From an uncultured Candidatus Saccharibacteria bacterium (lineage in GTDB: Bacteria; Patescibacteriota; Minisyncoccia; Phycocordibacterales; UBA5272), in the NCBI GenBank assembly GCA_964391935.1, contig CAYMOA010000002.1, positions 995 to 64,994 on the forward strand: a DNA stretch of 64,000 bases. Reading direction: 5' to 3'. Position 1 is the first letter of the stretch. Every line of letters begins with the position of its first letter. The position numbers and the translations under genes are program-made. Shown in pieces: positions 1-64,000 of the stretch. A model generated the notes under the pieces. That model had not been told where the DNA came from. It saw only the letters and a list, made by a program, of their open reading frames with translations, and ran no database searches.

Positions 1-186
1 CTCAGGAATATTTTAAACGACCCAGAACAAATAATCGAATCAGAACTTGTTGTAGAAATATTTGGCTCCACAAAAGAAAAAGAAGTGGAGAAACAAAAAA
101 GATTAGAAGCTCAGGAAAAAAAAGAACGGGAAAAAACTATTGAATTGAAAGAAGAAAAAGAAGAAGAGTTAAAAGAAGCGGCGTAG
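1..186 (+). CDS. C-terminal fragment of an upstream gene (partial, Lys/Glu-rich tail); product unknown
   Basis: Open frame runs from the window edge to TAG at 184-186 (…RNILNDPEQIIESELVVEIFGSTKEKEVEK…). No start is in the window. Confidence 0.3.
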   Translation, partial: LRNILNDPEQIIESELVVEIFGSTKEKEVEKQKRLEAQEKKEREKTIELKEEKEEELKEAA

Positions 187-189
187 AAA

Positions 190-672
190 TTAAAAATCTT
201 CGTTATCGTGAATACCTGTTTCAAAATCTTCTGGAACTTTATTTTTATTATTTTTTATATTTTCTTTATCGAGATGTCTTTGCAAAATAAGTGCCGCGGC
301 TCGGTCGTCGACAGCAATATGTTTACCAAGATTATTTTTCCCTTCGTCCAAACTACGAGCATGTTTAGAAGTCATAAATTCTTTTTCATACACAAAAGTT
401 ATTTCCCCATTTAAAATACGAGCTTCATATTTTGCTTTCATATTATCCACAAACTTTTTAGTTTCAGCAAAAATATCATTATGTTCCCCTTTACTATTTA
501 CTGACTCACCAAAGACAACACGCTCGAACAAAACATTGTTCAGCATTTGGTCTATCTCAGTTTCCAGGTTTTCTGTAGGTACAACTTTAAAAGGAACAGC
601 GATTGTGCCTTTGTCATCACTCACTGCTATTCCACATTTTTTTGAACCAAAGTCTATTGCGAGGTATTTCAT
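190..672 (-). CDS. ruvX: Holliday junction resolvase-like protein RuvX/YqgF
   Basis: 160 aa. N-terminus MKYLAIDFGSKKCGIAVSD has the RNase H-fold YqgF signature (LGxDxGxKxxGxA). Length is typical. Confidence 0.85.
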   Translation of the reverse strand: MKYLAIDFGSKKCGIAVSDDKGTIAVPFKVVPTENLETEIDQMLNNVLFERVVFGESVNSKGEHNDIFAETKKFVDNMKAKYEARILNGEITFVYEKEFMTSKHARSLDEGKNNLGKHIAVDDRAAALILQRHLDKENIKNNKNKVPEDFETGIHDNEDF

Positions 673-720
673 AACTGCATTCTACCATAAAATTCCATTT
701 ATCATGCTAGACTTTTTTAG

Positions 721-1290
721 ATGCAAGTTTCATTCGTTATAGTCGCTTCACTATTAGCAGTACTTGGAAATTTGAAATATTTAAGAGATGTTTTCTCCGG
801 GAAAATCCAACCTCATGCCTATACCTGGTTTGTCTGGACTATTGTTTCTTGTATAGTTTTCTTTGGCTCTCTCTCAAGGGGAGCAGGGATCGGCGCCATA
901 CCAATATTAATATCTGAGTTGTTCACAATAGTCATATTTATTTTTTCATTAAAAAATGGTTTTAAAAATGTTGAAACTATAGATCATATATTTTTAATAA
1001 TTGCCCTTACTGGTTTAATCCCCTGGTATTTAACGTCTGACCCCACAATTTCTGTAATTGTCGCAGTAGCAATTGATTTTACAGCTTTTATACCAACTAT
1101 CAGGAAAACATTTTTACGACCTGAAAGTGAAAATTATATTTTGTATATTACAAATGCTTCTCGACATATTTTAATTTTACTGTCTGTTGACACTTATAAT
1201 ATAGCAACTACTCTGCACTCTATTGTCATGATAATGTTAAATTCGATTATGACTTATCTAACTGTATTTAAAAAGAGAAATAATAGATAA
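721..1290 (+). CDS. Hypothetical polytopic membrane protein
   Basis: 189 aa. Multiple hydrophobic helices. No motif recognised. Confidence 0.5.
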   Translation: MQVSFVIVASLLAVLGNLKYLRDVFSGKIQPHAYTWFVWTIVSCIVFFGSLSRGAGIGAIPILISELFTIVIFIFSLKNGFKNVETIDHIFLIIALTGLIPWYLTSDPTISVIVAVAIDFTAFIPTIRKTFLRPESENYILYITNASRHILILLSVDTYNIATTLHSIVMIMLNSIMTYLTVFKKRNNR

Positions 1291-1357
1291 TTGTCCTTTT
1301 GCTCAAGACAGGAAGTTGCATTTTTCCGGTTTTCGATTCCTTTGTGCCAAGTACGAA

Positions 1358-1398
1358 ATAAATTTTAAAACCCACATACGTGGGCTTAAAATTTATTT
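1358..1398 (-). terminator. Rho-independent terminator downstream of the tRNA (reads as a hairpin on both strands)
   Basis: Minus-strand GCCCACGTATGTGGGT stem followed by TTTTAAAATTTATTT. Confidence 0.45.
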
Positions 1399-1399
1399 G

Positions 1400-1471
1400 T
1401 GCTCGAGACAGGAATCGAACCTGTATCGTAGGTACCGCAAACCTATATTCTATCCATTGAACTACCCGAGC
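1400..1471 (-). tRNA. tRNA-Arg (anticodon read as GCG)
   Basis: Manual fold of the 72-nt sequence. Acceptor GCTCGGG/CTCGAGC with discriminator A, D-stem GTTC/GAAT. Anticodon stem TAGGT/ACCTA with loop TTGCGGT (U33, G37). T-stem ACAGG/CCTGT with loop TTCGATT. No encoded CCA. Confidence 0.6.
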
Positions 1472-1496
1472 AGTGGAGAGTATTTTAACACAAAAA

Positions 1497-1530
1497 AACA
1501 CTTTTGTAAAAGTGCTTTTTTGATTTTATA
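1497..1530. terminator. Bidirectional rho-independent terminator
   Basis: AACACTTTTGTAAAAGTGCTTTTTTG. The stem is flanked by A-run and T-run, so it works on either strand. It sits between convergent units. Confidence 0.5.
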
Positions 1531-1547
1531 AAATGAGTAATATTTAA

Positions 1548-1736
1548 TTAAACGATTTCGAATTTTTGCAGGAGAACATAAACACCAGAAAGACCAACAA
1601 GTGCGTAAACAAGTGTTTCTAGAGCTGGCATCATTCCAAAGATCATGTTAACCAAGTTAATACCTAGTACCCCAAGTCCCCAGTTCAAAGCTCCGATAAC
1701 TACTAACCACCATGCGATTGTTCCTATAGTTTGCAT
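1548..1736 (-). CDS. DUF378 family small membrane protein
   Basis: 62 aa with two TM helices. Pattern WWLVVIGALNWGLGVLG…ALVGLSGVY is typical of DUF378/YuzA. Confidence 0.7.
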   Translation of the reverse strand: MQTIGTIAWWLVVIGALNWGLGVLGINLVNMIFGMMPALETLVYALVGLSGVYVLLQKFEIV

Positions 1737-1833
1737 ATATATGTTTTTGTCCTCAAGGAAATAATTATTCGCTTGAGTTATCTAAAGTATAAGCATTTAA
1801 CCCCCTAGTGTGCAAGTGACTTTTCCCCCACCA

Positions 1834-3003
1834 CTACTTTTTTAACTTATAACTCTTATACTTGTAGAAATACACAACGGCAAGGTTTACTAAAAATGTT
1901 AGAAATAATAGGACTCCGAAATAGACAACTCCAACGGTAGTAATTTTTGGATAGGTATCACGAATCATATAGTTGATTATCCCCGCAACCACGCCAATCG
2001 TAGTGATAAGTGTAAGTGATGAAATAGAAGACTTGGTACTTTCTGTTTGCAGCACACCGAGTGTTTCGTTAGCAGAGTTCAAATAATTCTTGGTCATAGC
2101 CCAAAGACTTTTTATATAGTCATGAGTGTCGAGTAGAGTTTCAAATTTGTATTGAAGAAGTGGTTGCAAGTCTTTATGGGTTTGTGTGAGGTCAGTAAGT
2201 TTTTGTCTAGTCTTTAGATAGGTTGGCATCTGGTTTATACGCGCTTCTATCAGAGTAATAGTTTTCCCTTCTTCTTGCAATTCTTCCCTTATTTTCAAAA
2301 TATCTTTACCTCTGATACTTTCTTTTTCTTTTATTAGTTTTATCTTTTCCCAGATCTCGCGGTGGATGTGCAGGTAACGTGCCATCTGAGTTTTGAATTC
2401 TCGGAAAAATATTTCTGTCTCCGCAAAGACATCAAACATTTCTTTGATGTTTTGGATTACCATTACTTTTTTACCTTTAAAAACTGATACCCCACTTTCT
2501 GTTATTTTTGAGTTGGGAGTATCATTTAATTTTTCAAAAATTTCTTTTATGAATTTATCTTTCTTTACACCTTCACTTTCGGATTCTACTTCTAAAATAA
2601 ATGGGTAAACATTCTCGATCTTTGCTAGCTCCTTGGGAACAGGTGCCCCACGAGAAAAAATATATGAGATTGATGTAGACAAATTGTTTTCATAAAAACT
2701 TTTTATTTTCTCTATTTCTACTTTTAATAATTTTAAATCACTTGTATACAACTCTTGTTTTAAAGTGATCAATCCGTCTTCGGTGATTTTTAATCGTAAA
2801 TTACCTTTTAAGCTAACTTCTATATATTCTATTTCATCACTTACTCTTTCGAATTTTTGAAGACTTAAAGTTTTTAAATTTTTCTGGAGGATTTTTTTAT
2901 CAAGTCCTATTAAATCTTTGCCAGCAAAAAAACTATACACTTCTGTTAAATGAAGTGTTGTTCTCTGAAACCAACCACCGATTGTAATTGACTTGATATT
3001 CAC
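1834..3003 (-). CDS. Hypothetical protein with C-terminal transmembrane anchor
   Basis: 389 aa. Soluble coiled-coil-rich body with two C-terminal TM helices. Weak resemblance to DUF155/RMD1-like; not confirmed. Confidence 0.45.
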   Translation of the reverse strand: MNIKSITIGGWFQRTTLHLTEVYSFFAGKDLIGLDKKILQKNLKTLSLQKFERVSDEIEYIEVSLKGNLRLKITEDGLITLKQELYTSDLKLLKVEIEKIKSFYENNLSTSISYIFSRGAPVPKELAKIENVYPFILEVESESEGVKKDKFIKEIFEKLNDTPNSKITESGVSVFKGKKVMVIQNIKEMFDVFAETEIFFREFKTQMARYLHIHREIWEKIKLIKEKESIRGKDILKIREELQEEGKTITLIEARINQMPTYLKTRQKLTDLTQTHKDLQPLLQYKFETLLDTHDYIKSLWAMTKNYLNSANETLGVLQTESTKSSISSLTLITTIGVVAGIINYMIRDTYPKITTVGVVYFGVLLFLTFLVNLAVVYFYKYKSYKLKK

Positions 3004-3020
3004 TTACCCGAGTTTAACAT

Positions 3021-3800
3021 CTAACTTCTCAGTTTCCAACCAGTTTTAAAGATCCAAACAGTGATGCCGAGAAAAATTATCGCAAGAGATGTGAGTACGG
3101 TGAGCCCAAGTAAAATCGAAGAATCATTTTGCCCCGTGAGAGCATAACGTATACCGTCTGTTGCATAAAATAGTGGATTGAGATGAACCAGAAAACGCAT
3201 ACTTTCTGGTAACATCGACACTGAGTAAAATGCCCCACCAAGAAATGAAAGTGGTGTGATCACAAAGTTAGTAATGATCCCAAACTTTTCAAAACTATTG
3301 TCCGCCCAGATGCCAGCCACTATCCCCATCAGACCAAAGACAAATGAAACTAATAAGACATAGAAAACCAAGAGTAATGGATGTTCGAAAGTGTTTACAC
3401 CAAAAGCGATCCCTACAATAGAAAGTGCAACCATGATAGCAAGACCTCGGAAAAGTCCATTAACTATGAGAGACAAAACTAGTTCAACATAGGAAATAGG
3501 TAGAGTGAGAAAGTCTTCTAAAGTTTTCTGGAACTTCATAAAATAAATAGAAAAAGAGGTTGCAGAGAAAACAGCAAGTATCAAGTTCATGGTAAAAATA
3601 CCAGGAAAAACAAATGAAATATATTTGATACCTTGGATATCACCGATACGTGGACCAACAATATATCCGAAAATAAAGATGTAGAGAGAAGCGGTGATTA
3701 GCGGTGCAACAATCGCTTGTACTACTACTCGTTTGTTTCTATAAACTTCTCTTTCAATAAGAGTGAAAAATGGTGTAAGTCTGATTAATATATTTTGCAT
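3021..3800 (-). CDS. ABC-2 type transporter permease
   Basis: 259 aa, six predicted TM helices. Directly downstream of the ABC ATPase. Confidence 0.7.
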   Translation of the reverse strand: MQNILIRLTPFFTLIEREVYRNKRVVVQAIVAPLITASLYIFIFGYIVGPRIGDIQGIKYISFVFPGIFTMNLILAVFSATSFSIYFMKFQKTLEDFLTLPISYVELVLSLIVNGLFRGLAIMVALSIVGIAFGVNTFEHPLLLVFYVLLVSFVFGLMGIVAGIWADNSFEKFGIITNFVITPLSFLGGAFYSVSMLPESMRFLVHLNPLFYATDGIRYALTGQNDSSILLGLTVLTSLAIIFLGITVWIFKTGWKLRS

Positions 3801-3804
3801 GAAT

Positions 3805-4527
3805 TTATTTGGTTATTTCGATATATTTATTTTCTAATTTCCCGCCTTCCATGGCCGTTTTCATTTCTTCATCGTAGAGAATATTTCCATCTTTTATAAT
3901 CACTACACGCTCACACATTTCTTCTATTTCTTCTAAGTAGTGAGATGTCAGGATCATGGTTTTTCCTTTGGCTTTCAGAACTCTCAAATATTCCCAGATA
4001 GCACGTCGTGTTTCCACATCCACCCCTGCTGTTGGCTCATCAAGAATTATTATTTCTGGGTTATAGATTAGTGACTTGGCAACAATAGTCCTTCTTTTCA
4101 AACCCCCAGAAAGAAATTGGAATCTTTTTTTCCTGTGTGGCTGCAACTCAAACACATCCAGCATCTCTTCTATTTTTTTATTTCTTTCCTCTCCAATAAT
4201 CCCAAAAAACCCAGCCTGGAAATAGAGTACATCTTCGACTGTTTGAAAAATATCAATATTGAACTCTTGTGGAGACAAACCGATTTTACTTCTGGCATTT
4301 TTATAATCATCAACCACATCATGACCAAAAACCTGGATAGTCCCAGATGTTGGTTCAGAAACACCGGTGATACAGTGGATTGTGGATGTCTTCCCAGCAC
4401 CGTTTGGACCCAGGATTCCTACGAACTCCCCACGTTTGATCTCCAGGTTTAAACCCTTTAATGTCAGGTGTTCCTTTTTATTATTTTTATATATTTTAAC
4501 TAAATTTTCTATTTTGATCGCTGTCAT
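3805..4527 (-). CDS. ABC transporter ATP-binding protein
   Basis: Walker A GPNGAGKTS, signature LSGGLKRR, Walker B IILDEPTAGVD. Confidence 0.85.
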   Translation of the reverse strand: MTAIKIENLVKIYKNNKKEHLTLKGLNLEIKRGEFVGILGPNGAGKTSTIHCITGVSEPTSGTIQVFGHDVVDDYKNARSKIGLSPQEFNIDIFQTVEDVLYFQAGFFGIIGEERNKKIEEMLDVFELQPHRKKRFQFLSGGLKRRTIVAKSLIYNPEIIILDEPTAGVDVETRRAIWEYLRVLKAKGKTMILTSHYLEEIEEMCERVVIIKDGNILYDEEMKTAMEGGKLENKYIEITK

Positions 4528-4529
4528 AT

Positions 4530-5066
4530 TTATTCTTTCTTCATTTCGATCATTCCCATATAGTCTTGCTTGCCGATGTTCGCTCCTTTATGACGCAATA
4601 TGCCATAGGCTGTTACAAGATGAAAGAAAGTATTTTGTATAACATAGTCTCCCATATATGAGTGGGCATCAAAATACATCCCCTCTGGAATCCAACCAAG
4701 TTTAATTTTCATCCCTGCAGGGTCAGCTATTTTTTCTGGGTCGATAGTTAAAACAAATTCTCTCGTCTTTTTTATTCTTTCTATTAGATCAGAAAAAGTT
4801 TTTTCTGTATCTGAAAACGCTGGCTTCTCAACTTGTGCGGCACGAGCTATCCCACCTGCAACATTGTCAGCAAATATTTGAAATTGTTTTTTTAAATCAA
4901 ACATGTCTGGTGCCAGTCTTTCAGCCAATAATTCTTCTTCGGTTATATTTTTTTCTTTTGCAAAGTCAGCTCCTTTTTGTAAAAGATGAGTGGCAGTATC
5001 GCAAGCACGGAGTAATGCGTGATGGATAAATTTGTAATTTTCTTTTGGGTTTGTATTCATATGCAC
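4530..5066 (-). CDS. DUF1993 family protein
   Basis: 178 aa. Conserved C-terminal pattern MYFDAHSYMGDYV…FFHLVTAYGILRHKGANIGKQDY is characteristic of DUF1993. Confidence 0.6.
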   Translation of the reverse strand: MHMNTNPKENYKFIHHALLRACDTATHLLQKGADFAKEKNITEEELLAERLAPDMFDLKKQFQIFADNVAGGIARAAQVEKPAFSDTEKTFSDLIERIKKTREFVLTIDPEKIADPAGMKIKLGWIPEGMYFDAHSYMGDYVIQNTFFHLVTAYGILRHKGANIGKQDYMGMIEMKKE

Positions 5067-5097
5067 TCAGTCTAACACACCAGTCAAGATTTACAGA

Positions 5098-6579
5098 TTA
5101 CAGCGGTAATGATACAAAAAATGTTGATCCTTTTTTCTCTCCATCACTTTCTACCCAGATTTTCCCACTGTGTGCCTCTACCATTTGTTTACACACATAA
5201 AGTCCTAGTCCTGTCCCGTCTGGTCTAGTTTTCTTGGCATTTTCTAATCTAGTAAATCTTTGGAAGAGTTTGTCTAACAATTCCTTTTCAATACCAATTC
5301 CAGAATCCTTTACACTCAATAATACATTTTTTTCTTTTACAACTACAGCCACATCTATGTCATTACTAGAATAACTGATTGCATTGTCTAGTAGGTTAGA
5401 AATGACTTCGGTAATTTTCGAGACATCACAGTTTACGATTGGGAGATTTTCAACTTCTTTAAAACGAATATTTATGTTCGTATCACGAACTTTTTTGAGC
5501 AACCTTTTTTCATCAATCAAAGTTTTAACTAAAGTTCCCAGATCCGTATTTGTCTTATTTAAAACCATATTTTTATCTTCGGCTTTTTTGGCTGATAAGA
5601 ACTGGGCAACAGTTTCTGACATTCTGTTTGCTTCTGTATTAATGACATTTATAAACTTTGCTTCATCCCATAATTTGTCTTGGAACATAGAAATTGAGGA
5701 TTTAATAATGGAAACCGGTGTATTTAGTTGGTGGTTGACTAGGTGCAGAGTTTCTTCTTTCACTTTTAAGAGTTCTTCTAACGTCGATTTTTGAGAAGCA
5801 ATTTTTTTGTTTGCAATTTCCAAAGTCTTAGAATTATTTCGCCAAGAAAAAATCAAAATCAAAATCAGGATCGTAATTATAAATGATAGGAAAGAAATGA
5901 ATATAAGAAAGGGACTTAGTGTCTGACTAGTGATTGTGAAAAAATCGTCCGCTTTGATATCGGTAGCGAGAACTGCTACGGTCTTTCCATTTGAGTCTTT
6001 AATAGGAGCATAACCAGTCAATACTGTCCCATAGTCATCTGTGTAAAGTTCTGCAGCGGTTAATGGGCCATTATATGAAGCTTTTGTTTCTGGAATATCC
6101 ACTGCCTCTGGGTACATCTGACCAGGCCATTGCAATTTGTCTGGACCATCAGGTTCCACCTTACCATCTCTATTTACATCAACATACTTGCTTGTGTCTG
6201 TACCCATATTCACATATGGGTTTATAGAATCAGCATCTACCACAAATTCCATATCTATAGGATCATCTGTAGGATTTGGTGTATATCTAAAGATATACAT
6301 ATATACAACGTCATCATTACTATATTTCGAAGCATGCAGACTTTTTACTATTTTTGTCCACTCTGGTTTTTGCCAATCACTTTCTACCCTGAGTTCTTTT
6401 AAATCATTTGCATCTATATTGGCTGCCGCAGTGATAGAGATAGACAAGAGTCTTTGTCGCAAATTTTCATTTAAAATTTCACTTGTTTGATTATATAGAA
6501 CATAGGAAGTTACAACAACCAAAACTATTATAAAAAATAGAACGAATAAACTTAGAATTGTCGAAAAGTATTTATGCAT
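5098..6579 (-). CDS. Sensor histidine kinase (N-terminal TM, extracytoplasmic sensor domain, second TM, HisKA+HATPase_c)
   Basis: H-box HQLNTPVSIIKSS, N-box LLDNAISYS, G-boxes DSGIGI and GTGLGLYVCK. Confidence 0.8.
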   Translation of the reverse strand: MHKYFSTILSLFVLFFIIVLVVVTSYVLYNQTSEILNENLRQRLLSISITAAANIDANDLKELRVESDWQKPEWTKIVKSLHASKYSNDDVVYMYIFRYTPNPTDDPIDMEFVVDADSINPYVNMGTDTSKYVDVNRDGKVEPDGPDKLQWPGQMYPEAVDIPETKASYNGPLTAAELYTDDYGTVLTGYAPIKDSNGKTVAVLATDIKADDFFTITSQTLSPFLIFISFLSFIITILILILIFSWRNNSKTLEIANKKIASQKSTLEELLKVKEETLHLVNHQLNTPVSIIKSSISMFQDKLWDEAKFINVINTEANRMSETVAQFLSAKKAEDKNMVLNKTNTDLGTLVKTLIDEKRLLKKVRDTNINIRFKEVENLPIVNCDVSKITEVISNLLDNAISYSSNDIDVAVVVKEKNVLLSVKDSGIGIEKELLDKLFQRFTRLENAKKTRPDGTGLGLYVCKQMVEAHSGKIWVESDGEKKGSTFFVSLPL

Positions 6580-6599
6580 ATTTAGAGTATATTCGCAAA

Positions 6600-8432
6600 T
6601 TAGACATCTAACAACTTTTCAAGTTGTTCATTAGGAACATCCTTGAGGAAAAACGTCAGTTTAGGTCCAGATTTAATCCCAAATAAAAGCTCGTAAACGA
6701 GCAGGAAAAATTTTGCTTGTCGGTTTTTTAAATCAGTTTTGGACTCTTCTCCCATTTTAGGTAAATCATAAAGTGCTTTTTTGAATTCCTCATAACTTAG
6801 GTTATCTTTATCCTTTAGAAGTTCCGACAAATTATGTACCAAATCCATCTCAGTTTGGCTCATTGAGGAGATATAGTCAACATTTGGAACATCCAGCAAG
6901 GAACAAAAACTGTCATCTTGCAATTTAGCATACCTCACATCTGTTACATTTTCTTTTATCAATTGTAAGTCGAGATAAATATTGTTGGCAGTATTATTCG
7001 TATTTTCATCTTTTTTTTCTTTTTGTGTTTGCATCCTCAAGATTTTGTAAACTTTTTTGAATTGCATTTCAGTATAAAAATCGAAATTTGGTATTATCTT
7101 TTCCACATTGATAATCGGTTTAACTACATACTCATAAATTTCCCTTTGGGGTAAAGTAGGTTTTGCAATTGTATTACCATTTATACTGATACAAGACGCA
7201 CCTTCACCATAACCACCATATTGGTTAACTCCACGTTCTACGCCCAGAGAATGCAAATGTGTGTTATGGAGGAATACGGCTTCGATTTTCTCTTTTGAAC
7301 CTAGACTTTTATTTAAAAAATCTAAAACAGATTTACTTGTTCCAAAGAGAGAAATATACATCGAATTATGTGCATAAAGAGGGTTTTCAAAATACTCATT
7401 TAAGTCTTCATCTTTTTCATATTTTTGTACAAATACAATAGGTGAAAAAAGTTCTGTGAAATTACCTCCCAAAGACAAATCCTTCTCAATTAAAGTTGGA
7501 TAAAGTAATGATTTTTTAGTATCAATTATGCCACAAAGATTGTTGTCCAAGAATTTATAATTATCAACCAACAATTCTTGTACTCGTACTAAATCTTCCA
7601 AATCGTTTGTTGGACCTACAGTACATTCTCTATCGCTATACTCTCCTACCTTAAGGAGATTTATTCCTTTTTTAAGTTCTAGAATGAATTTTTCATATAT
7701 TTTCTTATGAACCAAAATGGAATTAGGGGCTGCACAGTCCTGGCCCTGATTATAAAACTGCACAGATATAACCGCTTCTACAGCATTTTCTATATTTGCA
7801 TCATCACTTACAACTACTGGGTTATGTCCTGAACCATTGGTAATAAAAAGAGTTCTTTTATCGAAAACTGTTTTTAATTGTTCTGCGTGACTAGTTTTAC
7901 CAGTGAAGATTACTACATCTGTTACTGGCCAAGTTTCCCCAGTTTTGGGGTCGACCCTCAAGGCTGATCTCTCAGTTAAAAACTCGAGTCTTTCTTTTTT
8001 TGATACAAAAACATTTGGGAAAAGTTTTTGTATCTCGAGAACTTCTAATAAATCCCCAAAAAAATGTTTCATTGAGTGTGGTATGCGAAAATGTACTTCT
8101 GTAGACATGAGTGAAGGTACAATCACGAAACAGGAAAATGCATATAGTGGTTGGTTTCTAGGTAAAAAAGTAGTTGTTGGACCAACTCGTAATTTAAAAT
8201 ATTCCTCATTTTCTTTTAAATTACGTAGTAAGTCCAAAGCTCTGTCAGTTTCATCACTTACAACTTCATAACTCTCATACTTTAAAAGTATATTAGATAT
8301 TTGCTCAGACTTTTCTTCTATGATGTCCGCAAGTTTATTTGCTAACTGGTTCACTCTATCAAACTCTATTTCTGAGTAAAGTAGAGAAGGTGAAATTTTC
8401 TGAGTTTCTGCCACTAACATTTTATTTATCAA
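6600..8432 (-). CDS. Aldehyde dehydrogenase family protein with ~170-aa C-terminal extension
   Basis: Catalytic-Cys region FYNQGQDCAAPNSILV matches the ALDH motif F-N-x-GQ-x-C. Also VIFTGKTSHAEQL and NGSGHNPVVV. 610 aa. Confidence 0.6.
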   Translation of the reverse strand: MINKMLVAETQKISPSLLYSEIEFDRVNQLANKLADIIEEKSEQISNILLKYESYEVVSDETDRALDLLRNLKENEEYFKLRVGPTTTFLPRNQPLYAFSCFVIVPSLMSTEVHFRIPHSMKHFFGDLLEVLEIQKLFPNVFVSKKERLEFLTERSALRVDPKTGETWPVTDVVIFTGKTSHAEQLKTVFDKRTLFITNGSGHNPVVVSDDANIENAVEAVISVQFYNQGQDCAAPNSILVHKKIYEKFILELKKGINLLKVGEYSDRECTVGPTNDLEDLVRVQELLVDNYKFLDNNLCGIIDTKKSLLYPTLIEKDLSLGGNFTELFSPIVFVQKYEKDEDLNEYFENPLYAHNSMYISLFGTSKSVLDFLNKSLGSKEKIEAVFLHNTHLHSLGVERGVNQYGGYGEGASCISINGNTIAKPTLPQREIYEYVVKPIINVEKIIPNFDFYTEMQFKKVYKILRMQTQKEKKDENTNNTANNIYLDLQLIKENVTDVRYAKLQDDSFCSLLDVPNVDYISSMSQTEMDLVHNLSELLKDKDNLSYEEFKKALYDLPKMGEESKTDLKNRQAKFFLLVYELLFGIKSGPKLTFFLKDVPNEQLEKLLDV

Positions 8433-8763
8433 TATGCATCAAAGCAATTCCAATAATTGTTGTAGCAATCCCTATATATTTGTACATAGATGTTGAGGCC
8501 CATTCGCCAAAAAAAACTAATCCTACAAAAATCGTACACAGTGTAAGAGCACTGTCTAGAGTAGCAGCTCCTACAGATACACCTACTTTTTCTACTACTA
8601 AACCAAAAGTGATGAAAACAACTGGTGAAAGTACAAATATTAGTGGCAACCACCAAGTGTATATTTTATTTGGTTGCTCTGCCCAGATTGCACTTACAGT
8701 GTTGGCTGCTACTGCAACTCCCACCGCAAATATGATTAATCCCCAAATATATATTTTTTCCAT
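8422..8763 (-). CDS. Small DMT/EamA-like (4-TM) membrane protein
   Basis: 113 aa with four hydrophobic helices. Overlaps the ALDH gene end by 11 nt. Confidence 0.45.
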   Translation of the reverse strand: MEKIYIWGLIIFAVGVAVAANTVSAIWAEQPNKIYTWWLPLIFVLSPVVFITFGLVVEKVGVSVGAATLDSALTLCTIFVGLVFFGEWASTSMYKYIGIATTIIGIALMHIDK

Positions 8764-8778
8764 AACTTTTTTAAATGA

Positions 8779-9204
8779 TTACTTCTTTGACAGAATTTCA
8801 CTTACCTTTTCTACCAAGTCTTCACCAGAAAAATCAACTTTCTTTAGATATGCAGATGCGCCCATATTTATGGCCTTATCTATACTTTCTGCACTTCCAG
8901 AATTAGACCAAACGATTACTTTTACGTTTTGTTTACCTTGGTCAATAAAGTTTTGGTGAATGGAATTGAGAACATCATAACCATCCATTTCTGGCATCAT
9001 GATGTCTAAAAGTACAACATCTGGGGTATCTTTTGATAGACCTTCTAATAATTCCAAACCATTTTTAAATGATGAAACTGCATACCCTGCTTTTTTAAAT
9101 CTCTCGGAGTAAATTTCCACCAAAGCTTCCTCGTCTTCTGCGATAAAGATTTTTAGATTGTTCATAACTACTAATATGGTAGCAACTTTTAAATTATTAG
9201 TCAA
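8779..9204 (-). CDS. Single-domain response regulator (CheY-like receiver)
   Basis: KIFIAEDEE…LLDIMMPEMDGYDVL…VIVWSN…GASAYLKK gives phospho-acceptor Asp, T/S and K of the REC domain. Confidence 0.8.
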   Translation of the reverse strand: MTNNLKVATILVVMNNLKIFIAEDEEALVEIYSERFKKAGYAVSSFKNGLELLEGLSKDTPDVVLLDIMMPEMDGYDVLNSIHQNFIDQGKQNVKVIVWSNSGSAESIDKAINMGASAYLKKVDFSGEDLVEKVSEILSKK

Positions 9205-11008
9205 TCACCATCCTGTACCACCTCAATTGTTCATAGGTATACTTTTCTTTGAGGTCATTAAAGACTGTGGACAGCTTAATTTTCCCTTCCTCATCGACTT
9301 TCAACTTGTTTTTTTTAAAACTTTTTTTAATATCGTTAGGAATATTAAAAACTTTAACCCCACTGGGTTGGATTTTCTCCAAATCATTTTTAGTTAACTT
9401 TTCTTTTTCAAAAAGTTCTTCTACATGTTTAGAGATACTTTCCTGTTTGATATCTCGGAGTTCTGCTATTTCTCCTAAACTTTTTCCTTCCTTTATCAAA
9501 TCTAAAGTTATTTCTATTGTTGGTTTTTTATCAACTCCATTTTGCACTTCTCCTTTCACCCCTCCTTCCCAGATGCCACCACACTTTTCTACAAATATTT
9601 TTTGCAAGTTTTCTATTTTTTCTTTTTCCTCCTTTTGCGACTTTTTAAACTTATCTTGGATGAACCTCGAGTCTTTTCTGATCTTTTCATCAAACTCAGA
9701 AATAATACTATTAACCTGCAAACTTTTAGGGTTATAGCTTTTTAAAAATAATCCTTCGAGAGAACGCAGTCTGGAAAGTGCCACATAGCCTTGCCCAAAC
9801 TCAAAAGTCTCACCCAAGTTGATGATCGCCTCATCGAGAGACATACCCTGAGACTTGTGAACTGTGATAGCCCAGGCGAGGCGTAGTGGGTACTGCATGA
9901 TTTTGGCTTTTACTTTTCCCTCGTCCTCGTATTTCCATTCTTCTTGTTTGGCATCAATTATTTTTCCATTTGTCGTCTCAATAACTATCCCGTCTTTGTC
10001 CAGGTCTTGGACAATCCCCATGGTACCATTCACATATTTACCCTCCATATCATTTTTAGTAAAAATAACTTTAGCACCGACTTTTAGTTTTAAAGTCTCT
10101 GGAGATAAACAAGATTTGATTAGGTTCTCAACCAAACTGGCTCTGCCCTGTGTAAACATGTTGTAGGTAAAAACTTTTCCGTCTAGTGAATTCAACTTTC
10201 CTTCATTTATCTCGTCCACATTTTTATTGTGCGAATGCAGTTCGAGAATGTCCTGCTCCTCCTGGGTTTCAAGTGCTTTTTCTTTTTTTACTTCTACTTT
10301 TTTTTCTAAAATTATTTCTTCTTCCTCCCACTCACCTTCATTTTTTTCTTTTGGTAATTCCCAACCAAATTTTTCAAATGTTTTTTTCTTTAAATCCTCA
10401 AGTATTTCTACATGAAACTCATCAATATTATTTTCTCTTATCGCCATAAGTAGTTTGGTAAAAGTCTCGTCAGTCTGACGAAATTGTTCTTCTAGATAAC
10501 AGGTTAACGGTCGGGCTTCTTTCCATGCAGAACTCATAAATGCAAAATATTTGGTAGCTTCCCCTCTTTTCGTCACGGGTGGCAGTTGGAAAAAATCTCC
10601 AACAAAAATCATCTGGATCCCTCCAAAAGCTTTCTCACTTTTTTTCACCGCTTTTAAAATCACATTTACTTTGTCCAATACCTTAGCATCGAGCATAGAT
10701 ATCTCATCTATTATTAAAACTTTGGTATCAACCAGTTTTTTGTACAGCTTTTCACGTTGCATTATCTGCTCGATCACATCTTGGTCGAGGTAGTCGACCA
10801 CACCGATACCAATAAAAGAGTGGAGAGTTCGTCCACCGATGTGAGTTGCTGCGATACCGGTCGAGGCAGTGATCGCAGGGAAAATTCCCTTGTCTTTTAA
10901 CCACTCCACATACTTATTGATCACATAAGTTTTCCCGGCTCCTGGTACCCCAGTCAGAAAAACATTACTCCCAGTTTTTAAAATCTCCAACGCCTCTCTT
11001 TGTAACAT
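9197..11008 (-). CDS. PIF1/RecD-family ATP-dependent DNA helicase with C-terminal HTH-like tail
   Basis: Walker A GVPGAGKTY, Walker B LIIDEISM, motif GDFFQLPPV, and helicase motif TVHKSQGMSLD typical of Pif1/RecD. Confidence 0.75.
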   Translation of the reverse strand: MLQREALEILKTGSNVFLTGVPGAGKTYVINKYVEWLKDKGIFPAITASTGIAATHIGGRTLHSFIGIGVVDYLDQDVIEQIMQREKLYKKLVDTKVLIIDEISMLDAKVLDKVNVILKAVKKSEKAFGGIQMIFVGDFFQLPPVTKRGEATKYFAFMSSAWKEARPLTCYLEEQFRQTDETFTKLLMAIRENNIDEFHVEILEDLKKKTFEKFGWELPKEKNEGEWEEEEIILEKKVEVKKEKALETQEEQDILELHSHNKNVDEINEGKLNSLDGKVFTYNMFTQGRASLVENLIKSCLSPETLKLKVGAKVIFTKNDMEGKYVNGTMGIVQDLDKDGIVIETTNGKIIDAKQEEWKYEDEGKVKAKIMQYPLRLAWAITVHKSQGMSLDEAIINLGETFEFGQGYVALSRLRSLEGLFLKSYNPKSLQVNSIISEFDEKIRKDSRFIQDKFKKSQKEEKEKIENLQKIFVEKCGGIWEGGVKGEVQNGVDKKPTIEITLDLIKEGKSLGEIAELRDIKQESISKHVEELFEKEKLTKNDLEKIQPSGVKVFNIPNDIKKSFKKNKLKVDEEGKIKLSTVFNDLKEKYTYEQLRWYRMVID

Positions 11009-11010
11009 TT

Positions 11011-11586
11011 TTACAGTATACTACATCCCAATTCTTCCAATTTTTCTGCAACTTTTCTAAGTGGCAATCCCATGGCATTAAAAAAATCTCCTTCTATTTT
11101 TTCTATTAATAATGCACCTTTTTCTTGTAAAGCATAAGAACCAGCACGATCAAGTGGCTCTCCTGTATCTATATACTCTTCGATCATTTTTTCTGAAAGA
11201 TTCATCATTTTTACCTTTGTACTTTCTGCAAAAGTTTGTATCAAGTTATTGGAAGTATCTAAAATGGCAACACCAGTTAAAATCTCATGATTTTTCCCAC
11301 TTAACATTTGTAACATTTCTTTAGCTTTTTCTTTAGTAAAAGGTTTTCCTAGTTTATGATTTTCAAAAACTATAAAAGTGTCAGCAGAGATAATTATAGA
11401 GTCAGGATATTTATCTTTCACAGAATTTACTTTTCCAGATGCTAGAAATAGGACTAATTCCTCTGGATCCATTTGCAATGTCATGTCCTCTTCGTAATCA
11501 ATTGAAACAACTTCAAAAGGAATTTTTAATTTCTCTAATATTTCTTTTCTCCTAGGAGAGGTCGAAGCTAGTATAATTTTTTTCAT
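11011..11586 (-). CDS. maf: Maf-like nucleoside triphosphate pyrophosphatase (septum formation protein)
   Basis: N-terminus ILASTSPRRKEIL is the Maf signature. 191 aa. Confidence 0.85.
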   Translation of the reverse strand: MKKIILASTSPRRKEILEKLKIPFEVVSIDYEEDMTLQMDPEELVLFLASGKVNSVKDKYPDSIIISADTFIVFENHKLGKPFTKEKAKEMLQMLSGKNHEILTGVAILDTSNNLIQTFAESTKVKMMNLSEKMIEEYIDTGEPLDRAGSYALQEKGALLIEKIEGDFFNAMGLPLRKVAEKLEELGCSIL

Positions 11587-11593
11587 TTGTGTC

Positions 11594-11890
11594 TTATTTT
11601 ATCTTCTCTAAATTTTCCCAACCGTAATAATTAAACATTTTTTTCTCCGGGCTTTTCTCACTACAAATAATTCTCGCGAGTTCGGCACGACCACCACTTG
11701 CACAAACAAACACTACATTTTCTTTTGGTGTATTTTTTATCTCATCTATTTTCCCTGCTAATATTTCTCCCATCGGGATATTTACTGACCTTTCGTCATG
11801 ACCACTTACAAATTCACCTTTATCTCTCACATCCACCAACAAACTATTTTCCAAATTTATATTTTCATTTAATTCATTCATATTTCTCAA
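11594..11890 (-). CDS. Rhodanese-like domain protein
   Basis: 98 aa. Active-site loop VFVCASGGRAELAR (CxxGxR). Confidence 0.75.
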   Translation of the reverse strand: MRNMNELNENINLENSLLVDVRDKGEFVSGHDERSVNIPMGEILAGKIDEIKNTPKENVVFVCASGGRAELARIICSEKSPEKKMFNYYGWENLEKIK

Positions 11891-12125
11891 ATCTTTTTAT
11901 TTTTTGACCATTCCATTCTACCACCTCTTCCCAACTTTTTAAAAGTCTAGAGAAACATGGAAAATCAGGGTTTTCGTACGCAGCCTCATACACAACACAG
12001 ATCTCATCTGGGTCATTATGTTCTGCAATCAAAATAACTTTGTACAAATCCCCTTTATAGTGTTTATATACTTCCCCAACCTTTGGACAATTTTCTGGCA
12101 CTATAGCTTTATCACCTCTTGTCAT
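11874..12125 (-). CDS. DUF1653 family protein
   Basis: 83 aa. VYKHYKGDLYKVILIAEHNDPDEICVVY matches the DUF1653 core. Confidence 0.6.
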   Translation of the reverse strand: MTRGDKAIVPENCPKVGEVYKHYKGDLYKVILIAEHNDPDEICVVYEAAYENPDFPCFSRLLKSWEEVVEWNGQKIKRFEKYE

Positions 12126-12145
12126 ATATTTTCTATTGTAATATC

Positions 12146-13132
12146 CTACCTCCCTCTTCTCATTGAAGATTTCCTATTATCTAATGCCTCGGAAATTTCT
12201 TTGATTTTCTCTAATGTCAGTGGCTCAAAAAGATCAGTCTGAAAAAAAATATTGTCTAAATATCTACTTCGCGAATACTTTAATGTTGCTTTGCTGCTTA
12301 GAGATTGTTTAATCTTAACGAAATTCTCACTAATTACATCCGCACTCTTTATGAATCTGTCATAATCTCTTTTTACTAATGTAGGTAATATTATAGTAAA
12401 GAAGTCTGATAAAATTTCTTCCTCATCTTTTCTTATGTCACGAATTAAGTTTGAATAAATTTTATAAAATGAATCGTAAATTTCGGAGAAAGAAAAGGTA
12501 AGATCATTTTTTGCCATAATATCTAAGCAAATCCTTAAAATTGGCTCTGTTATAGAGTGTGCCTGAAACTCTAAAGTAGGAAGTCTATCATACATATTTT
12601 CTTGATTTATACCAGAATGCTTGTAATCTAAAAGATATTTTGTATATCTTCCAAAACTGTCATCAGAATTTATTTGATGTGATGCTTCAGCAATGAAACT
12701 TTCCAGAAGTTCGCTTCTGTCTAAATATATAGTTTTACCTATATAAAATGCTGGGTAGTCCACCCTCCCAACTGTTCTCTGGAGAGCTTTTGCCGCCATA
12801 ACTTTGATTTTATCTTTTTTTGAATCCTCTTCCCCGACAATAACTATATCCAAATTTGGTAAGATTTTAGAAAAAAAATCTGTAAATCTTTTTGCCATAA
12901 GATTTAATTCCTCGTTATTATCTATATTTTTTCTTTTTGAATACCCTAATGTATACTCTGCGGCAATTTCATAAAACAAATTTCTTGTTCTTTCGTTCCA
13001 TTTATTTGAAGTAGAATCTTCTATAGCCCTATCTTTCATTAGAACAGGAGATTCTTGGTTACTTCCGTATACACCAGCAAGAAATGCAGCTATACCTGCA
13101 GTAGTAATTACTTTTCTTGACTTTCCTTCCAT
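12146..13132 (-). CDS. Hypothetical protein (N-terminal hydrophobic segment)
   Basis: 328 aa ORF, no recognisable motif. Confidence 0.4.
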   Translation of the reverse strand: MEGKSRKVITTAGIAAFLAGVYGSNQESPVLMKDRAIEDSTSNKWNERTRNLFYEIAAEYTLGYSKRKNIDNNEELNLMAKRFTDFFSKILPNLDIVIVGEEDSKKDKIKVMAAKALQRTVGRVDYPAFYIGKTIYLDRSELLESFIAEASHQINSDDSFGRYTKYLLDYKHSGINQENMYDRLPTLEFQAHSITEPILRICLDIMAKNDLTFSFSEIYDSFYKIYSNLIRDIRKDEEEILSDFFTIILPTLVKRDYDRFIKSADVISENFVKIKQSLSSKATLKYSRSRYLDNIFFQTDLFEPLTLEKIKEISEALDNRKSSMRRGR

Positions 13133-13138
13133 ACAAAA

Positions 13139-13558
13139 CTACATTAATAAAATAAATGTTGCGAGCATGATACCGATCAGTTGCATTCCAAGCATGATCC
13201 CGATTTGTTTTGCCCAATTATGTCTTTTTGTACTACCAAAAATAACCCCTGAAACTGTTACTGGCATCATATAACCAAACCACATAAAGAAAGCGTAGAA
13301 GTACGCAGCTGCACCAACAAGTCCACCAAATGCAATATTACTAGCCAAAACCCAAGTAGTGATGAGAGTGAGAACAAGTTGTAACCCCATAAAAGGCATC
13401 ATAGTCTTTTGCATTTTTTGCAATTCCTCTTTTGAGTAATGAGATACTTCCATGATCGACATCCAGATTTTTCCAAACATAAGTGGAGAATACCAAACAG
13501 CACCAAACACAAATTGCACAACTGCCGCCACTATTACTAATGTATAATTTATTTCCAT
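13139..13558 (-). CDS. DUF1761 family membrane protein (tandem paralog 1)
   Basis: 139 aa. N-terminal VVQFVFGAVWYSPLMFGKIW matches the DUF1761 signature. Confidence 0.6.
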   Translation of the reverse strand: MEINYTLVIVAAVVQFVFGAVWYSPLMFGKIWMSIMEVSHYSKEELQKMQKTMMPFMGLQLVLTLITTWVLASNIAFGGLVGAAAYFYAFFMWFGYMMPVTVSGVIFGSTKRHNWAKQIGIMLGMQLIGIMLATFILLM

Positions 13559-13581
13559 ATATTTTTTATTTTATTTTTTAA

Positions 13582-13998
13582 TTACATCGACGCGATGATA
13601 GCACCCATTGCCAAGAAACAAAGTAAAGACGAACCAATCTCAAATAACCAAAGTTTAGGTGACTTGCCCATCCAGATAACATCCATTGATGTAGCAGTAA
13701 CTACGAACCCAAGCCACACCCAGAAGGCCACACCCATGCCTCCTAAAGCACTCCCAACATTATTGTGGTAGAGAGCTGAAACAAAAATAATATTTGCTAA
13801 ACAGTAAGCTGTTAAAAGGTTTGCTAAGAAATTTTTAAACATCATGCCATACATGTCAGACATTTTTTCTTTTCCAGTTGGTTTGATATTTGCGAGCTTC
13901 ATCCACAGTTTCCCCGCGATAGGACCATGCATTAGAAATCCGATAACAAAACAAGCCACAGCAGCCACGAACACAGCAGTTAAATTAATTGGTAACAT
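13582..13998 (-). CDS. DUF1761 family membrane protein (tandem paralog 2)
   Basis: 138 aa. Same architecture as the neighbour (…GFLMHGPIAGKLWMK…). Confidence 0.6.
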   Translation of the reverse strand: MLPINLTAVFVAAVACFVIGFLMHGPIAGKLWMKLANIKPTGKEKMSDMYGMMFKNFLANLLTAYCLANIIFVSALYHNNVGSALGGMGVAFWVWLGFVVTATSMDVIWMGKSPKLWLFEIGSSLLCFLAMGAIIASM

Positions 13999-14049
13999 AG
14001 ATTTTTCTATTTTTATTTATATAAATTTTAAGTACCACTAAAGTATACA

Positions 14050-14274
14050 CTATTTTATTTCTATCAACTTCTTGGTAGAAAGTGCCCCACTGACTATGCG
14101 CATTCTTTTGTTTGGGTAAAGTTCACCTAGGACTTTTAAAACTTTTTTATTAGCCTGCCCTCGCTCTGCCGCTTCTCGGATATACATTTTAAAATTCAAA
14201 GTCCCGTCTTCGTTTTCTATTTTCTCTATCAACTCTTTCTTAAAATCAGGAAACACCGTTACTTTGATATACAT
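14050..14274 (-). CDS. DUF167/YggU family protein
   Basis: 74 aa. IKVTV.P…K.E….E..G…..V……GQANK.VLKVL…..K…..G..S..K is the UPF0235 pattern. Confidence 0.65.
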   Translation of the reverse strand: MYIKVTVFPDFKKELIEKIENEDGTLNFKMYIREAAERGQANKKVLKVLGELYPNKRMRIVSGALSTKKLIEIK

Positions 14275-14294
14275 GTGTAAATTAAAACAAATTA

Positions 14295-14303
14295 TGGTAT
14301 AAT
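14295..14303 (+). promoter_or_regulatory. Extended -10 element (TGGTATAAT) upstream of the rlmB-like gene
   Basis: TGnTATAAT lies ~30 nt upstream of the ATG at 14333. Confidence 0.4.
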
Positions 14304-14332
14304 GTCAAGCAAGTAAATAATTAAACAAATAT

Positions 14333-15103
14333 ATGGAGAAAAACGAAACAATGTATATCTTTGGGAAAAACGCAGTTCTGGCTGCACTCCAAAACCGACC
14401 AGACATTATCGAGCGAATCTTTATCGAAAAAGACAAGGGTTTTGAGGCTGGTAAGTTAAATGATTTTGAGAAAAAAGTTGAGGATATTATCAAGGAAAAG
14501 AAAATAAAAAAGGAAATTGTCTCAACTGGTGACCTCTCACGTGAGATGCAAGCTGCCAACCACCAAGGGATATTGGCCAAAGTTCGCGTGGATGACCTAA
14601 CAGTTAACTTTGAATACTTCATCGAGAACTTGGAGATCGACTCAAATGCATGTCTAGTTCTACTCGGCGAACTACAAGATGTACAAAATGTTGGATCTAT
14701 CATCCGCTCGGCAACCGCCTTTGGCGTAGCTGGTATCCTCATCCCTGAACATGACCAAGCCCAAGTAAACGGTACAGTAGTCAAAGTTTCTGCTGGTACC
14801 GCCTTTAACATCCCACTAGTTAAAATAAATAATGTGAACAATTGTATCGAGAAGTTAAAAGAAAAAAGATTCTGGGTTTATGGACTAGACGTGTCAGGTG
14901 AAAAAACTATTTACGAAGAAGACTTTACAGAAGCAACTTGTTTTGTGATCGGTAACGAAGGTGACGGAATACGCGCAAAAACTAAAGAAGCTTGTGACAT
15001 GCTTTTAAATATCCCTATCTCACAAAATGTAGAAAGTCTGAACGCTTCTATCTCAACAGCGATAACTTTGTACGAGTGGAGAAAACAAAAGTTGGCTAAA
15101 TAG
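14333..15103 (+). CDS. SpoU/TrmH-family RNA 2'-O-methyltransferase (RlmB-like)
   Basis: N-terminal substrate-binding domain plus SPOUT motifs (LVLLGELQDVQNVGSIIRSA, FVIGNEGDGIR, LNASISTAI). Confidence 0.8.
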   Translation: MEKNETMYIFGKNAVLAALQNRPDIIERIFIEKDKGFEAGKLNDFEKKVEDIIKEKKIKKEIVSTGDLSREMQAANHQGILAKVRVDDLTVNFEYFIENLEIDSNACLVLLGELQDVQNVGSIIRSATAFGVAGILIPEHDQAQVNGTVVKVSAGTAFNIPLVKINNVNNCIEKLKEKRFWVYGLDVSGEKTIYEEDFTEATCFVIGNEGDGIRAKTKEACDMLLNIPISQNVESLNASISTAITLYEWRKQKLAK

Positions 15104-16919
15104 TTAAAGTATTTTCTAAAGTAGATGTTCGCGTGACATAATTATTTTTTGTATATTCTTGCCAAGAGTTTTTGAATTCTAAATTTTTATTTAATAATTC
15201 TTCAAAACTTCCCTCGTCAACAATCTTACCCTCTTGCATAATAAGTATCCTGTCAAAATATTTTAATAAATTCATTTTGTGAATCGAAGCAAAAATTGTA
15301 GCTCCTTTAAAATTTTCAAAAATGTTGTGGTAAATTTTTACTTCGTTAATAGGATCAACAGAACTTGTAGACTCATCGAGCAAAATAAGTTTTTTGTTTT
15401 TTGAAAACAAAAGTGCCCGAGCCAATGCTAATCTCTGTTTCTGTCCACCCGAAAGGTTTACCCCTTTTTCATTAATTATCGATAGTATTTTATTTGGGAG
15501 GTTTTCTATAACTTCGGAAAACATGGACATATCTGTGGCTTTTTTTATTTCTGCATCAGAAAAATCTGAGAGCAAGGTCAGGTTTTCTTTTATACTTGCA
15601 GAAAAAACTTCTGGCTCTTGTGGTACGAGAGCAGAGGCAATATCTAATTTTGCTAACTCAAAATCATTCAACTTTTTATTATCAACTTCTACATTTGCAA
15701 AGATGCCTTCGTACATACCATGGATTATTTTTAGTAAAGTTGATTTACCAGAACCAGACTCACCTATGATCGCTACCTTCTCTCCACTAGAAAAAGAAAA
15801 AATTAAATCGTCTACAACTTTTCTATCATCACCATTGTAACTGAAATTCAAATTTTCTATAGAAATTTTTTTCCAATCCTTAAAACTTTTTTGTTTGATT
15901 TTGTTTAACTTTATAAAATTTTCTTCTATTTCCTTTACTCCCAAAACCCTCGACCTTTGAATAGTTATGTCATCATAAGTCCCTGCGATATTTTGATAAA
16001 CATTTTCGAAATTCTTCAAATACATGAACAAAGAAGAAATTGTACCAACCAAAATCTCCTTTCCGTTTATAAAATCAAAATATATGTAAACTACAACCGA
16101 GGCAGTTATCAAAAAATCAAAAACAAACCCACCAGTAAACCATTTCTTTTCAACTAAAATCTTGTTTTTCATATAAAGCGAAAAAGACTTCCACCAAGCA
16201 TTTTTTATACCGAGCAAGATTGAATCTTCTATTTTTAAAACTTTAACACTAGTCACATTTGACAGTGCATCAAAAACTTTTGCCTGAGCTTTATTATCAA
16301 ACTCATTGATATCTTTATATTGCGGTATCAATGTTTTATCAAACTGCAACAAGATAAAAATTGCAAGACATAAAAGTAATACAGCAAAAAAACCAACATA
16401 AACATTAAAATAAACTAGAACTGAAGTCGTTACTATAATATTAACCAAAACTCCTAAAACCACAAAAGTGGACCTAGAGAACTGAAACACAGCCGCGGTT
16501 GCTTTATCAACTTTGTCTATGGTGTCCCCAGAATCGTGGTCAGAGTGCCAAGTGATCGGCAAACTCAAGACAGCATTGTACAAATATTTTTTATAATTCC
16601 TGTCGACTTTATAACCAAGTCTTCTCTCCATAACTCTACTTGGTCCATGAAAAAACCATCCGGAGACTGCAGAGAAAAATATCAGAAACAAAAGTGTAAA
16701 AATATGGTAAAGGTTTTCTGATGTCACTCCATTTTTCTGAATTTCATTTAATACTAAACCAAAAATAAAAGGTTCTAACATCCAAGTAAGTCTTCCAAAG
16801 ATCGATAGTACCCACATCACAATTACCTCTCTTTTAGAATCCTCTGAAAATCGCCACATGCGCCCCACCATGAAAATTACTGGTTCTTGTGAGATTTTTT
16901 CTTTAAGTCTTTTAAACAT
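15096..16919 (-). CDS. ABC transporter, fused permease/ATP-binding protein (exporter type)
   Basis: N-terminal 6-TM domain. Walker A GESGSGKST, signature LSGGQKQRLALARAL, Walker B LILLDESTS. Confidence 0.8.
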   Translation of the reverse strand: MFKRLKEKISQEPVIFMVGRMWRFSEDSKREVIVMWVLSIFGRLTWMLEPFIFGLVLNEIQKNGVTSENLYHIFTLLFLIFFSAVSGWFFHGPSRVMERRLGYKVDRNYKKYLYNAVLSLPITWHSDHDSGDTIDKVDKATAAVFQFSRSTFVVLGVLVNIIVTTSVLVYFNVYVGFFAVLLLCLAIFILLQFDKTLIPQYKDINEFDNKAQAKVFDALSNVTSVKVLKIEDSILLGIKNAWWKSFSLYMKNKILVEKKWFTGGFVFDFLITASVVVYIYFDFINGKEILVGTISSLFMYLKNFENVYQNIAGTYDDITIQRSRVLGVKEIEENFIKLNKIKQKSFKDWKKISIENLNFSYNGDDRKVVDDLIFSFSSGEKVAIIGESGSGKSTLLKIIHGMYEGIFANVEVDNKKLNDFELAKLDIASALVPQEPEVFSASIKENLTLLSDFSDAEIKKATDMSMFSEVIENLPNKILSIINEKGVNLSGGQKQRLALARALLFSKNKKLILLDESTSSVDPINEVKIYHNIFENFKGATIFASIHKMNLLKYFDRILIMQEGKIVDEGSFEELLNKNLEFKNSWQEYTKNNYVTRTSTLENTLTI

Positions 16920-16944
16920 TCACACATTATACCATCAACTTTAT

Positions 16945-17400
16945 TTAGATTTCTAGAACTTCTTTGGCATGTATATTTTCTTTAGTAGATACTTTTCCAA
17001 AGATTTTGATTACTTTTCCCTTTTCATCAAATAAATAAGAAATTCTATTAATCCCCATATACTTTTTACCGTACATACTTTTCTCACCCCAAGCTCCAAA
17101 CTTTTGTATAGTCTCTGTCGACTCATCTGATAATAAATCAAAATTTAATTTATATTTCAGAGCAAACTTTTTATGACTTTTTACTGAGTCCTTGGAAATC
17201 CCAACAATCACAATCCCTTTCTCTTCAAAATGTTTTATAAAATCCCGAAAGCCACAGGCCTCCATAGTGCAACCTGGGGTGTCGTCTTTGGGGTAAAAAT
17301 AAATTAAAACTTTTTTATTTTTAAAATCTTTTTCACTCACAAACTCACCTTCTTGGTTTTGTAATTTAAATATTGGTAATTTATCTCCTGTTTTTAACAT
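16945..17400 (-). CDS. bcp: Peroxiredoxin Bcp (thiol peroxidase)
   Basis: FYPKDDTPGCTMEACGFRD has the peroxidatic-Cys motif of the Bcp/PrxQ subfamily. Confidence 0.85.
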   Translation of the reverse strand: MLKTGDKLPIFKLQNQEGEFVSEKDFKNKKVLIYFYPKDDTPGCTMEACGFRDFIKHFEEKGIVIVGISKDSVKSHKKFALKYKLNFDLLSDESTETIQKFGAWGEKSMYGKKYMGINRISYLFDEKGKVIKIFGKVSTKENIHAKEVLEI

Positions 17401-17402
17401 AA

Positions 17403-18149
17403 TTATTTTAGTAACTTAGACTGTTCATCCATATTCTTTGCAGCTTCTTTTCGGTTCTCTTTGCTCATTAAATCTCTACCAACGTTTAACATAAATCTAC
17501 CCTGGTCAAGTCCAAATAATTTTACTGTTTCTAGAAAAATTTTCAGATCACCTCCTTGTGCTCCTATTCCTGGGACCAGGAACTTTACTTTTTCATCTTT
17601 GATTCTTTTTAAGAATTCTTGAAAATATATATTTTCTTTTTCATAAGTACCACCTAAAACTAACCAGTCAGCTCCCGCCTCTAAACTTTCTTCTAATCTG
17701 TCCTGCCACAAATTTTTACCAGTGACCGGGTTAATATATGTCGACTCACGCAAAAATTCTGGATTACTCATTAACCCCATATTTATGCTCCCTATATTAT
17801 TTTCTCGACAAAAATTAATGACTTCTTTTGCATTCCCTGCATAGGCTGCAATCGTAATAAAATCATAACCTAATACTTTGGCCGCACGTACTCCCTCAAA
17901 ATTACTATGACCTACTTCTGAAAGTTTTTCATCGAAAATAGATACCAAGTCTTTTTGTTTACACAGCTCGGCTATTTTTTTCATAATTTCATTACCATTT
18001 GGAAATTTAAAAAAAAATTTTGGGTTAACTTTTATCCCGGCCACATGCTCACTAACTTCTTCTATATATTTTAAACACCACTCTAGTGGGTCACTCCCTT
18101 TTAATATTTCTTCTGTTGGGTCGCAGCCCGCAATTATATTATTTCTCAT
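17403..18149 (-). CDS. Orotidine-5'-phosphate decarboxylase family protein (type-2-like)
   Basis: 248 aa TIM-barrel-like. DEKLSEVGHS fits the D-x-K-x-x-[DE] catalytic motif of the OMPDC/KGPDC fold. Assignment to pyrF is tentative. Confidence 0.45.
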   Translation of the reverse strand: MRNNIIAGCDPTEEILKGSDPLEWCLKYIEEVSEHVAGIKVNPKFFFKFPNGNEIMKKIAELCKQKDLVSIFDEKLSEVGHSNFEGVRAAKVLGYDFITIAAYAGNAKEVINFCRENNIGSINMGLMSNPEFLRESTYINPVTGKNLWQDRLEESLEAGADWLVLGGTYEKENIYFQEFLKRIKDEKVKFLVPGIGAQGGDLKIFLETVKLFGLDQGRFMLNVGRDLMSKENRKEAAKNMDEQSKLLK

Positions 18150-19308
18150 ATACTTTTTCGGTTTCGTCTAACATATTTTTAAGAGAATATATTTTTGGTA
18201 AATTGGTTTCTGTATGAGGTTTATTTAAATTCTCCAAAATTTTATTTTTTATTTGCTCGACATTTTTTGCTTCTACCAAGTCAATGGAAATATGTTTTGC
18301 CATCTCAGGAATCCCTCCCACCGCACTAGCGACTATTGGCACTCCTGCCATACTCGCTTCGATCAAAGTATAAGGCAAACCTTCTTTTACACTTGTAAGA
18401 GTAAAGACGTCCAGACCACGCAGATATTTATAAGCATCAACAGTTTTACCTAAAAAGAAAAAGTTATTGGCTAGATTATTTTTTCTTACTTTTACTTCTA
18501 ACTCTTCTCTATACTTCTCGTCTCCAAAACCTAAAACCAAAAAAATAGTATTGGGACTAACTTTTTTGATTTGAGCTGCTGCATCTATAAAATATTCTAA
18601 GCCTTTGGTTTTGTACAGATTGGAAATGGTGCCGACTATTTTTGATGAACTTTTTCCAAATGGAACAGGTGGAGTTTTTTCTAATAAATATTTTCTCGCC
18701 TCTTCTCTACTTAAAATTTTACTTTTTAAACTCTCATCCAGACCATTGTAAATTATTTTATAAGACCCCTCCTGACCACGAAGAATTAATAATTTTTTAC
18801 CGAGATTATAATCAACTGGAGAAATGAGGATAGTAAAGCTGCGAGCAAAGCTAGACACAAGTTCTAAGAAAACAAAGAAATATTTTTTTATAAAACTCAT
18901 CGGCTCTAGAAAAACAAAACCATGCACAGTGTAGATTGATCTGGTCCTCCCAAAAAATATATTGTAAATAAAACAAGCGAGACCCCCAACTACCCCAACT
19001 TTGGAACTATGCAGGTGCACCACGTCGGGTTTTGTTTTCTTCAGCAAATCTATTATTTCCCACACAGCTTTTACATCTTTTTTTATTATTACTTCTCTTT
19101 GTAAATTTTTTAATTCAAAATCAGCTTGCAACCATTTGTCTCCCTCATTTTCTATTTCTCCCACAGCAATAAAAACTTCGTGACCTCTCTCTTTCATTCC
19201 CACAGACAAATCCAGCACATTTTTCTGCGCCCCTCCCCACTCACCCTGTGTAACTATATACAAAATCCTCATAGATTTATGATAATCTCTATTACCAAAA
19301 AAGTCCAA
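18139..19308 (-). CDS. Glycosyltransferase family 4 (GT-B fold)
   Basis: C-terminal EGLPYTLIEASMAGVPIVASAVGGIPE is the GT4 E-x7-E motif region. Confidence 0.8.
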   Translation of the reverse strand: MDFFGNRDYHKSMRILYIVTQGEWGGAQKNVLDLSVGMKERGHEVFIAVGEIENEGDKWLQADFELKNLQREVIIKKDVKAVWEIIDLLKKTKPDVVHLHSSKVGVVGGLACFIYNIFFGRTRSIYTVHGFVFLEPMSFIKKYFFVFLELVSSFARSFTILISPVDYNLGKKLLILRGQEGSYKIIYNGLDESLKSKILSREEARKYLLEKTPPVPFGKSSSKIVGTISNLYKTKGLEYFIDAAAQIKKVSPNTIFLVLGFGDEKYREELEVKVRKNNLANNFFFLGKTVDAYKYLRGLDVFTLTSVKEGLPYTLIEASMAGVPIVASAVGGIPEMAKHISIDLVEAKNVEQIKNKILENLNKPHTETNLPKIYSLKNMLDETEKVYEK

Positions 19309-19311
19309 TTT

Positions 19312-21027
19312 TTATTTCTTTACTGCCAAGTTACCTGCAGGATTGATTTTTAAATCAGGCACCATAGTTTCTACCTTTTTTTCTGAACTCACTTTTTTTG
19401 TAGCTTTGATTAATTCCAAAAACATCGGGTGTGCTGCCCAAGGTCTACTTAGGAATTCTGGATGTGACTGAGTTGCTAGGAAAAATGGGTGATTTATTTT
19501 TTTATCCGCCTCCACCAACTCTACCAGTTTTCCATCGGGAGAAGTCCCAGAAATTAACAAACCTCCCTCATTTATTTCTTTTAAAAAATTTTGGTTAACC
19601 TCAAAACGATGACGGTGCCTCTCTTCTATTTTTTCTTTTCCAAAAGTTTTGAATGCTAAAGTATTTTTCACAACTTTACAAATATATGTTCCGAGTCGCA
19701 TAGTTCCACCGGTATTTTCTTTACCAACTTGATCATTCATTATGTACACCACATTTCTGTTTTTCTCACGTGCTTGTTTGTCAAACTCCTCACTATTGGC
19801 ATTTTTAACTCCACCCAGTCTCGCCGCACCGATCACTGCAACTTGCAAACCGAGACAAAGCCCGAGATATGGAACTTTATTTTGCAGTGCATATTGTGCA
19901 GCGAATATTTTTCCTTCTACACCTCTATTTCCAAAACCTCCAGGAACTAGGATCCCATCGAAACTTGATAGTTCTGTTTTGATATTCTTTTCGTTTATTT
20001 TTTCTGCATCAACCCAAACATATTTAAGTTTTGCACCTACATTCCAAGAAGCAATTTTTAAACTTTCTATAACCGAGTAATACGAGTCAGCATTGTCGAG
20101 ATATTTTGCCACAATACCAACTTTTATTTCTTTTTGAGTTTTAGACTTTTCAAATAAATTTACAACTTTCCCCCACTTGTCATCCATCTTTTTTGCAAAA
20201 TCTTTTTCATTAAACTTGATTTTAAATTTATCAAAAATATATTTGTGAATATTTTTTTGGAAAAGAGTTTCAGGTACACGATAAATAGTGTCGGCATTTG
20301 GCAAAACAATTATTTGTTCTTGCGGAACTCCAACAAACGGAGCGACTTTTTTCTCGATATAAATATTTCTAGGTATTTCTTCTGTGCGAGCCACTATAAT
20401 GTCTGGAACAATCCCATACTCACGTAGGTCACGCACCGAGTTTTGTAAGGGTTTAGTTTTAAATTCTTCTGAAACTTTTAGAAAAGGAACATAGGCAACA
20501 TGCACAAAAATACAATTCTCTCGACCTACTTTTGCAGACAACTCACGAACAGCCTCTATATATGATAGAGCCTCATAGTCACCAACAGTACCACCGAGCT
20601 CCATGATATGCACGTCAGAATTTTTAGAAGCTTCTAATATTTTTTCTTGTATCAAATTGGTGAGATGTGGCACCAGTTGAACATTTTTTCCTTCATAAAA
20701 ACCAGCTCTCTCACGAGCGAGCATTTCTGTAAAAAGTCCTCCAGACAACATCACACAATTTTTATTTAAATCCTCCCCGATGAATCTCTCGTAATGACCT
20801 AGGTCCAGATCAGTTTCCTTTCCATCACCAGTTACGAAACATTCCCCGTGTTCTCGCGGGTTAAGAGTCCCTGAGTCTACATTAAAATATGGCTCGAGTT
20901 TTTGCACGGTAACCTTTTTCCCAACACAATTTAAAAGGGCGCCTATAGACGCCGCTGTGATACCTTTCCCTATTCCTGACAATACACCACCTGTTACAAC
21001 TACATATTTTGTATTTTTATTACTCAT
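19312..21027 (-). CDS. pyrG: CTP synthase
   Basis: N-terminus KYVVVTGGVLSGIGKGITAASIG. Glutamine amidotransferase C-domain GLCLGLQ, with H and E. Confidence 0.95.
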   Translation of the reverse strand: MSNKNTKYVVVTGGVLSGIGKGITAASIGALLNCVGKKVTVQKLEPYFNVDSGTLNPREHGECFVTGDGKETDLDLGHYERFIGEDLNKNCVMLSGGLFTEMLARERAGFYEGKNVQLVPHLTNLIQEKILEASKNSDVHIMELGGTVGDYEALSYIEAVRELSAKVGRENCIFVHVAYVPFLKVSEEFKTKPLQNSVRDLREYGIVPDIIVARTEEIPRNIYIEKKVAPFVGVPQEQIIVLPNADTIYRVPETLFQKNIHKYIFDKFKIKFNEKDFAKKMDDKWGKVVNLFEKSKTQKEIKVGIVAKYLDNADSYYSVIESLKIASWNVGAKLKYVWVDAEKINEKNIKTELSSFDGILVPGGFGNRGVEGKIFAAQYALQNKVPYLGLCLGLQVAVIGAARLGGVKNANSEEFDKQAREKNRNVVYIMNDQVGKENTGGTMRLGTYICKVVKNTLAFKTFGKEKIEERHRHRFEVNQNFLKEINEGGLLISGTSPDGKLVELVEADKKINHPFFLATQSHPEFLSRPWAAHPMFLELIKATKKVSSEKKVETMVPDLKINPAGNLAVKK

Positions 21028-21110
21028 ATGTTTAGATATTATACACCCGACAGGACTTTTGGAAAACTAGACGGGTCTGTGTTATGATGTCAGTATAATA
21101 TAAAAAGAGC

Positions 21111-21623
21111 ATGAAGAAAATTTACATAATCATTGTAGTCGTATTAATTATCAGTCTTTTTGTTGGCTACGCAGCTGGTCGAGGATATAAAACTTATGAG
21201 ATAAATCTAGAAAAAAGTAATGGGAAAAATATTTCAAGTACGGGACTTCTCGCTTCTGACCCTGACTCAAAAGTCTTGGATAAAGAACTTGTAGACCCAA
21301 ACTTTTATGCACCGAGGATCTTAGAAGTTACGGCTACTAGAGATTACCAAAGTGGCTATAACCTAAAACTTAGAACTTCTAATTTTAAATTCACACCAGA
21401 AACTCTGAACGCTGCTTTGGAACAAAATGCAGGTTATGCTTATGTTTCTGTTAATGGACAAAATATTGGTAGAGTTTATTCCCCTATTTACCATATCCCA
21501 GAAAGTTTCTTTAACACTGGAACTAATACTATATCTGTAGTTTTAAAAGCCAATAATTATAAAACTTGGTGGAGTAAAAAAGGAACACTAGAAGCAAAAT
21601 ACGATTTAGAAATCTTTAAATAA
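21111..21623 (+). CDS. Hypothetical exported protein (N-terminal signal/anchor)
   Basis: 170 aa with N-terminal hydrophobic helix. No motif recognised. Confidence 0.5.
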   Translation: MKKIYIIIVVVLIISLFVGYAAGRGYKTYEINLEKSNGKNISSTGLLASDPDSKVLDKELVDPNFYAPRILEVTATRDYQSGYNLKLRTSNFKFTPETLNAALEQNAGYAYVSVNGQNIGRVYSPIYHIPESFFNTGTNTISVVLKANNYKTWWSKKGTLEAKYDLEIFK

Positions 21624-21722
21624 TTTTTTACTATTTATTTTTCGATCTTGTACATTGAGAGTTAAGAGCTGATAAGTCCCTTCTACCAAACAAATAACTT
21701 GTGCCTTTTTCATATTTTATTT

Positions 21723-22280
21723 TTATATTTTTTGCATGTACAGCACTGCAGTTATTAATATCAGAAGTAATAGAACTACTAGCCAAAACCAAGCACTGAT
21801 CCCAAAGAAATCATAAGGTCCCTCGGTTACGGTATCTGTTTGAGTAGCCATCATATCAGCATCCTCATACATTGTTGGCATAGTATCAGTTGCCGATGTA
21901 GTAGTAGAATCTTCTGGTAAAAAATCTGACTCAGAAGTAGCTGTATTTGTAGGTACAGAATTTATATAATTATCATTTGCCTGGGCAATTTTTTTGGTGT
22001 AGGTTGGGGCCATCGGTTGGGACGCCAAGGCAACATTACCATAGGACTGATTATAATTTCCACTTCCATAACTATAGCTTTCGGCTGGGACAACTATCGA
22101 GCCACCACCACCTCCGCCACCATAACTTTGCGCGGGTGTACTAACTACATTTCCTGTCATACTTCCCTGATAACTCTCATTGGAAATTGTTCCTGTTATT
22201 TCCGAAGCATTTACCAAAGTAGTATTAAGAGAAAGAAATCCTAGAAATACAAAACAGGTAGCAATAATAGTTTTTTTCAT
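21723..22280 (-). CDS. Secreted low-complexity protein with signal peptide and C-terminal TM anchor
   Basis: The ORF caller began at an upstream Met. The likely start is MKKTIIATCFVFLGFLSLNTTLVNA (signal peptide). Gly-run, S/T/N-rich body, C-terminal hydrophobic helix. Confidence 0.5.
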   Translation of the reverse strand: MKKTIIATCFVFLGFLSLNTTLVNASEITGTISNESYQGSMTGNVVSTPAQSYGGGGGGGSIVVPAESYSYGSGNYNQSYGNVALASQPMAPTYTKKIAQANDNYINSVPTNTATSESDFLPEDSTTTSATDTMPTMYEDADMMATQTDTVTEGPYDFFGISAWFWLVVLLLLILITAVLYMQKI

Positions 22281-22470
22281 AACCACCACGAGCACCACGA
22301 GCACCTGTTGATACATTTCCACCTGTGTTCGATGAAGTTGTAACAGTATTTGAGAGACTTGTAGTGTTAGCATTCACTACACTAATTGTCGCTGCCGAAG
22401 CCATCGACGCCATTAATCCAAAAGACAAAGCACTAGAAACCACCAGAAGTTTACGTAAACCAGTTTTCAT
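22225..22470 (-). CDS. Small secreted S/T/N-rich protein (3' end overlaps next gene by ~56 nt; possible frameshifted N-terminal part of the same protein)
   Basis: 81 aa. Clear signal peptide MKTGLRKLLVVSSALSFGLMASMASA. The tail YEKNYYCYLFCISRISFS looks like read-through into the neighbour's start region. Confidence 0.35.
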   Translation of the reverse strand: MKTGLRKLLVVSSALSFGLMASMASAATISVVNANTTSLSNTVTTSSNTGGNVSTGARGARGGYEKNYYCYLFCISRISFS

Positions 22471-22611
22471 ATTTTATTTGTTGTTGATACTTTAATAAAA
22501 TTTGTATCGACAAGTGAAAAGACGAAACCTGTGAAAATCTATTACTCACAGGAAAATTGTTTTGTAATATTTACCGTCAAACTCTGTCTACTACTATTTG
22601 TTATTTATTTA

Positions 22612-23556
22612 TTAAATCTTTTTTAAATATTTTTTTGAAAGTGGGTCTTGGTTATTTTGGATTTTAAACATTCTTTCTTTTAAAATTTTTGTTATTGATC
22701 CTATATTTTCTCCTACATTTTCTTTACCAATTTTTCTACCATCAACTTCAATAACCGGTGCAACGTATGCTGAGGTTCCTGTGGCAAATATTTCGTCTGC
22801 GATATACAACTCGGTCATATCTATTTTTCTTTCTTCTATTTTTTTTATTTCCCCTGTCCTTACCATATCCTCAGCAGCTTCTAAAATAGTTTTTCTATTA
22901 ATTCCCTCTAAAATATCTGCTGAGTTGTCAGGTGTGATTAAAACTCCATCTCGGACAATAAAAATGTTCGCTGCCGAAAGTTCGCAGACATGGCCATTTG
23001 TATCTAGAAAAATAGCATCATCATAACCACTGTCTATTGCATCTTGTTTAGCGAGCACTGAGTTTACATAGGCACCATTAACTTTTGCCCGACTAGGAAT
23101 ACAAAAGTCAGGGTTCCGTCGCCAAGGAGATATTTTTAGTCGTGTCCCATTCTGAGGAACAATTGGGTTGGCTTCATATAAAAAAATAGAGAGTATGGTA
23201 GATAAACCTTTACTTTTGGTTCCTGGCACCAACTCATCAACATGGATAGTCGCCCGAGCAAAAACATTTTCTTGTAAATTATTTTCTTGTATTAAATTTT
23301 TGGTAATTTCTAAAAATTTTTCTAAACTCTCGCACTCTGTTGGGCACCCTATACCTATCAGCTTGGCCGAGTTCCGCAATCTCTTCAAATGTTCCTCTAT
23401 CCGAAAGACATAAAATTCTCCATCAATTTTATTTATGGGAAAAACTGTGTAGACACTGAGACCATATAAAACTGCGGAGGAGGCGATATGTATCCGAGCC
23501 TGCGACTCATCAACAATACCATTTTTATAATAAATTTTGTTGTATATTTTTGCCAT
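22612..23556 (-). CDS. Class IV PLP-dependent aminotransferase (branched-chain/D-amino-acid aminotransferase family)
   Basis: 314 aa. N-terminus YKNGIVDESQARIHIASSAVLYG and internal EGINRKT/ELYIADEIFATGT motifs are typical of IlvE-like fold type IV. Confidence 0.8.
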   Translation of the reverse strand: MAKIYNKIYYKNGIVDESQARIHIASSAVLYGLSVYTVFPINKIDGEFYVFRIEEHLKRLRNSAKLIGIGCPTECESLEKFLEITKNLIQENNLQENVFARATIHVDELVPGTKSKGLSTILSIFLYEANPIVPQNGTRLKISPWRRNPDFCIPSRAKVNGAYVNSVLAKQDAIDSGYDDAIFLDTNGHVCELSAANIFIVRDGVLITPDNSADILEGINRKTILEAAEDMVRTGEIKKIEERKIDMTELYIADEIFATGTSAYVAPVIEVDGRKIGKENVGENIGSITKILKERMFKIQNNQDPLSKKYLKKI

Positions 23557-23578
23557 GTGCTTTTTAATCTTCTGGTTC

Positions 23579-24244
23579 CTAGTACAAAATACTCTTAAAC
23601 TTATTTCCCACTTCTCTTCCTACTACAAAACCAAGAATCACACCCATAACAAAATCAGAAAACCAATGAATAAATAAAGAAACCGAGAACCCAACATAAA
23701 AAGCAAACGCAACAACAAGGAAAATCAAAATAATATTTTTAAGATCTCTTTTTTTATTTAACAAAACTAAAGTAACTGCAGTAGCTACAGAGAAAATTAC
23801 CGTAGTATGAGAAGACGGCCACCCCCAAAATATTCCGTGTTCCCAAAAACCAAAATTAAAATTCGCAGAAATATTTGTAAGCAAGTCCTGTGTGTTTGGT
23901 TGGATTCTGCCTGTAAAAGCTTTTATAAAAGACGAAGCGAACCACCCCAGAAATGCTGACTGTCCCAAGAGACCAGCCCATATTTTTAATTTTGTATCTT
24001 TTTTTAGAATCCCCATCAGAAAAAAAATAATCGGTAAGAGTATTGGAACTAACCCCCCGACAGTTATTCCTAAAAAAACCCATTTTCTGATATTCCAATC
24101 ATTAAAAAACAAAAAATAATTCCAATCAAAATCAGTAATAACTAACAAATATGTCAGCAAAAAACCAAATAGCACAAGAAAAATTTTCTCTTTACGAAAA
24201 AAGTTTTTTATCGTTTCCTCAAGTCCAAATAAAAATATTTTCAT
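23579..24244 (-). CDS. PAP2-superfamily membrane phosphatase
   Basis: Motifs KAFTGRIQP (KxxxxxxRP), PSSHT (PSGH) and HWFSD (SRxxxxxHxxxD-like). Confidence 0.7.
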   Translation of the reverse strand: MKIFLFGLEETIKNFFRKEKIFLVLFGFLLTYLLVITDFDWNYFLFFNDWNIRKWVFLGITVGGLVPILLPIIFFLMGILKKDTKLKIWAGLLGQSAFLGWFASSFIKAFTGRIQPNTQDLLTNISANFNFGFWEHGIFWGWPSSHTTVIFSVATAVTLVLLNKKRDLKNIILIFLVVAFAFYVGFSVSLFIHWFSDFVMGVILGFVVGREVGNKFKSILY

Positions 24245-24252
24245 AATAAAGA

Positions 24253-24678
24253 TTATTTTTCTGGGTTAAATTCTATTTCCCACTCTATTCCATATTTATC
24301 TCTAAACATCGCAAAACATGTTCCTTCTGGATTGTCTGATATAGGTATTTCTATTTCCCCACCAACAGAAAGTCCGTTAAATAATTTCTTTGCTTCTTCT
24401 TTACTTTCCGCTGTTATAAAAATTTTACTCCTATTTTCTCTTTCATTTGTTCGTCCCATAATTTCTGGGATATCATTTCCAATTAAAAAGTTTGGTCCGA
24501 CAGATAGAGATATTTGCATTATTTTGTCTTGTTCACTTTCTGCCACTGGGAACTCTGCACTTGCTATGTCTTTGAAGCGGATGATTTTTGCGAACTCTCC
24601 ACCAAAGACTGATTTATAAAAAGTAAAAGCTTCGAGCGCATTTCCGTTAAAGTTGATGTGTGGGTTAATTGTTGTCAT
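24253..24678 (-). CDS. VOC-family (glyoxalase/PhnB-like) protein
   Basis: 141 aa. N-terminal MTTINPHINFNGNALEAFTFYKSVFGGEF is typical of PhnB-like proteins. Confidence 0.7.
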   Translation of the reverse strand: MTTINPHINFNGNALEAFTFYKSVFGGEFAKIIRFKDIASAEFPVAESEQDKIMQISLSVGPNFLIGNDIPEIMGRTNERENRSKIFITAESKEEAKKLFNGLSVGGEIEIPISDNPEGTCFAMFRDKYGIEWEIEFNPEK

Positions 24679-24686
24679 ATTCAGTG

Positions 24687-24932
24687 TTAAGCTCTTTTCA
24701 CAAACTCAGATTTTAAAGACATTTGGCCAAACCCATCTATTTTACAGTCGATATTATGACCATTACTACTGTCTGTTAAACGGATATTTTTAACCTTGGT
24801 TCCTGCTTTGATAGGTTTAGAAGACCCCTTTACTGGAAGGTTTTTTACAACCACAACAGTATCTCCGTCACTTAATTTATTTCCATTTGAATCCAGAACC
24901 TCATACTCATCATCTTCAATTTCTTTTGACAT
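24687..24932 (-). CDS. PhnA-domain protein (YjdC-like)
   Basis: 81 aa. [25 protein letters not shown]…[11 protein letters not shown] matches the PhnA C-terminal domain. Confidence 0.7.
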
Positions 24933-24944
24933 ATTTTAATTATA

Positions 24945-25042
24945 ACATAAAGAAAAATACCTAAGGGTACACTTATCCTTTAGGTCTTGTTCCCAAAGTT
25001 ATTTTCCATTAGCGGAAGATGTGGAACGATGTTCGACAAGCA
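24945..25042. repeat. Degenerate copy (E0) of the attC-like intergenic palindromic element
   Basis: The right arm ttagcggaagatgtggaacgatgttcgacaag resembles the conserved gcggaagRccatatacaaYgttcggca. An upstream imperfect hairpin acctaaggg…ccctttaggt replaces the usual terminator hairpin. Confidence 0.4.
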
Positions 25043-25068
25043 ATTGTCGAGGACATTTAACTATTAAA

Positions 25069-26446
25069 CTATTTCTTTAACCATTTCAGTATCATTTTTG
25101 CTAATAAATTACCTATCTCATTCCAAGCATCACCTAAGCTTGGTTCTAGTTTCTTTGGTTCAATCGTTATATCCTTTTGCAATCTCAATCTATCAAATTC
25201 TTCTGCATATCTATTTCTTTTTTTAAGAGTCAGTAAGTTATAAAGTAAAGCCAAGATAACTAACAACGGCAAAGGAGTTAGAAGTTCATAAACATGATTT
25301 TTATTAAAATCTCCTTCAATTTCAAACTTCATTTTTACACCTCTTTGACCACTAACAAGAGATTTGAACAAATTTTCTTCGGCTTTATGTGTAGAAAAAT
25401 AAGTTAGAACTCTCGGATCGTTTGCATTAAAGTATTTAATCAGTTCAAAAACTTTTTCATAATTTGGTTTACTACTAACTCCGAAAATACTTTCTGAAAT
25501 TTGTCCTAGTTGTCCTACTTCAGCAGTATCTAAAACTCGCTCAAGGGAACTTAATTTAATATTCTCTATTGCTTCCCTTCCAATCCCTGCTTGTTCAAAT
25601 GCTTGCTTTGCAATTTTATATACATCATCAAGTCTTTGTTTTGCCAATTTTTCATTGTCAGGACTTGAATTACCAATACTTTTAGGTCCAGCAAACTTTT
25701 CATCTTCATTAGATGCAAGACCAGTCATTTCAATTCCCTTAACTCTTGTATCATTCAAATCAAAACGAATTTTACCAGTTGCCTCATCAAAATACTTACC
25801 ACTGTTTAATCCGTAGATTTCTAGTGCCTCCCAAGAGCGTTGCATAATAATTTGGTCACTCATTCTTTCTTTCAACAATCTAACCATCTCATCTAAAATA
25901 GTTTTCTCTTGCTCTGGGGTTAGTGATTTTATGTTTGCAAATTTTCTACTAAATTCTGATGGTAATGCCACTTCGATAAACATTTGTCTTTTACATCTTT
26001 CCGATATTGAAAAACCAAGTGGGACTAAAACGGAACCATAGTTAAATGATTTTGTTCCGTCCTCGTTATACTTAAAGAAACGAGCAAAAAACTCTGGTTT
26101 ATGTATTGTTTGGCAAACATCTTCATAAGTATCTTCTACCAACTTTTTCAGTGCTTGATTTTCGTAAATTGCACTTGAAACTCCAGTTAGTGGTCTCTGA
26201 CCGTACATGTGTTCATTGTAATTTTCTTTTACAGGTACAAAGTTTAACCAGGCAGAAAGTAGTGCAGTAGTAATAATCCCAGTTTTAACTCCAGATGGAA
26301 CACCCTTCATCCCTTGTGCTCTGTCATATATCATATCCACATACAAATCTTCACCTTGAATAGTAATAGGTTCTTTTGGTAGCCACTTTCTACCTACTTC
26401 TCTTGTAATACGAACTGGTGGTTTTGGTTCTTTTAGGTTTGCCATA
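25069..26446 (-). CDS. Hypothetical protein (cassette gene)
   Basis: The called ORF starts inside the repeat element. The more likely start is MANLKEPK at 26446 (~459 aa). No motif recognised. Confidence 0.5.
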
Positions 26447-26476
26447 TCATGAAATAGTATATTACAAAAAAACCCT

Positions 26477-26583
26477 TTTGCCGAACCTGGCATTTTGTAT
26501 CATTTCTTAGTAAAGAAAAAATCCTTGTTTTACAAGGATGATTTCGTTAGCGGAAGGCCATATACAACGTTCGGCAGAGTATT
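26477..26583. repeat. attC-like imperfect-palindromic intergenic element E1
   Basis: tttgccgaacctggcattttgtatca…ccttgttttacaagg…gcggaaggccatatacaacgttcggcagagtatt. Terminal inverted repeats TGCCGAAC/GTTCGGCA, internal hairpin plus T-run. Confidence 0.7.
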
Positions 26584-26599
26584 ATTGAAGAATATAAAA

Positions 26600-27139
26600 C
26601 TAAATTGTAACTATGTTCAAGAAATCTGATACGAATTTTTCTAACTCTTTCGTAAAATCTTCTCTCTGCTCGGGCGACATTTTAGCATACGGTTTTAGGT
26701 CGGGTTGCTTTTTCTCCAACTCTAACAATCTATCTTTTACCTCACATTCATTCATTCTCTTTACCGATTTCAAAGCAACTCTAATCCAGTTCAAAAGTGG
26801 TGATAGTTTATTTACCCTATTCTTATCACTTTGATAAAACTCAACAAAAGGTTTTCCATATTTCTTACCCATCTCCATCCTCCACTTTCTGCGAGAAGTA
26901 TGGTCTATACCAAAATTATCAACAATTCTTTTTAATGCTAAAAATCTTTTTGCAACATCTACTGTTTTTTCAAATAACTGAAATTCTGTTACACCCATAA
27001 ATTGAGAAAGACCTAGATTTAATTCTCTATCTTTGTATTGGTTATTACCCTCAATTATTATCAAAGAATTTTCTTGTATAAATTTATCTTCATAGAAAAA
27101 TTCCATTTGTTTTTCGGTAGGATTTATATTCTCTGACAT
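26600..27139 (-). CDS. Hypothetical protein (cassette gene)
   Basis: 179 aa ORF flanked by repeat elements E1 and E2. Confidence 0.5.
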   Translation of the reverse strand: MSENINPTEKQMEFFYEDKFIQENSLIIIEGNNQYKDRELNLGLSQFMGVTEFQLFEKTVDVAKRFLALKRIVDNFGIDHTSRRKWRMEMGKKYGKPFVEFYQSDKNRVNKLSPLLNWIRVALKSVKRMNECEVKDRLLELEKKQPDLKPYAKMSPEQREDFTKELEKFVSDFLNIVTI

Positions 27140-27166
27140 ATATAAAATTATATCAACAAAAACTCA

Positions 27167-27268
27167 TTTTGCCGAACTTAGCATTTTGTATCACCTCTTG
27201 TAAAAGAAAAAACCCTTGATTTACAAGGACTATTTCAGGTACGGAAGGCCATATACAATGTTCGGCAA
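27167..27268. repeat. attC-like imperfect-palindromic intergenic element E2 (102 bp)
   Basis: ttttgccgaacttagcattttgtatcacc…ccttgatttacaagg…ggtacggaaggccatatacaatgttcggcaa. Ends 1 nt before the stop codon of the adjacent gene. Confidence 0.7.
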
Positions 27269-27269
27269 T

Positions 27270-28316
27270 CTATTCTGAAGGAAAATCTTGTACATATTTC
27301 TCATTAACCTTATTAGACATAGCCATCATTATTTCTCTACTAAATTCTCTTGACTCCCCTTTAGACTTCATTTGTTTTCTAAAAGATAAAATGGCCTCTT
27401 TGAAACTTCCATATTTTTCAACTATCAATCTTAGTACACTCCAAGCTAGAGCATTTTGTTGCCTCTCCGTCAGAGCTTTATAATCTTCCTCCATTTCAAG
27501 TGCTGATTCTACAATATAGGCTAACATTGATTCTTCAAAAACTTCGTCTGTGACTGGCTGTTCATATTTTAATAAAAAATTACATTTTTCACTTGGTTTG
27601 TTTAATAAAGCAGTCGCAGCAGAAAAAACTTGGGCCCCCATTGACTTAAAATATTCACTCAATCTACCGTGCAGAACTCCATAAGGTGCACCGATAGTAA
27701 TGGAGGCCTTAGGAGCAAGACTAGCAAAGTATTTATGTTTAGTTAGTTCTTCTGTAAAGTTCTGTGCAACAAAAATATCCCTCTCTCTTTGGGCTTCTAC
27801 AATATCAACACAAGTTTTTTCCCACATATCTAGTAAATACTCATAACTATCACTTCTAAATCTATCAAATAAAATCATTCTCGCCCATCTTTGTCTACTT
27901 AAAGCTTGGTCTACTTTATAAGTCCCAGCTACCTTATCTCTTGCTTCACTACATACAATTAGTGGTTGGTATTCTGGACTTTCTTTTACATACTCTCTTA
28001 AGGCAGTCGCCAAACCTTCAACAAATTCATTTCTAATTCTTGGGAATTTTACATCTTTTCCAAGAACATAATCTTGAATGTCAGATAAATCTTCATCTCT
28101 AGCACGAACAAGTTCTAGTAAAATAATTTCTGGTTTATCTTTAAGAGAAAGTAAATTATTTACCGCGTTTATTCCATCTTGTGTTGTGCCGTGAAGTAAG
28201 CGAAGACTAACAAAGTTAACCGACTCCAAATTACTCATTCCTTTGCTTCTCAAAGATTCCACTAAAGAATTATTTTCTATTTTATTTTCACTTTGTTTTC
28301 TAAATTCAATACTCAT
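27270..28316 (-). CDS. Hypothetical protein (cassette gene)
   Basis: 348 aa ORF, no recognisable motif. Confidence 0.5.
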   Translation of the reverse strand: MSIEFRKQSENKIENNSLVESLRSKGMSNLESVNFVSLRLLHGTTQDGINAVNNLLSLKDKPEIILLELVRARDEDLSDIQDYVLGKDVKFPRIRNEFVEGLATALREYVKESPEYQPLIVCSEARDKVAGTYKVDQALSRQRWARMILFDRFRSDSYEYLLDMWEKTCVDIVEAQRERDIFVAQNFTEELTKHKYFASLAPKASITIGAPYGVLHGRLSEYFKSMGAQVFSAATALLNKPSEKCNFLLKYEQPVTDEVFEESMLAYIVESALEMEEDYKALTERQQNALAWSVLRLIVEKYGSFKEAILSFRKQMKSKGESREFSREIMMAMSNKVNEKYVQDFPSE

Positions 28317-28345
28317 AATAAATAAAGTATATCAGTAAAAATAAC

Positions 28346-28451
28346 TTTGCCGAACTTACGCGTTTGTATCACTTCTTGTAAAAGAAAAAACCCTTAATTT
28401 ATAAGAGTTTTTTCGTTAGCGGAAGACCATATACAATGTTCGGCAAAGTAT
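28346..28451. repeat. attC-like imperfect-palindromic intergenic element E3
   Basis: tttgccgaacttacgcgtttgtatcac…cccttaatttataag…gcggaagaccatatacaatgttcggcaaagtat. Confidence 0.7.
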
Positions 28452-28484
28452 CCAGGAAGAAACCCTATCAACTTAGAAAGAAAA

Positions 28485-29153
28485 TCATCTCATTTTCCGC
28501 CTTTCTGCGTTTTCTTTATTTTCAAACTTTTCTACTATTTGTGGAATTTTGTTTCTATCAGACACAACCACTACTCCAATACTCTCCAATTCACTAATCT
28601 GCTCTTTAGACAACTTCCCAGTAGTATTTACACAAATTTGCACTAAATTTTTAGGAACTCTTCCTTGAACAAAATGACGGAAAGTATCGTCTATGAAAAC
28701 AACCTTATCTGTTCCATTTAAGGCACAAAATTTACGAATATAGTTTTCTTTATCTTCATCTGTATATTCCACTTTTTTAAACAAACTACTTATACCAGCA
28801 GCTTTTACTTTTTTCTCTTGAAATTCCTTGTCGCCATACGTAAGTAAAACCATATTTTCTTCACCATATTTTTCAGCCAATTTACTGGCAAAAGGAAACG
28901 TGAAATTGTGTATACCCGCGAACATTGTATCACTGACAATACTTTCATCAATATCAATTTGATGCTCGTGGGCGACATAATAAATAAATTTTTTAAAGCT
29001 AAATGTTGGACTCAACACCCTATAACCGTCATAATACTCTTTCGTCTTTTCTGGGGAAATTCCATATTCTAAAAATGCAGAATATATCCTTTCTGACTTA
29101 AATCTTGCCGTATCAAAAATTGTGTCGTCAAAGTCAATTAGAATTTTTATCAT
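28485..29153 (-). CDS. HAD-superfamily hydrolase
   Basis: N-terminal ILIDFDDTIFDT (DxDxT motif I), later motif-III-like Lys and Asp. 222 aa. Confidence 0.6.
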   Translation of the reverse strand: MIKILIDFDDTIFDTARFKSERIYSAFLEYGISPEKTKEYYDGYRVLSPTFSFKKFIYYVAHEHQIDIDESIVSDTMFAGIHNFTFPFASKLAEKYGEENMVLLTYGDKEFQEKKVKAAGISSLFKKVEYTDEDKENYIRKFCALNGTDKVVFIDDTFRHFVQGRVPKNLVQICVNTTGKLSKEQISELESIGVVVVSDRNKIPQIVEKFENKENAERRKMR

Positions 29154-30129
29154 AATTTAATATCTTTTGTATTACTCGCCTAAGTTTATCATAATCGTGA
29201 CGGATATAACTCTTATTCGGGTCACCTTTTTGTTTATTAGCTAAATTAGTAGTAAGTAGTTTAGATGTAAAAATTCTCTTGTCTTGTGCCATATCATTTC
29301 TAACCTCCACACCTTCCCCTTCTTTTTCTAAATACTTTGAAAGTTGTTCACTTATAAATTTTTGATTATTGAATACTATAAAATTAATGTTACGTCCAAT
29401 ATATTTTTCTATCTCACTAACATAATTACTCAAAGTCCAATTTAAGGTATGACCTTTTCTATTAGTCAGGTTAGCAATGTAAATTATTTTAGCGCTAGAG
29501 TTTTGTATAGCACTCTTAAAACCATCAACTAATAAATTTGGCAAAATTGAACAGAAATGATCCCCAGGTCCGATAATAATATAGTCTGCATTCACCAATA
29601 CTTCTTTTGCATTTGGATTAATTTTTACCAACTCCTTAATATGAACACTTTTTATTGGATTATTTTCTATTTCATAATCATAAATCTTAAATTCCCCCTC
29701 AATTTTTTGATTATCTGATAGATTAGCCACAAGTGTTGCTTGTTTATCTAAAACAGGGATAACCTCTCCATTAATTTTCAAAATTCTAGATGCGGTTAAA
29801 ATTCCTTTATTAAAATCTCCTGTAATTTTTTCTAATGTTGCAAGTAAAATACTTCCAAAACTAAATCCCTCCAATTTCCCAGTATCAAATCTATATGACA
29901 TTAGTTTTCTGACAACTTCCGTTTCTTCAGAAAGTGCAGTCAAACATTGGCGTACATCGCCAGGTGGTAGCACCCCTAACTCATCCCGTAAAATTCCTGT
30001 GGAACCCCCATTGTCTGTCATACACACAATCGCACTTATAGAAATGTTTTTTATTTTTTTTATCCCAGATAACAAATTATATCCACCAGTTCCCCCACTT
30101 ATTGTAACTATTTTTTTCATAGAATTCAT
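29134..30129 (-). CDS. YvcK/CofD-family (UPF0052, 2-phospho-L-lactate transferase-like) protein
   Basis: IVTISGGTGGYNLLSG…AIVCMTDNGGSTGILRDELGVLPPGDVRQC matches the conserved N-terminal core of the family. Confidence 0.75.
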   Translation of the reverse strand: MNSMKKIVTISGGTGGYNLLSGIKKIKNISISAIVCMTDNGGSTGILRDELGVLPPGDVRQCLTALSEETEVVRKLMSYRFDTGKLEGFSFGSILLATLEKITGDFNKGILTASRILKINGEVIPVLDKQATLVANLSDNQKIEGEFKIYDYEIENNPIKSVHIKELVKINPNAKEVLVNADYIIIGPGDHFCSILPNLLVDGFKSAIQNSSAKIIYIANLTNRKGHTLNWTLSNYVSEIEKYIGRNINFIVFNNQKFISEQLSKYLEKEGEGVEVRNDMAQDKRIFTSKLLTTNLANKQKGDPNKSYIRHDYDKLRRVIQKILNYDKNSN

Positions 30130-30191
30130 TACTATCTTAAGATAATACTTATTACATTATGATAACATAATAATTTCTATTCTAGGCTTAA

Positions 30192-30285
30192 GTGTTTTGT
30201 ATCACCACTTATTAAAGAAAATACCCTTATTAAATAAGGGTATTTTCTTTGGCGGAAGACTATATACAACGTTCGGCAGAGTATT
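30192..30285. repeat. attC-like intergenic element E4 (left arm diverged)
   Basis: …gtgttttgtatcacc…aatacccttattaaataagggtattttctttggcggaagactatatacaacgttcggcagagtatt. Perfect 10-bp hairpin plus T-run. Confidence 0.65.
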
Positions 30286-30296
30286 TTAATGAAAAA

Positions 30297-31001
30297 TTAA
30301 ACTTTATTTTTGAGTACAATTCCTCGCCCAGCATAATACTTTAAGAAGTCCAAAACTAACAATGTGTGCCCAACTTGTGTCTTTGTGCTGCGAAAACCAG
30401 ACGGATTATTTATGGTAATTGTATTTTCTTTTAAATTGTATCCAGTTACAACAACCAAATGTCCGCCTTTTTGATTTAATGGCGCAGTATCGTATCCACG
30501 GATGTTTGGATTTACAGATGCAATTATCAGATTCTCATTGCTAAGCGCATACTGTATTCCTTTAATATTTAACTTTGTGAAAACTTCTGCTTTCAGATTA
30601 TACTTATCGACCCAATTTGCAAACTCTCTATATTTCATATTTGAGATTATTTCTCCTTCAACTTCATATACACCATTCTTCAGTGCATCTTCTGCCAACA
30701 CTACTGGTTTTATTTTTTCGCCTTTATAAAAATCTAAAATCATAGATGTGCAAGCCATACCACACATTGTAAATGCCCATTTTTCATATTCTTCTTTTGA
30801 ACTTGCCCCAGTAACCTCCCAATTTAAATCGTCTATTGTTTTTAACTCTTTTCTTAAAATTGGCTCCGCGTTCTCTGGGATTGAGAATTGGCAAACATAT
30901 GGAACATTATTTTCTACTTTATTTTTAATAGCAGAAAAATTTGACTTAAGTTTATATAAAACATTTTTAGTTTCCTGATTAATCTTATTTAGAACTTTCA
31001 T
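30297..31001 (-). CDS. Papain-like cysteine peptidase, C39-like domain
   Basis: Candidate catalytic Cys in WAFTMCGMACTSMIL and His in QKGGHLVVVTGYN. 234 aa. Confidence 0.5.
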   Translation of the reverse strand: MKVLNKINQETKNVLYKLKSNFSAIKNKVENNVPYVCQFSIPENAEPILRKELKTIDDLNWEVTGASSKEEYEKWAFTMCGMACTSMILDFYKGEKIKPVVLAEDALKNGVYEVEGEIISNMKYREFANWVDKYNLKAEVFTKLNIKGIQYALSNENLIIASVNPNIRGYDTAPLNQKGGHLVVVTGYNLKENTITINNPSGFRSTKTQVGHTLLVLDFLKYYAGRGIVLKNKV

Positions 31002-31042
31002 TTTCTTTATTATATTACAAAATGAGAATTAATTAATTCCAA

Positions 31043-31113
31043 CAAAAAATACCCTTATTAAATAAGGATATTTTTCTTTGCGGAAGACTATATGCAATGT
31101 TCGGCAAAGTATT
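31043..31113. repeat. attC-like intergenic element E5 (right arm plus hairpin only)
   Basis: aaaaatacccttattaaataaggatatttttctttgcggaagactatatgcaatgttcggcaaagtatt. Confidence 0.6.
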
Positions 31114-31133
31114 TTAGATGAAAATATCTAATT

Positions 31134-31562
31134 TTAGTATTTCTTCAACCACTCACCCATCATTTTTATTTCTCCTTCTTGGGCAGAAATAATTTGATTA
31201 GCAAAAGTTTTTAATTCTGGACTAACAGTAGGGTCAGCTAGAAGCTTCTTTGCCATATCTACTGCCCCTTGATGATGAGGTATCATTCCGACTATAAACT
31301 CTTTTTCCAACGCTTTACCTGTTTTACCATCCATCATACCTACCATATCATTCATAGTCATATCCATCATACTTTCACCATTATTCATCATCATAGAACC
31401 ATCTGGCATTTTGTGCATATTGCCCATCATATTTCCACTCATTTTATTTCCACCCATCATATTTCCTTGATTGTGGAAAAAAATTGTATCCCAGTGCCAA
31501 GCATAAGTCACCAATAATATACCAGCCAAAACAATTGTTGTAATTTTATAATCTATTTTCAT
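31134..31562 (-). CDS. DUF305 family protein with Met-rich (MxxM/MMxM) segment, putative copper-binding
   Basis: C-terminal IPHHQGAVDMAKKLL…ISAQEGEIKMMGEWL is the DUF305 ferritin-like core. The preceding ~50 aa contain >15 Met in MMG/MxM repeats. Confidence 0.7.
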   Translation of the reverse strand: MKIDYKITTIVLAGILLVTYAWHWDTIFFHNQGNMMGGNKMSGNMMGNMHKMPDGSMMMNNGESMMDMTMNDMVGMMDGKTGKALEKEFIVGMIPHHQGAVDMAKKLLADPTVSPELKTFANQIISAQEGEIKMMGEWLKKY

Positions 31563-31605
31563 AAGTTTTTTTAATTTGGATGTGATTTAATTATTTTTAT
31601 GTTCC

Positions 31606-32205
31606 TCACATTAAGAGCATAAAAGAAGCCATCGCAAACATAATTCCATTTTCCAGCAAAGTAATATTTGTCATCGGGAAGTTAAATACTGTTCCCAAAC
31701 AAACGCACTGTATTTCTTGTTTGTTTTTAATTGAAATATAGGCACTGTAAATACCTAGTCCTGCAAGTATGAAAGCAACAAAGTTTTGGAGAAAAAACAT
31801 AAATCCTGCAAGATACATTATACCCAACCCTATTTCAATAAAAGGATAAAGATATCCAAATCCTGACCATTTCTTTGTAATAACATCGTAAGTTTGGAAA
31901 CCTTCTGCGAAGCCTGTTAGGTCATAGAGTTTGAACAGTCCAAAAGTAATAAAGAAAATGCCCATAAAGTCCATCATTAGCATCATAAAATCTAGTCCAT
32001 AAACAAACTGTCTAATTAGTGAAAGAAATACAATTCCTGCAAACACATAAAAAAAGGGTAGCAATTTTTGTAAATCACTTCTGTTTTTCTTTTCTACTTT
32101 TAGAGAATGATGTACACAGAAATAATGTATTATATTTTTTAAATCGACTTCACTGTGAGTTGCAAACATACTACAAAGTTCACATTTTTGATTTAAGTTT
32201 TGCAT
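31606..32205 (-). CDS. MauE/DoxX-like polytopic membrane protein with N-terminal Cys/His cluster
   Basis: Start moved to MQNLNQKCELC to remove overlap. CELC…H…CVHH followed by five hydrophobic helices. The MauE/DoxX-like assignment is tentative. Confidence 0.4.
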   Translation of the reverse strand: MQNLNQKCELCSMFATHSEVDLKNIIHYFCVHHSLKVEKKNRSDLQKLLPFFYVFAGIVFLSLIRQFVYGLDFMMLMMDFMGIFFITFGLFKLYDLTGFAEGFQTYDVITKKWSGFGYLYPFIEIGLGIMYLAGFMFFLQNFVAFILAGLGIYSAYISIKNKQEIQCVCLGTVFNFPMTNITLLENGIMFAMASFMLLM

Positions 32206-32209
32206 AATT

Positions 32210-32707
32210 TTAATGCCCGTGTTCGGGTGTATTTTCCCCTTCAAGTGTTGTGTGCAAGTCAAAAGCCAAGTCTTTAATTACAAAGTTTGACAACAAAAGC
32301 AAAACTATAGAAAATACAAAAACAATAATCACATTTTTTGTATTTAATTTTAATTTGTCTTTCCAAAAATAAGTTAAATATGATACAAAAATACCAATGG
32401 AAAGTAAATATCCTGCATAAACTGGATTATCTAAATAGTGTTGTATTCCACCAGAAAGAAAGCCAGTCGCAAATGAAAGTCCTGTAAGAATAAACAGATA
32501 GTTTAAGTCTATTTTTTGACCATTCTGTTTTGCTTCTATTATGTTTCCAACAATCATTAAAACTAAACCAATTACACCTAAAATTATGTATCGTAGAAAA
32601 CCATTTTGCAATGTTCCAATGTGAACAACCGAACCAGCGATTAGCGCAACACCGAGATATTTTATAAGGTAAGTGAAATACTTTTTATTATCGTTTGAAA
32701 TTTGCAT
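32210..32707 (-). CDS. Hypothetical polytopic membrane protein
   Basis: 165 aa with multiple TM helices. Confidence 0.4.
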   Translation of the reverse strand: MQISNDNKKYFTYLIKYLGVALIAGSVVHIGTLQNGFLRYIILGVIGLVLMIVGNIIEAKQNGQKIDLNYLFILTGLSFATGFLSGGIQHYLDNPVYAGYLLSIGIFVSYLTYFWKDKLKLNTKNVIIVFVFSIVLLLLSNFVIKDLAFDLHTTLEGENTPEHGH

Positions 32708-32708
32708 A

Positions 32709-33044
32709 TTATTTTTCTAATTCTTTACCTAATTTATAAAAAAGCACAGCACCCAACCCCCAAGCAAATGGTAGCCAAAGTGGAATAGATAAAAAGTTGG
32801 AGTTGTTCCAAACCTGCACCCTATCTAGTCCAGTCAAACCAACTTCAATAAATAATCCCAAAAGGAAACTTATTGAATATAAATATGCTTCTACACCTCT
32901 ATTATTAGAGATTGAAAACAAAAAACTTGAAAACATCAATACTAGTAGAAGAGGGATATACTCATTGCCATGAAAAAGAACTTCTATTGCAAAAAAAATT
33001 ACAGGTAGGGATAGATATTTAAGAATTATTTTTGTATTTTTCAT
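32709..33044 (-). CDS. Hypothetical small membrane protein
   Basis: 111 aa with three hydrophobic helices. Confidence 0.4.
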   Translation of the reverse strand: MKNTKIILKYLSLPVIFFAIEVLFHGNEYIPLLLVLMFSSFLFSISNNRGVEAYLYSISFLLGLFIEVGLTGLDRVQVWNNSNFLSIPLWLPFAWGLGAVLFYKLGKELEK

Positions 33045-33045
33045 A

Positions 33046-33342
33046 CTATTTTCTTTTAAGTTTATATACCTTAATAATCTCTTTCTGCATTTCTTCCAAT
33101 CTATTTTTGTTTGTTTCTTTATGCAAACAATGTGCCAAATGACTTTCTAACATTTCATCTTCTAGACCAGAAATCGCACTTTTAATTGCAGAAGTTTGTG
33201 TGATGATGTCTATACAATACTTATCATCTAGTATCATCTTTTCAACTCCATTTAACTGCCCGGCAATTCGTTTGAGGCGAGTTAGTATTTTTTTGTTATC
33301 TTTGTTTATACCGTGCATAAAATGAGCCCTTACCTGCAACAC
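33046..33342 (-). CDS. csoR: CsoR/RcnR-family metal-sensing transcriptional repressor
   Basis: 98 aa. LTRLKRIAGQLNGVEKM… with C (YCID) and H-x3-C (HLAHC) in the positions of the CsoR Cys/His/Cys Cu(I) ligand set. Confidence 0.75.
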   Translation of the reverse strand: MLQVRAHFMHGINKDNKKILTRLKRIAGQLNGVEKMILDDKYCIDIITQTSAIKSAISGLEDEMLESHLAHCLHKETNKNRLEEMQKEIIKVYKLKRK

Positions 33343-33463
33343 TTAGTTACACAGTTTGTGCAAGAACAGTTTGAACACTTACAAGTTGGACAAGAACATT
33401 TTGAATTTTTCATATATATTGTGAGTGGGAGTTTTTTATGGATTTCTACCACTAGGATTTTAG

Positions 33464-33484
33464 TATATACCCCCATAGGGTATA
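33464..33484. promoter_or_regulatory. Putative CsoR operator (TATACCC-N5-GGGTATA)
   Basis: 7-bp inverted repeat with a C/G-tract centre, ~120 bp upstream of csoR on the transcribed side. It resembles known CsoR boxes of the form ATACCC…GGGTAT. Confidence 0.5.
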
Positions 33485-33506
33485 TGTCAAGTAATACAAA
33501 AACACC

Positions 33507-33616
33507 TTTTTGCCGAACTTACGCGTTTTGTATCACCTCTTGTAACAAAAAATACCCTTATTAAATAAGGATATTCTGTTTTGCGGAAGACCATATACAA
33601 TGTTCGGCAGAGTATT
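33507..33616. repeat. attC-like imperfect-palindromic intergenic element E6
   Basis: ttttgccgaacttacgcgttttgtatcacc…aatacccttattaaataagg…gcggaagaccatatacaatgttcggcagagtatt. Confidence 0.7.
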
Positions 33617-33657
33617 TTAGAGGAGAAATTGATGTTTTATATAAATTAACTTGCTAA

Positions 33658-34443
33658 TCATATTTCTAAGCCTTTAACTTCTTCACTGTCTACAGAGTAA
33701 TCAAGTGAGAATGGAGTAAGGTCTCTCTCTTCTTTACTATTTGAAAAATAACGAATTGTAACTGCATAGGTATTTATGCAAACACTTTCTCTGAATAATT
33801 TAACCTTTTCGTCAGTTGTATCTGTTTCTAGGACACTTACGTCAATTTGTGGGATTTTTTTTTGAATATCAAAATAACCAGCTTCATTCAAACTAATTGA
33901 AAAGGTTTGATATATTTTCGGCCCTAATTCATATGTTTCAATGTATTTTTGTCGCCAAGCACCTCTCCAATATGATACATTTCCCCCGTTTTGAAATTTA
34001 TCCATTTCTTTAAAAGAATTTATACCTAGTTTAATGTCAGAATAAGGAATTATTGGGTTAAAATTTTTATCTCTTGTTGTGACTGAATATATTATAACTT
34101 TTCCATTAAGGTCTGTCTGAATGGCAACATAAAACAACTTATTTATGAAAATACAGTTCTTAACATTTTCAACTACATTTACAATTACTGGAGCACCTAG
34201 ATTTTCTATAAAAAAACCTATATCTATTCCAGGGCGAAGTTTATTTATTCTCTTTAGCCAGTATTTAGTTTTAAAAAATTTCTTGTAGACATATTCATAG
34301 GAAATACTGATTCCACCCAAACCTCCTAAAATGGTAAATACACCAAGAATTATAGCAAAAAAATAAAATGAATTTAAAAAATAAATTAAAGCTCCTAATT
34401 TGTAGTAGATTTTTATGAATATAAAAATGATAAAATCATACAT
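33658..34443 (-). CDS. Hypothetical membrane-anchored protein
   Basis: 261 aa with N-terminal hydrophobic segments. No motif recognised. Confidence 0.45.
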   Translation of the reverse strand: MYDFIIFIFIKIYYKLGALIYFLNSFYFFAIILGVFTILGGLGGISISYEYVYKKFFKTKYWLKRINKLRPGIDIGFFIENLGAPVIVNVVENVKNCIFINKLFYVAIQTDLNGKVIIYSVTTRDKNFNPIIPYSDIKLGINSFKEMDKFQNGGNVSYWRGAWRQKYIETYELGPKIYQTFSISLNEAGYFDIQKKIPQIDVSVLETDTTDEKVKLFRESVCINTYAVTIRYFSNSKEERDLTPFSLDYSVDSEEVKGLEI

Positions 34444-34446
34444 AAT

Positions 34447-34902
34447 TTAATTAAATTTACTTTCCCAAATTTTTACAACTTCCAGAGATTTTTCTTCCAG
34501 TTCTATATCTTGTATAATTTCAATAGGTTTCAAGAACATTTTATTAATTTGTTCTGTTGAGTAATCTCCACCATAGTAAAGATTGGAAAGTTTATCCTTG
34601 GAAAGTGCAAAAACTATTTTAGAAATTCCTGACCACATACAAGCATTTAGACACATTGCGCAAGTTTCCATACTTGCGTAAAGGGTTGCACCAGTTAAAT
34701 CTGAACTTTGTATGTTTTTACAAGCATTACGTATACATTGAAGTTCGCCGTGTGAAGTGGGGTCGTGTAATACATTTCCAATACTAATTCCTTCACCAAT
34801 TATTTTCCCGTCTTTTACAATTACAGTACCAGCAGGAAAACCACCCTCATTTACTGACTTTTGTGCTTGGTCTATTGCGATTTGTAAATAATTTTTTTCC
34901 AT
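34447..34902 (-). CDS. CMP/dCMP-type zinc deaminase (TadA/guanine deaminase-like)
   Basis: HGELQCIRNA (H-x-E) and TCAMCLNAC (C-x-x-C) are the zinc-binding motifs of the cytidine/deoxycytidylate deaminase fold. Confidence 0.75.
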   Translation of the reverse strand: MEKNYLQIAIDQAQKSVNEGGFPAGTVIVKDGKIIGEGISIGNVLHDPTSHGELQCIRNACKNIQSSDLTGATLYASMETCAMCLNACMWSGISKIVFALSKDKLSNLYYGGDYSTEQINKMFLKPIEIIQDIELEEKSLEVVKIWESKFN

Positions 34903-34932
34903 AACTATATTTTATCATTTTTACCTAACAAA

Positions 34933-34946
34933 AGGTATCTGGATAC
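34933..34946. promoter_or_regulatory. Perfect palindrome GGTATCTGGATACC (copy 1), putative operator
   Basis: 14-bp perfect inverted repeat, ~45 bp upstream of the ATG at 34989. Identical copies at 36618 and 38203. Confidence 0.5.
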
Positions 34947-34988
34947 CAAAGTTTTACAACTCCAACAACTTGAGATATATTTAAATAT

Positions 34989-35462
34989 ATGGAAACACAA
35001 ACACTTTCAGGAACAGAAAAAACCAAGTTTAACGCACTCACTCACGGCATTTTGAGTGAAAGTGTGTCTGACTATGAGAAAGCAGACTACGAGGCAATTT
35101 ACAAGGAATTTGAGGCAGATATAAAACCAAAAGGAATGACAGAAATAGCTCTTACTGAGATAGTAACTATGAGCTACATAAAGAGAAAAAGAATCAATAA
35201 GGCGGAAGTGGAACTTATCAAAGGAACACTAGACCCACTAAAGTTGAGAGAAGTTACGGAATACTCAAATCGTGAGAATCTGCCAGTAGACAAAATTGTA
35301 ATTCGCAATGAATATGTCAGTGGATACAAAACGGAACTAACAGCTGATGCAGTGCAAAGAATGGACTTGTATTCTAGATACGAAACATCTAATGATAACA
35401 GATTTTACAAAGCACTATTTATGATTCAAAAGTTAAGAGAAGGAAATAGTCCGACTGTATAA
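34989..35462 (+). CDS. Hypothetical protein
   Basis: 157 aa ORF preceded by the GGTATC…GATACC palindrome. Confidence 0.45.
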   Translation: METQTLSGTEKTKFNALTHGILSESVSDYEKADYEAIYKEFEADIKPKGMTEIALTEIVTMSYIKRKRINKAEVELIKGTLDPLKLREVTEYSNRENLPVDKIVIRNEYVSGYKTELTADAVQRMDLYSRYETSNDNRFYKALFMIQKLREGNSPTV

Positions 35463-35489
35463 TTCCGTTTCGCAAAATAACACTTTAAA

Positions 35490-36437
35490 TTACTTAGCTT
35501 TGTAAATCATCTCCCCATCAGACTCCACAGTCATAACTTTCCAGTTGTAATCTTCGTAAATTGCATTTGAATTTTCTTCACCAATATATTTAACAGTTAC
35601 ATCAAAATGAGTTTTAATCATAGCACCAAAACTATTTTGACTGTCTACACTTTGACTAACAACAAAGGTTTTACTATCAGTAGTTTTAGTTGATGGGTAA
35701 CCAAAATCTGCTGTGCTAGGAGCTTTCAAAGATTGTTTAATTAAGTTCTTTGAAATTCTCTCAACTGCTGTTTCTTTGCCACTTGCTAGAGGGTCAATTT
35801 TCTTAACAATTACTCCTGTAAATATATTTGAGTCTTTTAGAGCTTTAACATATTTCACTTCATAGTTTGGAGAATTATCTACCAGATTTAGTTGGTTCAA
35901 AATTATGTTTTTATCCTCAATACTATTTAAGTTGCTATGGTCATTTGCTGATGGTAAAAAGAAATCTATCACTGATTTAGATTTTAAATCATATGTCACA
36001 ATCATTTGTAATTTATCTTTTTCAAAAGTCATATCTGGGTTATCTCCATCATATGTATTCCCTTTGGGAATGTATTTAGATTTTGGCTGTCCAAATTTAG
36101 CCACTACATCATCAATACTTTTTCCCAATAAGTCAGAGATATCAAAAATAGCAGGAGTATTAACTTGTTCTTGTTGTCTTTTTTCTAAGTCTGCCACCTG
36201 TTGTCCTTTATCTTTTGCACTTGAGAAATTAGAAACAATTATTGAAAATAATATGAAGCCAATAAAGGTTGAAATTATCCAGTGTCTTCTAAACCAGTTT
36301 CTAATATCAGAATGACAGTGGGGACATTTAGTAGCACCAGCATCTACTTCTTTTTTACAGTAAGGACAAGTATTCAAACGTGTTTTTGTTTCCATATTTA
36401 TTATATTATTTAAATAGCTAGGACTTTTTCTAATCAA
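35490..36437 (-). CDS. Zinc-ribbon membrane-anchored protein (hypothetical)
   Basis: N-terminal CPYCKK…CPHCHS zinc ribbon, one TM helix, then an extracytoplasmic domain. 315 aa. Confidence 0.5.
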   Translation of the reverse strand: MIRKSPSYLNNIINMETKTRLNTCPYCKKEVDAGATKCPHCHSDIRNWFRRHWIISTFIGFILFSIIVSNFSSAKDKGQQVADLEKRQQEQVNTPAIFDISDLLGKSIDDVVAKFGQPKSKYIPKGNTYDGDNPDMTFEKDKLQMIVTYDLKSKSVIDFFLPSANDHSNLNSIEDKNIILNQLNLVDNSPNYEVKYVKALKDSNIFTGVIVKKIDPLASGKETAVERISKNLIKQSLKAPSTADFGYPSTKTTDSKTFVVSQSVDSQNSFGAMIKTHFDVTVKYIGEENSNAIYEDYNWKVMTVESDGEMIYKAK

Positions 36438-36617
36438 AAAGCCCCTAACCAGTTTCTAGTAGTTGTCTACTACATAACCGTTTCCAGTTATGGCACACGT
36501 AATGCAAAAGACCTGATTAGGGGTTCTTTATTCATTACGTGTGACTTGAAACCGTATCTTGTATTCCTACACGACCTTAGGTTTATGGATATATTCTAGC
36601 ATTTTTCTTTCAAAGTT

Positions 36618-36631
36618 GGTATCTGGATACC
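36618..36631. promoter_or_regulatory. Perfect palindrome GGTATCTGGATACC (copy 2) abutting the CD-NTase promoter
   Basis: Lies immediately upstream of -35. Confidence 0.5.
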
Positions 36632-36640
36632 AAAAAATAA

Positions 36641-36669
36641 TTGACACGATATGGTGCGGGGAGTAAAAT
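36641..36669 (+). promoter_or_regulatory. Sigma70-like promoter TTGACA-N17-TAAAAT for the CD-NTase gene
   Basis: Consensus -35, 17-nt spacer, A/T-rich -10, then 6 nt to the ATG at 36676. Confidence 0.5.
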
Positions 36670-36675
36670 TAAGGT

Positions 36676-37560
36676 ATGAGTATTTCAGAAGAGCAGATAA
36701 ATAATTGGGCAGAGCCGATTAGTGAGACAGAGGCGGAAAAATGTAGTAACGCAATTAGAATTATCGGGGAAACTATAAAGGAAAAGTTTGGTAATAGTGT
36801 TAAGATAATACACCAAGGTTCACATAAGAACCGAACTAATATCCGAGCAGATAGTGATGTTGATATTGCGGTTATTTATTTAGATGCGTATTTTTCTGAT
36901 ATCCAACACTTGGACAGTGTAAAACAAACGGATTACTGGAATAAACTGATTCCATCTGATTACAATTTTGCTCAGTTTAAGAATGATGTCCACCAAGTAT
37001 TAGTTGATAAATTTGGTTTGTTTGATGCGACAAGAAAAAATAAATGTGTAAGGGTCAATGGAAATTCCTATAGAGTCAATGCAGATGTTGTCCCAGCATT
37101 TGAATCAAAGCGATTCCATAATTCTGGCAATGTGTCACACACTGGAATTGGTTTTATAGCTGATAATACAGGAATACTAAAGCATAGTTTTCCTGAGCAT
37201 CATTATGAAAATGGTGTTAAGAAAAATGAAGAAACAGGGAACGCTTTTAAAGCGGTAGTTAGAATTTTAAAAAATTTGAGAAATGAGATGGAGGAAAAAA
37301 ACATAATTCCAAAGGGTTCCATTTCTTCATTTTTTCTAGAGAACTTAGCTTACAATGTTCCAAACAACTTCTTTCAGAATAAAACATACAAAGAAGATGT
37401 CCTCTCTGTAATGGGAAAAATTTGGGCAGATATGAGGGATGTAAATACTGGAAATAATTACACAGAAATTAGTCATTTGGCTTTCTTATTTGGTGATTCT
37501 AGTAGAACCACAAAACAAGCTGAAGATTTTATATTTAAAGCGTATAATTATTTGAAATAA
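36676..37560 (+). CDS. cGAS/DncV-like nucleotidyltransferase (CD-NTase, SMODS domain)
   Basis: QGSHKNRTNIRADSDVDIAV gives GS-x11-DxD, and a third acidic residue sits in VNADVVPAF. 294 aa. The architecture is typical of SMODS. Confidence 0.7.
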   Translation: MSISEEQINNWAEPISETEAEKCSNAIRIIGETIKEKFGNSVKIIHQGSHKNRTNIRADSDVDIAVIYLDAYFSDIQHLDSVKQTDYWNKLIPSDYNFAQFKNDVHQVLVDKFGLFDATRKNKCVRVNGNSYRVNADVVPAFESKRFHNSGNVSHTGIGFIADNTGILKHSFPEHHYENGVKKNEETGNAFKAVVRILKNLRNEMEEKNIIPKGSISSFFLENLAYNVPNNFFQNKTYKEDVLSVMGKIWADMRDVNTGNNYTEISHLAFLFGDSSRTTKQAEDFIFKAYNYLK

Positions 37561-37562
37561 AT

Positions 37563-38093
37563 ATGATACAAGAACTAAAATTGGAACAAAAAGTTGATAT
37601 TTTAATTTCTGCAATTGAAGAAAGATATAATGTATTGCATAAAATTAGAGAAAGAGTTCAAAGTGTAGGTTTATGGGCAATAGGACTGTCTTTATCTTCT
37701 GGTGGTTGGTTGATACAAAGTGGATTATCACTAACACCGTCCCAAAAGTTTTTTTATATATCTGGTATTTTATTGGCAACTTATTTTTTGAGACAAAACT
37801 ATCTTGAAGATTTGAGAAAAGGCTTTAAAGCTCAGCAATTAGTTACTGCAAAATTAGAAAAAGCCCTTGGACTTTTTGAAATTGGAATGTTTGATAACGA
37901 GAAAGAATCTATTTTCCCAAAATCTTGGGAACAGGCAGGTCAAAAAAATGGCGGTGGTAATTTTTTCAAAACTACTTTTTTACTTCTATACCTCGCTGTT
38001 TCATTTATGGCTTTATCTATCTATTTTGCCAAAGCACCAAATGAGGTTAATGTTGTAAGTGATAATGTTTTAAAATTTGAGGCTACAAAGTAA
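37563..38093 (+). CDS. SLATT-like 2-3 TM putative CBASS effector
   Basis: 176 aa starting 3 nt after the CD-NTase stop. Helical N-terminus, TM helices VGLWAIGLSLSSGGWLIQ, FFYISGILLATYFL and TTFLLLYLAVSFMALSIYF. Confidence 0.5.
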   Translation: MIQELKLEQKVDILISAIEERYNVLHKIRERVQSVGLWAIGLSLSSGGWLIQSGLSLTPSQKFFYISGILLATYFLRQNYLEDLRKGFKAQQLVTAKLEKALGLFEIGMFDNEKESIFPKSWEQAGQKNGGGNFFKTTFLLLYLAVSFMALSIYFAKAPNEVNVVSDNVLKFEATK

Positions 38094-38135
38094 AAATAAT
38101 CAGTTAATTTATGGGAGAACTCAGGATGTTTTGAA

Positions 38136-38948
38136 ATGATATACTTCAAACACAATCAAATGCTACACCATATGAAAGAGAAAATAAGTGAAATGACTAT
38201 TGGGTATCTGGATACCCTTGTAAAAAATAGAGATGAATGGATAAATTTTTCTGAATTTGAAGATGAATATATTGACTTGTTTAATGTATTAGAAAAAATT
38301 GGCATAAAACTAGAATTAAAAATGGTTGAAAATCCATACGAAGTTTTAATTGGAGTAAAAAAAGAAATGGAAAGAAATGTTTCTCCTTACAAAAATCGCA
38401 ACCAGATATTAGATACTAAAGTTGAAAAGGACGATTTAGAAGAAAGAGAGTTTAAAGCGGTTTCAAAAAAATTTAATCAAAAAGGTATTACAATGAATTT
38501 AATAAACAACTTAGTTTCCAAGTCACCAATCAATATAAATATTTTTGAAGTTAAAAAACTTACAGATTTACAGAAACGAAAAACAATAAGCTATTTGAGG
38601 GTAAACAAACTTACAAAAAATCAGACACCAAAACCAAGCTTGAATGGTGAGATAACTTTAACCGTAGATATAAAAAATATGTTAGTACAAAGAAATGATA
38701 ATGGAGCTGAATACAAATTTGTTAGCAAATCTGGAAAGTCTAAAAGGTTTGATTACTTCTGTAAAATTTTAAAAGATAAAAAAGTCCCAGCAGATAAATT
38801 TAAAAAATCCTTTCAACTTATAAGTGGTGAGATTAAAAAAATCAACGAAGCAATCTGTGAAAAACTGCATCTGACTGAATATATTATTCTAAATAAAATG
38901 AATTCTGGTTACGAAATAAATCCTGTATATAAAATCACTACGATATAG
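38136..38948 (+). CDS. Hypothetical protein (possible third gene of the CBASS-like unit; start uncertain)
   Basis: 270 aa ORF. Palindrome copy 3 lies inside its 5' end, so the true start may be M at ~38319. Confidence 0.4.
   Translation: MIYFKHNQMLHHMKEKISEMTIGYLDTLVKNRDEWINFSEFEDEYIDLFNVLEKIGIKLELKMVENPYEVLIGVKKEMERNVSPYKNRNQILDTKVEKDDLEEREFKAVSKKFNQKGITMNLINNLVSKSPININIFEVKKLTDLQKRKTISYLRVNKLTKNQTPKPSLNGEITLTVDIKNMLVQRNDNGAEYKFVSKSGKSKRFDYFCKILKDKKVPADKFKKSFQLISGEIKKINEAICEKLHLTEYIILNKMNSGYEINPVYKITTI
38203..38216. promoter_or_regulatory. Perfect palindrome GGTATCTGGATACC (copy 3)
   Basis: Identical 14-mer within the annotated 5' end of ORF 38136. Confidence 0.45.
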
Positions 38949-38981
38949 TTGTAAAGCTAAAATATATTTATTTTTATAAAA

Positions 38982-39012
38982 ATACCCTTATCTTATAAGG
39001 GTATTTTATTTA
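38982..39012 (+). terminator. Rho-independent terminator (tacccttat…ataagggta + T-run)
   Basis: AAAAATACCCTTATCTTATAAGGGTATTTTATTT. Same hairpin family as the hairpins inside the E elements. Confidence 0.55.
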
Positions 39013-39596
39013 TAACTTAACTATAGCTTAACTTAAAATCTGATTGCATTTTCGGTATACCACCGTATGTGAAATTATCAACTAAAGCAATCCAAGACCT
39101 CAAAGAAACCCTCAAAAAAGAATACGGGTCTTTTTTTGGATTGTCAGATATTGAGTTAGAAGAAATTGGACTTTTCCTTTTAACTGCAGTTGCAGAGGAT
39201 TTGAAATTAAGAGCACAAAAAACTTGTTAATTCCGAGTTGTTTATTTATGTAAACAGTTCGGAGTTAAGAAATTAACTCCATAACATTGTTATGGAAACC
39301 ATCTAAAGCAGGGAACTAGATGTAAAACTACCTCTGAAAGTTATTGTTAAGGTGCTAATGGGAAAGGCAAGAAAATGAGTTCTCACCCCTCTCACTTGCC
39401 CACTTGTTTAGCATCGTAGCAATCTCACTGTGAAGGTTGATGAGTCACGGAAGTAAGCACTCCGAACAATGACTACTATGTAGCTCTAACAGAAACCATA
39501 ACTCCATACAAGCCATTTTTGGCTAGCACTTTTATTGCTTAGAACAAAAGCAAAAGGGGTGAAGTGCAATTATTAACAAAATAATAAAAACAAATT

Positions 39597-39830
39597 ATGA
39601 AAAGTTTAAGAGTGAACTATACAAGAAAATCACAAAAAGCAGAAGACAGAAGTGCATATCTATCTTTTGCAGATGCTGTAAAAAACAAAAGATTTTCCAG
39701 AAAAACTATTTTGAAGAACTTTGGAAAACTTATTCCAACTTATGAATATGACTCTGAGGATAAAAGACTGCTAATTGACCATCTCTATGAATTGTCAAAC
39801 CCCACTGTGGAGAGCCAAATTGAAGACTAA
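39597..39830 (+). pseudogene. Serine recombinase N-terminal fragment (remnant)
   Basis: RVNYTRKSQKAEDRSAYLSF parallels the catalytic-Ser region DDYYRKSSRAEDKQALSLDGQ of the full-length recombinase at 40030. Only 77 aa. Confidence 0.5.
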
Positions 39831-39918
39831 AATGCTCAATTAGGAATTTAAAAGTTACAAGTTGATTCAGATATCATCTTAGTAAGTTACAACATTAAAA
39901 ACCGTGTTAAACTAACAC

Positions 39919-40026
39919 TGCTACACCATAGAAAATTACAAGAATAACAATTATTTTTGTAAGTAAAAACGAGACAATGACCTCTATGGTGTAGCAACTA
40001 AAAAGCGTCGTTGTCTCATTTTTACT
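39919..40026. repeat. Nested inverted repeats immediately upstream of the serine recombinase gene (candidate att/recombination site)
   Basis: Outer 21-bp IR aagtaaaaacgagacaatgac / gtcgttgtctcatttttactt (2 mismatches). Inner IR tgctacaccatagaaa / tctatggtgtagca. Confidence 0.45.
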
Positions 40027-40029
40027 TAT

Positions 40030-41727
40030 ATGGATAAAATAAAAAGCAAATTTAACACATTATTGATTGATGACTATTACCGAAAGTCATCTAGAGCAGA
40101 AGATAAGCAAGCTTTGTCACTTGATGGACAAGAGGAGGAAGCCAAAAAAGCTAGAGAAATGTATGGGATTCCTAAAGCCCTTAATACATACAAAGAATCC
40201 CGTTCAGCTAAATACGCAGGAAAAAGAGTTCTTTATTCTGAAATGAAAATGAGAATTGTTAAGGGAGAAATAAATTGTATTTTTGCTTGGCACTTAAATC
40301 GTATTGCAAGAAATATGACAGAGGCAGGTGAGCTAATTGATTGGGTAAGTGATGGCAAGCTTATTGTAATAACTTTTTATGACAATCAAATAGAGGTTTA
40401 CGATGAAGATTCTGACACTTCTGTAATGGCACAAAAATTTGGTGCAAATAAACAATACTCTCACACCTTAAGTAAAGATGTTAAAAGAGGTCAAAGAACT
40501 AAAGCAAAACTTAAAGGATTACCCCAAGGTTTAGCAACTATTGGTTATAAAAATTCAAAGCAAGGCGAAAAGGGAGAGCGTTGGTGGTATGTAGATGAAG
40601 AAAGACTTTGGAAGATTAAAAAACTTTTTGAACTTTTTTTAACAGGTAGATATTCAATTGGTAAACTCCATAAATACGCAACAGAAGAACTGAAACTTAC
40701 TACCCCGTCACATAAAACTTTAGGAGGGAAACTGGTTACCAGAGAGTATCTAGGAAAGATTTTACATAATCCAATCTTTGCTGGCTTCTTTTTTGTTCAA
40801 GGTGAAAGATACACCCTTGATAAAAATCTTCCCAGAATAATTACAGTAAGCGAACACAATAAAATCAAACTCATTCTCACAAGTCGTTGTAACCCTAAAG
40901 TCCAAAAACACGAAGCAGTATTTTCGGGATTTATCAAATCTGATACAGGAGATTTTATTGGACAGGATATAAAACGCCAACTTTGGTGTGATTGCCGACA
41001 TAAATTTGCCTATCGTGACAAAAAGAACTGCCCTAAATGTAACAGAAAGATTGATGAGCTAGATAATCCTGAATATTTTATTCAAAATTATTATTACAAT
41101 AATCGCAAAAAGAAAGCAGGACTTGAATATAAATCAATAACAGAGGAAAGGATTACCAATGAGATAATTGAATATGTAGAAGAGAATTTAAAACTTCCCT
41201 TTTCTTTATTGGAATGGACTAAAAAACATATATACGAACTCAAAGACCAAGAAGTTTCTGATAGCCTCAACATAGAAAAAGATAAGGGACTCAGAAAGAC
41301 TGATTATGAAAATAAAAAGAAAAATGCCACAAAGCTATTTATTGAAGGAAAAATAAATGAGGAAGAGAGAAAGCAATTTTTACTTGATGTTGAAAATGAA
41401 TACACTGACTTAAATGAAAACAATACTCCTAAAATAAACTGGGTTGAAAAATTAGAAGAAATTATTGATGTAACAGTTTCAATAAAAAATGTACTGACAA
41501 ATGGTGACTTTGAAGCCAAAAGAGTTCTTTTAACTAGATTAGGTTCGCACTGGACTTGGGACGACAAAAACCTCTTAATTTACAACGCTAAATCAGTAAA
41601 CACTTTCTCAGATGGAATAAAAACCGTAAAACCAATTTTATCAAAGTTCGGCAACAGAAAAGCCCTTGTAGAACAAGAGCTTTCTGACGAAAACAGTGAA
41701 CTTTGTATCACCCTGCGGGCCATGTGA
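40030..41727 (+). CDS. Large serine recombinase (resolvase/invertase N-domain + recombinase domain + zinc ribbon)
   Basis: Catalytic-Ser region YYRKSSRAEDKQ, motif WHLNRIARN (R-x-x-R), C-terminal CDCRH…CPKCNRK zinc ribbon. 565 aa. Confidence 0.8.
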   Translation: MDKIKSKFNTLLIDDYYRKSSRAEDKQALSLDGQEEEAKKAREMYGIPKALNTYKESRSAKYAGKRVLYSEMKMRIVKGEINCIFAWHLNRIARNMTEAGELIDWVSDGKLIVITFYDNQIEVYDEDSDTSVMAQKFGANKQYSHTLSKDVKRGQRTKAKLKGLPQGLATIGYKNSKQGEKGERWWYVDEERLWKIKKLFELFLTGRYSIGKLHKYATEELKLTTPSHKTLGGKLVTREYLGKILHNPIFAGFFFVQGERYTLDKNLPRIITVSEHNKIKLILTSRCNPKVQKHEAVFSGFIKSDTGDFIGQDIKRQLWCDCRHKFAYRDKKNCPKCNRKIDELDNPEYFIQNYYYNNRKKKAGLEYKSITEERITNEIIEYVEENLKLPFSLLEWTKKHIYELKDQEVSDSLNIEKDKGLRKTDYENKKKNATKLFIEGKINEEERKQFLLDVENEYTDLNENNTPKINWVEKLEEIIDVTVSIKNVLTNGDFEAKRVLLTRLGSHWTWDDKNLLIYNAKSVNTFSDGIKTVKPILSKFGNRKALVEQELSDENSELCITLRAM

Positions 41728-41977
41728 GTTAAGTACCCCAGCTTCCTTACCCCACAAGGCTTTTCTGGGAATAATTTTAGCTTGAAAATTAGACAGGTGA
41801 GTCACTATGAAATGCCAACAAATGCCAAAAAACTAGGAGTACTATTGACGTGCTTAGATCAGTATTTCCTTAATTTAATCCTTATAAAATAAAGGTTTTA
41901 TAGGAAACAAGAATTTAATACCTTAGAAGCGTTTTGGCATTTAAATTACTATTGACATTGTTAATTTATTATTGTAT

Positions 41978-42643
41978 TTAGTAGAAGGAGTTGTCTTCTT
42001 TGGAAACATAGAAATCAATTCTAGCCTTACCACTATCACCAAACTTATCATCAAAAGAAACTATTGGCGGTTTACCTCGGGCTGAAAATTCTAGAGTCTT
42101 AAACAAATAGCCTAAAAACGATCCGGTATATCTGTATCTGTATATACAACCAGTAATTTGGTCAGACACTTCATCTGGGTATCCCTTCCATTTATGGATT
42201 TGAGGATATTTATCAATCCAATCATTTACTATATAGCTTACCCAAGAAACTAGTTCGTCTTTAGCTTTTAGATTTCCTTTTTGCGAAAGCCTAACAAGGG
42301 ATATAGTTATATTATTACAAATTTTTTGTTCTCTCTTGTTACTTTGAGTCAAAAATAGATAGAGTTTATCTCTGTACTTTTCAAGTACTTTTTCCACTTG
42401 TTCTTTATTGGAGTAAAAGTTAATTTTCTTTCTCTTGTACCTTATCCATCTTCTTTGGAAACTTTTGTCCAATTTTATAGTTACTTTATCCCAGTCTACA
42501 TCTCCATTTTCCGTACGAAATTTTTTGCTAAAAAAGTTGTAAAGTGGCTGGGATTGTTTAAAGATCCAAGAACTAGAAAAAACGCTTGGATTTTCTTTAG
42601 CTAGGATTGTATTTAGTTTGTATATAGCTTTTTTAGAATTCAA
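41978..42643 (-). CDS. Hypothetical protein
   Basis: 221 aa ORF, no recognised motif. Confidence 0.45.
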   Translation of the reverse strand: MNSKKAIYKLNTILAKENPSVFSSSWIFKQSQPLYNFFSKKFRTENGDVDWDKVTIKLDKSFQRRWIRYKRKKINFYSNKEQVEKVLEKYRDKLYLFLTQSNKREQKICNNITISLVRLSQKGNLKAKDELVSWVSYIVNDWIDKYPQIHKWKGYPDEVSDQITGCIYRYRYTGSFLGYLFKTLEFSARGKPPIVSFDDKFGDSGKARIDFYVSKEDNSFY

Positions 42644-42644
42644 T

Positions 42645-43262
42645 CTATATATATTTTAACAAATTATTGTCGTTAATTTTCCTAAACATTGCCTCCTCAC
42701 TTACTCTGTACCTTATCGCTAGTTCCTTCACATTTTTTATCGTCTTCAGATCTGTTTTAAGTATATCGGTTGGCATCAAAAGATCTGCGGCAAAAATATT
42801 TGCATCTATTTCTATGTCTGATTTACCGCTACCAAGTATATGTGTAGTATTAAAAATCAAATGTCCTAGTTCATGGGCAATACTGAATCTTTGGTGACAG
42901 TATGGTTTCGCAGGGTTATAGCCCAACGTGTAAATTTCCTCGTTTAAAAGTTTTGTTTTTACTATTTGTGCAGAAATTCTACTCGTAAAGTCTGGATTTG
43001 GTAAAATATCTAGAATGTACAAATCTGCATCATTTAAAAACTCTTGAATCTTTAACAGGTCAACTGGGATGACACCTATCTTCGATAGCTTCAATAATCT
43101 TTTAGCCAAATTTTTTGCACCTTTTTTATGGATGTTTGAAACTTTAAATTCCACTTCGTCTGCAAACCTAGTCTTCTTTGGTTGAAAGTGATCGAAACTG
43201 TCTTCTATCACTTCTTCACTATTTTCTTTTTCTCTTTGCATGATTTTCTTTTGCCATTTCAA
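42645..43262 (-). CDS. ImmA/IrrE-family zinc metallopeptidase
   Basis: HELGHLIFN (HExxH), directly downstream of and overlapping an XRE HTH gene. Confidence 0.7.
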   Translation of the reverse strand: MKWQKKIMQREKENSEEVIEDSFDHFQPKKTRFADEVEFKVSNIHKKGAKNLAKRLLKLSKIGVIPVDLLKIQEFLNDADLYILDILPNPDFTSRISAQIVKTKLLNEEIYTLGYNPAKPYCHQRFSIAHELGHLIFNTTHILGSGKSDIEIDANIFAADLLMPTDILKTDLKTIKNVKELAIRYRVSEEAMFRKINDNNLLKYI

Positions 43263-43566
43263 TGAATCTCATAATAGCTTCTTTATCCTCTGTACCTAGG
43301 TTAGCATCGGCTCTTAGTGCATACTCCACTTGTATAGATTCATATTTCTCTCCTAAAAAATATTTGATGTCCTTTTTTAAAAACTTAGCGATCTTTTCCA
43401 AGTTTTCCACAGTTATCTTCCTCTCTCCCTTCTCTATTAAAGATATAGCAGAAGCTGACTCAAATTCTAGTTCCTTAGCTAAAAGAGTCTGAGACATGCC
43501 TGCGTCCTCTCGAGCCGTCTTTATCCTATCTCCTATGTACTGTGCTTTGGTTATATCATTTTGCAT
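43219..43566 (-). CDS. XRE-family helix-turn-helix transcriptional regulator
   Basis: MSQTLLAKELEFESASAISLIEKGERKITVENLEKIAKFL is an HTH_3 domain. Confidence 0.75.
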   Translation of the reverse strand: MQNDITKAQYIGDRIKTAREDAGMSQTLLAKELEFESASAISLIEKGERKITVENLEKIAKFLKKDIKYFLGEKYESIQVEYALRADANLGTEDKEAIMRFIEMAKENHAKRKRK

Positions 43567-43589
43567 AGAAGCATATTAGCATTTCCAAA

Positions 43590-43665
43590 TTGGAAAGTAA
43601 AGCTGTGAGTATTGCATATAATTTGACTCTGTGTTAAGCTTAATTTAACAATGTGTGCATATAGC
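43590..43665. promoter_or_regulatory. Divergent promoter/operator region with palindromes TTTCCAAATTGGAAA and TGTGCATATAGCACA
   Basis: Two perfect or near-perfect palindromes between the divergent XRE gene and ORF 43757. Confidence 0.4.
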
Positions 43666-43756
43666 ACATATCTGCCAGGAGAGTAACCTCTTCGCTATTA
43701 GTAAAACACAAAATTAAAAATAATTCCAGTCCTGAAAAGGGGCTGGGCAAAATAGT

Positions 43757-44689
43757 ATGCAAATCAACAAAAAACGGATCTATAGTCTAAATAATAATTT
43801 ACCCAACAGTCTGCGAGATAAAGTCTTCGTACCTGCAATCATTCTGGATGCAACGGCCGACAAAAAGAAAATCTTTAACCTCGGTTTTACTGAAAAAATG
43901 GAAATCGGGGAAACATTGCTACCCTCATCGGTAGGTGCGGTTAGTCGCTTTAATACAGAAGGAAGAGATATCCCAGACAAGACAAAACCAAAAGTAACAA
44001 AGTATTATGAAGTTGAATGGACTCGCAAAGAATGGGCTGGCAGAGGTCAGACGAGAGACGTGACAAGTATAATCACAAGATCTAGACAGGTTTGGCAAAG
44101 AAATTTTATACCCCCTCCATCGATATCACTCTCAATAACAAAGAAGGAAGATGGGAAAGTTTACATAAGTACCCCCAAGACAAAATTTACAAGCGACGAA
44201 GAAGACGCACTACACAAAATTAATTTGATACTTGAAATATTTGATACTTGCTACGTTTTAAATGAAGAAAGTGTGCCAATTCTTAAAAACTCTATTTTAT
44301 TAAATTGGAAAGTCTTACCACCTGGAAAGAGACCTTGGAAAGAACAGAAGAAAGAACTGGAACAGTTTTTCAATGCTCAAAAAAGCAAAAACGTTAAGCC
44401 GGTTCTTGAATCTAGACTCGAGGAAATCAACGAACTACAGCCGGAGTTTACTGCAATTGGAAATCAAGGGTACCGAGGTTATGTTGTATTTGGATTTCCA
44501 AAGAAAAAAATCTACATCCTTGAATCAGCCTTTTACGGAAATGCAATCTATGTTTTTAAAGATGACTGGGAAGGTTTGTCCAAAAAAACCAAGGCAGAAA
44601 TTCTAAATGCTAAGTTGCAACTCATCCGGATTACTCACACGGGTGAGAAAATAAACTGGTTAGAAAAAATTAGAGGACTGTTAAAATAA
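43757..44689 (+). CDS. Hypothetical protein
   Basis: 310 aa ORF, first gene of a rightward block. Confidence 0.45.
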   Translation: MQINKKRIYSLNNNLPNSLRDKVFVPAIILDATADKKKIFNLGFTEKMEIGETLLPSSVGAVSRFNTEGRDIPDKTKPKVTKYYEVEWTRKEWAGRGQTRDVTSIITRSRQVWQRNFIPPPSISLSITKKEDGKVYISTPKTKFTSDEEDALHKINLILEIFDTCYVLNEESVPILKNSILLNWKVLPPGKRPWKEQKKELEQFFNAQKSKNVKPVLESRLEEINELQPEFTAIGNQGYRGYVVFGFPKKKIYILESAFYGNAIYVFKDDWEGLSKKTKAEILNAKLQLIRITHTGEKINWLEKIRGLLK

Positions 44690-44697
44690 AAAATTAT

Positions 44698-46008
44698 ATG
44701 AATCAAGAAACAATAGTAGACAAGTTAGTCTGGGTTCCTGCAAAGAGGAAAATATCAATTTTAAAACCATCCGAATACAATCCTCGCAAGATGACAGAAA
44801 ACGAAAAGAGAGATATTGAAAACTCTATTGATGGTTTTGGCCGTGTTGTACCACTTGTAGTGAATATAGGTTCTCGGGAAAATATCTTAATCGGAGGCCA
44901 CCAAAGATGGAAAATATACAAGGAAAAGAAGATTGAAGAAGTGGATGTAGTCATACCAAATCGAGAACTCACACTTGATGAGGAAAAAGAACTGAATCTT
45001 AGGTTAAATAAAAACCTTGGATCTTGGGATCAAGACTTACTCAAAGAAATGGATTTAGACCTCCTTTTAGGGGTTGGTTTCGGCGATGAAGAGTTGCAGT
45101 CTTTATTCGACAATGTGGAAGTGACAGAAGATGATTTTGATTTGGAAAAAGCAATTAAAGAGATTACCGAGCCTAGAGTTAAGACAGGAGAAATCTGGGA
45201 ACTTGGAAATCACCGACTGCTCGTAGGTGATTCTACTAACGAGGTACAGGTTAAACAATTAATGCAAACTGAGCTGGCGGATATTGTGTATTGTGACCCT
45301 CCTTACAATATCGGACTAGACTATTCCAAAGGCATTGGGAACTCTGAGAAATATGGGGGCAACTATTCAGGAAAAGATGATTCTAAGGGAGATAAAGAAT
45401 ACGGTACGTTCTTAGAGGAAAGTATTTCTGTTTCTAAATTGATTTCCAAACCAAATACGCACTTCTTTTATTGGTGTGATTCTAAGTACATTTGGCTAGT
45501 GCAAACCCTATACCAAAAATTTAGCATAACAAACAAAAGAGTTTGTCTATGGATAAAAAATAACCAGAACCCAACTCACAAAATTGCGTTTAATAAAGTT
45601 TACGAGCCATGCGTGTATGGGATCATTGGGAAACCATACCTGAATGCTGGTTTTAATAATGCAAATGAAGTGCTGAACCAAGAAGTTGGGAGCGGTAACC
45701 AAGTGCATGAAGAAATTTACGACATGATTGATTTATGGATTGCTAAAAGAGACCAGACCACGGAGTATCTGCACCCAACTCAAAAACCAGTAACTCTTAA
45801 TGAAAAGCCATTAAAAAGATGTTCTGCTCCTGGACATATTGTCTACTCTGGTTTTGCTGGAAGCGGAAGCGACTTAATCGCCTGCGAAACTCTAAACCGA
45901 AAGTGGAGAGGTGTGGAGCAAGATCTAATCTTTGCAACCATTGTGATCGATAGATGGGAAAAGTTTACTAATCAAAAAGCCAAACTACTTTATGGAAACA
46001 ATAAATAA
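44698..46008 (+). CDS. ParB-like nuclease domain fused to DNA methyltransferase (beta-class N6A/N4C)
   Basis: N-terminal KISILKPSEYNPRKMTE…GGHQRW (ParB/Srx fold). Motif IV CDPPYNIG and C-terminal motif I SGFAGSGS. Confidence 0.75.
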   Translation: MNQETIVDKLVWVPAKRKISILKPSEYNPRKMTENEKRDIENSIDGFGRVVPLVVNIGSRENILIGGHQRWKIYKEKKIEEVDVVIPNRELTLDEEKELNLRLNKNLGSWDQDLLKEMDLDLLLGVGFGDEELQSLFDNVEVTEDDFDLEKAIKEITEPRVKTGEIWELGNHRLLVGDSTNEVQVKQLMQTELADIVYCDPPYNIGLDYSKGIGNSEKYGGNYSGKDDSKGDKEYGTFLEESISVSKLISKPNTHFFYWCDSKYIWLVQTLYQKFSITNKRVCLWIKNNQNPTHKIAFNKVYEPCVYGIIGKPYLNAGFNNANEVLNQEVGSGNQVHEEIYDMIDLWIAKRDQTTEYLHPTQKPVTLNEKPLKRCSAPGHIVYSGFAGSGSDLIACETLNRKWRGVEQDLIFATIVIDRWEKFTNQKAKLLYGNNK

Positions 46009-46741
46009 CGGAGACATTTTTGAAATTGGTGAGCATGTTATCGCCTGTGGTGATTCCTTGGATACAGCGTTTGTGAAAAAAGTAATAGGCAATAAAAAGA
46101 TTCGAGCAATCATTACTGACCCACCTTACGGCGTTGCTTATGTAGAAAATAAAAAGGATCTGGACCTATTAGGAACTGAAAGTAAAGAAATTCTCAACGA
46201 CCATCTTCAAACAGAAGAGGAATATTCATTGTTTATTAAACAATGGCTAGATGCAGTAACACCTTACTTAGATACCTATAACGCAGTATACATTTTCAAC
46301 AGCGACATTATGTTCCCTGCACTTAGAACTGGCCTGAAGCAAGCAGGGCTGTACTATAGCCAGATGATTATCTGGCTAAAAAACCAACCGATTATGGGAA
46401 TGAAAGATTACCTTTCTATGTTTGAACTCGTTGCATATGGGTGGTTTGGAAAACACAAAATGGAAAGGTCTAAAGCTAAAAGTGTAATTTATTACCCCAA
46501 GCCCAGTTCTTCTAAATTGCACCCAACACAAAAACCCGTTGGACTTATCCGCAAGATAATTCCAAATTCTACAAAAGTAAATGAATATATTTACGATCCA
46601 TTTCTAGGTAGTGGAACTACTGCCGTAGCTTCCCATCACCTAGGTCGAAGGTGTATTGGGATTGAAATGGAGTCAAAGTATGTAAAGATAATTCTCACTA
46701 GATTAGAAAAATTAACCGGTGAAAAAGCAGTAAAAATATAA
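45992..46741 (+). CDS. DNA methyltransferase (beta-class N6-adenine/N4-cytosine)
   Basis: Motif IV ITDPPYGVAY precedes motif I DPFLGSGTTAVAS (beta-class order). HPTQKP motif. Confidence 0.8.
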   Translation: METINNGDIFEIGEHVIACGDSLDTAFVKKVIGNKKIRAIITDPPYGVAYVENKKDLDLLGTESKEILNDHLQTEEEYSLFIKQWLDAVTPYLDTYNAVYIFNSDIMFPALRTGLKQAGLYYSQMIIWLKNQPIMGMKDYLSMFELVAYGWFGKHKMERSKAKSVIYYPKPSSSKLHPTQKPVGLIRKIIPNSTKVNEYIYDPFLGSGTTAVASHHLGRRCIGIEMESKYVKIILTRLEKLTGEKAVKI

Positions 46742-46745
46742 ATTT

Positions 46746-47138
46746 ATGGGAAATGAGGGTAACAAAGACAATGGAAGAAGACCTAATGTATACAAGACAC
46801 AAGATTTTGAATCCTATGTTCTTTGGAAGTCCCTACCCTCGTTTCTTAGAGGTCAGCCAAGGGTGGTTTTAGAAAAATTTGGCTTATGCGATGACATTCT
46901 AACAGAATTATTACAAATTAAAACACAAACCGAATTTGCTACCAAGCACGGGATCAAAGATCTTGGAACATTGACCGACTGGAACAAGAAGATTGAAAAA
47001 GATGGATTACTTCAACCGCTGAATTCTTGGGCAAGAAAATTAACACCCAATGTAATCTTCGCCTTATACAAAAATATTACTAAAAATGGTCGAGCCCAAG
47101 AAGTAAAAGCTTGGTACGAAATTATAGAAAATAACTAA
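46746..47138 (+). CDS. Hypothetical protein
   Basis: 130 aa ORF. Confidence 0.45.
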   Translation: MGNEGNKDNGRRPNVYKTQDFESYVLWKSLPSFLRGQPRVVLEKFGLCDDILTELLQIKTQTEFATKHGIKDLGTLTDWNKKIEKDGLLQPLNSWARKLTPNVIFALYKNITKNGRAQEVKAWYEIIENN

Positions 47139-47139
47139 T

Positions 47140-47346
47140 ATGCAAAATTTAAATAATCAAATGAGTTTAGAGGAAATCAACCAAATACTTTCAGATACAC
47201 TAAGAAACGTAGTGGAAAGAAAGATTTCACTCAAACACGCAGGTACAATTTCTAAACTTGCAACTGGAATTACTAAAATAATCACCACTACAGAGCTTAA
47301 AGATCGTATAGAACTACTAGAGCAAATCTTAAAAAAGAAGAAATAA
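47140..47346 (+). CDS. Hypothetical small protein
   Basis: 68 aa ORF, tightly packed with neighbours. Confidence 0.4.
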   Translation: MQNLNNQMSLEEINQILSDTLRNVVERKISLKHAGTISKLATGITKIITTTELKDRIELLEQILKKKK

Positions 47347-47347
47347 T

Positions 47348-48835
47348 ATGAAAAATTTAACAAACATAATTAGAACGGGTGAAATGTCTCCAAAAGAAAG
47401 ATTTTTACTTTTGGTACAAAATGACGTACACAAAGACAAATATAAAAAACAAATCCTGACAGAGGCAGATAAACACGCCCTTTCTGATGGGTGGAAACCC
47501 AAGGATAACTTTGAAGTAAAGGAGTACAACAAGTACTGTGAAGCTTGGAGAGTTGAGGGAGAGTTGAGAACAGCACTACAAATTCACCACCTTGATACAC
47601 AAAATAAAATATTGAGAAGTAGCAAAGTAGTTGAGTATGCTTTGTGGAATAAATTCGAAAGCTTTAATAAATTTCAAAATACATTTGAAGTAAACGAGTT
47701 GGAAGCACTAGCAACTCTTCTAAAGAATAGTGGACTTGAATATGACAAGGTTATACATGGTCTAACTTTCCATAATATGCCAAACGGCTTAAAAGAAGAT
47801 ATTTTAGCCCTATACCCTGATGCCAGAACTGAAATAGACTATCTGGAGGAGGAAGAAATATTATTCAAATATTTTCAAAACAATAAAATGCTAAACAAAG
47901 AAGAAATTCAAAATCTGACAAATGAGATAGTTAGTCAGATTCCATGGGATTATGTTGACTTCTTAATCAACAAAGATAAAGACGTGTTAGGCATATTGTT
48001 CAATGGATACTTTGCAGGGTTGCCACTTATACAAGTAGCGAAAAAATGGGCAAGCCTAAATCAGGTAATCTATAATGATGAAGACGATTTGAGAGTTCAG
48101 TTAGCCAAAGAAAAAGATCTGAAAGATGTATTTAAAAGTACCATATTAAGATACTTAGAAGACGGTCTTTTTATAAGTGAATACACTCCGTTATGTAATA
48201 GCACTAGCAGAGCAACCTGTAATAACAAAGATACAAAACAAACTCACCAGGAAGTTATTACAGCTTGGATAAAAGAGAAACAAAAATCGAAAGAATTAAT
48301 AGAAAATCTAATAAATAAAGGTGATTTAAAAGTAGAAAATAAAGAAAGAAAACTATTCACAATTACAAAAAAGTATAAATTGATATCAGGAGAAAGTTTA
48401 TACAACCTTGGTGATGAGTATTTATTTGCGAAGGATTTCAAAAGACAGGTAGATAAACTTGCATGCTTCAATAAATTAATCCAATTTTTAAAAGAAAGAA
48501 AGTTTATTGAAATGATAAACGAAATTGGATCATACGCACGCATTTATACAAAACTAAGTAAAGTATTTGAAACGGATTTTTCATACATAACTGTCGACAT
48601 AGAAGGAAGTCTGAGTGAGGAGATTAACTTACTCAAAACAGAACTAACAATGATATACGAAAATGTTTTATTTGAGGTCTACAAAATATGTGAACCCAGT
48701 TTTTTAATTGAAATATTTACCGAAGATATATTAGAAGACCTTACAAAAAAAGAAGTAATAAATAGTGAGATCATACAAATATTAGATGCGAAATACGCCA
48801 AAATCTTTGGGGAACAGCTGTGGAAAGGACTATAA
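47348..48835 (+). CDS. Hypothetical protein
   Basis: 495 aa ORF, no recognised motif. Confidence 0.45.
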   Translation: MKNLTNIIRTGEMSPKERFLLLVQNDVHKDKYKKQILTEADKHALSDGWKPKDNFEVKEYNKYCEAWRVEGELRTALQIHHLDTQNKILRSSKVVEYALWNKFESFNKFQNTFEVNELEALATLLKNSGLEYDKVIHGLTFHNMPNGLKEDILALYPDARTEIDYLEEEEILFKYFQNNKMLNKEEIQNLTNEIVSQIPWDYVDFLINKDKDVLGILFNGYFAGLPLIQVAKKWASLNQVIYNDEDDLRVQLAKEKDLKDVFKSTILRYLEDGLFISEYTPLCNSTSRATCNNKDTKQTHQEVITAWIKEKQKSKELIENLINKGDLKVENKERKLFTITKKYKLISGESLYNLGDEYLFAKDFKRQVDKLACFNKLIQFLKERKFIEMINEIGSYARIYTKLSKVFETDFSYITVDIEGSLSEEINLLKTELTMIYENVLFEVYKICEPSFLIEIFTEDILEDLTKKEVINSEIIQILDAKYAKIFGEQLWKGL

Positions 48836-48850
48836 TATAGACGACATTTG

Positions 48851-48935
48851 GACACCTGAGACATTCCTTAACTTTATCTAGGCACTTGCGTCATCAATAT
48901 GTGTATGAAAATAGAGTTAAATACAAATCAAGCAC
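48851..48935. repeat. Direct repeat copy A (~75 bp) containing a remnant recombinase 5' end
   Basis: gacacctgagacattccttaactttatctaggcacttgcgtcatcaatatgtgtatgaaaata… is ~88% identical to 53425-53510. Encodes MKIELNTNQ… then stop, versus MKIQTNKQP in the intact gene. Confidence 0.6.
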
Positions 48936-49004
48936 TGAGAAAAAATATCTGAAAATTATGATGAAAGAATAACAGAAATTTTAGAACCAAAGAAGAGGGG
49001 AGGC

Positions 49005-51317
49005 CTATAGAATCTTATTGCCTGAAATAGTTACCCATTCCTGGTTTTTAAAGATCATAATTCCACCAAATAATTTCTGAGTTTTGCGGTTTTTGTTGTC
49101 ACTTAGAATATATTTTTGCAAAGCTTCGTTTTTGGCTTTAGTGTAAGTATCTTCATCTCTGTCTTCTTCGTCCTTAGTTTCAAAGATTCCAATTCTGCCA
49201 TCAGAAAATTCTACAAGATAATCTGGATAAAAAGTATAGACCTCACTTTTATATTCATATTTAATCCCAAAATAATCTCTTCGCATTTCGCCATTTTTGT
49301 ACCACCAATTTATGTTGTTTAGACTCTCTAAATGTTTCTCAAAGTTCCTTTCAGGATTAGATCTATTCTTCGATAAAAAACAAGGTTGGAGTAGGTGCTT
49401 AGAATAATTTTTAATTTCCTCATCAACGTCCTTATTAAAATAATCTGATTCAGCAATTTCAAAATTTTCAATTTTGTGCTCTGTGTCTTCTTTTGCCTTT
49501 TTCTCTCTAACTAGAGAATACTTTTCAACTGCTTTTAGGAAGATGGGTTTAATGTTATTTTTATTCATTAAAAGAAAGGCCTGAGAACTCAAGGCACCAT
49601 TTTGTACTACTTCCTCGCCAAACAGGTCTCTACAGGCCAAAAACCATGCCACATTCATCGCAGAGACCGATCTGACAATGTTGGTAAAGGGTGCCATCAT
49701 ACTTTTAAATAGTGATTTAGAAATGAACTCAATTTGCCTGTCATTTACATTTAAAGATTGCACTACTCCGTCGTCATCTTCAAACACATTTTTGTAATTA
49801 TCTACTTCTGTCACTTCAAGTGCCAAATCTTTGATTACTTCATGTGAAATATTTACCACATCGAATTGCCAACCCTTATCCCCGTGAACATTACTTTTGA
49901 TATTATTTAGAATTTTGATATTGTTTTTAAAATCTCCAACTTTTAAATCGGACGAAGTTATAAACTGATCAAGTAAAACTTTTCGGAAATCTGCTTTAAT
50001 ATCTTGATAGTCTGCACGTTCTTTGTAGAAGGACGTTAACTTAATTGGTTTGTATTTGTCACTTCTCTTTGATGGTTGGTCACCCAGAATTTTAGGACTG
50101 TAATTTTCAATATCAAAGCTAGCACTGCTGGTATTGGTATATACATAGGCTTTGTTTAATTTGACATCTTCATAATACATTTGCTCAGGCATTCTTAAAA
50201 TTCTACCTAATACTTGAATATTAAAGATTTCGCTTTCACTTTCTCTAAATTTAAGTAATATCTGTGCACGAGGACAATCCCATCCTGTATCGATAGCTTG
50301 TTTGAAAATTAAATATTCTTGAGGTGCATTGTTTTTAGAAATATTTTCTAAATTTCTATCTTCCTCTTTTTCTTCATCTAACCAAATAGATAGTCTTTCA
50401 TCCCCCAATTTTATCCCTTTATTTTTTTCTAAATATTGGAGCACTGTATTTTTCACAACCTCACCATTTTGACTATTGGGCAGTTGAATTAGTAAGAGTG
50501 GATTGACATCAATATTATTGTTTTTGTAAACCTGTGCAAGCTCATCTCTTTTAGCAATTGCCGTACTCAAAATCGCTTCGTCACTATCCTCAGTCTTCTT
50601 AAAGTTAAAATCAAAATTTACCAGTATTTGATCCTTTATCATTTCCTCGTCAATCACATCTTGGGGATTTATTTTTTCAATCCAACCCTTACCCTCAATT
50701 ATATCATCGGCAGATAATTTAATGATAGGAGTAGCTGACACTTCTATAGTTACAGTAGGACTGATAAGATCAATAATTTCTTTGCCTCTATCAGCACTCG
50801 TGTGACTATGAGATTCATCAATTATTAGTATTATTTTTCTATCTCTTCCTATTGTATTGTTTAAAATCTCTCGGAAGTTTGTGTGATCACCATCTTTCAT
50901 TACTATATTTTTCCACTCTTGAGTTTTACCATCCTTTGCTCTAATTTTTTCCCAGTTAACTACCATCACAGAATCTTTTAATAACTCATATTGAGAGGTA
51001 CCAAAAACCGTATCAATACTTTGAACTACAGGATACCCTGAAAATACATTTTCCAATGATCTCTTGCTTTGATTGTGTAAATCTCCTTTACCAATAGATA
51101 GCCAAATAAAGGTAAAATCTAATTTTCTATTCTCCTCCTTACTTTTATTCACCAAAGACTCAATAATACTAGCCATCATAATAGTTTTACCAGAACCAGT
51201 TGGGGCTTGTAATACAGCTGTCTTTTTGTCTCTCTTATCTGACTGTAAAAAACTGCTAACTTTTTCTGTTAAGTTTTTCACTGCTTTTTCTTGATAATTT
51301 TTAAGATTTATTTTCAT
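49005..51317 (-). CDS. Type III restriction enzyme Res subunit (SF2 helicase-like)
   Basis: Walker A LQAPTGSGKTIMMA, DExH LIIDESHSH. 770 aa, immediately downstream of the Mod gene. Confidence 0.8.
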   Translation of the reverse strand: MKINLKNYQEKAVKNLTEKVSSFLQSDKRDKKTAVLQAPTGSGKTIMMASIIESLVNKSKEENRKLDFTFIWLSIGKGDLHNQSKRSLENVFSGYPVVQSIDTVFGTSQYELLKDSVMVVNWEKIRAKDGKTQEWKNIVMKDGDHTNFREILNNTIGRDRKIILIIDESHSHTSADRGKEIIDLISPTVTIEVSATPIIKLSADDIIEGKGWIEKINPQDVIDEEMIKDQILVNFDFNFKKTEDSDEAILSTAIAKRDELAQVYKNNNIDVNPLLLIQLPNSQNGEVVKNTVLQYLEKNKGIKLGDERLSIWLDEEKEEDRNLENISKNNAPQEYLIFKQAIDTGWDCPRAQILLKFRESESEIFNIQVLGRILRMPEQMYYEDVKLNKAYVYTNTSSASFDIENYSPKILGDQPSKRSDKYKPIKLTSFYKERADYQDIKADFRKVLLDQFITSSDLKVGDFKNNIKILNNIKSNVHGDKGWQFDVVNISHEVIKDLALEVTEVDNYKNVFEDDDGVVQSLNVNDRQIEFISKSLFKSMMAPFTNIVRSVSAMNVAWFLACRDLFGEEVVQNGALSSQAFLLMNKNNIKPIFLKAVEKYSLVREKKAKEDTEHKIENFEIAESDYFNKDVDEEIKNYSKHLLQPCFLSKNRSNPERNFEKHLESLNNINWWYKNGEMRRDYFGIKYEYKSEVYTFYPDYLVEFSDGRIGIFETKDEEDRDEDTYTKAKNEALQKYILSDNKNRKTQKLFGGIMIFKNQEWVTISGNKIL

Positions 51318-51327
51318 GGATTTGTTT

Positions 51328-53157
51328 TTATTTATTGTTACTATTATTTTTTAATATTGTCTCGTATATTTCTAGAATCTTTTGAGGTATTTCTTCTATG
51401 TTTATACCTTTCCATTTTCTATAATCGTCAATAAAGTCATCCACATTTCTAAGCGAGAAAATATATGCACTTTTGTCTAAGTCATCTTGATTTTTAAGAT
51501 CAGCTCTCATATCGTCTAAATAACTATCATCTAAATCGTAATAAATGCCAATTGTATGTTTTATAGTTTTTCTATTTTCAACTTTTACTCCACTAAATAT
51601 TTTGTACATCAAAGTATCACCATCTTTAACTTCTTTTTCTAAATTAAATGCATTTTCTTTTAAACAGAGCATTTCTGTACAAGCTCGCATCAATCTCATT
51701 TTCATATTGTCGGTGTGTTTTGTACGATCAATGAAGTCTGTTTCCAAATATTTTAAATTTCCACCAAGCTCATCTTTTTCCATAATATTGGAAAGTCTTT
51801 TAAACGTTACCTCTTCACAGATTTTATGCTCACTTTTTTCATCGCCATTATTGGTCACTAAAATAAACTGACGATTTCCTTTATCTTCTTTATTGAGACT
51901 TAAAACAGCATGTGCAGTTGATCCAGAACCTGCGAAGAAATCCAAAACCGTAGAGCAATCATTAGAAACCCATTTTATTAATTGTTTTATAAGTCTGATA
52001 GGCTTTTTACCATTTTTAAATTCTACATCTCCTTCTTTTTCAACATTCATCATATCCGAGTAAAACCCTTTCCAAAGATCACCCCTTATTGAGCATCTTG
52101 CAAACTCACCACCGAAGTCATCAGACTTTTTTAACCCATCACTTAGAAATGCTAATTGTTGAATTTTTCCAGTACCTGTCTTAGTTAAAAAGTAACCCCT
52201 TATATTTACGACAGCCCCAATTTTTATTTTCTTTTTTTCCTGATCAGACAATGAGATATCACAATCCATAAGTCTGCAAATCTTATCTGCATATTTGTAA
52301 AATTCTTCTTTAAATTCTGGTATAAGACTGCATAGAGTCTCAATAGAATTGACCGAAAAACTTTTTACTTGTTTTAGTATTTTATACTTGTCAATAAATA
52401 CACTTAGGGTTGGAAGACTTAATATACTGCTAATATTTTTTAGATCGCCATCGTAAAAAAGATTATAGTGGGAGTCGTAATAATTAATTTTGTCATACAA
52501 TAAATTTTTAACAATTTTCTTATTTTTACTTTTTGAGAACATTAGAACATATTCATAATTCTTAACCACCGACCCATTTTGGGCCGACCTAACTTTCATT
52601 CCTTGTGTTTTTGTTAGTTCTACACCAATATTTGCTACAAACGAATTTATACCAAACACCTGATCACACAATAATTTTAATTCTGCTTGTTGATTGTTGT
52701 CTATACTCACAAATAATGTACCATTATCTGATAGTAAAGATTCAGCAAGTAATAATCTTTTCTCCATAAACGACAACCACTTACTATTTCTGAAACTATC
52801 TTCAGAGTCTACAAACTTATCGTTGTAAATAAAATCCTTGTTGCCAGTATTGTATGGTGGATCGATATAAATTACATCAATAGAATTTTTATGCGTATAA
52901 TTAAGAACAGAAAGTGCATGATAATTATCACCCTCAATTAAAATATTTGTGGGTTTATTTTTATCATTTATTATTTCTTTGAACTTCTTTCCTTCCTTAA
53001 CTTTAAGCACAGGAAATTTTGTGTTGCATTCCTCAACTACCTTTTCAGGCTTATCTTCCCAAACTAAACCGTATTTACTTTTTTGTTTAAGTTTTTTATT
53101 TTCTTCTTCTAATTCTAAAATTCTGTGAGTAAGATTTACATCTAAATTTGATGACAT
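51328..53157 (-). CDS. Type III restriction-modification Mod methyltransferase (beta-class)
   Basis: Motif IV VIYIDPPYNTG N-terminal to motif I LDFFAGSGSTAHAV. 609 aa. Confidence 0.8.
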   Translation of the reverse strand: MSSNLDVNLTHRILELEEENKKLKQKSKYGLVWEDKPEKVVEECNTKFPVLKVKEGKKFKEIINDKNKPTNILIEGDNYHALSVLNYTHKNSIDVIYIDPPYNTGNKDFIYNDKFVDSEDSFRNSKWLSFMEKRLLLAESLLSDNGTLFVSIDNNQQAELKLLCDQVFGINSFVANIGVELTKTQGMKVRSAQNGSVVKNYEYVLMFSKSKNKKIVKNLLYDKINYYDSHYNLFYDGDLKNISSILSLPTLSVFIDKYKILKQVKSFSVNSIETLCSLIPEFKEEFYKYADKICRLMDCDISLSDQEKKKIKIGAVVNIRGYFLTKTGTGKIQQLAFLSDGLKKSDDFGGEFARCSIRGDLWKGFYSDMMNVEKEGDVEFKNGKKPIRLIKQLIKWVSNDCSTVLDFFAGSGSTAHAVLSLNKEDKGNRQFILVTNNGDEKSEHKICEEVTFKRLSNIMEKDELGGNLKYLETDFIDRTKHTDNMKMRLMRACTEMLCLKENAFNLEKEVKDGDTLMYKIFSGVKVENRKTIKHTIGIYYDLDDSYLDDMRADLKNQDDLDKSAYIFSLRNVDDFIDDYRKWKGINIEEIPQKILEIYETILKNNSNNK

Positions 53158-53158
53158 A

Positions 53159-53310
53159 ACAGGGATGGGTTTTGTCTATTAATATTCTAACGAGAAACAC
53201 TAAGCCCCACGTTAGCTTGAGTCTTGCGACTCCAAAAATTAGTTTCCTAATAATTGACCATCCCTGATCAGCTGAACGTGGGGTTCAGTATAGGGATGGA
53301 TTTTATTTGT
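53159..53310. repeat. Interleaved inverted/direct repeats between Mod and the recombinase (candidate recombination site or structured leader)
   Basis: cagggatgg / ccatccctg and ccccacgttagc / gctgaacgtgggg are interleaved. Direct repeat agggatgggttttgtctatt / agggatggattttatttgtg. Confidence 0.4.
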
Positions 53311-53424
53311 GCCATATTTTGAAAAACTTAGGCAACTATATTGTTAAAGAATTATACCATATTTTGGTATGGTGCCATTCTAATATAATCCAAGGGAATT
53401 GTGTAGTCTACTTGTCTACATATA

Positions 53425-53510
53425 GACACCTGAGACGCTCCTTGACTTATCTAGGCACTTGCGTCATCAATATAGGTGTATGAAAATACAAACAAATAAA
53501 CAACCAGAGA
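53425..53510. repeat. Direct repeat copy B (~75 bp) spanning the promoter and 5' end of the serine recombinase gene
   Basis: gacacctgagacgctccttgacttatctaggcacttgcgtcatcaatataggtgtatgaaaata… matches copy A at 48851. Confidence 0.6.
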
Positions 53511-54781
53511 TAGAGGAAAAATTGAGGTATTGCCTTTACTGTAGAAAAAGTAGTGAATCAGAAGAACGCCAAGTAATGAGTATAGACTCTCAAATTAAGG
53601 AAATGCTCAATTTGGCAGAGCGAGAAAAACTAGAAATAGTAAATATCAAAAGAGAGGCTCATAGTGCAAAAGAAACAGGGCAAAGACCCGTCTATAACGA
53701 AATGATCAAGGATTTAAAAGAAGGAAAATTCAATGCAATTCTTACTTGGGCACCTGACAGAATATCTAGAAACGCAGGAGACTTGGGTATGGTTGTAGAC
53801 TTAATGGATCAAAAGGTTTTAAAAGAAATTAGAACTCACTCACAAACATTTACTAATAACCCAAATGAAAAATTCTTGCTGATGATTTTAGGATCACAAG
53901 CAAAATTAGAAAACGATAACAGAGGAATAAATGTTAAGCGTGGGCAAAGAACAAAAGTTGAGCTTGGCTTTTGGCCTGGACTCGGACCTCTTGGATATTT
54001 AAATCAAAGATCCATGGACAAAAAAGGAGTGCTCATAGTAGACCCAGATAGAGCCCCTATTGTGAAGAAAATATTTGAGAAAGTTGCTTATGAATACCAG
54101 TCAGGAAGGAAAATTTATAACTGGCTACGAGAAGTGAATTTTTATACCAGAGGTAACAAACCACTAACCTTAGGTGGAGTTTATAGAATTTTAGACAACA
54201 CCTTTTATCATGGAGTATTTGAATATCCAAAAAGATCAGGTAATTATTTTACTGGAAAACATGAACCATTAATCAGCAAAGAGTTATGGGATAAGGCTCA
54301 GGAATTTTTAAAAAGAGACAAGATTGTACGATCGAATAAAGAATTTACTTTTACCAAATTAATTGTTTGCGGTTATTGTGGAAGTGGAATTTCTGCTGAG
54401 GAAAAATACAAAAACTTAAAAAATGGAACACAAGCTAGATATATATACTACGGCTGTGGCAGGAGTAAAGATAGGAATTGCAAAAATAAATATATTCAAG
54501 AGGTTGAACTTATAGAAGAACTAATAAAAATAGTTGATAAGGTCAATGTTGACGAGATAGGACTAAAGGTAAAAATGGAAGAAGAAATTAAAAGATTTAA
54601 TATTTTTCAGAGGTCAATACTAAATACAAAAGAAAAGTTTGAATTGCCGAAGGCAACTGTAGTAAAGAATTATCTAAAATATATTTTGAAAGAGGGAAGC
54701 AAAACTGAAAAAAGAGAGGTCTTGGGAAATCTAAGAAGTAGAATCAGTTACAAGGATAAAGAATTAACTTTAGTAAGTTAA
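53480..54781 (+). CDS. Large serine recombinase
   Basis: Start moved to the ATG (MKIQTNKQ…). Catalytic-Ser region YCRKSSESEERQ, WAPDRISRN, Cys cluster CGYCGSG…CGRSKDRNC. Confidence 0.8.
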   Translation: MKIQTNKQPEIEEKLRYCLYCRKSSESEERQVMSIDSQIKEMLNLAEREKLEIVNIKREAHSAKETGQRPVYNEMIKDLKEGKFNAILTWAPDRISRNAGDLGMVVDLMDQKVLKEIRTHSQTFTNNPNEKFLLMILGSQAKLENDNRGINVKRGQRTKVELGFWPGLGPLGYLNQRSMDKKGVLIVDPDRAPIVKKIFEKVAYEYQSGRKIYNWLREVNFYTRGNKPLTLGGVYRILDNTFYHGVFEYPKRSGNYFTGKHEPLISKELWDKAQEFLKRDKIVRSNKEFTFTKLIVCGYCGSGISAEEKYKNLKNGTQARYIYYGCGRSKDRNCKNKYIQEVELIEELIKIVDKVNVDEIGLKVKMEEEIKRFNIFQRSILNTKEKFELPKATVVKNYLKYILKEGSKTEKREVLGNLRSRISYKDKELTLVS

Positions 54782-54789
54782 AATATCCC

Positions 54790-56838
54790 TTATAAATCTT
54801 TTAAATTGTCTGCTAAGACTTCACCAAGAACAACGGGTAGATCTTTAGCTTCACTTGCAACTTTTGTAAATTCTTGACTCCCATTATCGCTATAAGTTGA
54901 CTCTACACTTCTACCACCTTCAGTAATACCTATCGCAACTACAATAATACCCAATGCCCTTAATTCTTCAATCACTTTTTGCACTCGTTGAGGACTATCA
55001 CTTTTACCATCTGTCATAACAACTATTATTTCTTTAGTTTCTTTTTGTTGTAGTTCTTCTAATCTTTCAGGATCATTTTGGATTTCTTTTAATATAGATT
55101 CTAGACAGTTAAAATCTGGAGTAGAATCCCCGGGCGCAGAATTTAAAATTGCACAGGTTTCAACCCTATCCTTTTTAGAAAAACTATCAGACATTTTTTT
55201 GAAAGATTTAAGATCATCGTGGGTATTCTGGAAAGTCCAAATTTCCCAAAATATCTCTAGTGTTTTAACTAAATTAGCTTTTTCTTCTTCAGCTAAGTCT
55301 TGCAATTCTTTCTGACTTTCCATAGTCATTACAATTGCCTTTTGCAATTCAATTAATTTCTGACCCCCCATTGAACCTGATCTATCCAAAACAAAAGTTA
55401 ATTTTACCTTACCAAATAAATCTCCTTTCTTTTCTTTAACTTCTGTGTCCTGCCAAACTTTTGGATGCAAGTTTCCAGCTCTGGCACTTGCAAGCAACTC
55501 TCCTGGTTCTACCAATTCGTCTCCTTCCTCGACAGGATATTTAGGTTTAAAGCTTTGCTTAACTCTCCTAGAAATAATTCTTTTAATTAAATTACTCAAA
55601 TCTTTTACAACACTCTCATTTGTCTCTGGGTTAATAATCGAATCTAAATCTCTGACAATATTTTCGTAATTTCTAAGATCTTCTACTTTAACGCCAATAT
55701 GCTCAGCTTGTCTTTCTAAAGATTTTTCTTCAGCAGTTTTTCTGTTGTCAGGATTTTCTAACCATTTTTCTAAAGCTTTCTCTTGCTCTTCAACGGGAAC
55801 AGCATTCATTGTTTTTTTCTCCGCCTCGTCATAATCTTTTTTAAATACCTGGTTGTAGTCTCCATCTCCAGATTCCTCACCAGTTGTCGCATCTGGATTT
55901 TGTTCTCCTTTTCCTTTTTCAGATTTTTTTCCTTTTTTCTTTTCTTTACTGAACCTCTTTTTAATCTTGTCCATAATACTATCTTTTTCTTGTGAACCAC
56001 TTTGAGATTTTGACTCCCCACCTGACCCATTACTTTCAGATTTTTCTCCATCTCCAGATTTATTATTCTCGTCTTGTTTTTTCTTATCTTCTACATCCTT
56101 TTTACGCAACTCTTCCATCATGGGACGAATAATCCTGTTTTGTATCTCCAATCTCTTAGACATTGGCACGTTAGGATCTGTAATTGTCTTTATAAGATCA
56201 ATATTTCCATTTCTAGTTTTAAATTTTCTTAATTGGTCTATTTTCAGCCTAACATCAGGATCAACTACACAATTGTCTCCAGTTCTTTCTTCACGCAAAA
56301 TAGCTTGTGGGAATTGTAAATGCTTTGGTTGCTTTGTAAAATCTAACTCTCCAGTTTTCTCGTCTGCTGGAAATAAATCTTCTCTGTAAAGTCTAGTTTC
56401 AGTATCTTTAACCTGCTTGTTTGTTTTACTAATTACAGCTCTATTTTCTCTGATATCAGCTATGCAGTTATCTAAAATACCATAAGCTCTATCATTTTTG
56501 ATATCTTGTAAATAATCTTGAAAGACTTGCCAACCTCCTGGTTCTTTTAAGACTTGGACTTTTTCTAATAAGTGCTCTATTTCATGCCTAACTGCAAAAG
56601 CTGACTTTTCATCAGAAAGTCCAAATTTACTTTGGTAAAATTTATCATTTACATAAATTGTTCCTTTTTCTAAGTCGAAAGCAAAAGTATCCAGGCCTGA
56701 AGGGGCAGGCTCAATTTTAATTTTACCTTTAGCATACAACTCAAAAATCTCTCTATGGTTTTCAAAAAAAGTATCAGCCTTACCTTTATTTTCAGCATCA
56801 CCTTTTTTCCTTGTTGCCATTTCAATCCTCGTATTCAT
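54790..56838 (-). CDS. vWA-domain protein with N-terminal zincin-like (HExxH) domain and charged low-complexity linker
   Basis: HEIEHL in the N-terminal third. MIDAS motif VLDRSGSMGG (DxSxS) in the C-terminal vWA. K/E/S-rich linker. 682 aa. Confidence 0.7.
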   Translation of the reverse strand: MNTRIEMATRKKGDAENKGKADTFFENHREIFELYAKGKIKIEPAPSGLDTFAFDLEKGTIYVNDKFYQSKFGLSDEKSAFAVRHEIEHLLEKVQVLKEPGGWQVFQDYLQDIKNDRAYGILDNCIADIRENRAVISKTNKQVKDTETRLYREDLFPADEKTGELDFTKQPKHLQFPQAILREERTGDNCVVDPDVRLKIDQLRKFKTRNGNIDLIKTITDPNVPMSKRLEIQNRIIRPMMEELRKKDVEDKKKQDENNKSGDGEKSESNGSGGESKSQSGSQEKDSIMDKIKKRFSKEKKKGKKSEKGKGEQNPDATTGEESGDGDYNQVFKKDYDEAEKKTMNAVPVEEQEKALEKWLENPDNRKTAEEKSLERQAEHIGVKVEDLRNYENIVRDLDSIINPETNESVVKDLSNLIKRIISRRVKQSFKPKYPVEEGDELVEPGELLASARAGNLHPKVWQDTEVKEKKGDLFGKVKLTFVLDRSGSMGGQKLIELQKAIVMTMESQKELQDLAEEEKANLVKTLEIFWEIWTFQNTHDDLKSFKKMSDSFSKKDRVETCAILNSAPGDSTPDFNCLESILKEIQNDPERLEELQQKETKEIIVVMTDGKSDSPQRVQKVIEELRALGIIVVAIGITEGGRSVESTYSDNGSQEFTKVASEAKDLPVVLGEVLADNLKDL

Positions 56839-56858
56839 AGGATGAAGTATACAATATT

Positions 56859-57851
56859 TTATTGACTCTTGGGTACTTTTTCCTTTAGTTCAGTCTGTAG
56901 TTTGCTACTATAGCAATGCTTCAAAAAGCCTAAATATGAATGGATATTTGTAGCCGAAACCTTACTCAAAAATCTCTTCTTGTTTTTGGTCTTAATGGCA
57001 ATATATTTAGGAAATACCTTATAGCCTAAGAAAGTAACTCCACTGGCTAGAGTTCTGATAAACCTGTTTTCCTTCTTAATTTCTAATTTTAGACTTAAGG
57101 ATAGAAAGTTTTCGATTTCTCTTTTATAATTTTCTAGAATTTTCCTATCAGGATCCAAAATTACATAATCATCTGCAAAGCGTATATAGTACTTTGCTTT
57201 TAATCTTTCCTTTATAAAAGTGTCCAACTCATGCAGGTAGACATTTATAAAAAGTTGTGAGGTAACATTACCCAAAGGGATACCTTTATTTGGAAATCTG
57301 TAGTTAAAACTTTCAATAATTTTACATAAAATATTTAGTAAATCTTTTTCTTCAATATATTTTTCTAAAAGTTTTTTAAGAATTATTTGATCGATACTAG
57401 CAAAACATTTTCTAATATCTAATTTTAGAACATAGACTGTCTTTGTGTTATTTTTTCCACACTTCCTACCGAACTCTAAAAACCTTCTCACAGCCCTCTG
57501 TGTTCCTTTATTGATTCGACAAGAATACGAATCAAAAATAAAAACTTTTTCAAAATATTGATACAAATTGTTAAACAGAACATAATGAATAAATCTATCT
57601 TTTACGGTTGCTTTGTGTATATCTCTTTTTTTAGTATCACTTAAAACAAAGTGAGTATATTTTTGATGTTCATAGGTTCCAGATATAATTTCACTCCGAA
57701 TATCCAAAATGTTTTTATACAAATGTAATAAAAATTCACATACATCATCTTTTTTAGTTTTTCCTTTTTTAAACTCTTTCCAACATAAAAACATCTTCTC
57801 TACAGTAAACATATCTCTTAAAAGCGTTTGATTATATATGGGGATGGACAT
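56859..57851 (-). CDS. Diversity-generating retroelement (DGR) reverse transcriptase
   Basis: Motifs match Brt-type DGR RTs: ISGTYE…KKRDIHKATVKDRFIHYVL, VLKLDIRKCFASIDQ, motif 4 GIPLGNVTSQLFINVYLHELD (the DGR-specific [I/L]GxxxSQ), catalytic YIRFADDYVIL. Confidence 0.85.
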   Translation of the reverse strand: MSIPIYNQTLLRDMFTVEKMFLCWKEFKKGKTKKDDVCEFLLHLYKNILDIRSEIISGTYEHQKYTHFVLSDTKKRDIHKATVKDRFIHYVLFNNLYQYFEKVFIFDSYSCRINKGTQRAVRRFLEFGRKCGKNNTKTVYVLKLDIRKCFASIDQIILKKLLEKYIEEKDLLNILCKIIESFNYRFPNKGIPLGNVTSQLFINVYLHELDTFIKERLKAKYYIRFADDYVILDPDRKILENYKREIENFLSLSLKLEIKKENRFIRTLASGVTFLGYKVFPKYIAIKTKNKKRFLSKVSATNIHSYLGFLKHCYSSKLQTELKEKVPKSQ

Positions 57852-57862
57852 ATAATATTCTT

Positions 57863-58234
57863 ATGCAACCAAAGCTACCAAGTATTACAATTAAGATTTT
57901 AGAAAGTTATAAACTCTGGCACGAACTGAGGAAAACGCTTGAGAAGTTTAATAAATATTCTATTGGCTTAAAAATTGATAGTTTGTATGTTGAAATCATC
58001 GAAAGACTGTTCCAGGCTCAGTATATAAGTAAAGAGAAAAAAGTAGAAGTTTTGCAATTGGCTACAATCAAATTAGATACTTTGAAATTTTTTGTCTTCA
58101 CTCTACTAGAGATAAAAGGTACTAGTGAAGAAATATACCTAAAATTGAATGGCACATTAGAAGAAGTAGGGAAAATGCTTTACGGATGGAAACAGCAGGC
58201 ATTAAAACAAACTGAAACAAAAACTACCCAATAA
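57863..58234 (+). CDS. Accessory variability determinant (Avd-like four-helix-bundle protein)
   Basis: 123 aa, helical, basic. It sits between the RT and TR, which is the usual DGR position, but on the opposite strand. C-terminal EEVGKMLYGWKQ resembles the Avd/IVS-protein family. Confidence 0.55.
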   Translation: MQPKLPSITIKILESYKLWHELRKTLEKFNKYSIGLKIDSLYVEIIERLFQAQYISKEKKVEVLQLATIKLDTLKFFVFTLLEIKGTSEEIYLKLNGTLEEVGKMLYGWKQQALKQTETKTTQ

Positions 58235-58262
58235 AATTGAGTAGAAAATAAATAAGTGTCGT

Positions 58263-58394
58263 CTAGGGAGCAGGAGTACACGGTCATTCGAATTCACGTC
58301 ATTGTCTAGCCAATTACCGTTCGGTTTGAACTCCGACCCATTCCAGTTCACCATCGGCACATTACAGTTACCGTTGGAGTTCCGAAAAAGAGAT
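58263..58394 (-). repeat. DGR template repeat (TR), 132 nt
   Basis: 130/132 identical to the VR at 58726-58857. Both mismatches are A in TR on the coding strand versus G/C in VR, giving Asn AAC to His CAC and Asp GAC. Confidence 0.8.
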
Positions 58395-58719
58395 GTATAT
58401 AAAATTGTGAGTGTCACCACAGTCGTCGCCAACTGTTGAATTTATGTTAGTATCGTAATACTTAATCTTATACAGACTTTTGATTTTTTTGATCAAAAAC
58501 TTACACACGCTTTTTATAACTTCTTATGGCTATAAAAATTCTGGTTTTAAGTTTCTCGATGTGTATAGAAAATACTTTTACATATCTTCATATTCATACA
58601 CATATATTAATTATTAACCGAAATAAGATTTAATGCAAATAAAAAAAATTTTCGAGGGCTAGGACAAAGAACAAAAGACAAAGGATCAAAGGACAATTCA
58701 AATTTTTAAATCACAAAGA

Positions 58720-61131
58720 TCAACTTCTAGGGAGCAGGAGTACACGGTCATTCGAATTCACGTCATTGTCTAGCCAATTACCGTTCGGTTTGAACTCCGA
58801 CCCATTCCAGTTCACCATCGGCACATCACAGTTACCGTTGGAGTGCCGAAAAAGAGAAGATGGTGTGTAATACCAATTTCCATCTTTGATGTTCGCTAAG
58901 TTAGGATTATTGGGGTTTTCTTGGATCCACTTCCAATAATCTAGGCCTGGAATATAGTATTTTTTAGATAGAACTTTAGCGGTATATTCTACAAAATGGT
59001 ATCTTTTAATACTTGTAATGTTATTTTTCTTAGCCCAAGCTTGGAAGTCTTTATCTGTGTTGGGATTCATTATTTCTGGCTTCACTTTCTTAAATAAGTT
59101 TTCTAAGTCCTTAGGGGTTGGTTGATTTAAATGAGTGACTTCTCCTGCTTTGGATTGGTCGGCAGTAATTTTTGTTTTGAAATCGAAAGTGTCTAAAGCA
59201 AACTTTTCAACAGTTTTGGGTGGATAAGTCTGTGACCAACTCTTTTTAGCAGTCTTTATTAAAAAGTCTCGTTCAGCGTTTATTTGTGCTTCTGTTTTTT
59301 GCCCCTTAAAATTCTCTGTCCTCACAGGAGTTCCATTCTCAGCCTCTCCTTTTCGAGCTTCGTCCATTACTTCATCTACTTGTTTAGTGGCTTTTTGTTT
59401 TTTAAGTTCAAAAGGGTCTAGTTCTGATAATTGCTTTATATTCAAAACTTCGACTTTTTTAGAAGCTTTTAATTCTTGATCTTTAATTTCTGTCCAATTA
59501 GATACACTTAATTCTGATTCAGATATTTTTATTTTCTCATCTGTATTTAAAGTTCGAAGTAGCCCATGAGAAGCTAGGATTTTAGCCACAAACAACTTGT
59601 CCTCCTTGTACTCCCCAAAGTTTAATTCTGTTGCAAGTCTTTCATCCAAAAATTCTACAAAACTAATTTGCTTATCTTTTTTACTTACTACTTTCCAACC
59701 TTCTATAATATTCTCAATAGTTCTTTGGTTCATGACTAGCTTTTTAAGAGCTTTGACTTTACCCAGATCACCTACACCACTTAGAGTAGCAACTTCCTGA
59801 CTCATCACTCCGTTGTATCCATCTTGGATATCTTTCATAGCTTTCAGTAAATTTGGAACTGTTTCTTCCAGGTCATATCTTGAGAATTCTGCCTGACCTT
59901 TACTATCCACAATACGAGATAGGAAAATATCAAAAGCTTCTATCGGTTGAGTGTAATTAATTTCTAAATTGTTCTGTGCAAATTCGTTAGCAACTTCTGG
60001 CGGTAGATCATTTCTTTCTAAGTTCTTTTCAGTTTTTAAGTTAGCTGTGAAAATCAATTGAAATCCTATCTGAATTTTAATACTCCCATTACCAGGAATA
60101 GAAACAGTATCTCCTACTTTTGCATTCATAATTCCTTTAATCATAGACATCTGGTCTTTTGGTAAAGCAGTAAATTCATCAAAGATACAAACACTACCAT
60201 TTTGCATAGCACGAGCCAGCGGCCCGAAATCAAAAAATGTTTTAGAGGCTCCATCTTCAACGGAAATTCCAGTTCTTCCATAGATATTTGACTCTCTGGT
60301 TTGTGGATTACAATAAATTATTTCTGGATTCTTTCCAGTTAATTCTTTAGAAGCAAACCTCGCTAATGATGTTTTACCTGTTCCTGTTGGACCATGCAAA
60401 AACATAGGCTTACCAATAGTCATTCTAATTTTTATCTGCTCTAAATATTCTTGCACACTTTCAACTTGGGCAATATGTCCTTCTTTTTTTAAATCTTCAG
60501 AAAGAGACAACAAATATGCTGATCTGAATTCGATAGGGTTGCCAACTTCCAGAGTTTGGAGTTCTGTTTCAATCTTACCAATTTCGGTTCTAAGTTCTTC
60601 GTAGAATTTTTCACTTTCTGTATTTCCATTGCTTCGAAAATCCAAAAACACACGACTTGCCGTTTCTTCAAATTCTCGTAGAGCTTTTTGTAAATCTTGG
60701 ATTCTTAAAAAGAATTTATATTTATCTTCAAAAACCTCATTTTTTAAATACAGCTCTCTTTCTTTACTACGTTTTTCCTTGACAGCTCTTTTTGCATCTC
60801 CTAATGTTCTATATTTCTCTCCAAAGTCATCTACAGCTTCGTTATAGGCTTTCAGTACTTGAATCTGTCTATTTAAGTTCATCATTTTCACACTTGGAAC
60901 ACCTTTACTTTTTGCAGTTTCTCTTTGCAGTTCAGTCTCTAGAATTTCAATCTCCTCTTTTCGCACTTCTTTCATTCTTGTTTTTCTATCCGCATTACTG
61001 GAATCTTTCGATAGTTTCGGCTTTTTAGATCCTGTCTCTTTAGGACTAGAAAAATTTAATCCTAATTTACTCCAAAATGACTGTCGAGCAAATTTTCTCT
61101 GTGTTCTCAGTTTATCGAAGTTTTCTGCCAT
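58720..61131 (-). CDS. DGR target protein: MoxR-like AAA+ ATPase with long coiled-coil N-terminus and hypervariable Asn-rich C-terminal domain
   Basis: Walker A FLHGPTGTGKTSLARFA, Walker B VCIFDEF. 803 aa. The C-terminal 44 aa are encoded by the VR. Confidence 0.75.
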   Translation of the reverse strand: MAENFDKLRTQRKFARQSFWSKLGLNFSSPKETGSKKPKLSKDSSNADRKTRMKEVRKEEIEILETELQRETAKSKGVPSVKMMNLNRQIQVLKAYNEAVDDFGEKYRTLGDAKRAVKEKRSKERELYLKNEVFEDKYKFFLRIQDLQKALREFEETASRVFLDFRSNGNTESEKFYEELRTEIGKIETELQTLEVGNPIEFRSAYLLSLSEDLKKEGHIAQVESVQEYLEQIKIRMTIGKPMFLHGPTGTGKTSLARFASKELTGKNPEIIYCNPQTRESNIYGRTGISVEDGASKTFFDFGPLARAMQNGSVCIFDEFTALPKDQMSMIKGIMNAKVGDTVSIPGNGSIKIQIGFQLIFTANLKTEKNLERNDLPPEVANEFAQNNLEINYTQPIEAFDIFLSRIVDSKGQAEFSRYDLEETVPNLLKAMKDIQDGYNGVMSQEVATLSGVGDLGKVKALKKLVMNQRTIENIIEGWKVVSKKDKQISFVEFLDERLATELNFGEYKEDKLFVAKILASHGLLRTLNTDEKIKISESELSVSNWTEIKDQELKASKKVEVLNIKQLSELDPFELKKQKATKQVDEVMDEARKGEAENGTPVRTENFKGQKTEAQINAERDFLIKTAKKSWSQTYPPKTVEKFALDTFDFKTKITADQSKAGEVTHLNQPTPKDLENLFKKVKPEIMNPNTDKDFQAWAKKNNITSIKRYHFVEYTAKVLSKKYYIPGLDYWKWIQENPNNPNLANIKDGNWYYTPSSLFRHSNGNCDVPMVNWNGSEFKPNGNWLDNDVNSNDRVLLLPRS
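58726..58857 (-). repeat. DGR variable repeat (VR) at the 3' end of the AAA+ target gene
   Basis: Encodes the C-terminal FRHSNGNCDVPMVNWNGSEFKPNGNWLDNDVNSNDRVLLLPR of ORF 58720..61131. It differs from TR only at two adenine positions. Confidence 0.8.
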
Positions 61132-61436
61132 ATATTTTACAAACTTAGTATAGCAAAGAAAAGATTACTTGATGTGGTTAATGTTGAAAACTATTTAAAA
61201 CCACCAAATATTGAGATTTGCATTAAGCCAATCTTTTTGATAGAATTTTCTCACTAGTTTATCTAGAAAACAAAAAGCCAAGACTCTCTCCTGGCTTTTT
61301 GTTTTTTATTTGTTTACTACAGATTATTATTAGTGACGCTATGTCTAGTAGACTTGAACTGATAGGTCTCAACCGATAACGGAAAAACCATCTACGTCTT
61401 TTAAACACTAGCATTGACACCGATAATAAAATGTGT

Positions 61437-61524
61437 TGGCGGAAGCTGTGAGATTCGAACTCACGGAGAGTTGCCCCTCGCTTGTTTTCAAGACAAGTAC
61501 CTTAAACCACTCGGTCAAGCTTCC
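61437..61524 (-). tRNA. tRNA-Ser (anticodon TGA), CCA encoded
   Basis: Manual fold. Acceptor GGAAGCT/AGCTTCC with discriminator G and CCA. Anticodon stem CTTGT/ACAAG with loop CTTGAAA. Long variable arm GCGAGGGGCAACTCTCC. T-arm GTGAGTTCGAATCTCAC. Confidence 0.75.
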
Positions 61525-61535
61525 ATATTATAATT

Positions 61536-61994
61536 TCACTTTTCCCCATAATGCTCCTCACAGTGACAGTTTGGGCAAATGATTTCTAAATTTTCCAATC
61601 TATTATCTTTATTGTTTCTGTTTTTATGATGAACCTGAAGAATATCAAGACTTTTATACCCGCATCTCTCACATTTTTTCCCACGATCTTCAAATAATCT
61701 TATTTTCAAACTTTGAATAGTAAACACATTATCTCTCGGTCTTCCTACTTTATATTTTATTCCTTTGCGTAATTTATTTGAACAAATTCTAGAACAGGTT
61801 TTTTCATTCTTATTTGATAAAATTTGTTTTGCACAAATCAGACACTTGGTGTATTTTTTATTATTTTCTCCGTTGCACTGTAAGCTACAAAATAGAACTC
61901 CGTTACTTCTTTTAATTTGTGCAGGTCTTCTATAGATAGCTTTCCCGCAAACAAAACATTTTGTATTCGGTTTTCTTGTGTATGGCTCGGGCAT
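61536..61994 (-). CDS. HNH endonuclease with N-terminal Cys-rich zinc-finger-like repeats
   Basis: C-terminal HHKNRNNKDNRLENLEIICPNCH is an HNH motif. Multiple CxxC pairs lie upstream. Confidence 0.7.
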   Translation of the reverse strand: MPEPYTRKPNTKCFVCGKAIYRRPAQIKRSNGVLFCSLQCNGENNKKYTKCLICAKQILSNKNEKTCSRICSNKLRKGIKYKVGRPRDNVFTIQSLKIRLFEDRGKKCERCGYKSLDILQVHHKNRNNKDNRLENLEIICPNCHCEEHYGEK

Positions 61995-62015
61995 TAATCC
62001 AGTCTACCACATTCT

Positions 62016-62504
62016 CTAAAAAAACCGGAGAACTATTTGCTCTGTGAGGGACAATTCTTTTCTAGGATCCTCCTTCACAGATTTGCGAATTATATCATAA
62101 ACATCTTTTTTTTGCACCTCTCCTGGCATGTAAATAAATAGGTCAGGGCGAGCTGGACTTTTAAATGTAACCCGTAGATATCTCTCCCTTTCCCCAAAAA
62201 CTTCTTCAGAAAAAGAAAATGATAGAATATCAGAATATTGATAGTCTTTTTTGGCAAAATGAAAACCGTCTTGGTAAAAGCCAACGTGTACATTGCCAAA
62301 TTCATCCCCAATCTCCACCTCTTTTTCTAGAAATATAAAAATGGAAATAATTAAAACTATTAGGAAAAAAAGTAAATTACCAAAGAAAAAAGAAAAGAAA
62401 AGAGCGAAAGCTAGGAATGTTCCCAAATAAATTTGCCCTGCTGGGGCAAATTCTTTTTTAGGAATTGTGTATTCATAAAAATTTTGCACAGATTGTGGAT
62501 ACAT
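62016..62504 (-). CDS. Hypothetical membrane protein
   Basis: 162 aa, two TM helices near the N-terminus. Confidence 0.4.
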   Translation of the reverse strand: MYPQSVQNFYEYTIPKKEFAPAGQIYLGTFLAFALFFSFFFGNLLFFLIVLIISIFIFLEKEVEIGDEFGNVHVGFYQDGFHFAKKDYQYSDILSFSFSEEVFGERERYLRVTFKSPARPDLFIYMPGEVQKKDVYDIIRKSVKEDPRKELSLTEQIVLRFF

Positions 62505-62548
62505 ATTTTCTCTTAATTTCTATTCTACACTATTACCCCACTCTTCGT

Positions 62549-63196
62549 CTACTTTTTAGCTTCTTTTACCCCTGTTTGTAAAATCTTCATTTTTTCTTTC
62601 AAACTTCCTACAAATTGTTTTCTAAAAGTACTTTCATCTTGTACCAAGTCAGCTGTTTGCTCATCCACTTTTTTAGCTTCTGGAACTTTTATTTTTTCAC
62701 ACACATTTTCATTTAAATAGTTGGTAGTGCTCGCAACTGTTACGTCCAAGTCGTCATAGTAAATCTTTGCATCTTTAATATCATTTTTCATCTCACGGAA
62801 AATAACTCGGTCTTTTTTTTGTAGTCCCAAAAGTCCTTTTACAGAATCAAAGATATTTTCTCTGACAGAAACTTCAGAGTCGATAGTCTCCTCAACATTT
62901 TCTATTTTCTGTCTGGCGTCTGCACTGGCTGATTCTAGAGTTAATAAATTGTCGGAAGTCGCATCAAAATACTCACAAGAATCTTTTACCACATCAACAA
63001 CTGCCAAAGTTTCTGCTACATTGTCTGTAGAAGTTGCCTCTTCTTTCACTTCTCCAAAATTGAAGAAGTCAAAAGTTGGGAAACTGAGAGCCAAATCTTT
63101 ATTAGAAAAACCTGTCTCAGCATGTGCGAGAGAAGCAAAAGAAAAAACTGTCACTAGAATCAGTGTTGAAAAAGTTTTTTTAGAGATTGTTTTCAT
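62549..63196 (-). CDS. Hypothetical secreted protein
   Basis: 215 aa. N-terminal signal peptide MKTISKKTFSTLILVTVFSFASLAHA. Confidence 0.45.
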   Translation of the reverse strand: MKTISKKTFSTLILVTVFSFASLAHAETGFSNKDLALSFPTFDFFNFGEVKEEATSTDNVAETLAVVDVVKDSCEYFDATSDNLLTLESASADARQKIENVEETIDSEVSVRENIFDSVKGLLGLQKKDRVIFREMKNDIKDAKIYYDDLDVTVASTTNYLNENVCEKIKVPEAKKVDEQTADLVQDESTFRKQFVGSLKEKMKILQTGVKEAKK

Positions 63197-63482
63197 AGTC
63201 GAGTGTATCTATTTGATTGATAATTCTATTGTTAGAAGCTTCTATCTGAGCTAGGTCACTGTTAATTTTACTGGTCTCACCAATATAGAAAAAGAAAGCG
63301 AAAACAAAAGCCATTGCCGGAACAGCGAAAGCAATAGACAACGCTTTTTTGTAAATAAATGAGTAGGCAGGGAATCTAAACTCCGGAACCTCTACAGTTT
63401 CAAAACGCAAACTTTTTATTTGGTTTATTTCTACTGCGTATTCTTGCTCAAACTTTTCTAATTTATTATTTTTTTCAAACAT
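63180..63482 (-). CDS. Single-pass membrane protein, putative anti-sigma factor
   Basis: 100 aa, one TM helix. It starts 6 nt after the ECF sigma stop. The call is by position only. Confidence 0.35.
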   Translation of the reverse strand: MFEKNNKLEKFEQEYAVEINQIKSLRFETVEVPEFRFPAYSFIYKKALSIAFAVPAMAFVFAFFFYIGETSKINSDLAQIEASNNRIINQIDTLDYENNL

Positions 63483-63487
63483 ATTTT

Positions 63488-64000
63488 CTAATTTTGTTTA
63501 TTGGCGACCTTTTTTAAATTCTGCAGACCACGGGAAACTCTTTGGCGAATATTTTCTTCTGATGTTTTGTAAATCTTGGAAAGTTCTTTGTATTCCATTT
63601 CTTCCAAGAATCGAAGTATGAGCAGCTCCCTTTCTTCTTTTTTAAGTTGATTGAGTAGGTTTAGAACCTTTTGTCTTTGTTCACTTTTTTCGAAAGATTC
63701 CTCCGGAAGAGGAAGATCCCCAGCAAAGTCATCAAAGTCTCCTGCTTCCCCAAACTCATCGCTCTCGTTTTTATTTAAAAGATCGGTTTGGAGACGGAAC
63801 TTGGCACTTCTCCACTTATCAATCATTCGCTGTCTAGCAATGATGTAAAGGAAATTTTTAGCAGAAGCCTCGTCTGGTAAACCATCCTCACTATTAACCC
63901 AAGAGTTGTAAGCTTTTAAAAAAACATCTTGGACAATGTCTTTGACCTCGTCCAGGTCATTTATCCTCAAGCGAACAAACGAAAAAACCTTCCCGTAGAG
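63488..64000 (-). CDS. ECF-type sigma-70 family factor (5' end probably beyond window edge)
   Basis: Region 2 DIVQDVFLKAYNSW and region 4 ELSKIYKTSEENIRQRVSRGLQNLKK. The called start is a TTG, and the frame stays open to the window edge. Confidence 0.7.
   Translation of the reverse strand, partial: LYGKVFSFVRLRINDLDEVKDIVQDVFLKAYNSWVNSEDGLPDEASAKNFLYIIARQRMIDKWRSAKFRLQTDLLNKNESDEFGEAGDFDDFAGDLPLPEESFEKSEQRQKVLNLLNQLKKEERELLILRFLEEMEYKELSKIYKTSEENIRQRVSRGLQNLKKVANKQN

What the first reader, a model, noticed from the sequence alone, without database searches (positions are those of the whole stretch)
39597..54781. Recombinase-bounded variable island with serial remnants: four serine-recombinase 5' ends, two of them truncated
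Two full-length large serine recombinases (40030, 53480), a 77-aa N-terminal fragment (39597) and a 10-codon remnant with its promoter (48908-48955) lie on the same strand. The Type III R-M genes are bracketed by ~75-bp direct repeats (48851-48935 and 53425-53510, ~88% identical). Each repeat comprises the recombinase promoter and start codon region. Nested inverted repeats typical of serine-recombinase att sites sit just upstream of the 40030 gene. Together this suggests tandem or nested integration of related elements, or recombinase-mediated cassette exchange. The Type III R-M is the most recently swapped module. The island is adjacent to tRNA-Ser(TGA) at 61437-61524, a classical integration target.
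Basis: partly seen in the sequence, partly recalled or inferred. Interest (0 to 1): 0.62.

Follow-up and report, generated by a model that had tools for sequence, protein, structure and literature searches.

The report
Stacked recombinase islands at tRNA-Ser
This stretch of a Patescibacteria chromosome is a defence-gene island built by two different serine-recombinase elements inserted one after the other at the end of a serine tRNA gene, with a restriction-modification module that comes and goes inside the second element; this is a familiar kind of genome architecture, seen here in a poorly studied phylum.

Summary
The gene for the 565-aa recombinase (rec40) normally ends inside tRNA-Ser(TGA). 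Four relatives show this, and one keeps the window's right-flank genes. In the window, 19.7 kb (41719-61442) sits exactly at that joint, flanked by GCGG. This insert (element B) carries the 433-aa recombinase (rec53). Its conserved left-end motif recurs beside rec53-type genes in six other genomic contexts, each with a different left flank. In a sister population both of B's ends have alternative junctions.

Inside B, the Type III R-M operon lies between a ~75-bp direct repeat (87% identical, 27 nt exact). The repeat is the rec53 upstream region plus four codons. Four related contigs (two lineages) lack the R-M, and another lineage has it without the left repeat.

Two claims fail. The 77-aa ORF is an intact member of a small-protein family, not a recombinase fragment. 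The inverted repeats before rec40 are interleaved, covarying helices with G-U pairs, so they look like an mRNA leader, not an att site.

Verdict: a new member of a known kind, tandem accretion of integrative elements at a tRNA gene.

The parts
36676..38093 (+). Cargo on the rec40 side: a CBASS-type oligonucleotide cyclase (36676-37560) followed by a 176-aa partner ORF
   Evidence: PADLOC Cyclase E=3.8e-88. Pfam SMODS weak. CD_NTase_C recorded for the same protein.
39069..39230 (+). p53, a small ORF conserved upstream of every rec40 homologue examined
   Evidence: tblastn gives 41-45% identity to the 54-60 aa ORFs upstream of rec40 homologues in L049, L052, L053 and L054.
39597..39830 (+). ORF77, an intact member of a small-protein family of unknown function. 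It is not a recombinase fragment.
   Evidence: phmmer against 1.84 billion representatives gives 139 hits at E<=0.001 including ORF77 itself; nearly all are small proteins of roughly 50-150 aa. In the 30 I aligned the match runs from the first residue to the end. Family alignment A4 shows the YTRKS stretch is in a variable region. No Pfam or PHROG hit. Absent from the other fetched loci.
39920..40029 (+). Conserved rec40 leader with two interleaved helices. Helix A: 39920-39931 with 39984-39995. Helix B: 39959-39981 with 40007-40029, ending at the ATG.
   Evidence: The DNA is conserved in loci whose proteins are only 57-66% identical. 95.7% of cells pair, 7 of 35 pairs show double changes, one U-G pair is invariant and four more pairs include G-U in some sequences, and 0 of 500 shuffles match. 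Fold z-score is -6.65.
40030..41727 (+). rec40, a large serine recombinase whose family normally ends inside tRNA-Ser(TGA)
   Evidence: Pfam Resolvase. PHROG 95 integrase. 201 further proteins match at E<=1e-5; the 119 best listed are 42-66% identical. Invariant Y16 R18 S20 and CDC...CPxC. Overlap with the tRNA in L049, L052 and L054, and apparently L051 (cut by the contig end).
41715..41832 (.). Left junction and left-end motif of element B: GCGG (41715-41718), GCCATGTGA, GTTAAGTACCCC, about 70 nt, then AAATGCCAAC AAATGCCAA (41810-41828)
   Evidence: Similarity to the empty-site locus L054 stops after GCGG. The same motif follows different left flanks in L020/21, L030, L055, L056/60 and L061, and sits at the first base of contigs L057 and L059. 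The tandem 10-mer was also found by TRF.
41978..43566 (-). Element B regulatory-looking genes: p221, an M78/ImmA-like peptidase and an HTH_3 repressor-like protein
   Evidence: Pfam Peptidase_M78 E=1.2e-16 and HTH_3 E=1e-13.
43757..48835 (+). Element B core operon: p310, ParB_N-DNA methylase, DNA methylase, p130, p68 and the hypervariable p495
   Evidence: Pfam. Synteny is kept in L016, L020-L023 and L055-L058, with p495 only 29-32% identical while its neighbours are 47-77%.
48844..48916 (+). Repeat copy c1: an orphan copy of the rec53 upstream module plus 4 codons. The ATG is at 48905 and the 15-codon ORF runs to 48952. It lies directly after the p495 stop, where relatives without R-M have their rec53 gene.
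   Evidence: nhmmer with a model built from relatives gives E=2.3e-13. Collinearity with the L023 and L020 intergenic region.
49005..53157 (-). Type III restriction-modification operon: res 49005-51317 and mod 51328-53157
   Evidence: Pfam ResIII E=1.6e-20 and N6_N4_Mtase E=4.1e-33. Absent in L020-L023, present in L016/L018. The central part of mod is not conserved.
53418..53491 (+). Repeat copy c2: the upstream module and first codons of the intact rec53 gene
   Evidence: The module is conserved upstream of rec53-type genes in relatives.
53480..54781 (+). rec53, a large serine recombinase and the inferred integrase of element B
   Evidence: Pfam Resolvase, Recombinase and Zn_ribbon_recom. PHROG 95 integrase E=3.1e-67. 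All 8000 scored candidates reach E<=1e-10, and the 120 best listed are 69-100% identical; source-named hits are Patescibacteria. Co-occurs with the B end motifs.
54790..61131 (.). Right-hand cargo of B: a vWA protein (-) and a diversity-generating retroelement. RT 56859-57851 (-), Avd-like 57863-58234 (+), template repeat 58262-58393, variable repeat 58726-58857 at the 3' end of the AAA_5 gene 58720-61131 (-).
   Evidence: Pfam. Repeat D1. The two TR/VR mismatches are both at TR adenines on the coding strand.
61345..61442 (.). Right arm next to the tRNA: a decayed tRNA-3'-like fragment (about 61345-61360), two CCGATAA-type arm motifs, then ...GTGTTGGCGG (GCGG at 61439-61442)
   Evidence: Comparison with L017 and L016. 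The arm is conserved next to tRNA-Ser in L017, L030 and L003. Similarity to L054 resumes at GCGGAAGC.
61437..61524 (-). tRNA-Ser(TGA), the integration target. The HNH and p162 genes beyond it are syntenic with L054.
   Evidence: ARAGORN. Rfam. HNH 59% and p162 53% identical in L054.

Best explanation
The finding covers most of a composite genomic island built by serial site-specific insertion at the 3' end of tRNA-Ser(TGA) in a Patescibacteria chromosome.

Layer A is the rec40 unit: variable defence cargo (here a CBASS cyclase), the small gene p53, a structured leader, and the recombinase gene rec40. In related genomes the rec40 reading frame runs into the tRNA gene and stops in its T-arm.

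Layer B is a 19.7-kb element (41719-61442) inserted exactly at the rec40/tRNA joint. It is flanked by the 4-nt core GCGG. The insertion replaced the last rec40 codons and regenerated the tRNA end. B carries its own recombinase, rec53. It also carries repressor/protease-like genes, two DNA methylases, unknown genes, a Type III R-M operon, a vWA gene and a DGR. It has no phage structural or conjugation genes.

I infer that rec53 integrated B by recombination between an attP and an attB. The attP would be formed by joining B's ends: ...GTGTTG-GCGG-GCCATGTGAGTTAAGTACCCC.... The attB would be made of the rec40 3' end plus the tRNA 3' end.

Inside B, the R-M operon is an optional module placed between p495 and rec53. 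It is flanked by a ~75-bp duplication of the rec53 upstream module. I infer that this arose by recombination between two related rec53-type elements. That event would have left the recipient's rec53 upstream region and first codons as the stub c1. The 27-nt identical core now allows loss of the R-M by homologous recombination.

Shown: the insertion boundaries, the conserved end motifs, the alternative junctions in a sister population, and R-M presence/absence. Inferred: which enzyme acts, the crossover point, the origin of c1, and any current mobility.
For: Empty-site comparison:
- In L049, L052 and L054 the rec40 homologue overlaps tRNA-Ser(TGA) on the opposite strand. L051 ends inside the same tRNA-like sequence, too early for ARAGORN to call a tRNA.
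- L054 also carries the window's right-flank genes HNH and p162.
- Pairwise alignment places the break after GCGG on both sides of a 19,724-bp insert.

A discrete element with conserved ends:
- The motif GCGG-N9/10-GTTAAGTACCC...AAATGCCAAYAAATGCCAA starts rec53-type elements in L020/21, L030, L055, L056/60 and L061, each with a different left flank. Two contigs begin exactly at its first base.
- L030 is a compact 5.6-kb version: left motif, rec53-like gene, four cargo genes, arm, tRNA-Ser(TGA).
- The arm abutting the tRNA is conserved in the window, L017, L030 and L003.

Junction heterogeneity in the L016 population, where shared DNA is 99-100% identical:
- The left end abuts either a rec40 C-terminus (L056, L060) or unrelated DNA (L055).
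- The right end abuts either a tRNA-Ser fragment plus the tRNA (L017) or the left end of a second, diverged element (L016).

R-M module:
- Absent in L020-L023, where p495 is followed directly by rec53. Present in L016/L018.
- c1 lies where the ancestral rec53 start would be.
- c1 and c2 share a 7-8-nt deletion and CAATAT, against CAATGT in relatives.
- Ancestry is mosaic across the junction. p130 is 65% identical to L016 but 47% to L023. rec53 is 88% to L016 but 93% to L023. vWA is 83% versus 90%.
Against: - No excised circle or empty-site read was observed for this genome. The only other contig with these proteins has the same arrangement.
- rec53 lies 6.6 kb from the right end and 11.8 kb from the left end of B, so its role as B's integrase rests on co-occurrence only.
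- The left flanks of the B motif differ between genomes, and L020 has no tRNA within 10 kb to the right of rec53. Target choice is therefore looser than a single attB, or the arrays are older than they look.
- About 100 bp next to the tRNA contains a decayed tRNA-like fragment and duplicated arm motifs, which I cannot fully order into events.
- L016 has the R-M without c1, and its res C-terminus differs. The order of gain, loss and rearrangement is therefore unresolved.
- Whether layer A is itself mobile is unknown, because no relative with the same flanks but lacking rec40 was found.
Confidence: 0.72

Rival explanations
1. Site-specific cassette exchange. The conserved module just upstream of rec53 (c1/c2) is a recombination site for rec53. 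The R-M operon is a cassette that rec53 inserted there, leaving two hybrid sites in direct repeat.
For: - The module is found only beside rec53-type genes and is at least as conserved as the coding sequence.
- It contains an imperfect dyad, TGAGACGC ... GCGTCATCA, read directly from the sequences.
- A sigma-70 scan does not explain it as a promoter.
- Genetic ancestry switches across this point.
Against: - Among about 50 loci searched by nhmmer (some 30 of them carrying a rec53-family gene) the window's c1 is the only clear orphan copy.
- L016/L018 carry the same R-M with the same right junction but no left copy.
- Serine recombinases exchange at a 2-nt core and are expected to leave very short repeats (review PMC5704250), not 75 bp of similarity.
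- c1 has lost 2 nt before the ATG and has TTAACT in place of TTGACT, which looks like decay.
- The ends actually used by rec53-type elements are elsewhere.
Confidence: 0.1
2. Resident landing pad. rec40 is not part of a mobile element. It is a chromosomal fixture next to tRNA-Ser, and together with its structured leader it captures incoming islands such as B at its own 3' end, in the manner of an integron integrase beside attI.
For: - All rec40 homologue contigs that reach past the gene end (L049, L052, L054) abut tRNA-Ser(TGA), and L051 breaks off inside the tRNA-like sequence. All five loci keep p53 plus the conserved leader.
- B sits exactly at the rec40 stop in two lineages, the window and L056/L060.
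- rec40-family divergence (42-66%) looks more host-like than that of rec53.
Against: - B-type left ends also occur with four other left flanks that lack rec40.
- L030 and L003 have rec53-type elements at tRNA-Ser without any rec40.
- Genes to the left of p53 are variable defence cargo, as expected of a mobile element.
Confidence: 0.1
3. Four recombinase 5' ends, two of them truncated, record repeated integrations. The inverted repeats upstream of rec40 are its att site.
For: - c1 is a genuine orphan rec53 5' end.
- ORF77 carries a YTRKSQKAED stretch resembling the catalytic motif and is the best non-recombinase hit to a rec40 HMM in the window, at E=0.078.
Against: - ORF77 belongs to a family of intact small proteins in which that stretch is not conserved.
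- The repeats covary with G-U pairs and are interleaved, with arms 25 and 52 nt apart.
- The rec40-side junction is at the gene's 3' end.
Confidence: 0.05
4. There is no mobile element. This is a hypervariable chromosomal region reshuffled only by homologous recombination between strains, and the recombinase genes are inactive passengers.
For: - Ancestry along the region is mosaic.
- No circular form was observed.
- No transfer genes are present.
Against: - Breakpoints are base-exact at a conserved end motif with unrelated flanks, and contigs end exactly there.
- The insertion is exact relative to L054 and has a 4-nt core.
- Both recombinase genes are intact and their family-invariant catalytic residues are present.
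Confidence: 0.05

Closest known systems
Tandem accretion of site-specific integrative elements at the 3' end of a tRNA gene (ICE/IME/CIME arrays of streptococci; review PMC5704250, read)
   Same: - Two elements with distantly related integrases (30% identity) sit side by side at one tRNA gene.
- Decayed remnants lie between them.
- A sister genome shows a further element inserted into an att-like site of the resident one.
   Different: - The integrases here are large serine recombinases, not tyrosine integrases.
- There are no relaxase, oriT or conjugation genes.
- The host is a Patescibacteria (CPR) bacterium.
- According to the review, serine-recombinase IMEs usually disrupt dispensable protein genes, whereas here the tRNA stays intact.
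Tycheposons of Prochlorococcus (bioRxiv 10.1101/2020.12.28.424599, read)
   Same: - Cargo islands next to tRNA genes, including tRNA-Ser(TGA).
- Successive integrations push older elements outward.
- Partial tRNAs and fragmented integrases occur as remnants.
- A minority (27 of 937) use a large serine recombinase.
- Populations are heterogeneous for junctions.
   Different: - No homology was tested.
- The elements here lack the replication genes typical of tycheposons.
- The flanking duplication is only 4 nt plus one decayed tRNA-like fragment, not clear partial tRNAs.
Staphylococcal cassette chromosome (SCC/SCCmec) composite islands (from my own knowledge, not tested here)
   Same: - Large serine recombinase genes lie inside the element, not at its edge.
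- Insertion is at the 3' end of a conserved gene without inactivating it.
- Tandem and composite arrays occur, with short direct repeats.
   Different: - The SCC target is rlmH (orfX), not a tRNA.
- SCC usually uses a CcrA/CcrB pair, whereas B has a single recombinase.
- There is no sequence relationship beyond the recombinase superfamily.
Phage-type large serine integrases (PHROG 95 'integrase')
   Same: rec53 matches PHROG 95 at E=3.1e-67 and has the Resolvase, Recombinase and zinc-ribbon architecture.
   Different: - No phage structural genes lie in or near B.
- Neither family was found in IMG/VR.
- The recombinase gene is not next to an element end.
Type III restriction-modification systems with exchangeable Mod target-recognition domains (from my own knowledge for the general feature)
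   Same: - res and mod are adjacent on one strand.
- The central part of Mod is replaced between genomes that are otherwise 99% identical (L016 versus L017) and between the window and L016.
   Different: No simple-sequence repeat that would give phase variation was found in mod or res.

Membership tests
Large serine recombinase (rec53) | N-terminal resolvase catalytic domain with the serine motif, followed by a Recombinase domain and a zinc beta-ribbon | tested here: met
   PF00239 E=1.2e-20, PF07508 E=1.2e-17 and PF13408 E=9.9e-8. The N-terminus reads ...YCRKSSESEERQ.
Large serine recombinase (rec40) | The same three-part architecture | tested here: inconclusive
   Only PF00239 passes in the window protein. 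Many homologues also carry PF07508. The family has invariant Y16, R18, S20 and CDC...CPxC cysteines. PHROG 95 covers residues 17-517. A zinc ribbon is likely, but no model matched it.
Large serine recombinase (both) | Catalyses conservative recombination between specific att sites | not testable with these tools
   This needs an in vitro or in vivo recombination assay with the predicted sites.
tRNA-targeting integrative genomic island (element B) | Present in one genome and precisely absent from the same site in a relative (an empty site) | tested here: met
   L054 has rec40, tRNA-Ser, HNH and p162 contiguous. The window has 19,724 bp between rec40 and the tRNA.
tRNA-targeting integrative genomic island (element B) | Conserved element ends that travel with the integrase into different flanks | tested here: met
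   The left-end motif occurs with six different left contexts and the arm lies next to tRNA-Ser in four lineages.
tRNA-targeting integrative genomic island (element B) | Excised circular form or attP junction | tested here: not met
   The one end-to-end joint seen (L016) links B to the diverged left end of a second element. That is a tandem array, not a circle. No read data were available.
Tandem accretion array | Two or more elements with their own integrases, or remnants, adjacent at one target | tested here: met
   In the window the rec40 unit and the rec53 element are adjacent. In L016 two B-type elements are adjacent. L005 has two rec53-type genes 3.5 kb apart next to tRNA-Ser genes.
Serine-recombinase att site (for the repeats at 39920-40029) | A site of about 40-50 bp with inverted half-sites abutting a central dinucleotide, located at an element boundary | tested here: not met
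   The arms are separated by 25 and 52 nt and are interleaved. One invariant and several variable G-U pairs work only on the + strand. The rec40-side boundary is at 41715-41718.
Truncated serine recombinase (for ORF77) | Homology to a recombinase N-terminus that ends at a truncation point | tested here: not met
   HMM E=0.078 over 38 residues. The relatives are nearly all small proteins, and the 30 aligned match from the first residue to the end, with conserved residues elsewhere.
Type III restriction-modification system | Adjacent Mod (N6/N4 methylase with an inserted recognition domain) and Res (ResIII helicase-nuclease) | tested here: met
   PF01555 is split over residues 93-424 of Mod, and PF04851 covers residues 2-198 of Res. 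Activity was not tested.
Prophage (for element B) | Capsid, terminase, portal or tail genes | tested here: not met
   No such Pfam or PHROG hits among the B proteins tested. No relatives in IMG/VR.

The most novel reading that the evidence does not exclude
The rec40 unit (p53, a pseudoknot-like leader RNA, and a recombinase gene whose stop codon lies inside tRNA-Ser) may be a conserved chromosomal landing pad of Patescibacteria. It would capture whole defence islands at its own 3' end, with the leader RNA controlling recombinase synthesis. That would be an integron-like capture platform built on a large serine recombinase and a tRNA gene. The rec53-type elements would be its phylum-wide cassettes.
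Probability: 0.1. Interest if true: 0.75.

Novelty: new member of a known kind. Interest (0 to 1): 0.5.

Why it matters
Few mobile elements of Patescibacteria (CPR bacteria) have been delimited, and my literature searches found nothing on serine-recombinase islands in this phylum. This locus defines, to the base, the ends and target of a serine-recombinase element family. Its recombinase has thousands of relatives (all 8000 scored candidates reach E<=1e-10); the 120 best listed are at least 69% identical, and those with a source name are Patescibacteria.

That gives three things:
- An explanation for how defence genes (CBASS, Type III R-M, methylases, a DGR) are stacked and exchanged in these tiny genomes.
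- Testable attP and attB sequences that could serve as an integration tool for organisms with almost no genetics.
- A worked example in which assembly breakpoints in metagenomes reveal alternative junctions.

The restriction module flanked by a 75-bp repeat shows how a defence system can be lost or regained without harming the element's own recombinase.

Tried and rejected
- ORF77 as a recombinase fragment. Pairwise BLASTP, tblastn with 240 recombinases and a family HMM gave only marginal signals. The exhaustive phmmer search then showed a separate small-protein family. Rejected.
- A longer coding stub in c1. Similarity beyond codon 4 is not above shuffles, with 217 of 2000 as good.
- Long tRNA-derived direct repeats. 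There is no second match to the tRNA 3' end in the window, even allowing 9 substitutions in 28-29 nt. Only a decayed fragment is recognisable, and only by comparison with L017.
- Known RNA families. Rfam found nothing in the rec40 leader or in the long gaps of relatives.
- A sigma-70 promoter in c1/c2. The scan does not call one on the + strand.
- Viral collection. The rec40 leader pattern gave 0 hits. Both recombinases returned only 25-28% relatives or nothing. Six exact 18-mer matches to the rec53 module were chance hits in GC-rich phage DNA with no rec53.
- L018's apparently different left context of the R-M. It is a breakpoint inside p495, not at the R-M.
- L016's end-to-end joint as a circle junction. 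Rejected, because the joined left end differs from B's own left end in the same contig.
- Literature. Searches for Patescibacteria or CPR together with serine-recombinase islands found nothing relevant.

Full report
ORGANISM AND GENE CONTENT
The window is a low-GC (about 33%) bacterial chromosome with housekeeping genes such as CTP synthase, CofD and an ABC transporter. The closest proteins with source names come from Patescibacteria. The finding region contains the following genes:
- rec40 (40030-41727)
- p221, an M78 peptidase and an HTH protein, on the minus strand
- p310, a ParB-methylase, a methylase, p130, p68 and p495
- Type III res and mod, on the minus strand
- rec53 (ATG at 53480)
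- a vWA gene and a diversity-generating retroelement
- tRNA-Ser(TGA) at 61437-61524
An independent Logan assembly of SRR12712864 has the identical arrangement.

CHECKING THE OBSERVATION
The direct repeat is real. It spans 48844-48916 and 53418-53491, with 65 of 75 positions identical and a 27-nt exact core. Each half is unique to these two places, with none expected by chance. The stub ATG is at 48905, and only four codons are demonstrably shared. Both recombinases are full length and are only 30% identical to each other over 242 residues.

The 77-aa ORF is not a recombinase fragment:
- Its resemblance to rec40 is a 14-residue stretch.
- It scores E=0.078 against a rec40-family HMM.
- An exhaustive search found 138 other cluster representatives, nearly all small proteins of roughly 50-150 aa. 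In the 30 aligned, the match covers ORF77 from end to end and the recombinase-like stretch is in a variable segment.

THE TYPE III R-M MODULE
Contexts of close rec53 homologues settle the presence/absence question.
- In L020-L022 (85% identical recombinase) and L023 (93%), the p495-like gene is followed directly by rec53, with one copy of the upstream module.
- In L016/L018 (88%) the same R-M lies between p495 and rec53, with the same right junction as the window. But only 12 bp separate the p495 and res stops, there is no left repeat copy, and the res C-terminus differs.
- c1 lies immediately after the p495 stop, collinear with the intergenic region of L023 and L020. It is therefore the original rec53 start region.
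- c1 and c2 share a 7-8-nt deletion and CAATAT, which L016, L020 and L023 lack. They are each other's closest relatives.
- A model of the module finds it upstream of rec53-type genes and, as an orphan, only at c1. It is not a generic promoter.
- A sigma-70 scan does not call it on the + strand. In more distant relatives a TAGACT...GCGTCATCAAT block lies 7-9 nt before the ATG. If that block is a promoter, the mRNA would be leaderless; this is my inference.
- res is 86% identical to L016's res, similar to neighbouring genes (81-95%). The R-M/rec53 linkage is therefore old rather than recent.
- Ancestry switches across the junction. Genes on the left are closer to L016 (p130 65% versus 47% for L023). 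Genes on the right are closer to L023 (rec53 93% versus 88%; vWA 90% versus 83%).
- I therefore favour recombination between two related elements as the origin of c1. The repeat is now a substrate for deletion.

THE LARGER STRUCTURE
- rec40 homologues (57-66% identical) in L049, L052 and L054 end inside tRNA-Ser(TGA) on the opposite strand, with their stop codon in the T-arm sequence GGTGAGATTCGAAC. L051 breaks off within the same sequence.
- L054 continues with homologues of the window's HNH and p162 genes. It is an empty-site comparator.
- Alignment shows the window matching L054 up to ...TGTATCACCCTGCGG (GCGG at 41715-41718), and again from GCGGAAGCTGTGAGATTCGAAC (GCGG at 61439-61442).
- So 19,724 bp are inserted at the rec40/tRNA joint. 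This changes the rec40 C-terminus to ...LRAM*.

ELEMENT B IS A DISCRETE UNIT
- Its left end (GCGG, 9-10 nt, GTTAAGTACCC, about 70 nt, AAATGCCAAYAAATGCCAA) recurs at the left of rec53-type elements in L020/21, L030, L055, L056/60 and L061, with different DNA to the left each time. Contigs L057 and L059 begin at its first base.
- In the L016 population, L056 and L060 have a rec40 C-terminus (...LCITLRAT*) to the left. L055 is 100% identical from the motif onward but has unrelated DNA to the left.
- At the right end, L017 continues into a 20-nt tRNA-Ser 3' fragment, about 95 bp, and the tRNA. L016 is 99% identical up to ...AAGATACGCA and then continues into the diverged left end of a second element.
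- L030 shows a compact 5.6-kb version ending at tRNA-Ser(TGA). The 35-45 nt abutting the tRNA are conserved in the window, L017, L030 and L003.
- Co-occurrence of these ends with rec53-type genes is my basis for naming rec53 as B's integrase.
- Joining the window's ends gives ...TTGGC-GG-GCCAT..., a short dyad around GG. This is read from the sequence and is an inference.

THE REPEATS UPSTREAM OF REC40
- The roughly 120 nt before the ATG are much better conserved than the protein.
- Two helices (12 and 23 pairs) are interleaved. Across four sequences 95.7% of cells pair and seven pairs change on both sides. Several pairs are G-U or U-G, one of them in all four sequences. No shuffle or slid register reaches these values.
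- G-U pairs fit an RNA made from the + strand, that is, the rec40 leader. They do not fit a symmetric DNA site.
- Helix B ends at the start codon, which suggests control of translation (inference). No Rfam family matches.

COMPARISON WITH KNOWN SYSTEMS
The architecture matches tandem accretion of integrative elements at tRNA genes (PMC5704250). It also matches tycheposon islands, a minority of which use large serine recombinases. The internal position of the recombinase recalls SCC elements (my own knowledge).
The differences are:
- serine rather than tyrosine integrases at a tRNA 3' end
- a recombinase ORF that terminates inside the tRNA gene
- no phage or conjugation genes and absence from IMG/VR
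- the CPR host

VERDICT
It is a new member of a known kind. Interest is moderate (0.5), mainly for CPR mobile-element biology and as a source of testable att sites.

Noticed in passing
window 39920-40029; L049 9850-10000; L052 6590-6762; L054 1700-1859: The rec40-family leader has two interleaved, covarying helices in a pseudoknot-like order (A1-B1-A2-B2) that end at the start codon. No Rfam family matches. It is a candidate cis-regulatory RNA of a recombinase gene.
   Followed up: partly
L049 9461-9870; L052 6240-6620; L054 1356-1720: Relatives have a 365-410-nt GC-richer non-coding stretch between p53 and the rec40 leader, with apparent covariation (for example GAGAGG/CCTCTT versus GAAATG/CATTTC). 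RNAalifold finds 9 of 26 pairs with double changes in three sequences. The window's equivalent gap is different and holds ORF77.
   Followed up: partly
window 39597-39830: ORF77 belongs to an uncharacterised family of small proteins, nearly all of roughly 50-150 aa (139 cluster representatives including itself). The consensus is MKS...FA.AVKGK.FSR.TI...F.KLV.K.DY...DK..LI.HLY.LSN. There is no Pfam or PHROG match.
   Followed up: partly
window 56859-61131: A complete diversity-generating retroelement: RT, an Avd-like protein, a 132-nt template repeat (58262-58393) and a variable repeat (58726-58857) at the 3' end of an AAA_5 ATPase gene. Both mismatches are at template adenines. A vWA gene lies next to it.
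   Followed up: partly
window 36458-36583 (-): A LOOT RNA (Rfam RF03000, 61.7 bits, above its threshold) lies just left of the CBASS cyclase, near the likely left edge of the island.
   Followed up: no
window 36676-38093: A CBASS-type cyclase (PADLOC E=3.8e-88) with a 176-aa downstream ORF. In L049 the corresponding position left of rec40 holds a Type I R-M with a SduA_C (Shedu-like) gene. The rec40 side is therefore also a defence-gene slot.
   Followed up: partly
window 47348-48835; L016 4085-5572; L020 8428-9978; L023 2344-3885: p495 is hypervariable. It is 29-32% identical between elements whose neighbouring genes are 47-95% identical. It matches no family in Pfam, PHROGs or PADLOC.
   Followed up: no
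window 51783-52644; L016 8566-9168; L017 280-1010: The central (target-recognition) part of the Type III mod gene is replaced between L016 and L017, which are otherwise 99% identical, and between the window and L016. This implies different methylation specificities within one population.
   Followed up: partly
window 53480-54781: The rec53 family is unusually uniform. All 8000 scored candidates reach E<=1e-10 and the 120 best are 69-100% identical; the hits named by a source are Nomurabacteria, Komeilibacteria and Paceibacteria. Its cargo, by contrast, diverges freely. This suggests recent phylum-wide spread.
   Followed up: partly
L062 6837-16891; L063; L064: Homologues of p310 (61% identical) sit inside a Type I R-M operon between hsdM/DUF3800 and DUF6119/hsdS/hsdR. 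This hints that p310 is a defence-associated gene.
   Followed up: no
L005 1921-3240 and 5417-6733: Two rec53-type genes on one strand lie 2.2 kb apart (starts about 3.5 kb apart), with three minus-strand genes between them and tRNA-Ser genes 2.7 kb downstream. This is a natural example of the two-recombinase state from which a stub like c1 could arise.
   Followed up: no
window 41810-41832: A tandem 10-mer, AAATGCCAAC AAATGCCAA, lies about 90 nt inside B's left end. It is conserved in every B-type left end found, including the distant L030. It may be a binding site for an accessory or regulatory protein.
   Followed up: no

Follow-up and report, generated by a model that had tools for sequence, protein, structure and literature searches.

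The window analysed here, a 64,000-nucleotide stretch of DNA from a CPR (Patescibacteria) bacterium, contains a cassette in the order target gene, template repeat (TR), inverted avd (accessory variability determinant), reverse transcriptase (RT) and vWA gene. Inspection of its ORFs and motifs found the ORFs intact and the catalytic motifs present. Considering the cassette together with its relatives, we conclude that it is almost certainly a complete, active and chromosomally located DGR of the CPR type. Its features are as follows.

54790-56838, minus strand: partner protein, 682 aa (ORF, Pfam VWA)
54799-55410, minus strand: vWA domain of the partner, residues ~477-680 (MIDAS D485, S487, S489, T573, D610)
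56074-56838, minus strand: N-terminal domain of the partner, residues 1-255 (invariant motif columns)
56859-57851, minus strand: DGR reverse transcriptase, 330 aa (RVT_1 8e-18)
57863-58234, plus strand: avd, 123 aa (Pfam bAvd, NCBIfam DivGenRetAVD, PHROG)
58224-58244, minus strand: hairpin then T-run, 18 nt past the TR and overlapping the avd stop codon
58262-58393, minus strand: TR, 132 nt, 34 adenines
58394-58719, minus strand: AT-rich spacer, target stop codon to TR
58720-61131, minus strand: target gene, 803-aa cytoplasmic AAA+ ATPase (ORF, Pfam AAA_5, full-length alignment)
58723-59169, minus strand: C-terminal module with the VR, residues ~655-803 (helices then five strands in the AF2 model)
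58726-58857, minus strand: variable repeat (VR), in frame, target codons 759-802, stop codon 6 nt further on
60019-60405, minus strand: AAA_5 (MoxR/dynein/midasin-type) ATPase core, residues 243-371 (Walker A 247, Walker B 314)
60472-61131, minus strand: N-terminal region, ~220 residues (long helices predicted, AF2)

TR and VR are identical at 130 of 132 positions, and 98% identity in a direct repeat of 132 nt is far above chance. Both mismatches fall on TR adenines (TR-A to VR-C or VR-G) and change AAC to CAC (Asn763His) and AAT to GAT (Asn769Asp). The initial annotation had the identity, the VR coordinates, the adenine positions and the first codon change right, but set the TR one base off, at 58263-58394, and gave the second codon change as AAC to GAC where the TR codon is AAT. 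With an adenine fraction of 0.26, two of two mismatches on A (p ~0.07) do not amount to a significant bias in the window alone, and the related loci therefore give the decisive evidence.

In close relatives, the mismatches lie at TR adenines in 22/22, 23/23 and 20/23 cases. Over 6,325 nt, three assemblies of a single strain show just 18-24 differences, which are confined to the VR apart from two bases immediately 3' of the stop codon in L073. They share an identical TR, and the VR changes fall on TR adenines in 20/20, 16/17 and 11/11 cases. Compared with the TRs of strains with target proteins 81-93% identical, the window TR differs at only 4-6 of 132 positions. The initial annotation had suggested aligning the repeats across related genomes, and in every relative examined the TR is conserved while the VR differs essentially at adenine sites. 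It had also suggested surveying AAA-vWA pairs for DGRs, and 23 further CPR loci scanned carry an A-biased TR/VR pair at the 3' end of the ATPase gene. Its claim of a complete DGR is thus borne out by the TR/VR pair, the RT and avd, with relatives showing activity at TR adenines. The diversity on offer is large, since the 20 adenine-containing codons of the VR, 12 of them AAY, allow ~10^17.8 possible peptides.

The RT carries the motifs LGNVTSQ (residue 193) and FADD (residue 225). It matches the 328-aa RT of PDB 8ub7, which we take to be the Bordetella phage bRT, at 9e-32, compared with ~1e-13 for group II intron and retron-type RTs, which upholds its earlier assignment to the DGR type over either of these. 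It also scores 297 bits against the phage RT family phrog_1423 and is 30-37% identical to the RTs of 99 phage records, Bordetella phages among them. The gene first described as Avd-like matches PHROG 'Avd protein of DGR' (1.3e-10), as well as Pfam bAvd (1.9e-7; 32 bits, below the 40-bit cut-off) and NCBIfam DivGenRetAVD (7e-11, also below cut-off), in keeping with that description. It lies on the strand opposite to TR, RT and target, an orientation that the initial annotation did not mention; avd and RT diverge, their start codons 11 bp apart, and avd is inverted in 28/28 related loci. We infer that the spacer is probably the site of the TR RNA promoter; it holds a sigma-70-like match at 58639-58610 (minus strand), of a kind no commoner in the region than in shuffled sequence. 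The hairpin beyond the TR (z = -2.15) could serve as a bidirectional terminator or belong to the DGR RNA, and a hairpin with a U-tract, built on unrelated stems, occupies the same place in L001-L004, L010-L015, L019-L021, L026-L028 and L060.

The target consists of an N-terminal helical region, the AAA_5 core, a helical middle region and the VR-bearing C-terminal module, modelled by AF2 at a mean pLDDT of 74. Its Walker A and Walker B motifs (GPTGTGKT at 247 and VCIFDE at 314) are invariant among homologues and its match to Pfam AAA_5 (1.6e-15) is above the curated cut-off, confirming the AAA+ ATPase proposed at the outset. In fold the protein comes closest to CbbQ and NorQ, and it is an ATPase of the MoxR/CbbQ/NorQ type. 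Its homologues are found only in CPR. That the 803-aa ORF might be a fusion artefact, a possibility raised in the initial annotation, is ruled out by end-to-end alignment of the same full-length architecture with more than 20 (22) CPR homologues. Within the N-terminal region, where the initial annotation had placed a coiled coil, here a putative one, helices are predicted at residues 46-217 with pLDDT ~70-87, confidence is low at residues 1-45 and 106-137, and there is a weak profile match (E 0.002) to the coiled coil and AAA start of proteasomal Rpt4. The target has no hydrophobic segment (maximum KD19 = 0.91), and neither it nor the vWA partner has a signal peptide or membrane helix.

The C-terminal module is modelled at pLDDT 82-89 over residues 690-800; it has no Pfam or PDB sequence match, and fold searches identified no fold for it. 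Other CPR genomes also encode it by itself, as a protein of 200-300 aa, and many representatives of this length match only profile positions ~540-754. Second small DGR targets occur in related loci, and the same ATPase scaffold bears at least two unrelated types of VR module.

The partner protein has its HExxH domain at the N-terminus, followed by a low-complexity linker of acidic and basic residues and a helical region, and ends in the vWA domain, with HEIEH at 85 and DRSGS at 485 (AF2 mean pLDDT 74.7; linker residues 261-325 disordered). The match to Pfam VWA (1.1e-10) is accompanied by a vWA fold with an invariant MIDAS motif. In the N-terminal domain the invariant residues are H85-E86-x-E88-H89..E92-K93 and D123-N124-C125..D128..N132, and the AF2 model places three strands ahead of a long helix that carries HEIEH. 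The best PDB profile match, to minigluzincin MJ1213, extends across the strands and HExxH but is non-significant (E 0.09), and Pfam models gave no match to this domain. Thus, of the HExxH and vWA protein originally proposed, the vWA domain with its MIDAS and the HExxH motif stand, whereas the N-terminal domain appears zincin-like at the level of motif and predicted topology, which is weaker than the zincin label given there; statistics lend a metallopeptidase assignment no support.

Partner and ATPase genes are neighbours on the same strand in 14 of the 15 loci that have at least 4.5 kb on both sides, and their strands agree in 35/35. There is no third conserved component, no other gene family recurring in more than 6 of 60 loci. 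Across CPR, the ATPase is genetically coupled to one partner protein. Four loci have the pair but neither RT nor Avd within 5.5-10 kb, so it can exist without a linked DGR.

CbbQ-CbbO and NorQ-NorD are MoxR AAA+ hexamers with vWA/MIDAS adaptors, the former remodelling Rubisco and the latter inserting non-haem iron into nitric oxide reductase. The locus shares their two-gene organisation of ATPase and vWA protein. However, CbbQ and NorQ are ~260-270 aa long and lack the long N-terminal helical region and the variable C-terminal module, CbbO and NorD lack an HExxH domain, and both systems serve fixed metabolic substrates with no DGR. Compared with the prototype DGR of Bordetella phage BPP-1 (mtd, avd, TR, brt), the locus has in common the [I/L]GxxxSQ motif of the RT, the presence of Avd and TR-adenine-specific changes in a C-terminal AAY-rich VR. 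The BPP-1 target, though, is a phage receptor-binding protein and not a cytoplasmic ATPase, and here avd is inverted and lies between TR and RT, with a hairpin and U-tract after the TR and no hairpin found after the VR.

An AAA ATPase with a C-terminal variable domain is the commonest DGR target already reported in CPR, according to the account of Paul et al. 2017 (Nat Microbiol 2:17045) given by Doré et al. 2024 (PMC10907252). In Wu et al. 2018 (PMC5758913), the CPR targets called 'UVR4' were matched to the AAA domain of Midasin; the same authors described CPR targets of 'P-loop NTPase, category g1' and a CPR-typical 'B3' cassette architecture. Doré et al. 2024 (PMC10907252) proposed for CPR AAA-CLec targets that the variable domain does the sensing and the ATPase passes the signal on, and they assigned the majority of CPR RTs to a clade apart, RT clade 2 of Roux et al. 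2021. Our locus shares with this published class its CPR-only homologues, an AAA_5/midasin-like ATPase, a VR at the extreme C-terminus and an avd orientation that likewise departs from the Bordetella order, and nothing essential is different. It is a clear example of that class and not a new kind of system; the novelty that the initial annotation implied for an ATPase target was overstated, going by Paul et al. 2017 as cited in PMC10907252 and by PMC5758913. What is added is the near-constant partner (14/15), the absence of a third component, CbbQ and NorQ as the proteins closest to the ATPase in fold, and the multiplicity of VR module types. The literature searched, with Paul et al. 2017 covered through the account of Doré et al., gave no mention of the vWA-zincin-like protein that is the conserved partner in the CPR family.

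In multicellular bacteria, links between DGRs and MoxR-vWA pairs are known (Kaur et al. 2020, PMC7159879; Doré et al. 2024, PNAS, PMC10907252), and DGR-linked MoxR-vWA conflict systems, with rare metallopeptidase fusions to the vWA component, were described by Kaur et al. 2020 (PMC7159879), who left CPR out of their statistics. The VMAP ternary systems of multicellular cyanobacteria, gammaproteobacteria and others share with our locus a MoxR-clade AAA+ ATPase and vWA protein in a DGR neighbourhood, a cytoplasmic NTP-dependent architecture and a peptidase-type domain on the vWA component. Their VR, however, is on the vWA protein or a separate sensor, whereas here it is on the ATPase, with neither VMAP nor any other third component, and the host is a CPR bacterium.

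The RT reverse-transcribes an RNA copy of the 132-nt TR with random bases opposite adenines, and the mutated cDNA replaces the VR, so that as many as 20 codons are rewritten at the very C-terminal end of the target, in residues 759-802. Arguing from the workings of CbbQ-CbbO, NorQ-NorD, RavA-ViaA and midasin, we propose that an ATPase ring would display several copies of the variable, putatively lectin-like module, and that ligand binding to it could, by way of ATP hydrolysis, lead the ring to remodel its vWA partner or a MIDAS-held protein, which would release or activate the metallopeptidase-like domain. The likeliest role would be intracellular recognition directed against phage or mobile elements, or conflict signalling, with the DGR redrawing the specificity. 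The RM-rich setting, the lack of export signals in both proteins and the published ideas of Doré et al. 2024 and Kaur et al. 2020 speak for this reading, and the lack of a convincing PADLOC match speaks against it. We infer that a sensor or conflict function of the pair is plausible. The sensor/effector mechanism as such is tentative, and we would give it somewhat less than an even chance, whereas the explanation as a whole, DGR identity and mechanism together, seems to us moderately probable. Because CPR bacteria are episymbionts, a role in handling host-derived molecules is equally conceivable.

The pair might instead be no immune sensor but a substrate-adaptive chaperone or assembly factor like those for Rubisco and nitric oxide reductase, with the DGR retuning the protein or glycan that is gripped, be it host-derived (imported host molecules) or the cell's own (attachment-apparatus components before export). 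We regard this as unlikely, although CbbQ and NorQ, the nearest folds, are metabolic remodelling ATPases with vWA partners, four loci hold the pair with no DGR nearby, and PADLOC defence models gave no convincing match to ATPase or partner, the best being IetA, at 1.6e-5 and limited to the P-loop region. Host-cell interaction roles have also been suggested for some CPR/DPANN DGRs (Paul et al. 2017, as relayed by Doré et al., PMC10907252). However, ~10^17 binding variants would be needless for a fixed housekeeping substrate, both proteins lack export signals, the invariant HExxH domain suggests an effector protease over a pure adaptor, and the module is surrounded by RM genes (a type III res/mod pair and further methylases) and recombinases, not by metabolic operons. 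Those surroundings also fit cargo of an integrative mobile element that would border tRNA-Ser and include the serine recombinase and the RM genes, the module serving that element through exclusion of competitors or addiction, a reading that overlaps and is compatible with the sensor/effector explanation. A large serine recombinase (53459-54781) directly adjoins the vWA gene in the window, L072 and L074, the opposite end has a tRNA-Ser and an HNH gene, a second recombinase is at 40030-41727, and L073 has an upstream flank unlike that of the window, with MmeI/Eco57I-like and TaqI_C genes; transposons are moreover common beside CPR DGRs (Paul et al. 2017, in the citation by Doré et al., PMC10907252). 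Yet a 13-mer search gave no tRNA-end direct repeat as an attachment site, G+C content is uniform across the window, and more distant loci have different neighbours and no recurrent recombinase, and we consider that the element's own interests are quite improbable as the explanation.

It is very improbable that TR and VR in this genome are an ordinary duplication, or a product of gene conversion or assembly, with the DGR not currently diversifying the gene. Such a reading would draw on the small number of mismatches, with 2 of 34 TR adenines changed in the window VR against 11-23 changes in relatives, on their non-significant bias, and on the many related contigs that end exactly at the VR, where assemblers evidently struggle. 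Against it are the intact ORFs and catalytic motifs and the conserved TRs of relatives whose VRs vary at adenine sites. With the locus read as a functional DGR, the window VR copy may be recently reset, little diversified or mis-assembled through the TR. L074, with 11 changes, is in an intermediate state, so lightly mutated VRs arise naturally.

The element in the window is a diversity-generating retroelement (DGR), of a kind that is active in its relatives. Its genetic mechanism is the transfer of sequence from a template repeat (TR) to a variable repeat (VR) with mutagenesis of adenines. As the initial annotation had proposed, the element is complete: a reverse transcriptase (RT), an accessory variability determinant (Avd), the TR/VR pair and an intact target are all present, and VR variation in relatives is almost wholly confined to adenine sites. 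On the minus strand, the TR is followed by the inverted 123-codon avd, the 330-codon RT and the 682-codon partner.

Components of the element (window positions, strand, description)
54790-56838, minus: partner gene encoding the HExxH and vWA protein, 682 codons (Pfam vWA 1.1e-10)
56859-57851, minus: RT, 330 codons (RVT_1 8e-18; LGNVTSQ at residue 193, FADD at 225)
57863-58234, plus, opposite to TR, RT and target: avd, 123 codons
58262-58393, minus: TR, in non-coding DNA 326 nt past the target stop codon
58720-61131, minus: target ATPase, 803 codons, AAA_5 with C-terminal VR
58726-58857, minus: VR, in frame at the 3' end of the target ORF (codons 759-802 of 803), ending 6 nt ahead of the stop

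Over 52-64 kb, a repeat finder gave a single outstanding direct repeat (132 nt, 98% identity), which is the TR/VR pair; no repeat copy was found in the vWA partner gene. The initial annotation had the VR exactly and the TR one base off, at 58263-58394. The two copies differ by an A to C change from TR to VR (AAC to CAC, N763H) and an A to G change (AAT to GAT, N769D), so that both mismatches fall at TR adenines, as had been reported, although the second TR codon had been misread as AAC. Two out of two has a chance probability of about 0.07 and is weak by itself. The VR includes 12 AAY codons, and it would allow some 10^17.8 peptide variants. The 3' end of the repeat, about 15 nt (CTCCTGCTCCCTAGA), is invariant, and TR and VR part ways directly after it, which is compatible with an IMH. 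We looked for a hairpin 3' of the window VR and found none; a post-IMH hairpin is present in only 34% of DGRs (Wu et al. 2018, PMC5758913).

The case for diversification therefore comes from relatives. Three close homologues of the target (93, 86 and 81% identical), from other samples and with the same gene order as the window, have TRs that differ from the window TR at only 4-6 of 132 positions. Between the VR and the TR of each locus there are 22, 23 and 23 differences, with 22/22, 23/23 and 20/23 at TR adenines. A finer comparison is provided by L072, L073 and L074, three assemblies of one strain from three JGI samples that encode the partner identically; that protein is 83% identical to the window's, so the comparison speaks for a strain at about this distance and not for the window's own population. 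These contigs share 6,325 nt, running from the final 2.4 kb of the target through the TR, avd and RT to the vWA gene, over which they differ at 18-24 positions, all of them in the VR except for 2 nt right 3' of the stop codon in L073. Their TRs are 100% identical, and 20/20, 16/17 and 11/11 of the VR departures from the TR lie at adenines. Variation restricted almost entirely to the VR and to adenine sites among otherwise near-identical contigs is what mutagenic retrohoming predicts, and it rules out an ordinary duplication. More widely, A-biased TR/VR pairs lie at the 3' end of the ATPase gene in about 30 CPR loci.

The window VR is itself close to a copy of its TR, with 2 of 34 adenines altered, compared with 11-23 changes in the relatives. 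One possible explanation is a recent reset of the VR, through low-mutagenic homing or gene conversion; another is an assembly path that followed the TR in a mixed population. About 14 public contigs stop at the VR, 0-2 nt from where the ATPase gene ends (L029, L031, L039, L040, L042, L047, L048, L049, L052, L053, L054, L057, L059 and L062). Heterogeneity of the VR within a population, or the TR/VR repeats themselves, would produce contig breaks at this point, and as a result automated surveys would often miss the DGR beside these ATPase genes.

The RT is nearer to DGR enzymes than to those of group II introns or retrons, which agrees with the type first assigned to it. Its best PDB match is 8ub7, a 328-aa 'reverse transcriptase', together with eight sister entries (9e-32, 114 bits), against about 1e-13 and 55 bits for RTs of the group II intron and retron type. 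From its length of 328 aa we tentatively take 8ub7 to be the Bordetella phage bRT. The phage RT family phrog_1423 matches at 297 bits, and the RTs of 99 phage records, five of them from Bordetella phage, are 30-37% identical to the window RT. Among NCBIfam models a group II model was the only one to respond, below its cut-off (118 of 300 bits). By its motifs and sequence similarity the enzyme is of the DGR type. Avd is matched by Pfam bAvd (1.9e-7) and NCBIfam DivGenRetAVD (7e-11), each under its curated cut-off, and by the PHROG family 'Avd protein of DGR' (1.3e-10), and it is kept beside the RT in 28 loci.

The target had been described as an AAA+ protein, and its profile bears this out: AAA_5 scores 57.8 bits against a curated cut-off of 22 bits, and the Walker A (GPTGTGKT) and Walker B (VCIFDE) motifs are invariant across the family. 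Its profile search also reaches Midasin (8e-7) and NorQ (7e-5), its fold is nearest to members of the MoxR clade, and its N-terminus is predicted to be a long helical region. By analogy with the MoxR-type class, a hexameric ring, ATP hydrolysis and contact with the vWA partner would be expected. We considered that the 803-aa ORF might be a fusion artefact and rejected this, because full-length homologues occur in many species; an alignment of 23 proteins from numerous CPR lineages covers the architecture over its full length, so the ORF stands as a genuine single protein.

In the partner, the vWA half of the earlier assignment holds, with MIDAS residues D485, S487, S489, T573 and D610 invariant in the family alignment. 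The metallopeptidase half found no match among Pfam families searched with the N-terminal domain. The N-terminal 255 residues do contain an invariant HExEH..EK (H85, E86, E88, H89) and a second invariant helix, DNCxxDxxxN, downstream of it, in which D123, D128 and N132 are invariant and E131 nearly so. Three short strands precede the HExxH helix in the predicted structure, and residues 261-325 are predicted to form a charged disordered linker. The best match of this domain is the minigluzincin MJ1213, weak at E 0.09, with an alignment that spans exactly the strands and the motif; since this is the sole database echo, we call the domain putatively zincin-like, at the level of motif. Neither target nor partner yielded a signal peptide or membrane helix when searched for them.

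A word-index search with the target gave more than 250 hits, nearly all of 740-810 aa, and the few with names were Patescibacteria; an exhaustive profile search, taken to E 1e-30, gave 304 clusters (50% identity). We then scanned GTDB representatives, one genome per species and without the window's own genome among them, and recovered 68 loci; members of the target family are encoded in about 60 of them. Nearly all are labelled as CPR/Patescibacteria MAGs; L015 and L043 carry non-CPR labels. Locus ORFs were compared with the window's proteins, and completeness was counted over the 15 loci that have 4.5 kb or more of flank in each direction. The vWA-HExxH partner is present in 14 of these 15 (E 1e-46 to 1e-79 for each half) and RT plus Avd in 10. 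Arrangement is equally regular: the partner is on the ATPase strand in 35/35 cases, downstream of the RT in 24 loci and directly upstream of the ATPase in 11, the RT is on the target strand in 27/27, and Avd is on the opposite strand in 28/28. The pairing of ATPase and vWA protein is thus tight and near-obligate. When all ORFs of 60 loci were clustered in search of a further recurrent gene family, only ATPase, vWA, RT and Avd recurred, besides antisense shadow ORFs, the next real family reaching at most 6 of the 60 loci. The system is therefore binary, ATPase plus vWA protein, with a DGR attached.

Several variants of the locus were seen. L008, L036, L044 and L051 have the ATPase-vWA pair but neither RT nor Avd in the 5.5-10 kb of flank available to each side; the pair may be served in trans by a DGR at another place in the genome, or it may function without diversification. 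L005 has tandem ATPase genes (147-2546 and 3818-6217) with identical E-values, an inverted avd after each, one RT and one vWA gene, which reflects either a recent tandem duplication that took in target and avd or a repeat introduced in assembly. The C-terminal module also occurs by itself, in many proteins of 200-300 aa found by the profile search, and several loci have small second targets of this type served by the same TR. A subfamily of the ATPase (L034, L037, L038, L041, L043, L063, L027, L005 and protein P0109) ends in an unrelated VR module that is paired with a TR of its own, and often has extra small targets elsewhere in the locus. Thus the same ATPase scaffold has swapped variable modules.

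The locus is a member of a published CPR target class and not a new kind of element. The AAA-CLec class (Paul et al. 2017; UVR4/g1 in Wu et al. 2018) has, as the window does, a CPR host and an AAA/P-loop domain upstream of a C-terminal VR. It was published in 2017-2018, on the account of Paul et al. given in Doré et al. (PMC10907252) and Wu et al. (PMC5758913). The CPR 'UVR4' targets were reported to match the Midasin AAA domain, with the fold of the VR domain left open, and the B3 cassette subtype, distinct in avd/TR order and orientation, makes up 90% of CPR DGRs (Wu et al. 2018, PMC5758913). That the ATPase transduces signals sensed by the C-terminal region has been suggested for CPR AAA-type targets (Doré et al. 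2024, PMC10907252), and the sensor-transducer idea more generally dates from 2020-2024 (Kaur et al. PMC7159879; Doré et al. PMC10907252). The element's identity is as the initial annotation had it, and the locus would not surprise a specialist. In the literature searched, where Paul et al. 2017 was represented through papers citing it, we found no mention of the vWA-HExxH protein that accompanies the CPR ATPases near-obligately.

Another published comparison is with the VMAP ternary systems, DGR-associated MoxR-vWA systems that carry the variable domain as a fusion to their vWA protein; CPR were left out of those statistics (Kaur et al. 2020, PMC7159879). Their third component usually bears a peptidase, nucleotide-generating or adaptor domain, and their MoxR protein has an unstructured N-terminal region with WxhapG and PsWRxa motifs (Kaur et al. 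2020, PMC7159879). The window locus shares their logic. However, its VR is on the ATPase rather than the vWA component, and no third component recurs in the 60 loci. The lack of a third component and the position of the VR place it outside the VMAP ternary family.

The module lies within a variable region of the genome (40030-53157 and 61437-61994).

Genes around the element (window positions, description)
40030-41727 and 53459-54781: two large serine recombinases
44698-46741: three additional DNA methylase genes (one encoding a ParB-like N-domain)
49005-53157: type III res/mod pair
61437-61524: tRNA-Ser
61536-61994: HNH protein

In the relative L073, MmeI/Eco57I-like and TaqI_C genes adjoin the DGR locus. 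A search of the whole window for an attachment site gave no second copy of at least 13 nt of the tRNA-Ser region. A phage origin of the window was rejected, given its CTP synthase, histidine kinase, ABC transporter and other chromosomal genes and the absence of phage structural genes.

In the MoxR-vWA pairs CbbQ-CbbO, NorQ-NorD and RavA-ViaA, and in midasin, an ATPase ring grips and remodels a client via a vWA/MIDAS adaptor. By analogy with these, the target ATPase would form a ring that shows several copies of one variable module; occupancy of the modules might be coupled through ATP hydrolysis to the vWA partner, whose charged disordered linker and HExxH domain would provide the output. Such a machine could serve as a housekeeping chaperone or in conflict and recognition. 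We lean tentatively towards conflict and recognition, a sensing function that is plausible but held with less than even confidence, because of the cytoplasmic location, the huge repertoire and the surrounding res/mod genes, methylases and recombinases, with those beside L073. Against it, no defence-family model matches: PADLOC had none for the partner, and the ATPase received P-loop-level matches only.

CPR bacteria have more DGRs than almost any other group, and their commonest target is this MoxR/CbbQ/NorQ-like ATPase, paired near-obligately with one vWA-HExxH protein and nothing else. The locus offers a compact model for the function of cellular DGR targets, as distinct from phage ones: with a single partner, the question comes down to two proteins that could be reconstituted together. 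A link is also drawn between CPR DGRs and the MoxR-vWA systems of multicellular bacteria for which a role in conflict has been proposed. A stronger reading is that CPR independently built a two-protein, DGR-programmable machine for intracellular recognition, a MoxR-type ring carrying hypervariable lectin-like modules with a vWA-tethered metallopeptidase, whose RT lineage and variable-domain placement would be unlike those of the VMAP ternary systems of multicellular bacteria. We regard this as rather doubtful; if true, MoxR-vWA systems could sense in an anticipatory, immune-like way outside multicellular organisms as well, and intracellular recognition would be among the main purposes that DGRs serve in the smallest cells known.

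Some smaller features of the locus may be noted. In the window and in L001-L004, L010-L015, L019-L021, L026-L028 and L060, a G+C-rich hairpin with a T/U run behind it lies 15-25 nt past the TR; its stem sequences are wholly different between loci. The window's hairpin (58224-58244, minus strand) overlaps the stop codon of avd, which is convergent. Loci of the subfamily with the second type of VR (L034-L043, L063) lack this arrangement. The hairpin could be a bidirectional terminator, in which case the TR would be transcribed as a short RNA of its own, or it could be a component of a priming structure. The start codons of RT and avd are divergent and 11 bp apart, and the best sigma-70-like match for each gene, a match to consensus only, falls within the other's initial codons (plus strand, TTGATT-17-TATAAT at 57828-57856; minus strand, TTGGTA-18-TATTAT at 57881-57852). 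Finally, a full-length match to the Rfam LOOT RNA (RF03000) at 53219-53334 on the minus strand, scoring 42.5 bits against a gathering threshold of 46.4 (E 1.6e-5), sits between the type III methylase and serine recombinase genes.
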